Origin: Macrostomum lignano
Lineage: Eukaryota
Direction: 5' to 3'
DNA: 50,528 bases
NCBI GenBank assembly: GCA_002269645.1
Contig: NIVC01004324.1
Location: 1 to 50,528 of the forward strand
Shown here: positions 1-50,528 of the stretch, one piece after another
Numbering within the stretch: position 1 is the stretch's first letter
How the letters are laid out: each line of letters opens with the position of its first letter
The notes under the pieces: generated by a model
The model's input: the letters and a program-made list of their open reading frames with translations, nothing else
The model's database searches: none
What the model was told of the DNA's origin: nothing
Program-made: the position numbers and the translations under genes

Positions 1-29
1 ATATTAAACAAATAACCATATTAGTATTA

Positions 30-1986
30 TCTCTACCTATAAAATCAAAACTCTGTCTGTCTGTGGACAAATTACTTTGGCTATGGACTCCCAATCGCTC
101 AACCAAATGACACCAAACTTTACACCCACCCTAAACTTACTACGGAGAATGTCTTAGGCTACCTTTAAATTTCCTAGACTCAAGTCTTCCTACCTAAAAG
201 TACAAAAAACTGCTCAAATGCGCGATTTTTTCACTTAATCCTCCATAGCGCCGCTCCACTTCTACCGATTCTCTTCAAATTTGACACAGATAATCTTAAC
301 TATTTTGGCACAATCATGTAAAATTTTGAGTCTCAAAGTTAATCCTGAGCGGTGCTGTGCACTTTTAAAGTTAGGCTGTTTTTTTCAGCGTAGCAACCAC
401 CCAACCTCCGCCCGCCTGCCTCTCTTTCCCGATCCCGATCTGGGCCCAGATGTGTAAAATGGGTTTCAAAATTGACTAACTTTCAGCTGCCATAAGTTTG
501 CTCCACGTAAAGCGATTGACTTCAAACTTGACACAATTCTTCATTGACTCATTCTCTATCTAAATGTAAAGTTTCAACTCTGTAACTCAACCGAAAAAGA
601 AACTATAAGCGTGTGAAGTTTGTCTGCTTTTTCTGTTGTTTGTGCCACTCACTCACTCATTCCCCCAGAGCCAGACGAAGGATCAGGCGATAGGACTGAA
701 TGTACATAGCAAATGTACAGTGTTTTGGAATAACTTTATTTATAGCCTTCTCTGCACCCCGAGAGTGGAGAGGCTACGTTTAGCCATAACAGTTTAGTGA
801 GAAACTCTAACCACTGTCCTCTGTAATGGCAAACTCTGCAGCAGTTTAACAGTGGATGGCAATTGGCAAATCGAGGGAATCCAGCATGATTTGTAAAAGC
901 GAAAGATTTATGAAAAGGCAATGCAATGCAATACAACCCTACTAAATTAGTCACACCATAGAAATTTTAGGTTTCTCTTAAAAAGTACTTTAAATTTTAA
1001 ATGTCCTCCTAAGAAATGCTTATTTCCTTGGTTGTTAGACTGATGCAGACTGCAGTGGAGCTGAAAATACACAAATTCCTTTCAGGACTGCAAATTGGCA
1101 AGAAAAATGACGTGATCAAAGCATGAGAACAGCTATGAGAGTACTACGTCCCACAAACTGCATGGCTTTCCAAGCAGGAATGGGCAGACTTTTACTTCAA
1201 AAGCCAGATAAAGAATCCAGCTTATGTGCGGGCCAGATGAGAGTGGAAAGGAGAAGGAATAGACTATTAGAAGAGAGGAGAGGCGAGAGGGGGATATGAG
1301 AAAACATGGAATATAAGAGGAGAGGCAAGTGGTGAGGAGAGAGCAGAGAAGAAGGGAAGAAGAAGTGAGAGGAGGGGAGAAAGGAGGGGAGGAAAAAGTA
1401 AAGGCGAGAAGAGGGGAGAGATGAGACAGAGGATCGATGAGAGGAGAGTAGAGAAGAGTGAGAAGAGAGTAGAGATGAGAGAGCAGAAAGAAGATGACAG
1501 GGTCAAGAGGAGATGAGAGAGTAGAAAGGATAGAAAAGAGAGGAGATAAGAGGGGGAGAGAAGGGGTGAGAAGAGAAGAGATAGAGATAAGAGAGGGGTG
1601 TAAGAAGAGGGGAGAAAGGAGAGATGAGAGAGTAAAGGGAAGAGGAGGAGAGAGGAAAGAGATGAGATTGTAGAGATGAGACAGATCAAAGAAGAGATGA
1701 GAGATGAAAAAGGTGAGAGGAGAGTGCAGAGAGACGAGAGAAGATAATAGAGGAGAGAGAGTATAGAAGAGGGAAAAGAAAAGAAGAGAGGAGTAAGGAA
1801 AGAGAGGAGTCAGAAGAGGTGAAGAGAAGAGTACAGAGGAGATAAGTGAGAGTGGAGAGTGGAGAGAACAGAGGAGAGATAAGAGAGAAGAGATTACAGA
1901 GACTAGAGGAGAGAGGAGAGACAGGGAGAGAGAAGAGGAAATAGGAGAATGAAGAGGGGAGAGAGTAGAGAGGAGAAGAGAGATGG

Positions 1987-2078
<92 letters not shown>

Positions 2079-2657
2079 ATGGGAGAGGAGAGAGGAGAGA
2101 GAGAGAGAAACGAAGAGACAAGAGATGAGAGAGTAGAGGAGAGAGTTAAGAGAAGAGAGAAAATAATAGAAAGGAGAAGGAAGATAAGAGAGAAAAGGGG
2201 GTGAGAGGAGAGAGGAGAGGGGGAGAGAGGAGAGAGAAAAGAAGAGACAAGAGATGAGATAAGAGAGATGAAAGAGAAGAGAGATAAGGGAAGATACGAG
2301 AGAAGAGGGGAGAGAGGAGAGAGGAGAGACGAGGGACGAGAGAGATGAGAGGAAACAAAGAGACGATAGAAATTTTAAAGGATCCAAGGGACATAGGGAG
2401 AGTCAGGAAGAGACCAGAGTTTAGCAATATATGTTTTAGAGTCAGACAGACATTGCCTGACATTCTGCGCAGTACCCCGGCCAACAATGTCTCAAACCCT
2501 AATTTTACACGAATGTGCTCCATTTTATGTCTACCTCTATCCTACTAACTATTAACAAGTTTTTGTTTGTCTATGGCCTTAGACTTCAGAATACATCCAA
2601 AAGTAGTTCCGGGGATTGGAATTCCCCGGGTTCAAATCCGCGGGTTTCAACAGCTTG
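30..2657 (+). mobile_element. Non-autonomous Helitron-like element (copy 1, full length) with GA-rich interior
   Basis: Starts A|TC (TCTCTACCTATAAAATC...TGTCTGTCTGT, typical of Helitron 5' ends) and ends with a GC-rich hairpin (CCCGGG-TTCAAAT-CCGCGGG) followed by CAGCTTG|T, i.e. inserted between A and T. A second homologous copy lies at ~22272-24784. No Rep/helicase ORF. Confidence 0.7.
1240..2370. repeat. GA-rich purine-strand low-complexity tract with perfect (GA)n at ~1993-2072
   Basis: Direct inspection. The Leu/Ser-rich minus-strand ORFs here are artefacts. Confidence 0.95.
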
Positions 2658-3910
2658 TAATAGATAAAATAGTGTAAATAGGCCTACAAATGTTAATTAA
2701 GCCTAATCTCAAATCTCAATCAAATTTAAAAAATCTCTAAAATATGATTTGTCTAACCCTTAGTATTTATGTAGTTCTTAATCATTTTATTATCTGCTAT
2801 TTTGTCATTATAATCTATTTTGTTACTTAATAGGATATCTATGGCTCCTTCTTGGTTCTAGTCACTTTGTTATCTTAATCAATATACAATAACAGGGAGT
2901 CATTTTGTCATTTAATATGGTATCTATGATCCCACTTTGGTTCTAGTCATTTTGCCATCTTAATTTGTATATACTAATTTAAGGGAGTCATTTTGTCATC
3001 TACTAAGCATGTCAATTGTAAGTAAATTAAAGTATAAAGATTGTATATAAAATTTGTATTAGTGTTTGAATTTTTAAAAAAAAATATATTTAAGACGAGT
3101 AGCCATTTTATTGGTGGTTATATTGTTTTAATAGGAAGATAAAGTATCTAAATTTTTTAATAGTTTTGTATGCATTACCATATGTACTAATCTGTGTTGC
3201 AATGCATTGTCATTTACCATTTCACTGATTAGTTGATATGATATCAAAGTATTAAGTAGCTAAGTTCTAGGTATTTCAATATTTGGTCACTTTATCATAA
3301 TATTTTACAAGGCTACTTGTTATACAATATATTTCTTTTATATAAAGGTTTTATTCATATAGGTTTAAGCCTACTATAGCCTCTAGTTTTGTTTAGATAA
3401 TATATAAATCTTTTTTTTTCTAAAACATTAACTTCAGTAAATATATTATAAAATAATGTAACTTTCCCTTCTATTGAGTTTTGATTTTAGTTATAGATAA
3501 TATTTAGTAGCCAACAACAATATTTGCAGTACCTGTCTTGTTATGTCTTTATGCTTATAATCTTCAATAATGCTTAATAGCCAGATTGTTATAATATATT
3601 TCAATATAAATTGTCAAGCAAATCAATAAATATATAATATCAAACCTTGGATAGGTAGGCCTATTGATTCTATAGTTTTGTATAAAATTTGTTTGCATTC
3701 TTGTTAACCCCAAAGCTACTGCACCCTGTTATATATATATATCCTTAGTGCTCTATTTGGGGTATTCCCAATCGTATATATGAGCATATCAACCCCTTAG
3801 CTATTCTGTCCTTTGTTATGGATGTTGACAAAAATTTATTTATTTAGTACCGTTGCATGCATGCACCAGCTGATTGCCAGCTGAGCAGGGCAGTGTCACA
3901 CAGCTCAGCC

Positions 3911-6230
3911 ATGATAGGCGGCCTATTCATCTACAACCACAAAGGCGAGGTGCTAATCTCGCGGGTCTACCGAGACGACATCGGTCGCGAGGCGGTGGAC
4001 GCCTTCAGGGTGAACGTCATTCACGCCAGGCAGCAGGTGCGGTCGCCAGTCAGCAGCATCGGCCGCACCAGCTTCTTCCACGTGAAGCGGTCGAACATCT
4101 GGCTGTGCGCGGTGGCCAAGAAGAATGTCAGCGCATCGCTGGTGTTCCAGTTTCTCTACAAGATGATCGAAGTCATGGTGTCCTACTTCGGCAAGATCAA
4201 CGAGGAGAACATCAAGAATAACTTTGTGCTCATCTACGAGCTGCTTGACGAGCTGCTGGACTATGGCTACCCGCAGAACACCGACACGGGCGTGCTGAAG
4301 ACCTACATCACCCAGCAGGGCGTCAGGGCGCAGACCAAGGAGGAGACCACGAGAATTACCAATCAGGTGGGGTGGGGGAGACTTCATTTACGTAAAGAGC
4401 CTCGACTATTTATTGTAGGGTATCGTAGCGAAGGGAGCCGTCTTTAACGTAGGCATTCTTAGTTAAGTTTGGGAACCTTCGTTAATGTAGGGATCCTTGT
4501 CTAACGTTGAGATTCCTAAATGACGTAGAGAGCCTTCACTAACTTCACTAAGCCTTCATAAATTATTAATATTAATGTTTGAACCTTCAGCTAACCTTAA
4601 TTGACGTAGTGAGCGTTCCGTTGCGTAGACAGCCTTCTATTTTGTCTATTAATTTCAACCGCCCAAGCATCCGTATACCATTGAATATCCCGCAGGTCAC
4701 GGGACAGATTGCCTGGCGCCGGGAGGGCATCAAGTACCGGCGCAACGAGCTGTTCCTTGACGTGATCGAGTCCGTCAACCTGCTGATGTCGCCCCAGGGC
4801 CAGGTGCTGTCCGCCCACGTGTCCGGCCGTGTCCGAATGAAGTCCTACCTGTCCGGCATGCCCGAGTGCAAGTTCGGCATCAACGACAAGGTCGTGGTGG
4901 ACAGCAGGCGCGGCGGCGGCGCTGGCGAAGCCTCGGGAGGCGGCGGGGGCAAGTCCGGCCACATCGCCATCGACGACTGCCAGTTCCACCAGTGCGTGAA
5001 GCTCAGCAAGTTCGACACCGAGCACTCCATCTCGTTCATCCCGCCGGACGGCGAGTTCGAACTCATGACCTACCGGACCACCAAGGACATCAGCCTGCCG
5101 TTCCGGGTCATCCCGTTAGTGCGCGAGACCGGCCGGTCCGGCATGGAGGTCAAGGTGGTGGTCAAGAGCAACTTCAAGCCATCCCTGCTGGCCCAGAAGG
5201 TTGAGGTTCGAATCCCCACCCCGCTGAACACCAGCGGAGTGCAGGTGGTTTGCATGAAGGGCCGGGCCAGGTACAAGGCCTCCGACAACGCCATCGTGTG
5301 GAAGATCAAGCGGATGGGCGGCATGAAGGAGCTGCAGCTGAGCGCCGAGATCGACATGCTCAGCTCCACCGACAAAGCCAAGAAGTGGACCCGGCCGCCC
5401 ATTTCCATGAACTTTGAGGTGGCTATGTCGGATCACTGCTTGCTGGAATCCCACACTGTACATTAGCTACACTGGAATCCCTCACTGTACATTAGCTACA
5501 CTGGAATCCCTCACTGTACATTAGCTACACTGGAATCCCTCACTGTACATTAGCTACACTGGAATCCCTCACTGTACATTAGCTACACTGGAATCCCTCA
5601 CTGTACATTAGCTGCACTGGAATCCCTCACTGTACATTAGCTACATTGGAATTCCACACTGTACATTACTACACTGGAATCCCACACTGTACATTAGCTA
5701 CACTGGAATTCACACTGTACATTAGCTGCATTCGAATCCCACACTGTACATTAGCTGCACTGGAATCCCACACTGTACATTAGCTGCACTGGAATCCCAC
5801 ACTGTACATTAGCTGCACTGGAATCCCACACTGTACATTAGCTACATTGGAATCCCACACTGTACATTAGCTACATTGGAATCCCACACTACATTAGCTG
5901 CACTGGAATCCCACACTACATCAGCTGCACTGGAATCTCACACTGTACATTAGAATCCCATGTACATTAGCTGCATGTGAATCCCACACTACATCAGCTG
6001 CACTGGAATCTCACACTGTACATTAGAATCCCATGTACATTAGCTGCATGTGAATCCCAAACTTGCATCGGAATCTCACACTGAAATTCCCGCAGGTGCC
6101 CTTCGCTCCATCCGGCTTCAAAGTCCGCTACCTAAAGGTGTTCGAGTCCAAGCTGAACTACTCGGATCATGACGTCATCAAGTGGGTTCGGTACATCGGC
6201 AAGAGCGGCTTCTACGAAACCAGGTGCTGA
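3911..6230 (+). CDS. AP2M1: AP-2 complex subunit mu (mu2 adaptin); exons 3911-4366, 4696-5418, 6096-6230; 437 aa
   Basis: Recognisable sequence [25 protein letters not shown]...[23 protein letters not shown]...[11 protein letters not shown]...[47 protein letters not shown]. Both introns are GT-AG, phase 0. Confidence 0.97.
5443..6085. repeat. 29-bp minisatellite (CTACACTGGAATCCCTCACTGTACATTAG)n in AP2M1 intron 2
   Basis: About 20 tandem units, degenerating toward the 3' splice site. Confidence 0.95.
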
Positions 6231-6738
6231 AACCAAAACGAATTTCTTAGTTCGTAAAAGTTTTAGACAACATAATTAAAAATTGTCGCTGTTACACGCA
6301 TGAGTAGCATGTCTATCTCTATTTTTATACAATTGTTTTCATTGCCTCCAAGAGAATCTGTTTTGCCTGGTTTAATTTGGCTTGTCACGGCTTCCTCCTT
6401 TTTTATCCGATTTCAGTTTTGGGAATCTGTTTATCGCGTCGGACTGGATGCTGTTTTTTAATATTCTCTTCTGAATTATTACCTGGCTTCCACCGATTTT
6501 CTTTTTATTTCTCTTGCTTCTTTGCCTCTTCTAGAAGAAGCAGACTCGCTGCATACTGTACTGTATTTCTGCTCGCTGAATCCGGTTTTTGTTTTGCCCG
6601 TTTTTCAAATTTCATTTTATTTGATAGTTGTTCAAAACCAGTGCAGCATACCCCCCCCCTGCCGCCCGTGTATCCAGCAATGCGTTCTGTTCCTGCCTGC
6701 TGGAACAATTTCTCTGCATGCCAATTAAATTTATTGAT

Positions 6739-6744
6739 AATAAA
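6739..6744 (+). terminator. Candidate AATAAA polyadenylation signal of AP2M1
   Basis: Canonical hexamer ~510 nt after the stop codon; not verified. Confidence 0.4.
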
Positions 6745-8069
6745 TGCGTGAATATTAATTGTTGATAGCCGCTCGAAGTTTATTAGCGCCAGCAAAATTG
6801 GTTTTCAACAAACTCGATTATTTCTTTTAATCTGTGCAGCATTGAAGTTCCAACAGCTGTGCTCTGTGAAGCTTCTGTACTGGGTGAGCTGGATCTCCAC
6901 CCATCATGCTAAGGAGACTGGGTTTTGAGCAGAAGTTTGAGTCTGGTATCAGTTCTGCAGGAATGGCTCTCGCACTGTGCGAGCAATACGCTTGTCTAGA
7001 GCCACTCAAACTGATTTATTTACTATCGATATCGATGCGTGCATACATGTACCCGTGTGAAATTGTCACGGTCACAGTTTGACTGTTTTCTGATCATCAA
7101 AAAACTATCACGTGTGACCCTCCACTCCATCAATAAACGGTCACTCGTGTGGCCCTCCATGCAATGTGACCGTCAACTAAACGGTCACTCGTATCGTCGT
7201 GTGACCAGTTATTTTTGGTCGTACACCGCTCAGCTCTCTGACACTCAGTTGTACACTGCCTTTCCCGTCACCCTGCAGCCAATCAGTTTGCAGGCTTCTT
7301 GTTTATCAGGCCCAACTCCAACCTACGCAATATCGATTACTAAATATATATTGGCGCTCAAGGCCGCCCGGTGGCCAAGCCTTTGTTGTCTCTAAATAAA
7401 GCAAATCTACAATAAATGTGAGAGTCAAATAAACGATCACTACCGTGTGATCAATGTGACAAGCAAACAAGCGGTCACCCATGTGACAATCAAATAAATT
7501 AAAGGTCACTCTGATCATGTGACTGTCAAAGCAAGCACATTATGGAGCTTACCTGAGTCATATTCTCTAAATTCTTAGCTAATCTCTCTCTGCACTATTA
7601 TAGTCATAAGAACTCGTATATAGTAATGTAAATTAACACAAAAGAAATTTTTTTAAATGAATATATGTACCTTAGACTATTCGTTATTAATCCCTTTGAT
7701 GCTGACGCCCCCCTTTAGTGCTGGCGCGCTGGTGCAGACGACGGCCAGACGATGGGATGTACATTATAATGGGGTCAGAAACCCTTGAGTGCATGCTCAG
7801 GGGTCAGAAATACATGTACACGTGTACAGTAGCTCGTGCATGAATTTGCAACTATACGATACGTTAGAAGCCGCATCAGAGACTCGATCGTCTGTTCAAA
7901 CTCACCACCAGCCTTACCAAACGGCATGCATGCAGGCAAGCTTTGCAGCGCATGTGCACTCTGCACACGTGACTTGCAGAGCCGCTACTGGGGTTGTGCA
8001 TGCAGAGTCCTAGTGTTCTGGGCAGTTATGGCTTCTGGTCTTAATTAGTCTCACGGTAAGCACATCGGA

Positions 8070-8365
8070 TGGGGCCGCAGCCCAGTGGTCAAGCGCGGCG
8101 CTCTGGTGTGCCAGCGGCCCAGGCTCGATTCCAAGTGCAGTCAAGTTAATTTTTGGGACTAGATCGAATTCTCAGCTTGGCTCTCCTTAACAATTAACAC
8201 GCTTTGTACATGCCAAACAATAAATTAGGGCCGCTACACTCCTGTGCGAGTGTGCCGGTGCATATGAATGCGTACGTATCCGCGCGCTTGTGTGCCTGCT
8301 CAGGGGAGTCGGTGGAATGGAGAGTAATGCCTCTCGCCGGTTGTGTGACAACCAATGTCGCCCAG
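8070..8365 (+). mobile_element. tRNA-derived SINE (copy 1)
   Basis: Pol III A-box-like (GCAGCCCAGTGG) and B-box-like (GGCTCGATTCC) head, followed by a body shared with copies at 15546-15860 (+) and 25830-26018 (-). Confidence 0.75.
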
Positions 8366-8529
8366 CCCCCTGCCTCAACATTAAAAAGGTGGATGCATTT
8401 GTCTCCTACGTGTACGTCCCAGAGGTGGTTAAAGTTGAGCTCCTGTCATCCGAGCTTGGTTTGCATGTACCTGCTTGCTGTTTCATTTAGTCTTTGGAAA
8501 TTCGCAATTTTTTGGGTCGATCATTAGGA

Positions 8530-8945
8530 GGGAGGGGAGGCGGCAGCGGCCTCACCGGCCCAGTCTGCGAAAGCAACCGGCAATTTGAAAATACATTCAT
8601 TTGTGGTGCAATTCACACTCATGACGGTCCCCCCCCCCCCCCGAGGCACAGAGTGTACATGCCTGATGATTAGAAAGTCAGGCCCCCCCGAGGCACAGAG
8701 TGTACATGCCTGATGATTAGAAAGTCAGGGCCCCCCCCCCGAGGCACAGAGTGTACAAGCCTGATGATTAGAAAGTCAGGCCCCCCCCCCCCGAGACACA
8801 GAGTGTACATGCCTGATGATTAGAAAGTCAGGGCCCCCCAGACACAGAGTGTACAAGCCTGATGATTAGAAAGTCAGGCCCCCCCCCCCCCCGAGACACA
8901 GAGTGTACATGCCTGATGGTTAGAAAGTCAGGGCCCCTGTGCACC
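8530..8945. mobile_element. MITE-like dispersed repeat with an internal ~50-bp tandem amplification (8630-8935)
   Basis: About 6 copies of C(n)GAGGCACAGAGTGTACATGCCTGATGATTAGAAAGTCAGG. A single-unit homologue with the shared flank GTGCAATTCACAC lies in reverse orientation at ~40585-40710. Confidence 0.6.
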
Positions 8946-9028
8946 CCAATATGCGATCTAGAAACTGACAATCCGAAACAGCAGTTGATTTTCATTTGAT
9001 TGGCTGAGGAAGAATTTCCATCCAAAAA

Positions 9029-9034
9029 TTTATT
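9029..9034 (-). terminator. Candidate AATAAA polyadenylation signal of SLC38A9
   Basis: TTTATT on the + strand, ~385 nt downstream of the TAG stop at 9418-9420. Confidence 0.35.
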
Positions 9035-9417
9035 TTGTATTTGGCAGGCAGGAGGAGACAGCTCGGAACCACAATCAAAGTAAAAAATGGATACGTGCAG
9101 TACTGAATACTGACAAGGGGGAGTAGTATGAATAGCAGAATTTGCTCAGCAACGAGAATGTTAGAGTGAGGGGAACAAAGCTAATAGAGAATATTCACAA
9201 AAAATGACAAAGATAAAAATTCAATTAGTTTAGTAATGACGCTATCGAATTAGATGTGAAAACTGCGTGATTCTACTGCACTGTAATATTTCATAACACT
9301 GTTTAACAATTAAGTCAGCTAATAACCCATATTCCAGTTTTAAAAGTTAAAATATTTCTGTTCATCGCGGAGAAACATGCGCGCTTGTCCTACTATAAGT
9401 AGGCTAGCACTTCACCT

Positions 9418-12400
9418 CTACTTGTTCAGGAAGAAAAACTGACTGGCAAAGTTGGCCAGGCCGATCAGGATGATGCAGCAGTGAGGCACCAGGCGGCCCA
9501 CCGTCAGGGTGCCGTTCATGCGGGCCTCCAGCAGGGTGATCAGCGGCGGCAGCGTGAAGATGTAAGCCAACCCACACAGAGCCCCGGAGAACCTGTCCGG
9601 TCCGGTCGGGGGGGGGGGTGAGGTGCACTCATAGTAACAGGGTATTTCTAGTTAAGCAACAATGTATTTCTAGCATAGCAACTGAGTTAATTCCAGCGTA
9701 ACAACCGGGTATTTCCAGCATAGCAACCGGGTATTTCTAGCATAGCAACCGGGTATTTCTAGCATAGCAACCGGGTATTCCTAGCATAGCAACCGGGTTA
9801 ATTCCAGTATAGCAACCGGGTTAACTCCAGCATAGTAACAGAGTATTTATTTCTAGCATAGCAACCGGGTGAATTCCAGCATAGCAACCGGTTTAATTCC
9901 AGCATAGCAACCGGGTGAATTCCAGCATAGCAACCGGGTGAATTCCAGCATAGCAACCGGGTTAATTCCAGCATAGTAACAGAGTATTTATTTCTAGCAT
10001 AGCAACCGGGTATTTCTAGCTTAGCAACCGGGTGAATTCCAGCATAGCAACCGGAATAATTCCAGCATAGCAACCAGGTATTTTTAGCATAGCAACCGGG
10101 TATTTTTAGCATAGCAAACGGGAATTTTCAGCATAGCAACATGGTATTTCCGCCTTGGAAACAATAAATCGTATTATGGAAGGGTAACTATAAGGAATAA
10201 CCTTACTGTTACGTTACTAATACTTCAACCGGCTCCCTCCAATCACCTGAGAATGTTGCCAATATTGGGGTAGAACACGGCCACAACAATGGCCACCCCC
10301 ATGACGGACACGTGCAGCACGCTGACGTGCACCCAGCTGGGGTAGACGCTGTGGAACAGGTAGTGCATCAGCTGGGCCCGCAGAATGTACATCAGCAGCG
10401 GGAACACCGTCACCATCTGGACGAACAGAAAGATTCGGGCGGTGAAGGCCAGCACATCCGCGCTGGGGATATTGTCCAGCAGGTTCTGCGGGGTTCGGGT
10501 GGCAGTTCATGTGTTTAACTGGTGTAGTCAGTGTGTTTAACTGGTGCAGTCAGTGTGTTTAACTGGTGCAGTCAGTGTGTTTAACTGGTGTAGTCAGTGT
10601 GTTTAACTGGTGCAGTCTGTGTGTTTAACTGGTGCAGTCAGTGTGTTTAACTGGTGCAGTCAGTGTGTTTAACTGGTGCAGTCAGTGTGTTTAACTGGTG
10701 CAGTCAGTGTGTTTACCTGATGCAGTCTGTGTTTAGCTGGTGCAGTCACAGTGTGTTTACCTGATACAAACTGCGTTTAAATATAGTAGTCAGAGTATTT
10801 ATCACCTGCCCAGCTCACCTGCTCAATGCAGTCCTTAGCCAGCGGGTAGACCGCATAGAACACGAGGCCCACAATAATGTAGGTGATCGAGACGCACACG
10901 TAGGCAATTAGCAGGTCTCGAGTCTAAAAATAGACAGAAAATTTACTGCATTTTGCATTTCGCCTACTGCAAGTAGGATATCAGTATCTTAAACTCCAGA
11001 ATTTTGAACGTGAATTTGCAAAAGCCGCACTGATATCTGGCAAGAGTTGAAATGAAAGTCATTTTGAGTACAGGTAAGCAGCGCGGAATTCTTTGGCAAT
11101 CAGAGCTTGCAAATCACAGAAACTCATAGTCATAAAACTTAAGCCGCAATAAATTCGGACTTGAACGAATTAAATTCCATATACTAAATTCCAACTTAAT
11201 ATTTTCGAGTTACCTAAGCAATGGAAAAAGAGTGTACCTCTGAGCAATATGGGATTACACCATAGCAAAAGACTTAACCCCTTAGCAACAGGATCTACAC
11301 TTTAGCAACAGGATCCAAACCTTAGCAACAGGGTTAAACCTTAGCAACAGGATCCACACCTTAGCAACAGGGTTAAACCTTGGCAACAGGGTTTACACCT
11401 TAGCAACAGGATCTAAACCTTAGCAACAGGGTTTACACCTTAGCAACAGTATCCACACCTTAGCAACAGGGTTACATCTTGGCAACAGGGTTTACACTTT
11501 AGCAACAGGATCTACACCTTAGCAACAGGGTTTACACCTTAGCAACAGGGTTACATCTTGGCAACAGGGTTTACACTTTAGCAACAGGGTTTACACCTTA
11601 GCAACAGGGTTTACACCTTAGCAACAGGGTTTACACTTTAGCAACAGGGTTTACACTTTAGCAACAGGGTTTACACCTTAGCAACAGGGTTTACACCTTA
11701 GCAACAGGGTTTACACCTTAGCAACAGGGTTTACACCTTAGCAACAGGGTTTACACCTTAGCAACAGGGTTACATCTTGGCAACAGGGTTTACACTTTAG
11801 CAACAGGGTTTACACCTTAGCAACAGGGTTTACACCTTAGCAACAGGGTTTACACTTTAGCAACAGGGTTTACACTTTAGCAACAGGGTTTACACCTTAG
11901 CAACAGGTTTACACCTTAGCAACAGGGTTACATCTTAGCAACAGGGTTTACACTCTAGCAACAGGATCTACACCTTAGCAACAGGGTTTACACCTTAGCA
12001 ACAGGGTTTACACCTTAGCAACAGGGTTTACACCTTAGCAACAGGATCCACACCTTAGCAACAGGATCCACATCTTAGCAACAGGGTTTACACGTTAGCA
12101 ACAGGGTTTAAACCTTAGCAAGAGTTAACCCCTTAGCAAAGGGATTACCTTAGCAACAGGATCTGACACCTTAGCAACAGGATCCACACCTTAGGGACAA
12201 GGTTTACCCTAGCAACGGAGCTCCACCTTAGAAACTAATATTTTGTATCCTAGCGTTGGGACTTGATTAAAAATGATACTCCAGATATTCCACTTAAAAA
12301 AACCCGAGCAATATAAAATTTAAGCATAAATTTGTGAAATATTAATTCTTTCGCTCAAGCAGCATTCTTTGAAATTAAAAAAATGATAATCGCAGTTGAA

Positions 12401-15400
12401 AGCTTGAGCTAATAAAAGCCAGTCAAGCCCCAGTCCAGGCGTTCCCTGAGCCGAAATTACATTATTCTGCGGCTGCCTCTGCTCCCGCATCAGGGAGACA
12501 ATGAAGCAGTGGCTAAACAGGGCCAGGGACAACACGCCAGCCATGGACACAAAGCTGGGCGAGAACTCTGAAAGCGGGCGGGTAACAAACAAATTCACGA
12601 CCTGTGTCGGTTCACACTGAACAAGTGACAAACATGCATGCAAGATTGCTAAGTACATGCGGTGAGCTGCGGTGAGCTGGGTGAGAATTGAAAAAAACAC
12701 ATTTGCACCGGCCCAGCATCAAAAGATTTACATTATTCTCTGGCCGCAGCTGGTTCCGCGTCAGCGTGATCACCGCATTGTGGCAGAACAGCGCCAGGGA
12801 CAGCACACCGGTCATGAGGGCGAAGCTCGGCCTCAGCTCTGCAGGGTTGCGGCAGCGGCTGACTGACTGACTGCCTGACTGACTGACTGACTGACTGACT
12901 GACTGACTGCCTGACTGACTGCCTGACTGCCTGACTGACTGACTGCCTGACTGACTGACTGACTGCCTGACTGACTGACTGCCTGACTGCCTGACTGACT
13001 GCCTGACTGACTGCCTGACTGACTGACTGACTGCCTGACTGACTGCCTGACTGACTGCCTGCCTGACTGACTGCCTGACTGCCTGACTGACTGCCTGACT
13101 GCCTGACTGCCTGACTGACTGCCTGCCTGACTGCCTGACTGACTGCCTGACTGACTGACTGCCTGACTGACTGCCTGACTGCCTGACTGACTGACTGCCT
13201 GACTGACTGCCTGACTGACTGACTGCCTGACTGACTGCCTGACTGACTGCCTGCCTGACTGACTGCCTGACTGACTGACTGACTGCCTGACTGACTGACT
13301 GCCTGCCTGACTGCCTGACTGCCTGACTGACTGCCTGACTGCCTGACTGACTGCCTGCCTGACTGCCTGACTGACTGCCTGACTGACTGACTGCCTGACT
13401 GACTGCCTGACTGCCTGACTGACTGACTGCCTGACTGACTGCCTGACTGACTGACTGCCTGACTGACTGCCTGACTGACTGACTGCCTGACTGACTGACT
13501 GCCTGACTGACTGACGGACTGACTGACTGACTGCAATTCACAATCGCAGCTGAGCATTAAGACTATAATAAAGTTTCTAACCACGTCAGACACCTGAAAA
13601 TACGGAGGCTATTTACTCAAAAGCATAAATTTGCACTGGTTAAGTAAATTCGCGTTACGCACTAAGCAAATGAAGTTCTGGCAAAGCGACTTCCAGTCAC
13701 CAGCGCTGCAGCTGTAAAAGCGATATTCGCAGCTACATAAGCTGCCTGCATAACATTGCCAGTAAACACGTGGGCTGCAATGCCTTATTAGCTTGAAAAT
13801 GTTAATATAACCAAAATTGTATACTTGTAGACTGAAGACGGACAAGACAGCATCCGCCAAAGGCCAAAAGACTTCGCAAACATGTGAATTTTGGCTAATT
13901 AAAAAGATAACCAGAGAGAGTGAAAGAAATGGAGTCACAGTTGGAGAGAGTGAAAGAAATGGAGTGACAGTTGGAGAGAGTGAAAGAAATGGAGTGACAG
14001 TTGGAGAGAGTGAAAAAAATGGAGTGACAGATGGAGAGAGTGAAAGAAACGGAGTGACAGTTGGAGAGAGTGAAACAAACGGAGTGACAGTTGGAGAGAG
14101 TGAAACAAACGGAGTGACAGTTGGAGAGAGTGAAACAAACGGAGTCACAGTTGGAGAGAGTGAAAGAAATGGAGTGACAGTTGGAGAGAGTGAAAGAAAC
14201 GGAGTCACAGTTGGAGAGAGTGAAAGAAATGGAGTCACAGCTGGAGAGAGTGAAAGAAATAGAGTGACAGATGGAGAGAGTGAAAGAAACGGAGTGACAG
14301 TTGGAGAGAGTGAAAGAAATGGAGTGACAGTTGAAGAGAGTGAAAGAAATAGGTGGAGAGACAGATGAAGAGTGAAAGCAGAAGCTGAGAGGTGAACAAA
14401 CGGGGAGGCGAGGCTGCACTGAGGCCATTCAAAAGGATGCGAGGCTGCCAGACTCACGCCGGATGACATTGGCAGCATCAGTGGCGCTGAAGTCCAGATG
14501 GAAGCCCCACTGGGCGGCTTTCACGGCAACAAAGACCAGCACAAAGACCACGGCCACGGTGCCGAGAGCGTTGAACTTGGAGAAGAAGCCCGGAGACTTG
14601 ATGCAGACAAGCGGGAACAGCAGGAGGACCAGATAGAACGGCACGGTCTCGGTTTTGCTCCACAGCCGCTGGAACAGAGGCTCGGTGCCGTTTCTGAAGT
14701 CCGGCGGGGCGACGGTGGCGGGAGGCGGCGTGGTGACGTTGGGCAGGCCGGTGGGCTGCACGGGCAGCGGCGGGTAGTTCGGGCACAGCACGTGAAATGT
14801 GCGGTTGCCAACCCGGAATTCGTTCGGGGTGCCGTCAATCTCGGTGACATTGTACAGCTGGCTGTGGATGAAGCAGCCGCCCTGAGGGACCGGGGAGGGG
14901 AGGGGTGCCGTCAATCTCGGTGACATTGTGCAGCTGGCTGTGAATGAAGCAGCCGCCCTGAGGGACCGGGGAGGGGAGGGGTGCCGTCAATCTCGGTGAC
15001 ATTGTGCAGCTGGCTGTGAATGAAGCAGCCGCCCTGAGGGACCGGGGAGGGGAGCCGTCAATCTCGGTGACATTGTGCAGCTGGCTGTGGATGAAGCAGC
15101 CGCCCTGAGGGACCGGGGGGCTGCCAACCACTTCCGTTTCTTAGAAAATTATTTGAAGGCCGGCTTCATGCCAAAACAAACGCTATTGAGACAGGGAGTT
15201 TCTCATTTTATTAGGCATAAAACCCATGGATTTTTAGGGCATTTTAGGCAGAAGAAGGCCAGAAGAGAAGAGCCGGTCTGCTCCCGAGCCCACACAGGCG
15301 CAATAACAACCTGGTAAAGGAAGTTGGACAGCAGCACCCAGTAGACGATGATGGCGCCCAGTAGGGCCACGGCGGAGAACAGCACAGAGACGAGCTCGCC

Positions 15401-17143
15401 GTAGCGGCCCAGGTAAAATTTGCACACGTCAGAGAACTCGGACACTCGAACTCCGCTGCGGCCTGAGGTAAAAATTAATAATTAATATCTAGTAGTGAGT
15501 TATATAGGATTTTAGTAAAACAATAAATTTTGAGAGATCGCTTATGGAGGCCGTAGCCCAGTAGTCTGGTGCGGCGCCCTTACGTGCCAGCGGCCCAGGC
15601 TCGATTCCAAGTGCAGTCGCATTTATTTGGGGCTAAATTGGAATCTCGGCTTGGCTCTGCTCGTGCAATTAGCGGCCTTGAAGGCCAACCCCAAGGCACA
15701 GTGAAGTGTACATGCCTAGCCATCAATAAAGTTATGGCCGCTGTACACTCCTGTGTGGGTGTGTGCCTGTGCGTATGACTGCGTACGCTTGTGTGCCTGC
15801 TCAGGGGAGTCAGCGGAATAGGCAGTAATGCCTCTCGCTGGTTGTGTGACAATGTGGCCTCAGGTGCGCCAGGGTGCGCACAGGCCCCTGCCTATAACTA
15901 AGCCACCACTTACCCAAGTTTGAGTAGCTCCTGAGCACCAGGTAAGCAGTGTAGAATGTGATGCCAGTCATGATCAGCAGCACCACCAGGCTGGTGGCGA
16001 AGCCGGCCTCCTTCACCGCCCAGGGCATGCTCAGCAGCGAGGTGCCCATCATCGTGTTCCAGATGCTGAAGCTGCGGTCGGGTGGGGCGGAGGCATTGGC
16101 GGGTGCTTGTTTGACACAGCTGGGTCACTGGGTCATGGGTTTGGGTCCCTGGGTTATGGATTGGGTCACTGGGTCATGGGTTGGGTCACTCGGTTATGGG
16201 CGGGATCATTGAATCATGGGCTGGGTCACTGGGTCGTGTGTTTGCATCACGAGGTCATGAGTTGTGTCCCAAGGTCACGGGTTATGTCCCAAGGTCATGG
16301 GTAGGATCAATGGGTCATAGGTTGGGTTACTGGGTTATGGGTGGAATCATTGAATCATGGGCAGCGTCACGATGTCATGGTTTGGGTCACTGGGTCATTG
16401 GATTGGGTCACTGGGTCATGGGTTTGGGTCACGAGGTCATTGGTTTGGGTCACGAAGTCATTGGTTTGGGTCACGAGGTCATTGGTTTGGGTCACGAGGT
16501 CATTGGATTGGGTCACTGGGTCATGGGTTGGATCACTGGGTCCGCAGCGATGGTAATCAGTTTCTCCCCTAAAAGTACTCAGTTCTAAAGACCAACGCAA
16601 CGGACAGGATGAAGAACTCCCAGCTCACATGGTGATGATGCTGCTCTGCTTTGAGATCTGCTTGAACGGCAGGATCAGTAGGAACTGCGGCGGCACCACG
16701 TGATGCGGCATAAGCAACTGGCTGTCGGCACCAGGCGCGATCCTGCTGTAGTACTTGTACCTGCTCAGCATGGCGGAGGTCGCCTCCGACACCGCTGGCG
16801 ACGCCGAGGATGGGCCGGGCTCCGCCGATGGCGGCTCCGAGCGGGCGCGGCTCCTCGACTGCTGGCCGTCGGGGACGATGGCCTCGGCGGGGGAGCCGGA
16901 GGCGCCGGGCTGGTCGGGCAGGTAGCTGGAGGCCGGCGCATTGACGGAGCCGTAGCCGATGGGCAGGCGCACCGCGGTGCCCCGCTCCGTCTCGTAGGTG
17001 CGCGCGAAGGATCCGGCGCGGCCGGCGCTGGCCAGAGACGACGACGAAGGCGACAAGAGTGGCGCGTCGGCACCAGAGCGGCCGGATGATCGCTGCTTGC
17101 CGGCAATCAGCAGCTGCTGCCGCTCGGAGGACGGCTGCGACAT
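9418..17143 (-). CDS. SLC38A9: Lysosomal arginine sensor / neutral amino acid transporter SLC38A9; exons (5'->3') 17143-16629, 16071-15914, 15462-15311, 14881-14458, [12838-12732 OR 12567-12461], 10923-10819, 10485-10247, 9592-9418; 624 aa
   Basis: N-terminal Rag-binding motif (RYKYYSRIAP...MPHHVVP), FSIWNTMMGTSLLSMPW, EFSDVCKFYLG, TVPFYLVLLLFPL..KSPGFFSKFNALG, GVLSLALF.H, ARIFLFVQMVTVFPLLMYILR, FSGALCGLAYIFTLP. Exon lengths sum to 1875 nt with all phases consistent. Confidence 0.95.
9640..10150. repeat. 22-bp minisatellite (TAGCATAGCAACCGGGTATTTC)n in SLC38A9 last intron
   Basis: Tandem units visible directly. Confidence 0.95.
10512..10765. repeat. 22-bp minisatellite (GTGTTTAACTGGTGCAGTCAGT)n, intronic
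   Basis: About 11 tandem units. Confidence 0.95.
11275..12230. repeat. 20-bp minisatellite (CTTAGCAACAGGGTTTACAC)n, intronic
   Basis: More than 40 tandem units. Confidence 0.95.
12461..12567 (-). CDS. SLC38A9: SLC38A9 alternative exon 5b (107 nt): (Q)FSPSFVSMAGVLSLALFSHCFIVSLMREQRQPQNN
   Basis: TTTCAG acceptor, AAT|GTAATT donor, phase 1->0, open frame, paralogous to exon 5a. Confidence 0.85.
12732..12838 (-). CDS. SLC38A9: SLC38A9 alternative exon 5a (107 nt): (Q)LRPSFALMTGVLSLALFCHNAVITLTRNQLRPENN
   Basis: CTGCAG acceptor, AAT|GTAAAT donor, phase 1->0. Closer to the vertebrate TM6 segment (recalled as LTGVLTLAFFIHNCIITL). Confidence 0.9.
12859..13533. repeat. Compound tetranucleotide microsatellite (GACT/GCCT)n
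   Basis: Explains the SQSV/RQS pseudo-ORFs. Confidence 0.97.
13914..14365. repeat. 30-bp minisatellite (GAGAGTGAAAGAAATGGAGTGACAGTTGGA)n, intronic
   Basis: About 15 tandem units. Confidence 0.95.
14831..15120 (-). repeat. 4x ~76-bp tandem duplication spanning the intron 3/exon 4 junction of SLC38A9
   Basis: Units start at 14831, 14907, 14983 and 15054 (spacings 76, 76, 71). Each contains the acceptor CCGGTCCCTCAG plus the first ~51 nt of the exon. Confidence 0.95.
15546..15860 (+). mobile_element. tRNA-derived SINE (copy 2), antisense in SLC38A9 intron 2
   Basis: A-box GTAGCCCAGTAG, B-box GGCTCGATTCC, body homologous to 8070-8365. Confidence 0.75.
16120..16545. repeat. ~21-bp degenerate minisatellite (TTGGGTCACGAGGTCATTGGT)n in SLC38A9 intron 1
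   Basis: Direct inspection. Confidence 0.9.
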
Positions 17144-17235
17144 GGACTTCTAGAGCTCGTCTGTCCCGGTGTTTCCTTTTTTAAAAGGTAGTCGGCCTCG
17201 AAAGGCAGGGCGAGTCAGAAACCTGGCTGGAACAT

Positions 17236-18192
17236 TACCAAATTGGTGTACTAGTGAGATGGGTGTACCAAATTGGTGTACTAGTGAGATGGGTGTACCA
17301 AATTGGTGTACTAGTGAGATGGGTGTACCAAATTGGTGTACTAGTGAGATGGGTGTACCAGATTGGTGTACTAGTGAGATGGGTGTACCAGATTGGTGTA
17401 CTAGTGAGATGGGTGTACCAGATTGGTGTACTAGTGAGATGGGTGTACCAGATTGGTGTGCTAGTGAGATGGGTGTACCAGATTGGTATACTAGTGAGAT
17501 GGGTGTATCAGATTGGTGTGCTAGTGAGATGGGTGTACCAAATTGGTGTACTAGTGAGATGGGTATACCAGATTGGTATACTAGTGAGATGGGTGTATCA
17601 GATTGGTGTGCTAGTGAGATGGGTGTACCAAATTGGTGTACTAGTGAGATGGGTGTACCAGATTGGTATACTAGTGAGATGGGTGTACCAGATTGGTGTG
17701 CTAGTGAGATGGGTGTACCAGATTGGTGTGCTAGTGAGATGGGTGTATCAGATTGGTGTGCCATTGAGATGGGTGTACCAGATTGGTATACTAGTGAGAT
17801 GGGTGTACCAGATTGGTGTGCTAGTGAGATGGGTGTACCAGATTGGTATACTAGTGAGATGGGTGTATCAGATTGGTGTGCTAGTGAGATGGGTGTACCA
17901 GATTGGTGTACTAGTGGTAGTGAGATGGGTGTACCAAATTGGTGTACTATTGAGATGGGTGTACCAGATTGGTATACTAGTGAGATGGGTATATCAGATT
18001 GGTGTGCTAGTGAGATGGATGTACCAAATTGGTGTACTATTGAGATGGGTGTACCAGATTGGTGTACTAGTGAGATGGGTGTACCAGATTAGTGTGCTAG
18101 TGAGATGGGTATACCAGATTGGTATACTAATGAGATGGGTGTACCAGATTGATGTACTAGTGAAATGGATGTATCAGATTGGTGTACTAGTA
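17236..18192. repeat. 30-bp minisatellite (CTAGTGAGATGGGTGTACCAGATTGGTGTA)n upstream of the SLC38A9 ATG
   Basis: About 32 units; source of the WCTSEMGVPD and VRWVYQIGVL pseudo-ORFs. Confidence 0.97.
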
Positions 18193-18197
18193 AAATC

Positions 18198-18368
18198 ATG
18201 CTTGGGCACAACCTAGGGATTCACCCAACCATTTCTATTGGCAACACACACATGTAAGTTGCTATTGGACAGAATAGTAGTGACATGACTGCTCTCAGCC
18301 AATAGCGACTTACATGTGTGTGTTGCCAATAGAAATGGCCAGGTGATTCCCAAGGTTGCACATGTATG
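18198..18368. mobile_element. Palindromic MITE-like foldback element
   Basis: 39-bp arms with one mismatch (CATTTCTATTGGCAACACACACATGTAAGTTGCTATTGG and its reverse complement) plus outer arms. The right end GTTGCACATGTATG matches the TIR of the MITEs at 19995 and 20899. Confidence 0.7.
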
Positions 18369-19994
18369 GGTATAGTTAGTTATATTTAATTATTAACCCT
18401 TAGACATACATATGCAAATATATATATAAACCAGTTTGCTCCCACTATTTTCATGGCTAGACTTGCATATAAAAGGGGTAAATGGGATGTTTAATTTTGG
18501 GGCCAACCTAAAAAGTTGGGCCTATGTACTTGTCTATTTTTTAAATCCTGGATTTATCACAAATGCAGATAAACATTTTATATACTCTTGAAAGTATAAT
18601 ATCCTAATGACAAATTTAAGACTAAGTCTATTTGGTATAACATATTTAACTATTAGAATGAAAATGAGCTATGCTAAAATGGAAAAAAGAATATATATAT
18701 TTCATTTATAAGTATAAGAATGTAATAAAATAAATTATGATGATCGTGGCTTGTAGTGCAACCAGAAATTTCTGTTAAGGGGGATAGATTCTGGAGAGGG
18801 TAAAGACCCAAGGGAAGGGGGCAGAAGAGTGGCTCTGTATTCTGGCGAAAATTAGACTAACTCCAAAGGATAAAGAGTACTTTTTAACAGAAAAAAAATA
18901 TGCTTAATACTACTAATTCAAGTTCGCACGCTATTTTCTTTCGCTGTTAAAAGAGTAAGAAAACAACAAACTAGTATTAGTCATAGACATTTATTTCAAG
19001 GGAGAATTATTAAACAATAAATAATGTTGACAATAGTATAGGTATATTGGTATATATTGCGCCAATAAATATAAGATCTTGCAACAATCGTTTTACTAGA
19101 AGCGTATTTTAAACGTCCTTGAACTGGCTGGGTCTGACATGCTTTTCTCGAGGTGCATGGTCCTTGGTGCCTGATCGTGCATTCAGCACTCGGATATGCG
19201 CTCGATCGATCACTAATTTAAATAAAGTTTATTAAACAGTGAAATACGTACATGTGCTCACAATGCACTGCAAAAACACACAACAATTATCCGAGCATTA
19301 GCGCACAAAGCTATATTATCAAATCACTACAAAAAGTCGCCGAAAGTACACTACAGCCTACGGCTACATGTACCATATCGACTAGACTAGGTCTAGGAAC
19401 TAGAGTGTATTGTTTTGTCACTAAAGTCAATAAATGATTTTTTGCGAAATCGAACATTGTCAAAGGGGTCTATTTTTAGTTATCATACTTGCTATACGAA
19501 TTGGTATAATGGTAGGCCTATATTTTTAAATCTAGCCGGATGCTGATTGCTAAATTGGTTAGGTAGGCCTATATGGCTTTGGCTAGGCCTAAATTACATT
19601 GCAGATTTATTGAGAATTGAGAATGCTTACTAAATCTTTTTAAAAAAACTATTTTATGCCTCTGTTATTTGTTTTAATTAATTAACACTAGGCCTATAGA
19701 AAGGACTCTACTCTAGCCTAGCTAGTGCATAACCAAGATGGCCATAGCTTTAAATATATAAATAGAATCAAATAGATGATATTAAATATAGCCTAGGTCT
19801 ATATATTTGGGTACAGGTCACTTTGGCAAAAAGACATTTCAGCGAAAGGTTCTGCAGTGCATCTTTCTTTGACAATACTTTGTATGAAATCTCTGAACAG
19901 CTTAGACAAGTTTGAACTTTGAATTGATATATTTGGCAGCACAAGTATAAATGCAGTAAAACATAAAATGTTGATCATTTGATGCCATGATCTA

Positions 19995-20302
19995 TATACA
20001 TGTGCAACCTCCAAAATTTGGTTGGCCATGCAACTTAGTTTTAGGCCTAACAAAAATGCGACATCATTTTTGGCCAAAATGTAACTTACATGTAAAAAAA
20101 CCCTAAAACAAAATTAATGCAACTTTGGGTAAATGGCAGGAGTAATAATGACTATCTTATTAAGTCAAAATGTCTCATCAGCTACTTAGTACTACTACTT
20201 TGATATTTTTTGGCTGGGCATTTTTGCAACTTCCTTGATTGCCGATTGGCCACCAAATTGGTTGGCTAGATTGCCAACTTGGCTGACTGTTGCGCATGTA
20301 TG
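19995..20302. mobile_element. MITE copy 1 (308 bp), TIR ~CATAC(G/A)TGCGCAAC, 8-bp TSD ATGATCTA
   Basis: TSD at 19987-19994 and 20303-20310. An 8-bp TSD is typical of hAT or P superfamilies. Confidence 0.85.
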
Positions 20303-20376
20303 ATGATCTATTAGAATTTCAGTCTCATCAACAGGATATGCTGCCTCATCAGCAGGAAAAATGGCTAATTCATGAT

Positions 20377-20465
20377 CAGCCTCATTAGCATGAACAGCGG
20401 CAGCCTCATTAGCATGAACAGCAGCAGCCTCATCAGCATGAACAGCGGCAGCCTAATCAGCAGTA
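20377..20465. repeat. 24-bp tandem repeat (CAGCCTCATTAGCATGAACAGCGG) x~4
   Basis: Direct inspection. Confidence 0.85.
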
Positions 20466-20898
20466 TCATTGGCAGGAACAACAACGGGTACAGCTGCAGC
20501 TGCAGGCCTACTAATTTTCAAGAACAGCTTTCTGGCACATTGCGCAGTTATCCATTAAAGAATGAGAAGTCAAAGCCTTTGATATTTGTATATTCAATAT
20601 ACGCAATATACCCGTGTCTTATATATGTGCCATTTGCACACATTGGTGTTCCTTGCCTTTGTGCATTTGTGCAATATGCAACATAATTGGCTGTTCACTG
20701 AAATCTAGGCAAAGCACAATGTGTCATTTGCACACATGATATTCCTTGCCCTTGGCATTGCATTGTGCAATATGAAGATTAACCTCTGTATTTGTCAATT
20801 ATGTACATTGCTTACATGTGTGCATTCCTCACTCTATCCCCAGTAAGATATATGGAAGACCCAGTGCCTTTGCATGGTGTTACTAATTGGTGAACATG

Positions 20899-21174
20899 CA
20901 TATGTGCGCAACCTCTAAAATTCGGTTGGCCATGCGACATAGTTTTTGGCCAAAAATGCGACTTACATGTAAAAAAACCCTAAAGCAAAATTAATGCAAC
21001 TTTGGGCAAACGGCAGGAGTATTTATGACTGTCTTATTAAGTCAAAATGTCTCGTCAGCTACTTAGTACTACTACTTTGGTATTTTTTCGTGTGGGCATT
21101 TTTGTGACTTCCTTGATTGGCCGCCAAATTGGTCGGCTGGATCGGCCGACTCGGCCAACTGTTGCGCATGTATG
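20899..21174. mobile_element. MITE copy 2 (276 bp), same family, 8-bp TSD TGAACATG
   Basis: TSD at 20891-20898 and 21175-21182; interior homologous to 19995-20302. Confidence 0.85.
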
Positions 21175-21549
21175 TGAACATGCATCATTTTATCCAGTGT
21201 CTCGACTCTCACCCATGCACTTATACGTATTATAGTTGGTGAAATGTGTAGAAATGGATAAATTCTTGTACATATTACAAGTTGAAATTTAATATCAAAC
21301 ATTTCACTTCACTTAAACAAATGCATTCAGCTCGTAGGCCTAGTCAGGAAAGGAATGCATAACAATAACAAATGTATGCAATCAAGCGAGTCAAGCAAAA
21401 CCTTTCACCAAAATGGCTTCGCCGAAATGTCTTTTTGCTGAAGTGACTTAAAGCAATTTATAAAGATTTCACTCATTTCCTATTGGTAATAATTTGTATT
21501 AGGCCTAGGTATAGATCTTTAAGTCTTGGGGAAATAGATATTATGGTAT

Positions 21550-21810
21550 AGGACCAAGACTGCTACATACTAGGCCTAAGACTGCCACACTTGAGGAGCT
21601 GGGGGGGGGGGGAATTTGGCTCAATGTGTTATTGGATGGTGCTAAAGAAGAGATAGGTAGGTAGGAAAGCCAATAAGACAAGGTTGTGAGAGATGAACCT
21701 ATGAGAAGAATAGCAATGCTAGAAGATTAGTTTTAGCTCCCCCTCAATACTAGTAGGCCTAGCCAGTAATAGCTATGGCAGTCTTGGTGTGTGGCAGTCT
21801 TAGTCATATG
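21550..21810. mobile_element. Degenerate inverted-repeat (MITE-like) element
   Basis: AAGACTGCCACAC / GTGTGGCAGTCTT and CCAAGACTGC / GCAGTCTTGG inverted pairs. Confidence 0.4.
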
Positions 21811-22271
21811 CCAATATTATAATAGAATTATATTATTTTAAAAGCATTCCTTTCATGGTTTCAACTTTTATTGTACAGCATAGCCTGACTGCCTGACCTT
21901 TAAATAATAATCTACTTAATAAATCAAGTAGCCTAGCACAAAAAAATTAAACACCCATTTGCATCTTTATCCCATTTTTTGCATAAAATTATCAGCAGCA
22001 TATTTAAGCAATGCTTTCTTGATAAACTTTTATAGCAATGCTTTTTTGATAAACAGATAATAATATTAATAGATTTGATAGATATAATGATAAGGAATAA
22101 ATTGGCACAAACATTGAAAAAGATTATTAAAGCTTTTGTGTTATTAGTAATTAGTTTCAAATCATTATATGATTATATCAGTGTTTATGAATTTGTTTGG
22201 TTAAAAATAATTAGTATATTATTAATAATAGCTATTAAGTTGCTAATAAATATTAATAGTAGAAAGAGAGT

Positions 22272-24784
22272 ATCTTCCATAGTGCCACTCCACTTCTACT
22301 GATTCTTTTCAAATTTGACAGACAATCTTCAACTAATTTGACATAATCATGTAAAATGTAGAGTCTCAAAGTTAATCCTGAACAGCACTGTGCACTTCTA
22401 AAATTAATCTATTTTTGTCAGCAAGATAGCCATCCCAACTTCCACCTGTCTACTTCTCTTTCCTTATTAAGGTCCAGATATATATAAAAGGGGTTTCAAA
22501 ATTGACTAACTTTCAGCTGCCTAAATTTTTCTCCCCATAAAGCAATTGACTTTAAACTTGACACATTTTTTCATTGACTTATTCTCTGTCTAAATGTAAA
22601 GTCTCAACTTTGTAACTCAATCAAAAAAGAAATGGCAAGCATGTGAAGTTTGTCTGCTTTTCTGTTGTTTGTGCCATTCACTCATTCATTCCCCTAGAGC
22701 CAGACCAAGGGTCAGGTGATAGGCTGAATGTTTATAGCAAATATACAGTGGTTTGGAATAGCATTTTTATAACCTCTCGCTCTCTGCACCCCTGTGGAGA
22801 GGCTACCTTTAGCCATAACAGTTTAGTAAGACTCAAAGCACTTTCCTCTGTATAGGCAAACTTTGTCAGCAGTTTAACAGTGGATGGCAATTGGCAAATC
22901 AAAGGAATCCAGCATGGTTTATAAAAGCGAAAGATTTATGAAAAGGCGTTGCAATCCAATACAACCCTACTAAATTAGTCACACTATGGAAATTTTAAGT
23001 TTCTGTTAAAAGTACTTTAAAATTCAAATGGCCTCCTAAGAAATGCATATTTTCTTGGTTGTTAGACTGATGCAGACTGCAGTAGAGCTGAAGATACACA
23101 ATTTCCTTTCAGGGCTGCAAATTGGCAAGAAAGATGACATGATCAAAGCATGAGAGCAACCATGAGATTAATACGTCCCACAAACTGGCTTTCCAAGCAG
23201 GGATGGGCAGAATTTTAACTTAAAGGCCAGATAAAGAATCCAGCTCATGGCTGAGGGGCAGATGAGAGTGGAGAGAAGAAGAAATGGACGATCCGAAAAG
23301 AGAGAAGAGGCGAGAGAGGGGATAAGAGAAAAGATAGAAGATAATAGGAGGGATGAGGGGTTGAGGACAATGAGAGAGAGAGAGGGGAGAAGAGGGGAAA
23401 AGAGAAGCGACATGAGAGCGATAAGAGGAGCGAGTAGAGAGGAGAGAGAAGGGAGTAGAGATGAGAGAGCAAAGAGCTGCAGATAAGAGGAGACAGGAGA
23501 GAGGAGAGCAGAGAGTAGAGAGGTAAGAGGTGAAAGGAGAGATAAGAGATTAAAGGGAAGAGAGAAGAGATAAGGTTGTAGAGATGAGAGAGGTGTAAGG
23601 AGAGATGAGAAATGAGAGATAAAGGAGGAGAGACAAGAGAGGAAGAGAGTATAGAAGAAGGAAGAGAAGAGAGAGAAGAAAGGAGAGAAAGGAAAGTGAG
23701 GAGTCAAAAGAGGGAAAAGAAAAGAGTACAGAGGAGAGAGGTGAGAGAAAATATGATACAGTAAAGATGACAAATGAAAGAGGAAGGGTAAGAGAGCAGA
23801 GACGAGAGTGAACAGACGAGAGATGGGAGAGTAGAGAGAACAGAGGAGAGATTACAAGAGGAGAGAGGAGAGACAAAGGGAGAGAGAAGTGAGTGAGGAG
23901 AGAGGAGAGGAAAGAGGAGAATGGAGAGGGGAAAGAGTAGAGGAGAAGAGAGATGGAAGAGGAGAGATAAGAGAGAAAGGAAGAGAGGGAGAGAGAGAGA
24001 GGAGAGCAGAGAAGAATGAGAAGAGATGAGAGAGCAAAGACGAGAGAGTAGAGAGGTGAGGGAAGAGACGAGAGAAGAGGGAGAGAGGAAAGAGGAAAGA
24101 AGAGGAGAGAGAGAGAGAGAGGAAAGAGTAGAAAAGAGAGATAAGAAAGTAGAGAGAAGAGAGGAGAGAAGAGGGAAGTGTTAAGAGAGGGGAGAGTGAG
24201 GAATGAGAAGAGTGGAGAGAGAAGAGAGAGTAGAGAGCAGTGAAAAATGAGAAAAGATAAAAGTGGAGAAATGAGAGATGAGAGAGCAGACGAGAGAGAA
24301 GAGAGGAGAGAGGAAAGAATAGAGAGGAGAAGGAAGAGACGAGAGAAGAGGGGGAGATAGGAGAGAGAAAAGAGTAGAGAGAGAAGAGAGAGAATATGTG
24401 AGATAAGTGAGATGAAAGAGAAGAGATGAGAGGAGAGAGAGAAGAGAGGAGGGACGAGAGAGAAAAGAGGAAACAGAAGAGAAGATAGATGTTTCAAAGG
24501 ATCCAAGGGAGGTAGGGTGAGGCAGAGGCCAGAGTTTGCCAATACATGTTTTAGAGTCAGGCAGACATTGCTTGACATTCTGCGCAGCACGCCAGCCAAC
24601 AAGATCAATGTTTGCCTCAAATTCTAATTTTACATGAATGTGCTCCATTTTATGTTTACCTTCTATCCTACTAACTATTAACAAATTTTTGTTTGAGTAT
24701 GACTTTAGATTTTAGAATACATGCAAAAATAGTTCCGGGGATTGGAATTCCCCGGGTTAAAAATCCGCGGGTTTCAACAGCTTG
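22272..24784 (+). mobile_element. Non-autonomous Helitron-like element (copy 2, 5'-truncated, diverged)
   Basis: Collinear with 240-2657, including the GA-rich interior (~23260-24490) and the same 3' hairpin + CAGCTTG|T end. Confidence 0.7.
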
Positions 24785-25078
24785 TCTATGTTATATATAA
24801 TGCTTTATCACTTTAATCTAATATAGCAAAAATAGCCCGCAAATTGTAGCAAGATCAGCAAAGTCAATGTAAGATTAATATAATATATAAAGGCTATAAA
24901 TGCTATTAATATTGCTTTTTCTATAGCCAATGTCTCATTTTTTTCTCTATTAGTATAAAATATTTTAAATATTAAATCTGAGGCTATATGTAACTATTAT
25001 GTATATAGGGCTATATGTAACCTGTTTTTAATTTTAGGCAACATTAGATTGCCATGTAGCTGGCAAGAGACATTATTA

Positions 25079-25827
25079 CTAAAGACCCAAGGGGGCAGAT
25101 TCTGGAGGGTAAAGACCCAAGGGGGCAGATTCTGGAGGGTAAAGACCCAAGGGGGCGGATTCTGGAGGGTAAAGACCCAAGGGGGCAGATTCTGGAGGGT
25201 AAAGACCCAAGGGGGCAGATTCTGGAGGGTAAAGACCCAAGGGGGCAGATTCTGGAGGGTAAAGACCCAAGGGGGCAGATTCTGGAGGGTAAAGACCCAA
25301 GGGGGCGGATTCTGGAGGTCAAGGACCCAAGGGGGGGCGGATTTTGGAGGGTAAGGACCCAAGGGGGGCGGATTCTGGAGGGTAAGGACCCAAGGGGGGG
25401 GGCGGATTCTGGAGGGTAAGGACCCAAGGGGGGGGCGGATTCTGGAGGGTAAGGACCCAAGGGGGGGCGGATTCTGGAGGGTAAGGACCCAAGGGGGGGC
25501 GGATTCTGGAGGGTAAGGACCCAAGGAGGCGGATTTTGGAGGGTAAGGACCCAAGGGGGCGGATTCTGGAGGGTAAGGACCCAAGGGGGGCGGATTCTGG
25601 AGGGTAAGGACCCAAGGGGGCGGATTCTGGAGGGTAAGGACACAAGGGGCAGATTCTGGAGGGTAAGGACCCAAGGAGGCGGATTCTGGAGGGTAAAGAC
25701 CCAAGGGGGCGGAGGGGGTGCGGCTCTGTATTTTATCGAAAATTGGCTTGGCCCCCCCTTTGATTTTTTTCTGGTCTCCACCTAAGGGGGTGAGGCAACC
25801 GCCCCGCCCCTCCTGGTTGCACCACTG
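25079..25827. mobile_element. MITE remnant whose interior is expanded into a ~30-bp G-rich minisatellite (GGGGGCGGATTCTGGAGGGTAAGGACCCAA)n, 25079-25710
   Basis: Right end CTGGTTGCACCACTG. A single-unit homologue beginning TAGTGCAACCAG lies at ~18753-18860. Confidence 0.65.
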
Positions 25828-25829
25828 TG

Positions 25830-26018
25830 TTTAGCAGCAGCCCTAACTATTAAGCATGTACACTTCACTGTTCCTTGGGGGCTAGGAAACAAAGGAATTA
25901 ACTGCACAACTATAACCAAGCTGAGATTCTAATTTAGCCTCAGATTAATGTGACTGCACATGGAATTGAGCCTTGCCCATAGGAACATAAGAGTGCTAGA
26001 CCATTAGGCTGCATCCCC
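25830..26018 (-). mobile_element. tRNA-derived SINE (copy 3, degenerate, 3'-truncated)
   Basis: Reverse complement reads GGGGATGCAGCCTAATGGTC...GGCTCAATTCCATGTGCAGTC...CCCAAGGAACAGTGAAGTGTACATGC, homologous to copies 1 and 2. Confidence 0.65.
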
Positions 26019-26167
26019 ATGGATGTTTTTTGAGACATGTGAGGCATGCCATAGAAGTATGTAAATTATTTTTGGCATGATATAGTTGTGGTATTCTTTC
26101 TGTTAAACATAATCAGTATACACGCAATGAAAATCGCTCCGATCGCCCGGCTTCAGCCCCAGCCGCC

Positions 26168-27536
26168 ATGTCCAAGCTGAAGCCCACAAAGACCCGCAAG
26201 CTGCGCGGCCACGTGTCGCACGGCCACGGCCGGATCGGCAAGCACCGCAAGCACCCCAGCGGCCGCGGTAACGCCGGCGGCGCCCACCACCACCGCACCA
26301 ACTTTGACAAGTACCACCCCGGTTACTTCGGCAAGGTTGGCATGCGCCACTTCCATCTCAGGCGGAATCCCTACTACTGCCCGGCTGTCAACACTGACAA
26401 GCTCTGGTCTCTGGTCTCTCAGCAGACCTACGACAAGTATAAGGATGGAAACAAGGAGGGCAAAGTGCCCGTTATTGACTGCTTGCAGGCGGTAAGTCGA
26501 GTTTGAGGTTTCTAAATTGTGATTAAATTTTTTACTGGGTGTAGATGGTGCTGGATTTGAGGTGTCATCAGGTGTGCTAAATAGGTGTCAAGTGTGCTAA
26601 ATATCAGATGTCAGGTGTGCTAAATATCAGGTGTCAGGTGTGCTAAATATCAGGTGTCAGGTGTGCTAAATATCAGATGTCAGGTGTGCTAAATATCAGA
26701 TATTAGGTGTGCTAAATATCAGGTGTCAGGTGTGCTAAATAGGTGTCAAGTGTGCTAAATATCAGATGTCAGGTGTGCTAAATAGGTGTCAAGTGTGCTA
26801 AATATCAGGTGTCAGGTGTGCTAAATAGGTGTCAAGTGTGCTAAATGTCAGGTGTCAGGTGTGCTAAATAGGTGTAAAGTGTGCTAAATATCAGGTGTCA
26901 GGTGTGCTAAATATCAGGTGTCAGTTGTGCTAAATATCAGACGTCAGTTGTGCTAAATATCAGACGTCAGTTGTGATAAATATCAGATGTCAGGTGTGCT
27001 AAATATCAGGTGTCAGGTGTGCTAAATATCAGATATCAGGTGTCACGTGTGCTAAATATCAGGTGTCAGGTGTGCTAAATATCAGATATCAGGTGTCACG
27101 TGTGCTAAATATCAGGTGTCAGGTGTGCTAAATATCAGGTGTCAGGTGTGCTAAATATCAGATGTCAGGTGTGCTAAATATCAGGTGTCAGGTGTGCTAA
27201 ATATCAGGTGTCAGGTGTGCTAAATATCAGTTTGACAGGTGGTAAGCACGGGGTGTCAGACTGTCAGGTGGTAAACACGGGTTGTCAGACTGTCAGGTGG
27301 TAAACATGGGGTGTCAGACTGTCAGGTGGTAAACACGGGGTGTCAGACTGTCAGGTGGTAAACACGGGGTGTTATTAAACCCGCTCCAACCGTCATCGCG
27401 CTCGCAGGGCTTCTTCAAGGTGCTGGGCAAGGGCAACATGCCGAAGGTGCCGGTGATCGTGAAGGCGAAATTCTTCAGCAAGAAGGCCGAGGAGAAGATC
27501 AAGTCAGTTGGCGGCTCCTGCGTGCTGGTGGCCTGA
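26168..27536 (+). CDS. RPL27A: 60S ribosomal protein L27a (uL15); exons 26168-26491, 27408-27536; 150 aa
   Basis: [53 protein letters not shown]...[51 protein letters not shown]; phase-0 GT-AG intron. Confidence 0.98.
26570..27372. repeat. Two adjacent intronic minisatellites: 23-bp (GTGCTAAATATCAGGTGTCAGGT)n at 26570-27230 and 29-bp (GGTAAACACGGGGTGTCAGACTGTCAGGT)n at 27235-27372
   Basis: Direct inspection. Confidence 0.95.
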
Positions 27537-27596
27537 GCAGCCGCGGTGCTGAATAACCGATTTGAGTGAAGGCGGTGGCTCTGTTTGCTGATTTCG

Positions 27597-27602
27597 AATA
27601 AA
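27597..27602 (+). terminator. AATAAA polyadenylation signal of RPL27A
   Basis: Canonical hexamer ~60 nt after the stop, consistent with the short 3'UTRs of ribosomal protein mRNAs. Confidence 0.7.
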
Positions 27603-27784
27603 TTTGCTTGATGCCTGAGAAATGAAATATACTCGAAGTTTGTAAGCGAAGGCTGCAGTTTTTCTGATTGCCGGTGGCCTTGCAGCTGGCCAGAGTTTTG
27701 GAAGCAAAAATATTTGCAGCTGTTGCCTTCATGTTGCGCCTTTAATAAAAATTACCATCTCGGTGCCATTGGAAATAACACGGA

Positions 27785-28090
27785 GTGCCCATTGTACACA
27801 ATGTGGAGTGGCATTATGCACGATATAGAGTTCCATTAGACAATGTGGAGTGCCATTAGACACGATATAGAGTTCCATTAGACAATGTGGAGTGCCATTA
27901 TACACGATATAGAGTTCCATTAGACAATGTGGAGTGGCATTATGCACGATATAGACTTCCATTAGACAATGTGGAGTGCCATTAGACACGATATAGAGTT
28001 CCATTAGACAATGTGGAGTGCCATTATACACGATATAGAGTTCCATTAGACAATGTGGAGTGGCATTATGCACGATATAGAGTTCCATTA
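27785..28090. repeat. 42-bp minisatellite (GAGTGCCATTAGACACGATATAGAGTTCCATTAGACAATGTG)n
   Basis: About 7 units, intergenic. Confidence 0.95.
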
Positions 28091-28815
28091 GGCACAGTTA
28101 TGATTATGAATGCTAAGGTACGAGCTACCATATACAGAAGTGTCATTAAACACAGGAGTGCCATACACAGTACATGCAATAGCTCGTAGTGCGGCAAAAT
28201 GAGGATGCAGGCTTCTAAGGCTACAGCAGTTGGCAAAACGCATTCGATTAGACATCTTGGTTTCAAACTATGATTTTCCTGACAGCATGATGGACACCCT
28301 GGTGAGATGAAATTTCAATGCTAGGCCGTCTTCCAAACCATGCAGGAGTGATAGGTTAGAGTTGGGCTGTGAGCCACGGATGCGGAACGCAGGCTGACAT
28401 TCTCGTATCATTTTGGAAACTCTTGGCAGAAATGTTTCTGCATCCAAACAGCAGGCAGGTTGCCGTGCAGTCAGGTGCTTTTCTGCACTCGCTCTCTCCG
28501 CCCTGATCGCTTGTTGCTATGCTGATTTGAATTAACCTGCGCGTCGTTTTGGAAGCTTTTCAAGTTTTCTTCCCCTCCAACTCAACTACAACTAGCTAAC
28601 TTCTAAGGGGACTCTGGGGAGCTGGGCTTGTCGGGCTGTTGTGGCTGTTGTCAAGACAAACGATCCCTAGGCAGAAGGCAATAAGATGGAACGCCAGCTG
28701 GCCTGCGGGCTGAGCGGAGCGCGCCGACTGCAGAGAGGAGATAAACGCGTTTTAAAATTTTCTGCGCAGCGATAAAGCAACTGAAACAGTGCGGGACCAG
28801 TCCGCAACTCGGGCC

Positions 28816-31800
28816 ATGCCATCCAGCAGCAACAGCCCCGGATCAGCTCGGCTGGCCTTCCTGGCCTGCTGCCTTGCCGCGCTTCTGTTGCCAGCCGTGC
28901 TCGGTAAGCGGCTTTTGAGTTTGAGGCAAGGGGGCGACACCGGTTGTGGGGGCTTGCATCAAGGACGCAACTCGTAGTTGAAGGCTGATTATTACGAATA
29001 GAATCGATTGCATTTAGGTTAGTTTTTTCGTCAGATCGTTCGGATTTTTATCCCCTACCAAGTAAGTCATTTAGTTGAGTTTCCCACTAGATGTAGGAGG
29101 TGGTTTAAGGTATCTTCCACAACCTCCAAGATGGTCGATTTTACATGTAGAGACCATGGAATTTTTGTATTTTAGGTTGTCGATTTCAATATTGAAAAGC
29201 CCGATGCTTGACAGCTTTGAAATGCGCAAATTTTTCAATGCTTACTTCAAATAAAGTTCTCTCGGCGGAGAGTCCGAGAAGAGTCAAGGCTCTTCACAAA
29301 CCCATTTCCAAAGGCGAATCCCAATCAGGTTAATCTCAATCACTTGCAGCGAGTCCCAATCACCTGCAGCGAGTCCCAATCACCTGCAGCGAGTCCCAAT
29401 CACCTGCAGCGAGTCCCAATCACCTGCAGCGAGTCCCAATCACCTGCAAGAGAGTCCCAATCACCTGCAGCGAGTCCCAATCACCTGCAAGAGAGTCCCA
29501 ATCACCTGCAGCGAGTCCCAATCACATGCAGCGAGTCCCAATCACCTGCAGCGAGTCCCAATCACCTGCAAGAGAGTCCCAATCACCTGCAGCGAGTCCC
29601 AATCACCTGCAGCGAGTCCCAATCACCTGCAGCGAGTCCCAATCACCTGCAAGAGAGTCCCAATCACCTGCAGCGAGTCCCAATCACCTGCAAGAGAGTC
29701 CCAATCACCTGCAGCGAGTCCCAATCACATGCAGCGAGTCCCAATCACCTGCAGCGAGTCCCAATCACCTGCAAGAGAGTCCCAATCACCTGCAGCGAGT
29801 CCCAATCACATGCAGCGAGTCCCAATCACCTGCAGCGAGTCCCAATCACCTGCAGTGAGTCCCAATCACCTGCAAGCGAGTCCCAATCACATGCAGCGAG
29901 TCCCAATCACCTGCAAGCGAGTCCCAATCACCTGCAGCGAGTCCCAATTACCTGCAAGCGAGTCCCAATCACCTGCAGAGAGTTCCAATCACCTGCAGCG
30001 AGTCCCAATCACATGCAGCGAGTCCCAATCACCTGCAGCGAGTCCCAATCACCTGCAAGAGAGTCCCAATCACCTGCAGCGAGTCCCAATCACATGCAGC
30101 GAGTCCCAATCACCTGCAGCGAGTCCCAATCACCTGCAGCGAGTCCCAATCACCTGCAAGAGAGTCCCAATCACCTGCAGCGAGTCCCAATCACCTGCAA
30201 GAGAGTCCCAATCACCTGCAGCGAGTCCCAATCACATGCAGCGAGTCCCAATCACCTGCAGCGAGTCCCAATCACCTGCAAGAGAGTCCCAATCACCTGC
30301 AGCGAGTCCCAATCACATGCAGCGAGTCCCAATCACCTGCAGCGAGTCCCAATCACCTGCAGTGAGTCCCAATCACCTGCAAGCGAGTCCCAATCACATG
30401 CAGCGAGTCCCAATCACCTGCAAGCGAGTCCCAATCACCTGCAGCGAGTCCCAATTACCTGCAAGCGAGTCCCAATCACCTGCAGAGAGTCCCAATCACC
30501 TGCAGCGAGTCCCAATCACATGCAGCGAGTCCCAATCACCTGCAGCGAGTCCCAATCACCTGCAAGAGAGTCCCAATCACCTGCAGCGAGTCCCAATCAC
30601 ATGCAGCGAGTCCCAATCACCTGCAGGCGATGATCAGCCACTCGTGACCTACGGGCCGCACCAGGTCAGCGCAGTGGGCGCCTCGTACGCCGAGTTTCCA
30701 CCGGTCGCCGTGAAGCTCAGCTGGTCGACGGACGGCGAGCCCAGCCTGGCCAACCAGTCCTGCAACAACGGCTTCGCCGCTTCCGACTACCTGCTGTTCG
30801 AGTTCGACCTCGCCAACCTCATCTGGGGCTACGTGATCGGCCAGGACTCGCCGGAAATCTACGTGAAGACGTTTCACCTGGCCTACGGCAGCTTGCTGGA
30901 GTCGCTGCAGACCTACGGGGCCAGCGCACCGGCTCTGCTGCCGGGCATCAACAGCAGCGACATGATCAACCAGACCTACTCGCTGCCACACGGCAGCATC
31001 CAGGCCAGGGTGCTGAAGCTCACGCCGGTGGATTTCGTTGGCAACAAGTCGATCAAGATCGAGTTCATCGGTCTGCCCGCTGGTGAGGAAAATGCACTTT
31101 TGCAGTGTAAAACAGAATTGTCGTCATGAAGCGGGAAGACATGACTTTGAGTGTACAGTGAAAGTTCAGGACAGAAATGGTAAAATCCTGTCTCACTCAT
31201 GCATATGCATGAGAAGTAAAATAAGCAAATTTGCGTATATGTAATTTAGCTAAACTGCCATATCATCCAGCCAATAGTAATTTCAGATCACAGTCAAGTC
31301 TCACATTAACGCCACTTTCAGAGTGCCCGCCGATTGAGAGATACAGACTGGTTGAGCCGATCCCGGTGCAAATCAACTCAACATCCGTGGCGCTCAGCAC
31401 TGCACACTCTTTCCAGACCGTGTTCCTAATGGAACTGTACCACCTGACCAACTTGACTCTGACGGGAGCCAACTGCACGCAGCCGCAGAAGATGACCGTC
31501 ACTTTCCTCGATGGCGCCAGCAATGTTGTGCACAACAACCTGGTGAGTTGCTCTGTTCTCAATGCGAGCAATTCAAAATGATGGCAATTACTTTTTCACG
31601 CCTTATGCGCGCCATTTCAAATTGACAGATCTTAACAATCGACCCAGAGGACGAGGCCGGCACAATGTACGCCTTGAACGGTACCATCAACGCGGCGAGA
31701 TTCAGAGTCTACTTTCAAGGCAGAGACTGCGAAAATGTGACCTTCAAACTTCATGGCTGCCTGGCAGACGGTAGGTTGCACGGCCGAACTATGAAATTTC

Positions 31801-34800
31801 CTATTTGTGTAAAATCCCGTTTTTCAATAGTTACCAATCTGGTTTCCGTTACCAGCAGCAATTCCACGGGTCAAAAATTTGCGGGATCAATTTTAAACAT
31901 GGTTTGAACAAACTGTACATTGACTTGAGCAATCTTTGACATTCGGGGTCTTTTCATCTCATGTGTTTAATCTAGCAAACTTGGAAGACCGCTATCATAA
32001 CTCATTGATTCTTTCCATCTAAAAATACACAAAGTCGATAGGAACAACAGAATTTGTCTAGAACTTTGCTTGCTCTTTGCTTGGTCTCCGAAAGCATTTG
32101 ATGAAAATTTAGCTTGATAAACTTTTAAGCGTACAGGGGGTTCCGGGCATCCGGATGCAGCGGCGGGGGGCCTTCCCGCTCATTCCGCTGACCCCTGGCG
32201 ACTACGGGCAGATCCGGTGGAGCGGTGTCTGCAGCGCGGTCCTCCAAGAGTTGGATGGTCGCTCGTCCGGTAGCCCTTAGGGAGCCGATGAGCTTTCAGA
32301 GACTCTCATTTCTGAAAACGTCGGAGAGGTCCGGGTTTGTGAGCCTGTCCTGAGACATTCACAGATGAAGTGCTCCGCATTCTCAACTCGGGAGAGGCAG
32401 AATGGGCATTCTTCACTACGGATTGCTTCCTGGAGGTAGCGATGCCTGGCAAAACAGCCATGGCTAGAGAAGGACATGCGCTTGAGTCCAAGCCCTGCTG
32501 AGGGCGGGGGAAGGACAGGGGATAGCCGCGCGGGTTGCCGGCAGTCGGGGGCGTCGATCAGCCCAGCTTGCCTTGTGTAGCGCTCCTAAGATTTTCTCTC
32601 CATCGCAAGCTTCTGCCAGTCTGAGCCTGCCGATGTGCGCCACTGTGCCACTACATTTATTGCGGATTGCAGCCGAAACTACGAAAACTCGCTTCTACCA
32701 CCATGCTATAAGTAATTAATTAGTGGAAGAGCACTTGCTGGCAAAACAGAGGTATTAAATGGATACTTCATAGGAAATATAACCACTTCATTTCGTGTTG
32801 TCCTGCTTTTTTTAAAAAAAAGCCTCCGATTTAACTCACATCTGTACTTCAGCAGAGCGAGGTTTCTCTCCCAAACTGGCTAATTGATGTGGGCTACTGA
32901 CACAGTCCAATTTAAGCTTAACAGACTGGAGAGAAAAGCTTATGGAAAATTCTAGAAGTTTTCCTACTGAAACAGAGCGACATTCTGAAGTAAGCTATTC
33001 TTGCAAGCGCACGTCATCCAACCGTGGCGCTGCGTTGCCGCACGGCGCGGCAGCTCATAGCAAAGTTGTTTTGATGGATGCACAGCACCGTCTCTTAGGC
33101 ACTGGGAAGCTGGAGCTGGCAGTCGCTGACAGTCACACGCCTTATGGCAATTAGTGGCCTGCTTGCCTGTGCTGCAGAAGCACTGACTTGGTCTGAATGA
33201 AAGGCCCTGCCTAGAGGAGAGGAGGGCCCATCTTCCAGCTCAATTGTCTTCTTTCGCTTCACGCATCATTGCGCTCCCAACCCCTCTTCCTTTTCTTTCA
33301 TTATTTCTCACATTTCGTGAGTGGTCCCCCCCCCAGAAGTCCCACCGTTCTGAACCGATCGACGAGGGGGCCGGAGGCGAGGGGACGATTCCAAGACTCT
33401 TCTCAAGCCTGAGGCTAAGAAGCGACAATGCAACAGAAAAATTTGGTGGAAAAATGTAAAGGGAGCTGCAAAGCTACTCAAAAACCTTGAACTGATGCAG
33501 TCAGCGTTAGCTGAGAGGACAGTTTTCAGCGGCTATGGGTTCTCCAGAATCTTCGATGAAAGTCAAGGCAAAATCCAGCGCATTCTGCCTCTGGCCTGTC
33601 TGCCTTGTTCTTTCTCAAAGCTGCCGGCTGCTTAAAATTATGTGCTGGTCCCAACCACCCCACAGAGTGCCCCGCCTCGTCCTTCTACTTCAACGGCCAG
33701 TGCTACTTCGCCGCCAAGCAGCCGCCGCAGCACCGCGTCCTGGGCCAGCAGCTTTGCGCCGGAATCCGCTGGATGGACAGAGGCCGCCTATTCCTGCCGC
33801 GCTCCTTCGAGGACAACATCATCGTCTCCATGGCGGCCTTGCAGTTCGCTGGGTCCCTGACCAGCGAGTTCATGGTCCACCTGGGCCTGGTCAGGGACGG
33901 CAGCGGCTGGGCGATCGAGGGCAGCCCCTCCGCGAAAATAAAGTGGAGCTTCTGGGAGCCGTTCCAGAGCCAGCCGGAGCACACCTTGGCGCTGGCCAAC
34001 CTGAGCCGCATGAGCTGGTGGGGCTCCACCAACTCGACCATTTCCGCCCACGTCATTTGCGAGGTCACTGCCGGTGAGGCCTGAAACACGCGATACGCGT
34101 TATTAGTGCATCTCGGAATCTCTCAGATCACCGAGAACGTCTTCTACTGGTAATTTTCACGAGCTAAAACACCCGCCACTCTACTTTTCTCAGCCCGAAG
34201 GTGGAACCGCAGCTGCGATGAGCCGTACTTCCTGCCCACACTGGACCGCTACTACCCCACTAGCTCGCACGAGGTGGCCGGCTCCACGCCAGAGAACGTC
34301 TCCTTGTTCGAAGCGGTGAAGAGGTGCCTTGACGGCTCTTTCGTGGCCGACTGCAACTATGTCCGGCAGAGCGGGCAGCAGTTCGTCCTGACCAAGAAGC
34401 CCGAGAGAGACTTCCATGCCTTCAGCAACGAGGTTCTGAACAGCTCCGTTGGAGTTCTTGTCTTCTGCCGGCGTGAGACCCGCACTTTACCGATATTATT
34501 TTATTATATTATTTTATAAGCCATCTTGGCTCAGAGGGTTGGGGATCCAGAATGGATTGAAAAGTAAATTCAACTCAAGTTTTTAGTCACGCGATTTGCC
34601 ATCATACAAGAATGCTCTCGTAGGTCACCTTTGGGTCGTTCATATCACGGTAGATAATTGCTTTACATTTTAAACCTAAGATACGAGTACAAGAGCAGCA
34701 TTGGCACGAAAGGGGACGGTAGCAACCCTAAACCTAAAAAATAAGAAAGGCAGAAAAAAATACTTTGTACTGTTAACGCACTGCCAAAGTTGCACGTCCA

Positions 34801-37800
34801 ATCGATCAGCGACGCGGTAGCTAAGGCAGCAGGAGTCTTGTCCTCCACAGGCCAAGGCTGGGTGCCGTAGAATTGCACCAGAAAGAGTAGAAAATGCCGA
34901 AGGTGGGTGAGCGCCCGTGAGAGCGGGTCACTGAGCAGCTGCCAGGCGCCCTGCATGTAAAACTCACAGAAGCTGATGTTGTGCTTGAGTGCAGCAAGAG
35001 TGGCAGTTTGCAAGTTTGCAGCAGGGTCATGATGGCTGCGTTGCCACCGCCGCGCTGTTTTCCAGGTTTAGGGCTATCCGGCTGTTCTCGAGCCGCTCCT
35101 TCAGCAGGGTCATGATGGCTGCGTTGCCACCGCCGCGCTGTTTTCCAGGTTTAGGGCTATCCGGCTGTTCTCGAGCCGCTCCTTCAGCAGGGTCATGATG
35201 GCTGCGTTACCACCGCCGCGCTGTTTTCCAGATTTAGGGTGATCGGTTGTTCTCGAGCCGCTTCTTGAACATGAAGATGGCCACCAAATCTGTCTTAATT
35301 TATTTGCACCTTGGTGCAAGTAAATGCCGCGACCTCCGAGTGGTCAAGGCGATGAGCCGCGCTTAAATGTTGCGGCGGCCAACAGCGGCAGGACCAAGCG
35401 AGGGCAGCGGAGCGAGCGTCGGCGTGTTGAGCGTCGGCGTGAGCGAAATCGGCGCGGTTGGCGACATGGTGATGCCCGTCGAGCTGCTGCCGCGCTGGCC
35501 CATACGGATCTTCTGGGGCCTGGGACCGAGAGGCTTATCTACATCGAGCCCCAGCCGTACCACAGGGCACGCTTTGGCACGGGACGCTGAACTGCCGCAC
35601 GCTCAAGGCTGCCTGGTGGAGAGGGGCTCTGGCAAAGCTAGCGCTCGACCTAAGCTGTGACGTCACCGCACTGCAGAAGGTGTCTATCAAGGCTGATCCG
35701 GGCTTCACTGTGAGGATCTGGGCGCCGGATGGACCCTCTACTACACATTGGCGGACCAACGAGATCGTGGAGGAGTTGGAGCGCTGGTCGGACCGAGGCT
35801 GTAGCAGAGCTGTCGCTGCGTCTCTCTGTCCCCTCAGCTGCTTTGGATCGACGTCCGGCTTCGAGGCCGGAACGCTCGCCTGTTCTGCGCGTATGCGCCC
35901 CCTTCCACCCGTCCTGATGAGGCTCAAGACTTCTTCGAGCAGCTTTTGGTACAGGTGGAGGAGGCAACGGCGCAGCGTGACACAGTGATCATCCTTTGTG
36001 ACCTGAACGTGGTTTTGCGTAGGTCCGAGCGGTCACTGTTCGTCACACTGCGTGAGAGCGGCAAAACCGGAGCGCTGGAGGACTTCCTAGAGAGGCAGGA
36101 CATGGTGTCGACCAACACCTGCTTCCGCAAGCCGCTGGACAAGCTCGCAACTTTTGTGGGCTACAAGCGCAGGCGGCGGAATGCGTGAGGCCGGAACGCA
36201 ACACGGAGGCAGGCACAGCTCGATCATGTGCTGGTGCGCTTCAGCGAGCGCCGCCGCGTCATCAATTGCCGCGCCATCACGCACGCCTCTGGCTCTGCGG
36301 TCCGATTATCGACTCCTCGTCTGCGACCTTCGTCTTCGTGATCCACTCTACCGTCCGCCGAAGCGGCCACCGCGGCGCTACTACCACGCACTCAGGGACG
36401 CCAACAAGCACAGCTGCTTTGCTAGCGCTTTCATCACTGCGCTCAGCGGCAAGCATGGAGGTGCCGAGTACGCGGAGGTGTGCGCTTCAGTTCGAGCCGC
36501 CGCGAAACAAGCAGTCCCGCTGATGCGACCGGCCCAGCGGGGGCAGCCGGTATGGCAAGACGACTCCGCGATTCGGCAAGCGAGGGAAGAGCTGTAGAGA
36601 CTCCTTTTGAGCAGGCGACCAACCCGCGTGGCAGAGGAGGTCTTGGCGGCTGTCTATCTGCAGCGCCAGCAGGTTGCTGTTGATGAACCCATTCGGGCCA
36701 TCTCTGCCGCTCGGCCCGATGCCAGAGGTCGCGTGGCCTGGTCGGCTATCAATTTTCTGACGGGGCGAAAGCGGCGCATTCTGCTAAACCTGGCAGGCGA
36801 TTCTGCGGACCAGCGCAGGAACGAGCTGCGTGAGTTCTTCGCCGCCATTGTCAACGCGCCGCCAGCCCCTCTGCCAGCCAGACAGTCTGACGCTGCCGCT
36901 GGAGATACCGTTGCCGGCAGAGGAGAGCTTCAACCTAGCACCATTCAGCAAAGCCGACGTTGTGAGGCTCGCCTAACAGTCACCGGGCGGGAAAGCGTTG
37001 GGTCAGGATGAGGTGCTCATCGATGCGCTGTGCATCCACTGTGTGGCCAGTGAGGTCGAGAGAGATCGCGTGCTCTTTGGTGAGGAGGCACCCAACGAAA
37101 TGACTACGGCGCACATCGTCGCAGTTCCTAAGAAGCCGGGCACGACGAGGCTTGAGGAGCATCGAGGTATCTGCCTTCAGTCCTGATCTTTGAAGTTGGT
37201 CAACCGGATGCTGTTATCGCGGTTTCAGCCGGTGCTGAATCCGTACCTGCGTCCTCAAGCTACATCATCCGTGCCGAGTCGTACCGCCCACAGCCGGTGC
37301 AGGAGGTGCTGCACTCAGACCTGCACTCGGCGTTTCATTGACTGCCTGCTGGCTGACGCCGGCGCCCCGGATTCGGCCGGCGGCGTGGTGTTCATTCGCG
37401 ACCTGGCCTGTGACGCTGAAAGCGTATTCTGATGTTATATGGCCACTAACTGTAGCGCTACTTTTTGTGTTGCCATGCTCGTCTGCCAGGCGGCCTGCCG
37501 CATCATCATCGAATCCAACGAACACGAAGTCGCTTGGATCTCCCGATCGGTGGACTATGATGCCGCCACCCAGCTGAAAGGCGTCCGTCTCCATGAAAAC
37601 CAGCCAGCTCGGTCGCACCCAGAGACGGCCACATGGAAAGGTGGGTAGCGTCTGCAGCCAACAGTCCAGCTGAGCGCGGAGCCCGCTACGGGGATCCGAC
37701 GATGATGTCGACGATGATGTTGATGGCGTTGGTTACGTCAATGAGAGCTCGCGGAAGCCTTTGCTGTGCCTGTTAGGGTTAGTAGGGTTAAAACTAAATT

Positions 37801-40800
37801 GACGGCCCTTTGACTTGTTCAATTTCTACAACAGTACCGGGTGCGGAGCCTCACAGACGTGCGCAAAATTGTAAGGTTGCCTCTGGCATCTGTGGCTGCT
37901 GTTTGTTATATCTATTTCAATGTTGGGCTTGCTCTGATGGCGAGCCAAGTTGATTCTATATATTTTCTCGCCCTGTAGGCTTTAGGTCAGGGCCATATAC
38001 TTACGGTATTATCATCTACGCCATCTCCCCTTTCCAGTCATTGTTCCTTATTTACTCAAGAAACTGAACTTTCGGCTGCCCAGTCGGCTGTACTGAAACC
38101 GAACTGGCGGGATATTTTTGTCGACCTGGCACTAACGCGAGGTCTCTCCGGTGGCCTCTGGTCCTCAAGTCTCTGATTGTCCGTTTGGTACGTTCTTGAT
38201 TCACCAGCTTGTTAGTCGCCTGTTGCAGATAATCGGCGTTCCATGGTAGTGTTGGCCGGACGAAGATACGATTGCTATGATGGCGAGCTTGCTATTATTC
38301 GGTCATTAGCTAGCTTGATCAGGTAGTCGCGGTGTTTGCCTACCTCCACCACCACGCCCCTCCGTTGCCACAGCTTGGTTGTCGGGTCTTGTAGAACCAT
38401 AGTCGAGCCAATTCTGATTCGGCCAAGACTCTTCTACAGAATGCCTTCTGCCATCCTGCCCTTGTCTATGTCGTTGTTTCGATAGTCCCAAGATCCTCTG
38501 ATAATCTTCTTGGCAGACTTAACTGCGGATTCAGCCCTTCCATTGCTTTGGTGATGGTAAGGTGATGAGAATCTGGACTCAACTCCCCATCTCTTCAGAA
38601 AATTTACAAAGACGTTGGCTTTGAAGTGAGAGCCTGAGTCTGACCAGAAGGATTCCGGTACGGCTGTCTGACGAAATAGCTCACGGCATGCATTGATAAG
38701 CTTGTAAACCGGAGCGTTTTGTCCGAAACTCCAGACGTTGATCCAGCCTGAGTAGCAATCCACTATCACTAGCAATTGCCTGCCGCGAAATTCACAAAAG
38801 TCCGCGTGAACTTCCTGGAAACACCTTCCTGGCGGATTTCTCTGCATCATCGACTCTCTGGTTTGACTTGGCCGGTTTTTTCTTGGCATGCCTTGCATTG
38901 TTTTATTGTGTCATCTATTTGACGTTCCATGCCGGGCCAATAGACTGTCATCCTTGCTCTTGCTTTGGTTTTAGTAGCACCTTGATGACTCGCGTGCAAA
39001 GTTCTCAAAACTTCTCTTTGTATTTCTTTAGGAATTATGCATCGACATCCATTGAGAATGATCCCATCTTCGACAACGAGCTTATGTCTGGCGTGCCAAT
39101 ATGGTCTTAGATTAACTGGCAGATTAGCATTGTCGTTTGGAAATCCATTTCCATTCTCGATAACTCGGATAAGGTCTTGCATTTCTGCATCATTCTTCAC
39201 TTGTTCTTGTAGTTTCTTCATGTTAACATCAATTTCCGTATCTTCTATTGCCATCATAAGTAAATTCACGCTGCTTACCGCTTGACTCTCGTCAATCTGG
39301 TCTTCCTCAGTCGCATTTGCAATGGGGACCCTTGATAGTGCATCGGCGTCTTCGTTGTCTTTGCCTCGAACCCATCTAGCATCATAGTTATAACGATTAA
39401 GCTTGGCGCGAAGGCGCTGTAACCGTGGGTTCTCAATTTGGTCCAGTTGATAGCTATTTAGGATCGGAATAAGTGGTTTGTGATCAAGACAAATTTCTTA
39501 TTTAATGCGATTCCGCTCTCGTCACATCGATTAAGAAATTCACGAACAGCTTGGACGTGGCTGTCGTAGTCGGCGCTTGCAACTATGCAGTCGTCCACGA
39601 GTATTTTTAAAACCCTGCAGAACACTGTCCAGTCTCCTGTTGTAATATTCAGAGATAGAGCTGATGCCAAAAGGTGCCATTCGAAACATATACTTCGTCA
39701 TTGTCACGGCTGCCGTTTTCCCTGCCGTTGACATGCCAGAATGAAGTGTCGTTGGCGCTGATCCCATAGTCCGAAGGATTTTCTGGTCGATGCTCTGCTT
39801 CGTTTGTGTGACTGAAAAATCAACAGCTTCAAAATGCAAGTTGGTCTGTGCCTCACCTGCACAGCATTCGATTGACTTCTCCCCATGTTCACTATGCTAT
39901 TCAATCAGCAAGTTTTGAAGTTTTGCAGTTTTACCATTTAATAGAGCAGATGTGCAAGGAGTTGGGGATAAACTTTCAGCTCCTTTGCAACAACTCTCAT
40001 ACACGTAACTCTGAATTTCAGCATCTAAAAATGAGAACGCCTTCGAGAGCTTCGAATCAATCACCAAAGTATCGAATCCCGTCGTGAGCACAGCTGGGTT
40101 GCCCCTGCAGGCCGATGGCTTCTGGACCGGCGCCCGGCTGACGGTGAGGACAGGGGCAACTGGCAGTCTGGGTTTAAACAAGGACATTTAATAATAGTTA
40201 ATAGCAATGCTTGCAATCTTTTTAGATGACACTGACCATGAAGAGCATACTGCATAGCATTTTGATGCTTAATTACATCCCGAACATGCTTTTTGCTGCT
40301 GAAGATCTTAACTTTAATCTGGAGTTTTACAACTACGATACCAAAAAATGGGACATGACTTCAAATGATTTGAAAACTGGAAACCCGGTGAGTTTTTGAT
40401 TTTGATTTTAAAAGGGGATGTCAGCTCAGTCCGAAAATAAAAGCGGCTTATCGAAGCGAGGGCTCTCTGCCGGAGTCCAGTATTGAACAGACAGTGGGAA
40501 ATATGAGATGAGTAAGAGATGAGTCAGCTTATGGCCCTCTTAAATGGTGTTTTTAATGGTGGTGGCCACCATGGCTGAGGCAGTTCTGTGCTAGTGTACA
40601 TGCCCTGACTTTCTAATCTTCAGGCATATGCACTCTCTGAGCTTTGGGGTTTGACCCTCAGGGGTGTGAATTGCACGAGAGCGCCAGGAAATTTTCAAAC
40701 ACGACCACCAAATAACTGTGGTAGCGTACGGAATCGAACCAGGTTAGATATTAGATATATATTATATTATATTACATTATATTATATAGCACAAGCCTAG

Positions 40801-43800
40801 AAATTAAATGCATTGTATTCGGGAGTACTGCGGAAGTACAAGATTTGCTAGCAGGAAATCTGCTTGCCAGAAAGTTTCAAAGTTTGCTGCCAAGGATTTT
40901 GCTAATACTTCATGTGTCCTTCACTTCTTTTTAATTCTTAAAATTACTCAAATTCCGCACTTAAATACAAGCTTCTAAGCCTTCTTAGCATTCCAGTGCT
41001 CATTGAAAAACACCAAAGGCTATATAATGTAGGTTTCTTAAATTTGACAGAAGTTTGTCAAAGGTTAAAACCGGATTTATCTAGCTAATAAACAATTTCT
41101 TGTAATTAGGCTTCAGAGAAGGCTTGACATGAAGACTTGGCATTCAGATGACGGGTCATTATATGTACTTTTAGCACCATTTTAACGTACGTTTAAAATA
41201 TTTGACAAAACAATGTCGTCAAAGCGTCTCTCAGAGTGTCATTTACTAAATGGCTTCCAAAATCAATTAAACTTCCAATCACTAAACGTGCACCCGTAGA
41301 AACAAAACTTAGAAACAGGGTGGTCGTGAATTCTGATGCCAGTGAAGCTCAGGCCTGATATGACTGAGTTTGTTGCAGCCGAATCAGGAGCAGGGATGGC
41401 GACAGACTCTTCTTCACCAATGACAGTCGAACCAAGATATGAAATAGAGATTGGCGCTTCTCCACCAGTACGCAACTGAAGAGCCTCGGAAACAGCTGCG
41501 CTGTTCTGCAGTGAGCGGTCACGATGCTTCGCCAGATATCGTCGTGTTGTTCTTTCTGAGATCTGTCCGGTAACAGACATTATGTCGGCCAGATTATGGC
41601 CAGCAGCTATTTTATACATGAATTACCTTAATAATTAACGCAGTTTTTTAGTAACTAAATAAAACATAATACTGATCTAACACTTATGATCTAATAAGTG
41701 TTCGTATACGCTTTCGACAGCCCGACTTTATCGCTAAGATTAAGTATAAATCGCTGCAGGTAGTTATCACCGCGGTTTTGTTTCACGGTTAACGTAACGT
41801 TTCCGTCGCTAGTAGCCAACAGCCTCGGAAAAAGATGATCGCCCTTAGTTTCTTGAGGCAGCAGATCCTTCCTACGTTAGCGGTCTCATAGATTCTGGCC
41901 TGCTTGTTGTCGCCACGTGATTTCGCGGGAAATTAGCGGGAGCTTAATGATGATGGCAAGTTGCATCCCACACTGTGTACACTCGCTAAGTCTATATATT
42001 TCCCTTTGTTTCACTTGCGGGTATTCTACGAAACCAATCTCCTCTGCCATGGACAAAAGCGTTACAGAATGTAACCTCAATGTTTTTTAACAGTAGAAAG
42101 ACCATGGGGGTGTATTTCAAATACACACATTTTTCTTTTGTCTGGATCTCCAAAAATATTCAACCAATTGCCATCAAAATCCTGAACACGGGCTAAATTC
42201 CGCTCTATTCGATGAAGCAACTCCAAGAATCACGAAAAATCGGCATCGTCGAGATATCCAACGATTCTCCTCGGGGTGTCCGGTGGCAAAAACCACCAAC
42301 ATTGGCAAATTTTTTCTGTTCACAAAATCTTATCATGAAACCACGTCGGCTCAGGAAACTATGCATATCAGTCGTAAAGGCCTTTGTTCTCAGCATCCCA
42401 GGAACTAGGGTCCCCTTCATCACCGTCTGGAGCATCGGCGGCGACCGTCGGGACCTTCAACAAAAGCACCCGATCGGCATCGCAGAGACGGCTGCGTTCC
42501 CAAAACTGAACTGGAAGAATCCTCTTCTGCATGCAGCATTCAGTCAGTAGACATAATCGGTGAATGAAATGGACGACGGCGACCCTCTAGGTTGACCTGT
42601 AGACATACAAGCGACCTTCGGGACCTTCAACGGAGTGCCACCACGCGGCCCCGACGAACTGGCACCCCCAACATCGTGAATTTTCTGTCAAGGCACCAAA
42701 CCAGGCATGTCTGCATATTATACAATGGTCCTGCACCATGTTCAGTATTCAGCTCTGTCTGGACGACCTTCGGGACCTTCAACGGAGTGCCACCACGCGG
42801 CCCCGACTAGCTGGCACCCCCAACATCGTGATTTTTCTATCAAGGCACCAAACCAGGCATGTCTGCATATTATACTATGCTTTTGCACCGTGTTAAATTG
42901 GAGAGTTGCAGATTTAACTGGCGACTGAATAATATAAAATATTTTTAATTTGTCAAAAATGATATTACAGCAGGTCAAAAATGATATTACGGCATGTCAA
43001 AAATGATATTACAGCAAATTCAAAGCAGAAGGATCTGAACACTGACACATAGACACAAAGGCTGAGTCAATTGTCACTATTTAATTTGGTGCACAACGTG
43101 GGCAGTAATGGTGACGATCACTGTCTCTTCCATGGCAGTGTCTTCGGCAAATTCCTTCGTCACACATGCAACACTTCCTTGTTGTCGCACTCAAGGCACG
43201 CTTCTCATCCTTTGACTTTTGTCTCGCGCATGTTGCACAGTGCTTTCTGGCACCAACTGACACCACAGCCACCGCTTTGCGTGCCTGTTCCTTCATTTGC
43301 TCGTCGTTGATTCGACAACCTGCGAGCTGGAACATCAGCCTGTGATGATTGGACAGATTTTGAAGAAGAGCGGCCGATTGCGAGCGCTCCTCGATCAGAG
43401 GTTGCAGAAGTTGCGCAGCCGCATTGCGCTGGAACTCGTTGCGATAGTTCGGCGAGGCGCAGAGCTCCGGGTGCGCCAGTCTCCAGATAGCAGCGGCATT
43501 CACAGCTGCTATGTTGAGTATGCCGCCGGAGAAGATTGCCTTCTCACATGAGTCGGACTTTCGCTTGCAGTCGGATGTGCGGAATATCCTGTTGCAGGTG
43601 TCCGTGCCACTCTTGGTAGAATTGTAGTACGAGCCTATTGCTACAGGCTTGCCATTGGGAAGCAATTGTCTGTCGTGATGCATGGTGGACAGCAACATCA
43701 CGTTTCGGCCCGCTTTGGGCCAGTTAAATCTGCAACTCTCCAATTTAACACGGTGCAAAAGCATAGTATAATATGCAGACATGCCTGGTTTGGTGCCTTG

Positions 43801-46800
43801 ATAGAAAAATCACGATGTTGGGGGTGCCAGCTAGTCGGGGCGCGTGGTGGCACTCCGTTGAAGGTCCCGAAGGTCGTCCAGACAGAGCTGAATGCTGAAC
43901 ATGGTGCAGGACCATTGTATAATATGCAGACATGCCTGGTTTGGTGCCTTGACAGAAAATTCACGATGTTGGGGGTGCCAGTTCGTCGGGGCCGCGTGGT
44001 GGCACTCCGTTGAAGGTCCCGAAGGTCGCTTGTATGTCTACAGGTCAACCTAGAGGGTCGCCGTCATCCATCTCATTCACCGATTATGTCTACTGACTGA
44101 ATGCTGCATGCAGAAGAGGATTCTTCCATTTCAGTTTTGGGAACGCAGCCGTCTCTGCGATGCCGATCGGGTGCTTTTGTTGAAGGTCCCGACGGTCGCC
44201 GCCGATGCTCCAGACGGTGATGAAGGGGACCCTAGTTCCTGGGATGCTGAGAAGAAAGGCCTCTCCGACAGATGGATCCAGATTATTGAGCCAATATGGA
44301 TTCACTATAAAGGTTTATACAGTGTAGTGTTGGTTGTCCTTGCCACCAGTGTCTTCGACAAGAATCGTTGAATATCTCGACGATGCTGACGTCGGATGAC
44401 TTTGAAAGTTAATTCGTTGGAAAGGGGGGAAATTTTGACCCAAATGGTGGACTTTTACGAAAATCGGTTATTCGGTTTGCGAGCTATGGTGAAATTGGTT
44501 GTGTGTATTTGTTATACACCCCCATGGTCTTTCCCCATGGGGAAAAAAAGCGTAGTCTTTCTACTGTTAATGGCATTCCTTTAAATTCATAAAATAAAAC
44601 ATGAAAATCACAATTTAGCAAAAAATATTTATTACCCGAGTTTAGAATGAATAGCTATATAGTTGTTATAGTCGATGGTGCTGGCTACCACCCGATTATT
44701 AATTTAACGAAATTTATCGTGGTCAGTCCGCAAAAAGTCTAGTCTATGACAGTGAAGGCCGTCAGTCCGTTTTTTGGTTGCACTTCATTCATGAAGCATG
44801 GATACCGCGCACTCCATATTATTGTGCTTCGATGGTCGATGGGGCCGTAATTTTCATCGATACCCTCGTGCGACCAGCTTTTGTACCTGCAACCTCTTTG
44901 CTGATCTCTCCTTCCACTAGACGCGTCATGACGTTTATCGCAAGCAAGCTATGCTGTTAGTGAATCGACCTTCAGTTTAAATAAAACCAATGAAAATTGG
45001 CTTCAGTACCAAAAATATTATTATTATTAAGAATATTAGGAATATTATTAATTTATTCTTCATTGACTAAAAAGTGACTTCAACAGAGAGCAGAGAGTTG
45101 GCTTTAATCGCATGTCCTGAAACTCTGTTCCAGGCTCCAGTAAAGATACCGAAGTCGACAATTTTCACCCCGGTGTACTACCTCATCGTTAACCTGGCCT
45201 ACACGGACAAACTGCGGTTGACGACAACATGGGATCGCAGCTTAGGAATCAAAATGGATCTTTTCGTCCGAGCGAAAAACCTAACAGGCAAGATGCCAAA
45301 GCTTGTAATTGCTTCCATTATTACCAGCAACATAAATTCATAATTAATTCTGACCCTCAATTTACTGTTTGGCAATACGCTTTGCAGAGATTAATCAGGC
45401 AATCTGCAATGGCACTCAATCAGTAACGCTCGAGCACCCCTACCTCGGATCCGCCACCCTGCCTTGCTTCCGAAACTCCCTGGTCGTGTACCAAAAACTG
45501 TCCCCGAACCTGGAGACCGGACGAACCCCAGTCGACTATCGCACTGGATTCGCTCTGGACCGACCCGCCATGGACTTCAACTTCACGCAAGCTGACCAGA
45601 TGAGCTTCTGGACCGGACTCGACTTCCTCGAGCTGCTGCCGACATACTTTGCGAGTCAGTGGCCGCTGACACTGAGGCTGGAGGCCACGAACTCGCAGGG
45701 ACTCGGCAAGTATGTCGAGTGCAAAGAGTGGTGGGTCGGGTCTCGAGCGGGCGGCTACCCGATGCACGCGAAAGACTGCCGGACGGGAACTCTGGACGAG
45801 TACACCTTTGTTGAGCTGAACAACGCTCAGTTCGGCCTGTTCTCAAACCTGTCTTGTGCCCAGCCGCTCTCACCGTGGTGGCAAAGTCAGTGCGATGGCA
45901 AAAATCTTGTCAAGCTGGCAGCAGATTCAAATGGAGCTCCTCGATGGATGCCAGACCTGCCTGCCGACAACGGTGTGTCGGTTCGAATGCGGCTGTTTGC
46001 GCCGAAGATGATCCCAAAGGGTGAGAAACACACTGTTTACACTCAAAGTTGCGTTATATAGCTAGACTCTCTGGTTCATTAATTATTGCTCAACTCATTT
46101 GCCTTTACCTATCTCGATTCGAATTCAGCAACAGAATCAGGCCAGGTGAGCGATGCGTGCACTATGGATGCCGAGTGCTCAAGTGAGAATATGACCGTGT
46201 GCATTCCTCGTGGCTCAGCGCTCACGCCTCAGTGCGGCTGCGCGAATCTTCAAGACCAGGGCCAGCCAGTCTGCACCATCACGGTGGACATGAGCATCGT
46301 TGCTTTTAACGTTACTTTCGACCCAGTGCCGGTTCGCGGCTGCGCCAGTCGGTACACGGCAACAATCCGTCTGAAGCACGCAAGTGGCAGCGCCGACATT
46401 CCAGAGGCTGCTCCGCCAACAGTTCTGGCGAATTTTTTCTCTTACTTTCTGAACAAGTCGTCAAGCGTGTATCCTCCAGTTGACCAGGAGTTTTACCTCC
46501 AACACAACCCTGTGACTGTCATTGAAGGCAACCTGCAAGGCTCATATAAGCTTTATGAGGAGTTTGAGTTCGTCATAACCGCCAACTTCACGATGCCGGA
46601 AGGAGGCCAGTGCGTCTCAGCGTCCTACCTGTGCATCGGCTTCAGCGCGTCGGAAAATGAAACGGTGCGCGACTCCGACCCGACTAATAACGCTTTCTGC
46701 ATGGACATTGACAGCGTGAAGGTGTGTCAGCCAATAGGAGACACGGAAATATCCAATTTTACATTGTTCCATTTGAGTCCGAATCCTTTGGTGAGACATG

Positions 46801-49800
46801 AAAATGTTTCCGTGTCGTACCATCTCTCGGTACTCGTTAAGAATCTCAACAGCCCTATAATGAGTTCAGAGTATGAAAACAACTTTATGGCACTGTTGTA
46901 TCTGGTAACAAGTGACTGTCAGAATCTGGAAGGCAGTGAAAGCCAAACTAAACTCTGCCTGTCCAATTCTGTATTTAACGTGGAGTTGAAAACCACAAAC
47001 GAGTCAGTGTTCAAGAGCGGGTACACTAGCGGAGACACTTTTTCTGTCAGCGTCCACGCTCCACTTTTTGAAATAAGCCAAAATCAGTGCAACAAGACGA
47101 CGCATTTCTGTGTCCTGCTAACGAGTTCAGTGAACTCGTCCTACTCGGAGAGCAACATCAGCAACAGCTTGGCATGCCATCCGGTTGAGACATTTTGCAC
47201 GATTAGTAAGTTCTCGCAAAGGATTAAATTGTATTTAAAGAATAAGATTATAAATACGTTTATACATAACAGCCTCGCGCAATCTTGGGAGGATGGAACT
47301 TTTGACTTTTGCTTAGAATGCATTTGGATTATTGATATAGTTCTTTGTTTTATAGATTGTCGAAAAATTATTCAATCTATCCCGTAAGTAGCTAATTGCA
47401 GAAAGCAATAAATTTGATTTCAGTTTCGGACGCTGCGCTGGAGACTGTAGCGCTGCTTCCCAATGCAACCGACCCGTGGGTTCCGGAGTATCGCCACACC
47501 GCGTCTTTCTCATTTGGAGTTCGACTGCTCAGCGGGTCGAAGATCGACCCCGTGCTGTCTCCCAGCATCAATTTCGAACCCAACATTTCATTCCTATTTC
47601 AAAATGCATCCACTGCTCCGCTAGTTATGGAAGGAATCAACTGCATCGAAAAGGATCGAACTCAAGGAATTCAGCTGGTCGGTCAGATTGCCAATGTTAT
47701 ATGCGATGCTGCATTCCTATTAACCTTCCAGCAGTGCACGACGGAGCAGGTGACTTTGCGTGTTGGGATGATCAATTCCGACAATCCGAGCTACGTGGAC
47801 ACAAATTTAGAAAACAACTGGAAGGACATCACAATATCAAAAGTTTTTGATTGCGCAGGTAAGGTTTGCTGTGCCCCTCCTTTAACTCATTGTTAGTAAT
47901 ATCCCAGGGTAAGAAAATCTATGAACTAAATTATAAAAAGAGATTAAATTAAAATTTCAGGTCTTAAAATTACTGGGCCAAAAGCAAAGAATCCGCAATT
48001 TACTTTATCTAACGTCGCGGCTACTTTTGAGCTCTATTGGATTTCCGGCACCTACATGGATTGCGTCATATTCATCCAGGACGGGTACAACGCCACATGG
48101 AATTGGAAGCGAAATGGAAGCATTGACAGCTACCGCAAATATAGATTTACCGTCAGTCACGTGCTAAATCAGCCGTATGGCGAATACTTAGTTAACTACA
48201 GTTGCAGCAATGAAATAAGCCAATTTGAAGAAACAAAACTTATCCTGGTCAGTCCGAATCCAGCCAGCTTGTTAAACATCACAACTTCGTACGAGCGCTT
48301 GCCGGAACCAAACAATGTTACCTTTGTATTTGGTACGCTAACTGCAGCTCAAGGATACTTAAAACTAAACTGTACCTTTACCTTTTATTCAGGCGCAGCA
48401 CAATCTTATCAGGACATCAAATTTTACTTTGAAGTTCCGCTTAGCTTTTCTTACATCTATCAACCTGGAAAATCGGTTGTTACATCAAATGTTCGCTGCA
48501 CAAACCCAGGTGGTGCGTACTCGAAAAACTTTGAGCTTCGGCTCTACACACCATTTGAAATCGAGGGCGTTGAAATCAAAATCAATAAATCTGTATTGCT
48601 CACAAGTGAGCAGTTTCCACTGCAGCTCACTGTTCAAAATGGTACTGATGTCACCTACACGGTGAACATGACTGATGGTACAAGCCAAGTGATTGTGCAT
48701 CCTGAGCCTGTGTCCTATGCACAGCCCATTAACATCACCCACACATTCAATGCTCCTGGAGTTTATGACATCCACGTTCTGGCTTCTAGCCCAATGAACA
48801 ACGAGAGCTCAACTGTATCAGGAATTCTTGTGCAGAATCCTATCGCTGCAGTGGCTCAGTCGGCATATTTTCATACCGCAACACCGACCATTTACTTTCC
48901 AGTGACCCACACCGGAGCAGTACCTACAAATGTGAGCTGCAAAGTTAACCTTGCTGCAGGACCACAGTTCAGTCTACTGAATCAGTTCCAATACGTTTCA
49001 GCATCAAAATCCACTGAAACTGTGACTCTTGAGTGTCCTCCGCACCTCATTACTGAGGAAATGACTCTGTCAGTTCGCTGCTGGAATCTAGTGAGTCAGT
49101 ACGCAAAAAACTCAACAGTGGTGTGCAATGAGCCAGTGTCAGGACTTACAGCCAATGCCAGTCACGTGTTTGTCCAGCCTGGTCAAAACTTGAGTATTAC
49201 CATACGAGTGTCCAATGGAACTTCAGTCGAATTCACAACAAGATTTGCTGACTCCACCCAAACAGCGTTACCTTTCACCCGAGCAAGTACGCCTCGAGCA
49301 ATGAGACTGTGCTGGCGCACTCGTACTCAACTGCAGGAAACTACACTGTTATAGTCAACGCCTCGAATCCAGTGAGTTGGCAAACAGCTCAGATCAGTCC
49401 TATCGTTGTACTGAATCCACTGGTCAACGTATCCGTCACCTACAGACAAAGCGTTCTGTGGCCGTTTGAGGGGGCTGAGTTCGTCATCAACAATGAGCCC
49501 AATATGCAAGCTGGTCTCGTTGTTTGCGATTTCGAGTTCTCTACATACGGATCGAAAAGAATCTTCATCGAAAACCTGACGGACAGCTCAAACGCAGTTG
49601 TGACATTCGAATATTCGGTAGAAGCCATTGGAACTCAGCGTGTGAGCATGAGCTGCTGGAACCCATTGAGCATTGATGGTCTCGAGCGGAACTTTTCAAT
49701 AGTTGTGCTCAAGGACTCTGTAAAAATAGCCAACTTTAGCACGAACGGGACGGTTTGGCTTGGCACGCCGGTCGAATTCGTGCTTGATATGACAAGTTTC

Positions 49801-50528
49801 CCAAACGATACCTGCATTCACATGTACTACAATCAGACCAGCCTAATTAATGAAATTTTCGGTGGCGCATAATTCCTGCCGTTCCATCGCAACACCGAAC
49901 AGTCCAGCCTATACACAGGTCAGTCCCTCTAACTTGCGAATCACCTGGAAGCGAGATCTATCAAAAGTAGGCGTCCATTCTGTCTTGATTTTCGCCTACA
50001 ACAATGTGAGCAATGAATCGGCGCAAACATTTGCCACCGTGATTGACATCCTTGCTACAAGCCAAGGCTGAGACTGTTACTCGGACTCATCTTCATTGCA
50101 AGTGTCATCAGTGCAGACAATCAGGAGGTGAGCAAATCAACCTCACTGCCGTGGCGCCATACAACTGCTCCAAGCTGACCAACATCAGCACATACTGGAC
50201 CATCATTGCTGAACAATCATCTACCCAGCTTCCTCTGTGCACTGACAACTCCGATCAGTGCTTGGTTCAGCGTCGGATGTTGCCATACGGGCTGTACAAT
50301 GTTCTCATTCACTGCCGAGCTGACTGTGGATGCTGCTATGGCAGAGACTGCGTGATATTGCTGAACGTTCAAGACTCCATTGAGTCTAGAAGCTATTACT
50401 GGTCCGGAATATGTTTCATTCAATCAACCTTCGTGCTAAATGCGTCTGCGACGGCCACGGACTTTGACGTGGAAGATGGAGATCTTAGCGGCATGACGTT
50501 TCAGTGGAGCTGCTTTAGCCTGAAGAGT
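28816..50528 (+). CDS. Polycystin-1-like (PKD/REJ) multidomain protein, 3'-incomplete; exons 28816-28903, 30627-31082, 31322-31542, 31629-31770, 33666-34073, 34194-34472, 40022-40143, 40226-40387, 45134-45287, 45388-46020, 46129-47205, 47424-47858, 47961->50528 (last exon has apparent frameshifts)
   Basis: Hydrophobic signal peptide (RLAFLACCLAALLLPAVLG); F5/8C-like modules ending IKIEFIG and FKLHGC; C-type lectin (CYF...LC...W...HVIC); Cys-containing PAN-like exon; fibrinogen-C-like (FWTGLDFL..L...LRLEA...WWQSQC); EGF-like; PKD repeats (THTFNAPGVYDIHVLAS, AHSYSTAGNYTVIVNASN); REJ-like start (LPYGLYNV..., FVLNAS...DFD...FQWSC). Phases are consistent across all junctions. Exons 7-9 are less certain. 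Confidence 0.8.
29335..30626. repeat. 20/21-bp minisatellite (GAGTCCCAATCACCTGCAGC / ...CTGCAAGA)n ending exactly at the exon-2 acceptor of the PKD1-like gene
   Basis: About 60 units; the last unit's CTGCAG is the functional acceptor. Confidence 0.95.
32110..32650 (-). mobile_element. 3' fragment of a non-LTR retrotransposon (C-terminal CCHC-like zinc knuckle)
   Basis: SHGCFARHRYL...CPFCLSRVENAEHFICEC resembles the GHG...CxxC...HxxxxC motif at the end of LINE ORF2. Confidence 0.65.
35019..35265. repeat. 83-bp tandem repeat x~3
   Basis: Units start at 35019, 35102 and 35185. Confidence 0.9.
35300..37725 (+). mobile_element. Degenerate RTE-like LINE (APE endonuclease + partial RT)
   Basis: GTLNCRTL, NTCFRKP, QLDHVLV and LRSDYRLL (endonuclease); AHIVAVPKKPG...HRGICL...KLVNRMLLSR (RT N-terminal domains); GATGAT-type tail at ~37700-37725; many stops, frameshifts and an internal deletion. 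Confidence 0.75.
37771..38035 (-). mobile_element. Probable 3' LTR (38023->37771, TG...CA) with polypurine tract GGAAAGGGGAGA (38035-38024)
   Basis: PPT immediately followed by TG, downstream of the Gypsy integrase on the same strand. The CA end position is less certain. Confidence 0.6.
38290..39845 (-). mobile_element. Ty3/Gypsy (Mag-like) pol fragment: RT, RNase H, integrase; internally deleted
   Basis: RMAPFGISS...VDD (RT); DHKPL...RLQR...DADALSR (RNase H); HASHQG...VYWPGM...CKAC and VHADF...SDSG...SNGRAESAVK (integrase). Domain order is RT-RH-INT. Confidence 0.9.
41263..44969 (-). pseudogene. Degenerate Crypton-like tyrosine recombinase (DUF3504-like), apparently intron-containing, interrupted by a piggyBac
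   Basis: Fragments YxPSTI (~44800); PLKNIEVTFCNAFVHGRG (in frame only when joined across the TTAA); ARIYE...IC; LLP...HLFPRL; GDNYLQRFILNLSDKVGLSKAYTN..SVRS; AAGHNLADIMSVTGQISERTTRRY. These resemble the RG...TNHSLR...TGHxS...Y motifs of Crypton recombinases. Stops and frameshifts are present. Confidence 0.6.
42091..44566 (-). mobile_element. piggyBac-derived element with TTAA TSD, internal deletion and large internal inverted repeat
   Basis: TTAA at 42087-42090 and 44567-44570; TIR CAGTAGAAAGAC (compare T. ni piggyBac CCCTAGAAAGATA); asymmetric internal IR AAAGACCATGGGGGTGTAT. Transposase C-terminus at 43081-43720 (VMLLSTMH...GKP...YNSTKSGTD, plus Cys-rich CxxC...CxxC...C...HC...CxxC domain). 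Confidence 0.9.

What the first reader, a model, noticed from the sequence alone, without database searches (positions are those of the whole stretch)
12461..12838. Mutually exclusive exon pair encoding alternative TM6 segments of the mTORC1 arginine sensor SLC38A9
Two paralogous exons of exactly 107 nt have identical phases (1->0), intact AG/GT sites and AAT|GTAA donors, separated by 164 nt. Including both or neither shifts the frame, which is the classic mutually exclusive arrangement. The DNA has diverged strongly while GVLSLALFxH is retained, implying purifying selection on both. The segment corresponds to TM6, which in LeuT-fold transporters forms part of the substrate site. 5a keeps the vertebrate-like TG...HN, while 5b has AG...HC. 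The gene could therefore yield two sensors with different substrate or ion specificity. I know of no such exon pair in vertebrate SLC38A9 but cannot search the literature.
Basis: partly seen in the sequence, partly recalled or inferred. Interest (0 to 1): 0.85.

Follow-up and report, generated by a model that had tools for sequence, protein, structure and literature searches.

The report
Alternative TM6 exons in flatworm SLC38A9
A flatworm gene for the lysosomal amino-acid sensor SLC38A9 carries two interchangeable copies of the exon that builds its sixth membrane helix. The same arrangement recurs in sea stars, acorn worms, lancelets and molluscs and always changes the same pocket-lining residue, but use of the second copy in this worm has not yet been shown.

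Summary
The window is contig NIVC01004324.1 of Macrostomum lignano. On the minus strand it carries the SLC38A9 orthologue Mlig026656.

Exons 5a (12838-12732) and 5b (12567-12461) are both 107 nt, have AG/GT sites and the same phase, and lie 164 nt apart. Including both or neither gives a premature stop. Each encodes the whole of TM6.

Every public protein model uses 5a, and I found no 5b transcript or protein. Three lines of evidence still favour 5b as a maintained coding exon:
- It is intact in all three homeologous loci.
- It has the fewest lineage-specific substitutions of the three Macrostomum copies.
- It shares derived residues (FSP…HCF) with the only exon 5 of an old Macrostomum paralogue.

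The same 107-nt exon is tandemly duplicated in echinoderms, a hemichordate and molluscs. RefSeq lists equal-length isoform pairs that differ only in this exon in those groups and in amphioxus.

In all 11 pairs the residue equivalent to zebrafish Cys363 differs. Cys363 is the TM6 contact of the autoinhibitory N-plug.

Verdict: a probable mutually exclusive exon pair, a new and unannotated member of a recurrent cluster that I could not find described in the literature. Different substrate specificity is untested.

The parts
9418..17143 (-). SLC38A9 orthologue of Macrostomum lignano (BOX15_Mlig026656g1/g3; protein P0121, 624 aa). Coding exons: 17143-16629, 16071-15914, 15462-15311, 14881-14458, 12838-12732 (5a) or 12567-12461 (5b), 10923-10819, 10485-10247, 9592-9418 (includes the stop).
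   Evidence: Splice sites and translation. Locus L004 is identical to the window's gene range and the contig length equals the window length. Homology.
14458..14881 (-). Exon 4 (424 nt): luminal loop, TM5 and the start of loop 5-6. Its donor CGGC|gtgagt leaves one base of a split codon, which completes to CAG (Gln) with the AG at the start of either 5a or 5b.
   Evidence: The acceptor at 14881 agrees with the deposited protein.
12732..12838 (-). Exon 5a (107 nt), the canonical TM6 version (…TGVLSLALFCHNAVITL…). All deposited M. lignano models use it. It is the copy most similar to the nemertean, brachiopod and planarian exons.
12568..12731 (-). Intron of 164 nt between the two alternative exons. 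Both of its ends are U2-type GT…AG. It shows no unusual RNA structure.
12461..12567 (-). Exon 5b (107 nt), the divergent TM6 version (…AGVLSLALFSHCFIVSL…). It is not used in any deposited model. It has a better polypyrimidine tract than 5a and the same weak AAT|gtaa donor.
10819..10923 (-). Exon 6 (105 nt; TRDLLIAY…, TM7), the common downstream acceptor for 5a and 5b.

Best explanation
What it is: 5a and 5b are tandem duplicates of the ancient 107-nt exon that encodes TM6 of SLC38A9. That exon covers the end of loop 5-6, TM6a, the unwound hinge, TM6b and the start of loop 6-7. They most likely act as a mutually exclusive pair.

How exclusivity would work: exon 4 is joined to either 5a or 5b, and that exon to exon 6. 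Transcripts with both or neither shift the frame and acquire an early stop, so they would be removed by nonsense-mediated decay (inferred).

The two products:
- 5a gives the canonical transporter, with His-Asn-Ala at the start of TM6b.
- 5b gives a variant, His-Cys-Phe. It replaces a nearly invariant Asn and the residue equivalent to zebrafish Cys363, which lines the cytosolic vestibule and hydrogen-bonds the autoinhibitory N-plug.
- The two isoforms are therefore expected to differ in gating, N-plug docking and/or substrate handling (inferred, untested).

History (inferred): the exon duplicated in the Macrostomum lineage before the gene duplicated. The paralogue (Mlig002873/Mlig024480) kept only the 5b-type exon. 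This gene kept both.
For: Anatomy: equal length, equal phase, AG/GT sites, and a frame that is disrupted by both or neither.

Homology far above chance.

TM6 assignment: the AlphaFold model of P0001 has mean pLDDT 78, and 85-92 over residues 401-440. Helices 422-432 and 436-443 both lie inside the exon's residues 417-452. The best PDB fold matches are 7KGV and 6C08, with target-normalised TM-score 0.84-0.87.

Constraint on 5b:
- It is intact in three homeologous loci. The only difference is one synonymous change, against 4 synonymous changes in 5a and 22 variable columns in 307 flanking intron columns.
- dN/dS between 5a and 5b is 0.40, with dS about 0.9.
- Lineage-specific nucleotide changes are 9 for 5b, 19 for 5a and 23 for the paralogue's constitutive exon. 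The relative-rate test gives p = 0.02 for 5b against the paralogue exon.
- Under substitutions alone at 0.44 per site, an exon keeps its AG, GT and open frame only about 11% of the time.

Link to the paralogue:
- 5b and the paralogue's single exon are reciprocal best matches and share the derived states FSP, Ser7 and His-Cys-Phe.
- They group with 68% bootstrap, against 7% and 4% for the alternatives.
- The two whole proteins are sisters at 100% bootstrap.

Precedent:
- Equal-length RefSeq isoform pairs or triplets differ only in this exon in Branchiostoma, Ptychodera, Patiria, Asterias, Acanthaster, Lytechinus, Antedon, Apostichopus, Mya and Ruditapes.
- Tandem 107-nt copies with AG/GT sites were verified in the DNA of Patiria, Ptychodera, Mya and Lottia.

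Functional link:
- The Cys363 position differs in all 11 pairs.
- Cys363 binds the Ile84 carbonyl of the N-plug (PMC9994763).
- TM6b lines the arginine site, and the backbone oxygen of A357 is a predicted Na1 ligand (10.1101/288233).
Against: - There is no transcript or protein evidence for 5b. All four deposited M. lignano proteins of this gene family member use 5a.
- Six constructed full-length variants, five of them carrying 5b, are absent from the protein collection. A 5b-centred homology search returned nothing useful.
- The homeolog comparison has little power: about 3.5 changes are expected in 5b at the local intron rate and 1 is seen, P about 0.14.
- 5b replaces an Asn that is conserved in at least 90% of 42 orthologues. 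That could mean loss of function rather than a new function.
- The (5b, paralogue) grouping rests on 35 residues and 68% bootstrap.
- Both donors are weak (AAT|gtaaat and AAT|gtaatt).
- The N-plug tip residues of zebrafish (S80, H81) are not conserved in Macrostomum, so the N-plug link may not carry over.
Confidence: 0.65

Rival explanations
1. 5b is a silent relic, a duplicated pseudo-exon. It is never or almost never spliced in, and the gene makes only the 5a protein.
For: Every deposited model uses 5a. No isoform-B protein is on record. 5b lacks the nearly invariant Asn. The homeologs are too similar to prove constraint.
Against: 5b is the slowest-evolving of the three Macrostomum copies: 9 unique changes against 19 and 23. 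It has no stop or indel, and both splice sites are intact in three loci despite about 34% nucleotide divergence from 5a. The same His-Cys-Phe type is the only TM6 of a full-length paralogue that is kept in three copies. Duplicates of this exon are annotated as alternative isoforms in many other animals.
Confidence: 0.22
2. 5b works as a poison exon. It is included after 5a (junction 12732>12567), shifts the frame, and triggers nonsense-mediated decay to lower SLC38A9 output. It does not encode an alternative protein.
For: Including both exons creates a stop inside 5b, well upstream of the last junctions. At 164 nt the intron is long enough for 5a-5b splicing. No RNA structure or incompatible splice-site type enforces exclusion.
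Against: A poison exon needs no conserved protein sequence. Yet 5b keeps 19/35 residues, with dN/dS 0.40 and conserved G, LSLALF, H and P.NN. It also resembles the coding exon of the paralogue.
Confidence: 0.1
3. The similarity is a chance match or an assembly duplication.
For: The introns of this gene are full of tandem repeats, so local mis-assembly is conceivable in principle.
Against: The match is 19/35 identical against a window-wide maximum of 11/35 for unrelated frames. The same pair, with the same 271-nt spacing, occurs on three separate contigs that differ by point changes. The copies are 34% diverged, which is not what a collapsed or duplicated read pile would give.
Confidence: 0.01

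Closest known systems
RefSeq X1/X2 isoform pairs of SLC38A9 in invertebrates (Branchiostoma, Ptychodera, Patiria, Asterias, Acanthaster, Lytechinus, Antedon, Apostichopus, Mya, Ruditapes)
   Same: It is the same exon. In the DNA checked (Patiria, Ptychodera, Mya) the copies are in tandem, 107 nt long, with the same phase and AG/GT sites. In all these species the isoforms have equal length and differ only in this exon. In every pair the residue equivalent to zebrafish Cys363 differs.
   Different: In those species one copy has His-Asn-Ala or His-Asn-Gly. The other has His-Asn-Cys, His-Met-Cys or Gln-Asn-Cys. Macrostomum 5b has His-Cys-Phe. The exon tree groups copies mostly by lineage, so the Macrostomum duplication looks independent. 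Copy order also differs: the Ala type comes first in Patiria, Ptychodera and Macrostomum, and last in Mya and Lottia. The M. lignano 5b exon is not annotated and has no transcript support in the data I could reach.
Mutually exclusive exons from tandem exon duplication as a class (prediction criteria of Pillmann et al., PMC3228551; surveys PMC5740500 and PMC8373072). Textbook examples from my own knowledge: SLC25A3 3A/3B, CACNA1C 8/8a, sodium-channel 5N/5A.
   Same: The exons are neighbours, homologous, of equal length and equal phase, and sit in a membrane transporter. They replace one transmembrane segment. Mutually exclusive exons are reported to be enriched in transporters and channels (PMC8373072).
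   Different: No known exclusivity mechanism other than the reading frame is evident here. The intron is not too short, both introns are U2-type, and no docking or selector structure was found.
Zebrafish and human SLC38A9, the lysosomal arginine sensor of mTORC1 (PDB 6C08, 7KGV)
   Same: It is orthologous: about 40-45% identity over the transporter core. The WNTMMGTS motif of TM1 and the N-terminal RY.YYSR…P.HV.P motif are invariant. The fold matches with target-normalised TM-score 0.84-0.87.
   Different: All vertebrate proteins recovered carry only the His-Asn-Cys type. Their genomes were not scanned for a hidden second copy. The N-plug tip residues are not conserved in Macrostomum. No function has been tested in any flatworm.
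Macrostomum paralogue Mlig002873g1 / Mlig024480g1,g2 (P0003, P0123, P0124)
   Same: It is the sister gene (100% bootstrap) with the same exon structure. Its exon 5 is 107 nt, ends AAT AAT|gt, and carries the 5b-type FSP…His-Cys-Phe signature.
   Different: It has a single exon 5. Its flanking introns, about 335 and 125 nt, leave no room for a second copy.

Membership tests
SLC38A9 orthologue (AAAP/SLC38 family, LeuT fold) | Aa_trans transporter domain and LeuT-like fold | tested here: met
   Pfam PF01490, E = 7e-32. The AlphaFold model's best PDB matches are 7KGV and 6C08, target-normalised TM-score 0.84-0.87.
SLC38A9 orthologue (AAAP/SLC38 family, LeuT fold) | Closest relatives are SLC38A9 proteins and not other SLC38 members | tested here: met
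   Nearly all named hits among the 120 listed are SLC38A9 / 'neutral amino acid transporter 9'; the rest are unnamed or hypothetical proteins. The only PDB hits at E < 1e-20 are SLC38A9, at 2e-127.
SLC38A9 orthologue (AAAP/SLC38 family, LeuT fold) | Cytosolic N-terminal motif (the Rag-binding / N-plug region) and the WNTMM-GTS motif of TM1 | tested here: met
   R128, Y132, P146, H148, P151, W176, N177, T178, G181 and S183 are invariant in 42 orthologues including this one. The N-plug tip residues S80 and H81 of zebrafish are not conserved.
SLC38A9 orthologue (AAAP/SLC38 family, LeuT fold) | Lysosomal arginine sensing and mTORC1 activation | not testable with these tools
   Inferred from orthology only.
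Mutually exclusive exon cluster (criteria of PMC3228551) | Neighbouring exons of the same length in the same gene | tested here: met
   107 and 107 nt, 164 nt apart, with no other exon between them.
Mutually exclusive exon cluster (criteria of PMC3228551) | Conserved splice sites and the same reading frame | tested here: met
   Both exons have cag|AG…AAT|gtaa and start with two bases of a split codon. Both are intact in three loci.
Mutually exclusive exon cluster (criteria of PMC3228551) | Sequence homology between the exons | tested here: met
   19/35 residues and 71/107 nucleotides match, against a background maximum of 11/35.
Mutually exclusive exon cluster (criteria of PMC3228551) | Exactly one of the exons is present in mature transcripts | not testable with these tools
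   No transcript data could be reached. The frame argument (both or neither gives a stop) is met.
Mutually exclusive exons controlled by competing RNA structures (docking and selector sites; PMC6071210) | Conserved complementary intronic elements, or an unusually stable structure | tested here: not met
   Folding of 12440-12860 gives z = 0.02 against shuffles. The only inverted repeat is weak, 17 nt at 76%. The homeologs are too similar for a covariation test.
Mutually exclusive exons by steric hindrance or U2/U12 incompatibility | An intron too short to splice, or splice sites of two different spliceosome types | tested here: not met
   The intron is 164 nt, and both flanking introns are GT-AG with U2-like donors. 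The branch point has not been mapped.

The most novel reading that the evidence does not exclude
The TM6 exon of SLC38A9 is a hotspot of tandem duplication in animals. It is duplicated in echinoderms, hemichordates, cephalochordates, molluscs and macrostomid flatworms. It is single in a jellyfish and a nemertean, and apparently in vertebrates. Whether the duplication arose repeatedly or was retained from an early bilaterian, every pair toggles the residue that docks the autoinhibitory N-plug: a small Ala/Gly against Cys, or Phe in Macrostomum. On this reading, alternative splicing gives these animals two lysosomal nutrient sensors with different gating or mTORC1 set-points, and vertebrates have lost that layer of regulation.
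Probability: 0.3. Interest if true: 0.75.

Novelty: new member of a known kind. Interest (0 to 1): 0.55.

Why it matters
SLC38A9 is the only known transporter-receptor that couples lysosomal arginine to mTORC1. All mechanistic work uses vertebrate proteins that have one TM6.

If invertebrates really make two TM6 versions, evolution has already run the mutagenesis experiment. The variable residue is the one published TM6 contact of the N-plug. An Ala-for-Cys swap at position 363 in the zebrafish or human protein would therefore be a direct and cheap test of the ball-and-chain model.

For M. lignano, a regeneration and stem-cell model, this would add an unannotated isoform of a growth-control gene. 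It also illustrates sub-functionalisation: one paralogue kept both exon types, and the other kept only the divergent one.

More generally, it is a clean case of the same exon being duplicated in several phyla.

Tried and rejected
Searches for 5b transcripts or proteins:
1. A homology search with a 161-residue query centred on 5b returned 88 candidates and one irrelevant hit. It did not even return the known 5a protein, so it says nothing.
3. Exact look-up of six constructed full-length variants, five with 5b and one with 5a (with either exon-4 acceptor, either allele, or the truncated UniProt form), found none in the collection. This also rejects my first exon-4 acceptor at 14857 in favour of 14881.
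I modelled the 5a protein instead.

Mechanism of exclusivity:
5. I looked for RNA structure or docking and selector elements and found nothing above background.

Other checks:
6. There is no third copy of the exon in the window.
7. The paralogue locus has no second copy.
8. Measuring constraint from the homeologs: whole-gene blastn mismatch rates are inflated by the intronic satellites. The local alignment is clean but too short for significance.
9. The three-branch dN/dS estimates from 35 codons were unstable, so I report raw counts and the relative-rate test instead.
10. Loci for Branchiostoma and Lingula were not on record, so the exon order in amphioxus is unknown.
11. Literature searches for SLC38A9 together with mutually exclusive exons or tandem exon duplication found no description of this event.
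Full report
**1. What is in the sequence**

Read on the minus strand, the region holds two 107-nt segments, 12838-12732 (5a) and 12567-12461 (5b). Each is preceded by cag and followed by AAT|gtaa. They are separated by 164 nt.

Stop-free frames and splice-site inspection give a nine-exon gene if 5a and 5b are both counted:
- 17143-16629
- 16071-15914
- 15462-15311
- 14881-14458
- 5a or 5b
- 10923-10819
- 10485-10247
- 9592-9418

With either 5a or 5b the frame stays open to the normal stop, giving a 624-aa protein. With both, a stop appears inside 5b. With neither, a stop appears in exon 6.

The two exons share 71/107 nucleotides and 19/35 residues. No unrelated 35-residue frame anywhere in the window exceeds 11/35.

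**2. Origin and identity**

The best protein hits are three 99-100% identical Macrostomum lignano proteins (BOX15_Mlig026656g1-3). Below them come SLC38A9 orthologues from all over the animal kingdom, at about 40-50% identity.

The window is the whole contig NIVC01004324.1 of assembly GCA_002269645.1, and the gene range matches my model.

Evidence that the protein is the flatworm orthologue of SLC38A9:
- It has the Aa_trans domain.
- It aligns with the zebrafish SLC38A9 structure at E = 2e-127.
- It keeps the invariant N-terminal RY.YYSR…P.HV.P motif and the WNTMMGTS motif of TM1.
- Its AlphaFold model (mean pLDDT 78) matches 7KGV and 6C08 best.

Its role as an arginine sensor is inferred, not tested.

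**3. What the exon encodes**

Both peptides align to zebrafish residues 344/346-377. In the model, residues 417-452, which are the residues encoded by exon 5a, contain helix 422-432, a three-residue break, and helix 436-443. The exon is therefore TM6a, the hinge and TM6b, plus short stretches of the loops on either side.

Published structures give this segment several roles:
- R344 and P348 are part of the luminal gate, the backbone oxygen of A357 is a predicted Na1 ligand, and TM6b lines the arginine site (10.1101/288233).
- Cys363 on TM6 hydrogen-bonds the Ile84 carbonyl of the N-plug (PMC9994763).

At the start of TM6b, 5a reads H-N-A and 5b reads H-C-F. 5b therefore changes an Asn conserved in at least 90% of 42 orthologues, as well as the Cys363 position.

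**4. Is 5b used?**

I could not obtain direct evidence.
- All deposited M. lignano proteins of this gene use 5a.
- Six constructed full-length variants, five of them carrying 5b, are not in the protein collection.

The indirect evidence favours a maintained coding exon.
- (a) The pair is present and intact on all three homeologous contigs. 5a differs by 4 synonymous changes and 5b by 1 synonymous change, with no amino-acid change in either. By contrast, 22 of the 307 flanking intron columns vary. This is suggestive but not significant on its own.
- (b) dN/dS between 5a and 5b is 0.40, with dS near 0.9.
- (c) A 54%-identical paralogue (P0003 and its copies) has a single 107-nt exon 5 with no room for a second. 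That exon and 5b are reciprocal best matches and share FSP, Ser7 and His-Cys-Phe, which are derived states at positions conserved elsewhere.
- (d) 5b and the paralogue exon group together in 68% of bootstraps, against 7% and 4% for the alternatives. The two whole proteins are sisters at 100%.
- (e) Counting lineage-specific nucleotide changes among the three copies gives 5a 19, 5b 9 and paralogue 23. Whatever the topology, 5b has changed less than a sister exon that is certainly in use (p = 0.02 against the paralogue exon, 0.09 against 5a). A neutrally decaying copy should have changed the most.

The simplest history is this: the exon duplicated in the Macrostomum lineage, the gene then duplicated, and the paralogue lost the canonical copy.

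**5. The wider picture**

The 90% clusters of several orthologues contain RefSeq isoforms of identical length. Comparing them shows that they differ only in this exon:
- Branchiostoma lanceolatum and the B. floridae hybrids
- Ptychodera flava
- Patiria, Asterias (two species) and Acanthaster
- Lytechinus (two species)
- Antedon
- Apostichopus
- Mya arenaria
- Ruditapes philippinarum, which has three variants

In genomic DNA the copies are tandem, each 107 nt, with AG/GT sites and the same phase:
- Patiria has 2 copies.
- Ptychodera has 2 copies.
- Mya has 3 copies, one more than its two equal-length isoforms account for.
- Lottia gigantea has 2 copies, one absent from the deposited model.

A nemertean (Lineus) and a jellyfish (Rhopilema) have one 107-nt copy. 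All vertebrate proteins recovered carry one type.

The exon tree is weak, but it groups copies mainly by lineage. Within echinoderms, type-specific subclades span classes. Copy order also differs between Ambulacraria and molluscs. So there were either several independent duplications or one old duplication blurred by co-evolution. I cannot decide between these.

Across 11 pairs the only position that always differs is the Cys363 equivalent. It is Ala or Gly in one copy and Cys in the other, and Ala against Phe in Macrostomum. These 11 pairs represent about five independent lineages at most.

**6. Mechanism**

Shown:
- The reading frame forbids productive transcripts with both or neither exon.
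- The exon replaces the whole of TM6.

Inferred:
- Nonsense-mediated decay removes the aberrant combinations.
- Regulated splice-site choice selects 5a or 5b. Both donors lack the usual G at -1 and +5, and 5b has the better polypyrimidine tract.
- The isoforms differ in the TM6b surface that faces the arginine/N-plug vestibule.

I found no sign of RNA-structure control, steric hindrance or U12 sites.

The N-plug tip residues are not conserved in Macrostomum. The link to N-plug docking is therefore stronger for the deuterostome pairs than for this worm.

**7. Novelty and verdict**

Mutually exclusive exons from tandem duplication are a well-known kind and are common in transporters (PMC3228551, PMC5740500, PMC8373072).

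I found no paper describing such an event in SLC38A9. The isoforms are nevertheless already present in RefSeq models of other invertebrates.

In M. lignano 5b is unannotated. I rate it a probable real alternative exon (0.65). The main rival is a silent relic (0.22). The interest is moderate, and it lies mostly in the recurrent, position-specific pattern across phyla rather than in this single locus.

Noticed in passing
window 3857-5466 (+): Two adjacent open frames match Clat_adaptor_s (E = 2.5e-6) and Adap_comp_sub (E = 6e-74). This looks like an adaptor-protein complex medium (mu) subunit gene lying about 4 kb from the end of SLC38A9, in tail-to-tail orientation.
   Followed up: partly
window 45369-50528 (+): A series of long open frames, one with a PKD domain (E = 6.5e-15), runs off the end of the contig. 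It is probably a large extracellular PKD/REJ-type gene.
   Followed up: partly
window 38850-39497 (-): A retrotransposon integrase fragment (Integrase_H2C2, E = 2.7e-16). GC-rich open frames without Pfam hits lie nearby at about 33.5-37 kb.
   Followed up: partly
window 9630-17500, introns of the SLC38A9 gene: Almost every intron is filled with satellite-like tandem arrays. Examples are (CTGA)n, about 675 nt at 12859-13533, ending about 20 nt upstream of the 5a acceptor; a 20-mer repeated 49 times at 11251-12216 downstream of 5b; a 30-mer at 13914-14350; and 22-23-mers at 9630-10150 and 10502-10763. Array lengths differ between the homeologs, whose gene spans are 7.7, 10.7 and 10.9 kb.
   Followed up: no
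window 14826-15118 (-): A 76-nt tandem repeat (3.9 copies, 96% matches) overlaps the 5' end of exon 4. It repeats the acceptor plus the first codons (…PQGGCFIHSQLHNVTEIDG…). Several near-identical candidate acceptors and in-frame repeat units therefore lie just upstream of the annotated exon start at 14881.
   Followed up: no
P0002 (UniProt A0A1I8GFM3, 894 aa): This older M. lignano model of the same gene contains an insertion of about 270 residues unrelated to SLC38A9, and a repeated exon-3 segment. It looks like a chimeric prediction across a mobile element.
   Followed up: no
L010 5494-5600 (Lottia gigantea) and L005 51652-51758 (Mya arenaria): These are intact extra 107-nt copies of the TM6 exon. 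The Lottia copy is absent from the deposited protein, and the Mya copy is not accounted for by the two equal-length isoforms. Both are of a Gln-Asn-Ser type, which also occurs in Ruditapes isoform X3.
   Followed up: partly
L001 (paralogue locus NIVC01001965.1): The Macrostomum paralogue uses only the His-Cys-Phe type of TM6, so it lacks the near-universal Asn. It may be a functionally shifted SLC38A9-like transporter in its own right.
   Followed up: partly
tool behaviour: A 161-residue query that shares two long exact blocks with P0001 yielded only 88 candidates and did not return P0001. Negative results from short queries to that search should not be trusted.
   Followed up: no

Follow-up and report, generated by a model that had tools for sequence, protein, structure and literature searches.

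Members of the polycystin-1 family have up to 11 transmembrane segments, some of them with a C-terminal TRP-like channel domain, and in many members, but not all, PKD repeats precede the REJ domain. The ectodomains of PKD1-family proteins carry variable lectin-type modules: PKD1, PKD1L2, and PKD1L3 have a C-type lectin domain in this region, and in sea urchin SpREJ1-10 the REJ domain comes after a mosaic of C-type lectin, EGF, SUEL lectin, WSC, and PKD modules and is followed by GPS, PLAT, and 1 to 11 transmembrane segments (PMC1934368). In planarians, pkd1L-1 and pkd1L-2 are expressed in ciliated neurons with chemo- and mechanosensory functions, where they act with pkd2 genes, and the pkd1L genes need the pkd2 genes for chemo- and mechanosensation (PMC11448475).

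Here, we analyzed a window of 50,528 nucleotides (the whole stretch of DNA under study) from the flatworm Macrostomum lignano, and with moderate confidence we regard the locus in it as the 5' two-thirds of one M. lignano gene that encodes a membrane receptor of the polycystin-1 (PKD1-like/REJ) family. Close matches to the window proteins are M. lignano proteins only, and the gene, which overall departs only modestly from a known family, has already been deposited in databases as fragments. A0A1I8JIH8 and A0A1I8GE02 (3' part) and A0A1I8H751 (5' part) are 93 to 96% identical overall (BLASTP) and near-identical outside model artifacts; they represent this same gene, an allele of it, or a recent copy. 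They stand as separate incomplete proteins under unrelated automatic names and all lack exons 1, B, and C, and exon A occurs among public M. lignano proteins only in the paralog A0A1I8GES3.

In its overall logic, a PKD/REJ stalk that bears a head of lectin type, the flatworm protein matches SpREJ1-10. It differs from them in its discoidin and fibrinogen-related modules, which are unmentioned in the text of the SpREJ paper (PMC1934368), in that canonical C-type lectin, SUEL, and WSC domains could not be detected, and in adding three ~150-aa repeats and cysteine modules without known relatives. PKD and REJ are shared with human polycystin-1, whose structures are also matched by a nearly identical deposited protein (see below), whereas LRR, WSC, and LDL-A domains were not detected, the N-terminal head is different from those of human PKD1, PKD1L2, and PKD1L3, and far fewer PKD repeats are recognizable than in human PKD1 (3 by sequence in the part within the window). 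The best functional analogy is offered by pkd1L-1 and pkd1L-2 of Schmidtea mediterranea, PKD1-like genes of another flatworm that likewise encode REJ and PLAT. A complex N-terminal ectodomain has been described as a peculiarity of chordate PKD1 (PMC11448475), yet on our model a long head built of modules would be present in Macrostomum as well.

RESULTS

The gene is a split gene on the plus strand at 28816-50528, and the reality of its exons was confirmed. In our 13-exon model, all introns are GT-AG, and the reading frame, which opens with the ATG at 28816, is free of stops up to 49255 and continues to the window end; spliced together, E1-E10 and A-C give 1805 codons with 0 stops, and every exon has AG/GT borders.

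28816-28903, plus strand: exon E1, ATG and signal-peptide-like N terminus MPSSSNSPGSARLAFLACCLAALLLPAVLG, phase-1 donor G/GTAAGC
29337-30626, strand not assigned: intron-1 minisatellite, 20-nt unit, ~64 copies with CACCTGCAG in each, Tandem Repeats Finder score 2217
30627-31082, plus strand: exon E2, phase 1-1, discoidin (F5/8 type C)-like
31322-31542, plus strand: exon E3, first part of a four-cysteine module
31629-31770, plus strand: exon E4, second part of the four-cysteine module
33666-34073, plus strand: exon E5, phase 1-1, 135-aa module with a C-type lectin look by eye
34194-34472, plus strand: exon E6, phase 1-1, 92-aa four-cysteine module
38434-39269, minus strand: retrotransposon integrase remnant, Pfam rve 1.1e-11 and Integrase_H2C2 1.2e-16
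40022-40143, plus strand: exon A, phase 1 to 0, new exon within the E6-E7 interval
40226-40387, plus strand: exon B, phase 0 to 0, tentative
40624-40720, plus strand: exon C, phase 0 to 1, doubtful
45388-46020, plus strand: exon E7, phase 1-1, probable divergent fibrinogen-related domain (FReD)
46129-47205, plus strand: exon E8, phase 1-1, EGF-like knot, R1, and R2, alternative acceptor at 46135
47424-47858, plus strand: exon E9, phase 1-1, ~150-aa module R3
47961-50159, plus strand: exon E10, first part, Ig-like repeat run including PKD
50160-50528, plus strand: exon E10, continued, first ~120 REJ residues, cut by the window end
49256-50517, plus strand: frameshift stretch, ~10 single-base frameshifts relative to P0003

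Junctions E2/E3, E3/E4, E4/E5, and E5/E6 recur in the independent M. lignano models P0001/P0002, and E7/E8, E8/E9, and E9/E10 recur in the independent models P0003/P0004. Every module boundary of the spliced model is in phase 1, as a sequence-only reading of this DNA had correctly proposed for most modules, and such borders are the signature of exon shuffling. The ATG of E1 is the sole one after an in-frame stop at 28753; the exon has a hydrophobic core, splices in frame to E2, and was assigned a signal peptide by eye. Public models do not include E1 and translate the intron-1 minisatellite in its place, and the final copy of this minisatellite supplies the E2 acceptor.

The 3' exons carry the family identity. 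In E10, Pfam PF00801 detects PKD at 7.8e-15 (3 stretches) and 3.7e-7, with at least three recognizable domains (~48566-48814, 49142-49392, and 49678-50026), and an iterated HMM on P0003/P0005 places PKD units at P0003 aa 917-999, 1109-1192, and 1288-1403. The REJ start, read in the raw frame, reaches 21.3 bits (Pfam 1.2e-4), short of the cutoff of 25 owing to truncation and frameshifts; it aligns to aa 1450-1572 of P0003 (UniRef A0A1I8JIH8), within a REJ domain that scores 1.5e-47 over 441/452 profile positions. From 45388 to the window end, the translation is ~99.7% identical to P0003, in which Pfam also finds PKD (8.7e-23) and PLAT (5.2e-9) and in which REJ is followed by a transmembrane segment and then by PLAT. 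The first transmembrane segment and PLAT of P0003 (aa 2363-2597) match human polycystin-1 (6A70, 4.4e-18). P0003 is truncated soon after PLAT, which lies outside the window, as do any GPS site, the full transmembrane block, and any channel-like domain; if the locus continues as P0003 does, PLAT would follow the first transmembrane segment here as well. A search of P0003 for Pfam GPS, in the region beyond the window, gave no match at E ≤ 1. The match to P0003, with its PKD, REJ, and PLAT domains and its similarity to human polycystin-1, thus supports a polycystin-1-like identity for the predicted protein, and both this identity and the order of several PKD domains followed by REJ agree with what had been read from the sequence before.

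The ectodomain is a mosaic of shuffled modules in which, besides PKD and REJ, only the discoidin-like and fibrinogen-like ones are backed by tests. A signal peptide-like E1 is followed by a discoidin-like module, three cysteine-bearing modules, a module split over A-C, a divergent FReD, an EGF-like knot, three ~150-aa repeats, a PKD/Ig-like stalk, and the REJ start. Pfam gave nothing at E ≤ 10 over the 5' modules (E2, E3+E4, E5, E6, E7, the EGF-like knot, and R1-R3), and the cysteine-bearing modules E3+E4, E5, and E6 received no fold assignment from the searches run.

A profile of E2-E6 searched against 1.8 billion proteins matched P0011 (XP_028414250; E 1.3e-7) via E2. P0011 is a genuine discoidin protein (Pfam F5_F8_type_C x4, 3.7e-93), and E2 aligns to it by BLASTP (3e-8, 32% identity) and to its discoidin by hhalign (3e-5), the alignment being limited to the C-terminal half (aa 72-148), i.e., half a domain; PF00754 itself has no match in E2 even at E ≤ 10. 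Similarity to a genuine member supports one discoidin-like module in E2. In the same search, E3+E4, E5, and E6 recovered M. lignano paralogs only. E3+E4 is a 120-aa module with 42% identity to the paralog fragment P0007 and 4/4 cysteines kept. An F5/8C-like label had been given to it by eye, and we rejected this label, as the module resembles neither the discoidin profile nor E2 (hhalign E 0.27) and has no Pfam match, PF00754 included, at E ≤ 10; a low-confidence structure model with a beta-sandwich and galactose-binding-like Foldseek matches is a hint only. The same label for A-C likewise fell (hhalign E 0.68 against discoidin, no PF00754 match at E ≤ 1), so that of the three F5/8C calls in the sequence-only reading, E2 stands for its C-terminal half, and the second and third do not.

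The C-type lectin resemblance of E5 was read by eye (CP..F.G.CY.F, HLGL, W..QPE, and ICE). The call failed against Pfam (PF00059 included) and PDB sequences, both at E ≤ 10, and against PROSITE PS00615, whose pattern is absent because the C2-C3 cysteine pair is missing; E5 may be a very divergent CTLD. E6, which had been called PAN-like, has 43% identity to the paralog P0008 with 4/4 cysteines conserved, and the PAN/Apple assignment was dropped after Pfam returned no PAN or other match at E ≤ 10 and the PDB matches proved to be spurious ubiquitin.

For E7, phmmer against PDB gave a weak match to fibrinogen alphaEC (1FZD, E 0.0037, aa 31-177) in which the family motifs FW.G.D.L..L and C...WW...C..NL are aligned. 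A single-sequence AlphaFold model of E7 was poor (pLDDT 43.9), and with this model 37/50 top Foldseek matches were FReDs, among them ficolins, angiopoietins, and FGL1, with a best E of 5e-3 and a TM of ~0.33. Fibrinogen_C (PF00147) had no match in E7 at E ≤ 10, and none is precomputed for P0003. The earlier fibrinogen call is therefore retained in a weaker form, on the 1FZD match and the FReD-rich Foldseek list but without a Pfam match, and E7 is quite probably a divergent FReD member. E8, covered 100% by P0003, begins with a knot that is EGF-like by six-cysteine spacing only; we do not keep it as an EGF domain, as had been proposed, since Pfam had no match at E ≤ 10 and the PROSITE EGF_1 and EGF_2 patterns are absent. 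The two ~150-aa modules R1 and R2 that follow and R3 in E9 show a weak, in-register alignment of their C-terminal ends (hhalign 0.002-0.004), and they have no Pfam match at E ≤ 10.

The ~11-kb interval between E6 and E7 (34473-45387) holds transposon remnants and exons A to C. The paralog model P0008 is continuous from its E6 homolog into its exon A homolog, and exon A aligns to it (VLVHCR...AAGLPLSGSGYWKG versus VLVFCR...TAGLPLQADGFWTG) and has a codon score of 0.165 (p ~0.03). Exon B has AG/GTGAGT borders and an open frame with a codon score of 0.142 (p ~0.04), the other frames being negative; no homolog evidence was found for it. Exon C has splice borders and an ending, LRGVNC, that resembles the ends of other modules, and its codon score of -0.119 is at the null level, like intron. 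It is kept in the model because it is needed to restore phase 1 ahead of E7, and a search for a better alternative found none.

DISCUSSION

Our results lead us to propose that the 5' and 3' halves are plausibly one gene, since the splice phases match (the E6 donor and E7 acceptor are both phase 1), the 5' half (E1-E6) has a signal peptide (by eye) but no stop or membrane anchor and the 3' half no start, E6 is linked to exon A in P0008, the codon scores of A and B are in the coding range, and the upstream plus-strand neighbor, RPL27A, ends at ~27533. Paralogs of both halves are present in the M. lignano genome. Less likely, in our view, are two adjacent genes, an upstream one (E1-E6, A-B, and perhaps C to a stop at ~40798) for a secreted multi-module protein and a downstream, separate PKD1-like gene; its true first exon or exons would then sit unrecognized in ~40.8-45.4 kb or come from trans-splicing. 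All public M. lignano models do break in the transposon-bearing interval, P0001/P0002 ending exactly at the E6 donor and P0003/P0004, which lack an initial Met, beginning precisely at the E7 acceptor, and exon C has no coding signal and a frame open to the stop at ~40798. P0003/P0004, however, start with Ile at a phase-1 acceptor and are thus N-terminally incomplete, 40.7-45.4 kb yielded no exon that combines a Met and signal peptide with a phase-1 donor, the upstream models have no stop, and a membrane receptor requires a signal peptide, of which E1 carries the only one seen. A different objection is that the window copy might be a pseudogene, duplicated from the A0A1I8JIH8 gene and inactivated recently, in which the frameshifts within 1.27 kb at the 3' end, absent from the sequence-only reading, are real. 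M. lignano has several PKD1-like paralogs, whose mosaic near-identical blocks suggest ongoing copy exchange, but neutral decay predicts far more substitutions than indels, and frameshift-aware alignment gave 10 indels versus 5 amino-acid substitutions in ~430 codons, with none to a few amino-acid changes in the preceding 3.9 kb and 0 indels between 45390 and 49255 relative to P0003. The indels are nearly all in short homopolymers and mostly deletions, resembling long-read consensus errors, and the remaining exons are all intact. The frameshifts are thus most likely assembly errors rather than gene decay, and we consider a pseudogene very improbable.

The nature of the head is more evenly contested. 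The 5' modules might be lineage-specific, cysteine-bearing, beta-rich modules without lectin ancestry, the lectin, discoidin, and fibrinogen labels being largely pattern-matching by eye, and we hold this to be a real, if minority, possibility: Pfam has no match for the 5' modules at E ≤ 10, E3+E4, E5, and E6 recovered only M. lignano paralogs from the 1.8 billion proteins searched, and hhalign finds no discoidin link for E3+E4 or A-C. Against it, E2 matches a genuine discoidin repeat, and E7 recovers FReDs both by sequence and by Foldseek. Of the unusual lectin/discoidin/fibrinogen ectodomain first proposed, one discoidin-like module and one divergent FReD survive, but the lectin, PAN, EGF, and two extra discoidin modules do not. 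Failure in profile searches had been named in the sequence-only reading as a ground for refutation, and most of the 5' domains do fail by this standard. We give even chances that all exons from 28816 lie in one transcript, so that a polycystin-1-family head would consist of discoidin, FReD, and Macrostomum-specific cysteine modules. We found no description of such a head in the PKD1/REJ family.

By analogy with family members, the protein would be exported and anchored by its transmembrane segments, the distal recognition modules (discoidin and FReD) would recognize a ligand outside the cell, probably a glycan or a matrix component, and the PKD/REJ stalk would relay this binding to a TRPP (PKD2-like) partner channel of a sensory cilium. 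The ciliary chemo- or glycan-sensing role proposed in the sequence-only reading may be envisaged by analogy.

If the single-transcript architecture is true, it would suggest that exon shuffling has remodeled the recognition head of the family to suit a lineage-specific ligand, while gene conversion among paralogs would keep parts of the stalk identical.

Gene structure and polycystin-1 family membership

The stretch is eukaryotic genomic DNA, and the close protein matches of its receptor region are M. lignano predicted proteins only (93-96% identity). The plus-strand gene model below was built from open segments and splice sites read in the sequence.

Exons of the receptor gene
28816-28903, plus strand: exon E1
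30627-31082, plus strand: exon E2, phase 1-1
31322-31542, plus strand: exon E3, forming a 1-1 set with E4
31629-31770, plus strand: exon E4, forming a 1-1 set with E3
33666-34073, plus strand: exon E5, phase 1-1
34194-34472, plus strand: exon E6, phase 1-1
40022-40143, plus strand: exon A, in the 1-1 set A+B+C
40226-40387, plus strand: exon B, in the 1-1 set A+B+C
40624-40720, plus strand: exon C, in the 1-1 set A+B+C
45388-46020, plus strand: exon E7, phase 1-1
46129-47205, plus strand: exon E8, phase 1-1
47424-47858, plus strand: exon E9, phase 1-1
47961 to the window end, plus strand: exon E10

Exon borders are AG/GT throughout, and the spliced frame runs to 49255 for 1805 codons with zero stops. 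Junctions E2/E3, E3/E4, E4/E5 and E5/E6 also occur in the independent public M. lignano models of the 5' part, P0001 and P0002, and junctions E7/E8, E8/E9 and E9/E10 in those of the 3' part, P0003 and P0004, so that the coding structure and coordinates proposed in the sequence-only reading, including the start at 28816 and the exon end at 46020, proved accurate. Its suggestion that most modules sit on phase-1 exons also holds: all module boundaries are phase 1, with E2, E5, E6, E7, E8 and E9 being 1-1 and the sets E3+E4 and A+B+C having internal phase-0 introns. Such boundaries are the classical mark of shuffled extracellular modules.

A minisatellite with a 20-nt unit repeated about 64 times takes up nearly all of intron 1 (29337-30626). 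Each unit has the 3'-splice-site-like CACCTGCAG, and the E2 acceptor is the exact end of the array. In P0001 and P0002 the real first exon is missing, and part of this minisatellite is translated into a spurious N-terminus. E8 has tandem acceptors at 46129 and 46135, 6 nt apart (TTCAG/CAACAG/), and P0003 and P0004 take the upstream one, resulting in an extra Ala-Thr.

The polycystin identity, which had been proposed with the membrane-proximal regions out of view, is supported by matches inside the window and, through P0003, beyond it. Pfam detects PKD in E10 (7.8e-15 over three stretches, and 3.7e-7); REJ, of which E10 has the beginning, scores 21.3 bits, slightly below the cutoff of 25. From E7 on, the window shares about 99.7% amino-acid identity with P0003 (A0A1I8JIH8, 2608 aa), in which Pfam finds REJ (1.5e-47), PKD (8.7e-23) and PLAT (5.2e-9) and whose transmembrane/PLAT part has human polycystin-1 structures among its matches (4.4e-18). 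Near P0003 residue 1572, some 120 residues inside REJ, the window stops; GPS, membrane part and PLAT lie past it, and the last two are seen only in P0003. Membership in the PKD1/REJ family is thus well supported. UniProt already lists the gene, in pieces. Automatic names on five M. lignano UniRef fragments (A0A1I8H751, A0A1I8GF32, A0A1I8GK20, A0A1I8GET8 and A0A1I8GES3), namely LysM domain, protein kinase domain, TECT1, lipocalin and transferrin-like, mismatch their sequence or Pfam content.

One gene or two

The public models break precisely at 34473-45387, where P0001 and P0002 stop at the E6 donor and P0003 and P0004 begin at the E7 acceptor without a Met. In favour of a single gene, the 5' part opens with a signal peptide, judged by eye, and lacks a stop and a membrane anchor, the 3' part lacks a start and a signal peptide, both open ends are phase 1, and both halves have paralogues in the M. 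lignano genome. Moreover, the M. lignano paralogue fragment P0008 (43% identical) is continuous from its E6 homologue into its exon A homologue, so that a further exon must follow E6. Measured against stop-free intronic segments as the null, the codon use of exons A and B is that of coding sequence (p ~0.03 and ~0.04, respectively). Against a single gene, exon C, which restores phase 1, has an intron-like codon score and could read through to a stop near 40798; among alternative exons listed for 34.5-45.4 kb there was no convincing substitute for it, and the high-scoring ones at 35.4-36.0 kb fall inside a GC-rich stretch. On balance, we consider it fairly likely that the two halves are one gene.

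That GC-rich stretch (35.3-37.7 kb) has long open frames, looks retroelement-derived by eye and matches nothing in Pfam. Also within the 11-kb E6-E7 interval, on the minus strand at 38434-39269, lies what remains of a retrotransposon integrase (rve, H2C2 zinc finger). Directly upstream of the receptor gene lies the ribosomal protein L27A gene (uL15; RPL27A; 26081-26503 and 27333-27533, plus strand). Its last exon matches Pfam at 6.4e-13, and as the next plus-strand gene upstream it sets, with its end near 27533, the 5' bound of the receptor gene, a point that also favours the single-gene model.

Elsewhere in the window, plus-strand exons at 3848-5463 resemble, by eye only, the clathrin adaptor AP-2 mu subunit. 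Several long minisatellite or low-complexity arrays (1100-2500, 12600-14400, 17150-18200, 23100-24700 and 25000-25800) have repetitive open frames on both strands, and the composition profile is strongly skewed in GC and AT at the same places.

Modules of the ectodomain

None of the exon translations of the 5' modules matched Pfam at E<=1 or E<=10. Under the refuting condition named in the sequence-only reading, failure of the domains in profile searches, this speaks against the proposed ectodomain; deeper tests rescued two labels, those of E2 and E7.

A profile of E2-E6 drew six matches from 1.8 billion representative proteins, three of them fragments from M. lignano, paralogue or frameshifted, and another a repeat artefact. 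The sixth, P0011 (XP_028414250), comes from a soft coral, carries four genuine F5/8 type C (discoidin) domains (Pfam 3.7e-93) and matches E2 at 1.3e-7 with this profile; BLASTP of E2 against it gives 3e-8 (32% identity, E2 residues 72-148), and hhalign of E2 against a profile of its four repeats gives 3e-5. The alignment is limited to the C-terminal half of E2, and this is the part for which the first F5/8C label stands; the N-terminal half has discoidin-like motifs by eye only. For the second and third modules labeled F5/8C-like, E3+E4 and A-C, comparison with the discoidin profile and with E2 revealed no similarity, and the label did not hold. E3+E4 is a conserved four-cysteine module with 42% identity to the M. 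lignano paralogue fragment P0007. An AlphaFold2 model of E2-E6 (from P0001, 9-row alignment) was too poor for use (pLDDT 30), and its mixed Foldseek matches, beta-sandwich and galactose-binding-like, are a hint only as to what E3+E4 may be.

For E7, the proposed fibrinogen C label drew no Pfam match, yet the exon aligns with fibrinogen alphaEC (1FZD) at E 0.0037 with the characteristic family motifs in place. A single-sequence AlphaFold2 model of E7 alone is poor (pLDDT 43.9), and the sole use made of it was the enrichment of fibrinogen-related domains (FReDs) among its Foldseek matches: FReDs make up 37 of the top 50 in the PDB, including FGL1, angiopoietin-1 and -2, ANGPTL3, ficolins and fibrinogen (best E 5e-3, TM ~0.33). 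Since Foldseek also draws on amino-acid information, the structural and the sequence evidence partly overlap. Together they make E7 a likely, divergent FReD.

The remaining labels fared less well. E5 resembles a C-type lectin by eye (CP..F.G.CY.F, HLGL, W..QPE, ICE), but it has no match in Pfam, in the PDB (E<=10) or to PROSITE PS00615, the last because one of two canonical disulfide pairs is absent, and we set the lectin assignment aside. PAN-like E6, with four cysteines kept in P0008, was likewise rejected, having no Pfam match and spurious PDB matches. The EGF-like label was not borne out, cysteine spacing alone being EGF-like. When the E2-E6 profile, E5, E6 and E8 were searched against PDB sequences, they returned nothing or spurious matches (FlgE, ubiquitin, KinD). 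Three Cys-containing repeats are plausible: the C-terminal ends of R1-R3, about 150 aa each in E8/E9, can be aligned in register, if weakly (E 0.002-0.004).

Frameshifts and a paralogue mosaic

Between 49256 and 50517, a frameshift-aware alignment of P0003 with 49101-50528 has to introduce 10 indels of one base each. These might mark a decaying pseudogene, but the same stretch has only 5 amino-acid substitutions, and nearly all the indels, the majority of them deletions, alter the length of short homopolymers; the coding sequence ahead of them is free of indels for 3.9 kb. Because the indel-to-substitution ratio and homopolymer setting fit consensus errors far better, we rejected the pseudogene as the main reading, and the frameshifts are very probably long-read consensus errors from assembly or polishing.

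The frameshifted stretch overlaps blocks of near-identity between paralogues. Blocks of 92-100% identity between the window gene and P0005, another M. lignano paralogue fragment, alternate with blocks of 32-68%; in the P0003-P0005 comparison the window equivalents are ~45830-45980, 48510-49410 and 50010-50528. Gene conversion among PKD1-like paralogues may have produced this mosaic, or else the assembly or the gene models may be chimeric.

Proposed function and meaning

The gene shows a secretory start, a modular head and a PKD/REJ stalk, with a membrane anchor and PLAT in P0003. PKD1-family proteins work with PKD2-type channels. Their heads vary and are of lectin type, with C-type lectin, SUEL, EGF and WSC modules in sea urchin and human (PMC1934368). 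In planarians, two such genes are expressed with pkd2 genes in ciliated sensory neurons, pkd1L-1 being required for chemosensory and pkd1L-2 for mechanosensory behaviour (PMC11448475). By analogy, these family traits make a sensory-cilium receptor the likeliest role, in which the discoidin and FReD modules would bind an extracellular glycan or matrix ligand.

Searches of the literature brought up no polycystin with discoidin or FReD modules and no work specifically on those of M. lignano. Discoidin and FReD in combination with PKD/REJ may be what is new here; the family itself and the principle of shuffled, variable ectodomains are already well known and would not surprise a specialist.

As a practical point, the public models are fragmentary, lack the true first exon, translate a minisatellite and carry misleading automatic names, and the assembly in all probability has indel errors in the REJ-coding stretch. 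M. lignano is a tractable flatworm, transgenic and amenable to RNAi. If the single-gene model is true, discoidin and fibrinogen-related modules would join those known on PKD1-family ectodomains, and the gene would offer a candidate ligand-sensing polycystin for tests in M. lignano.
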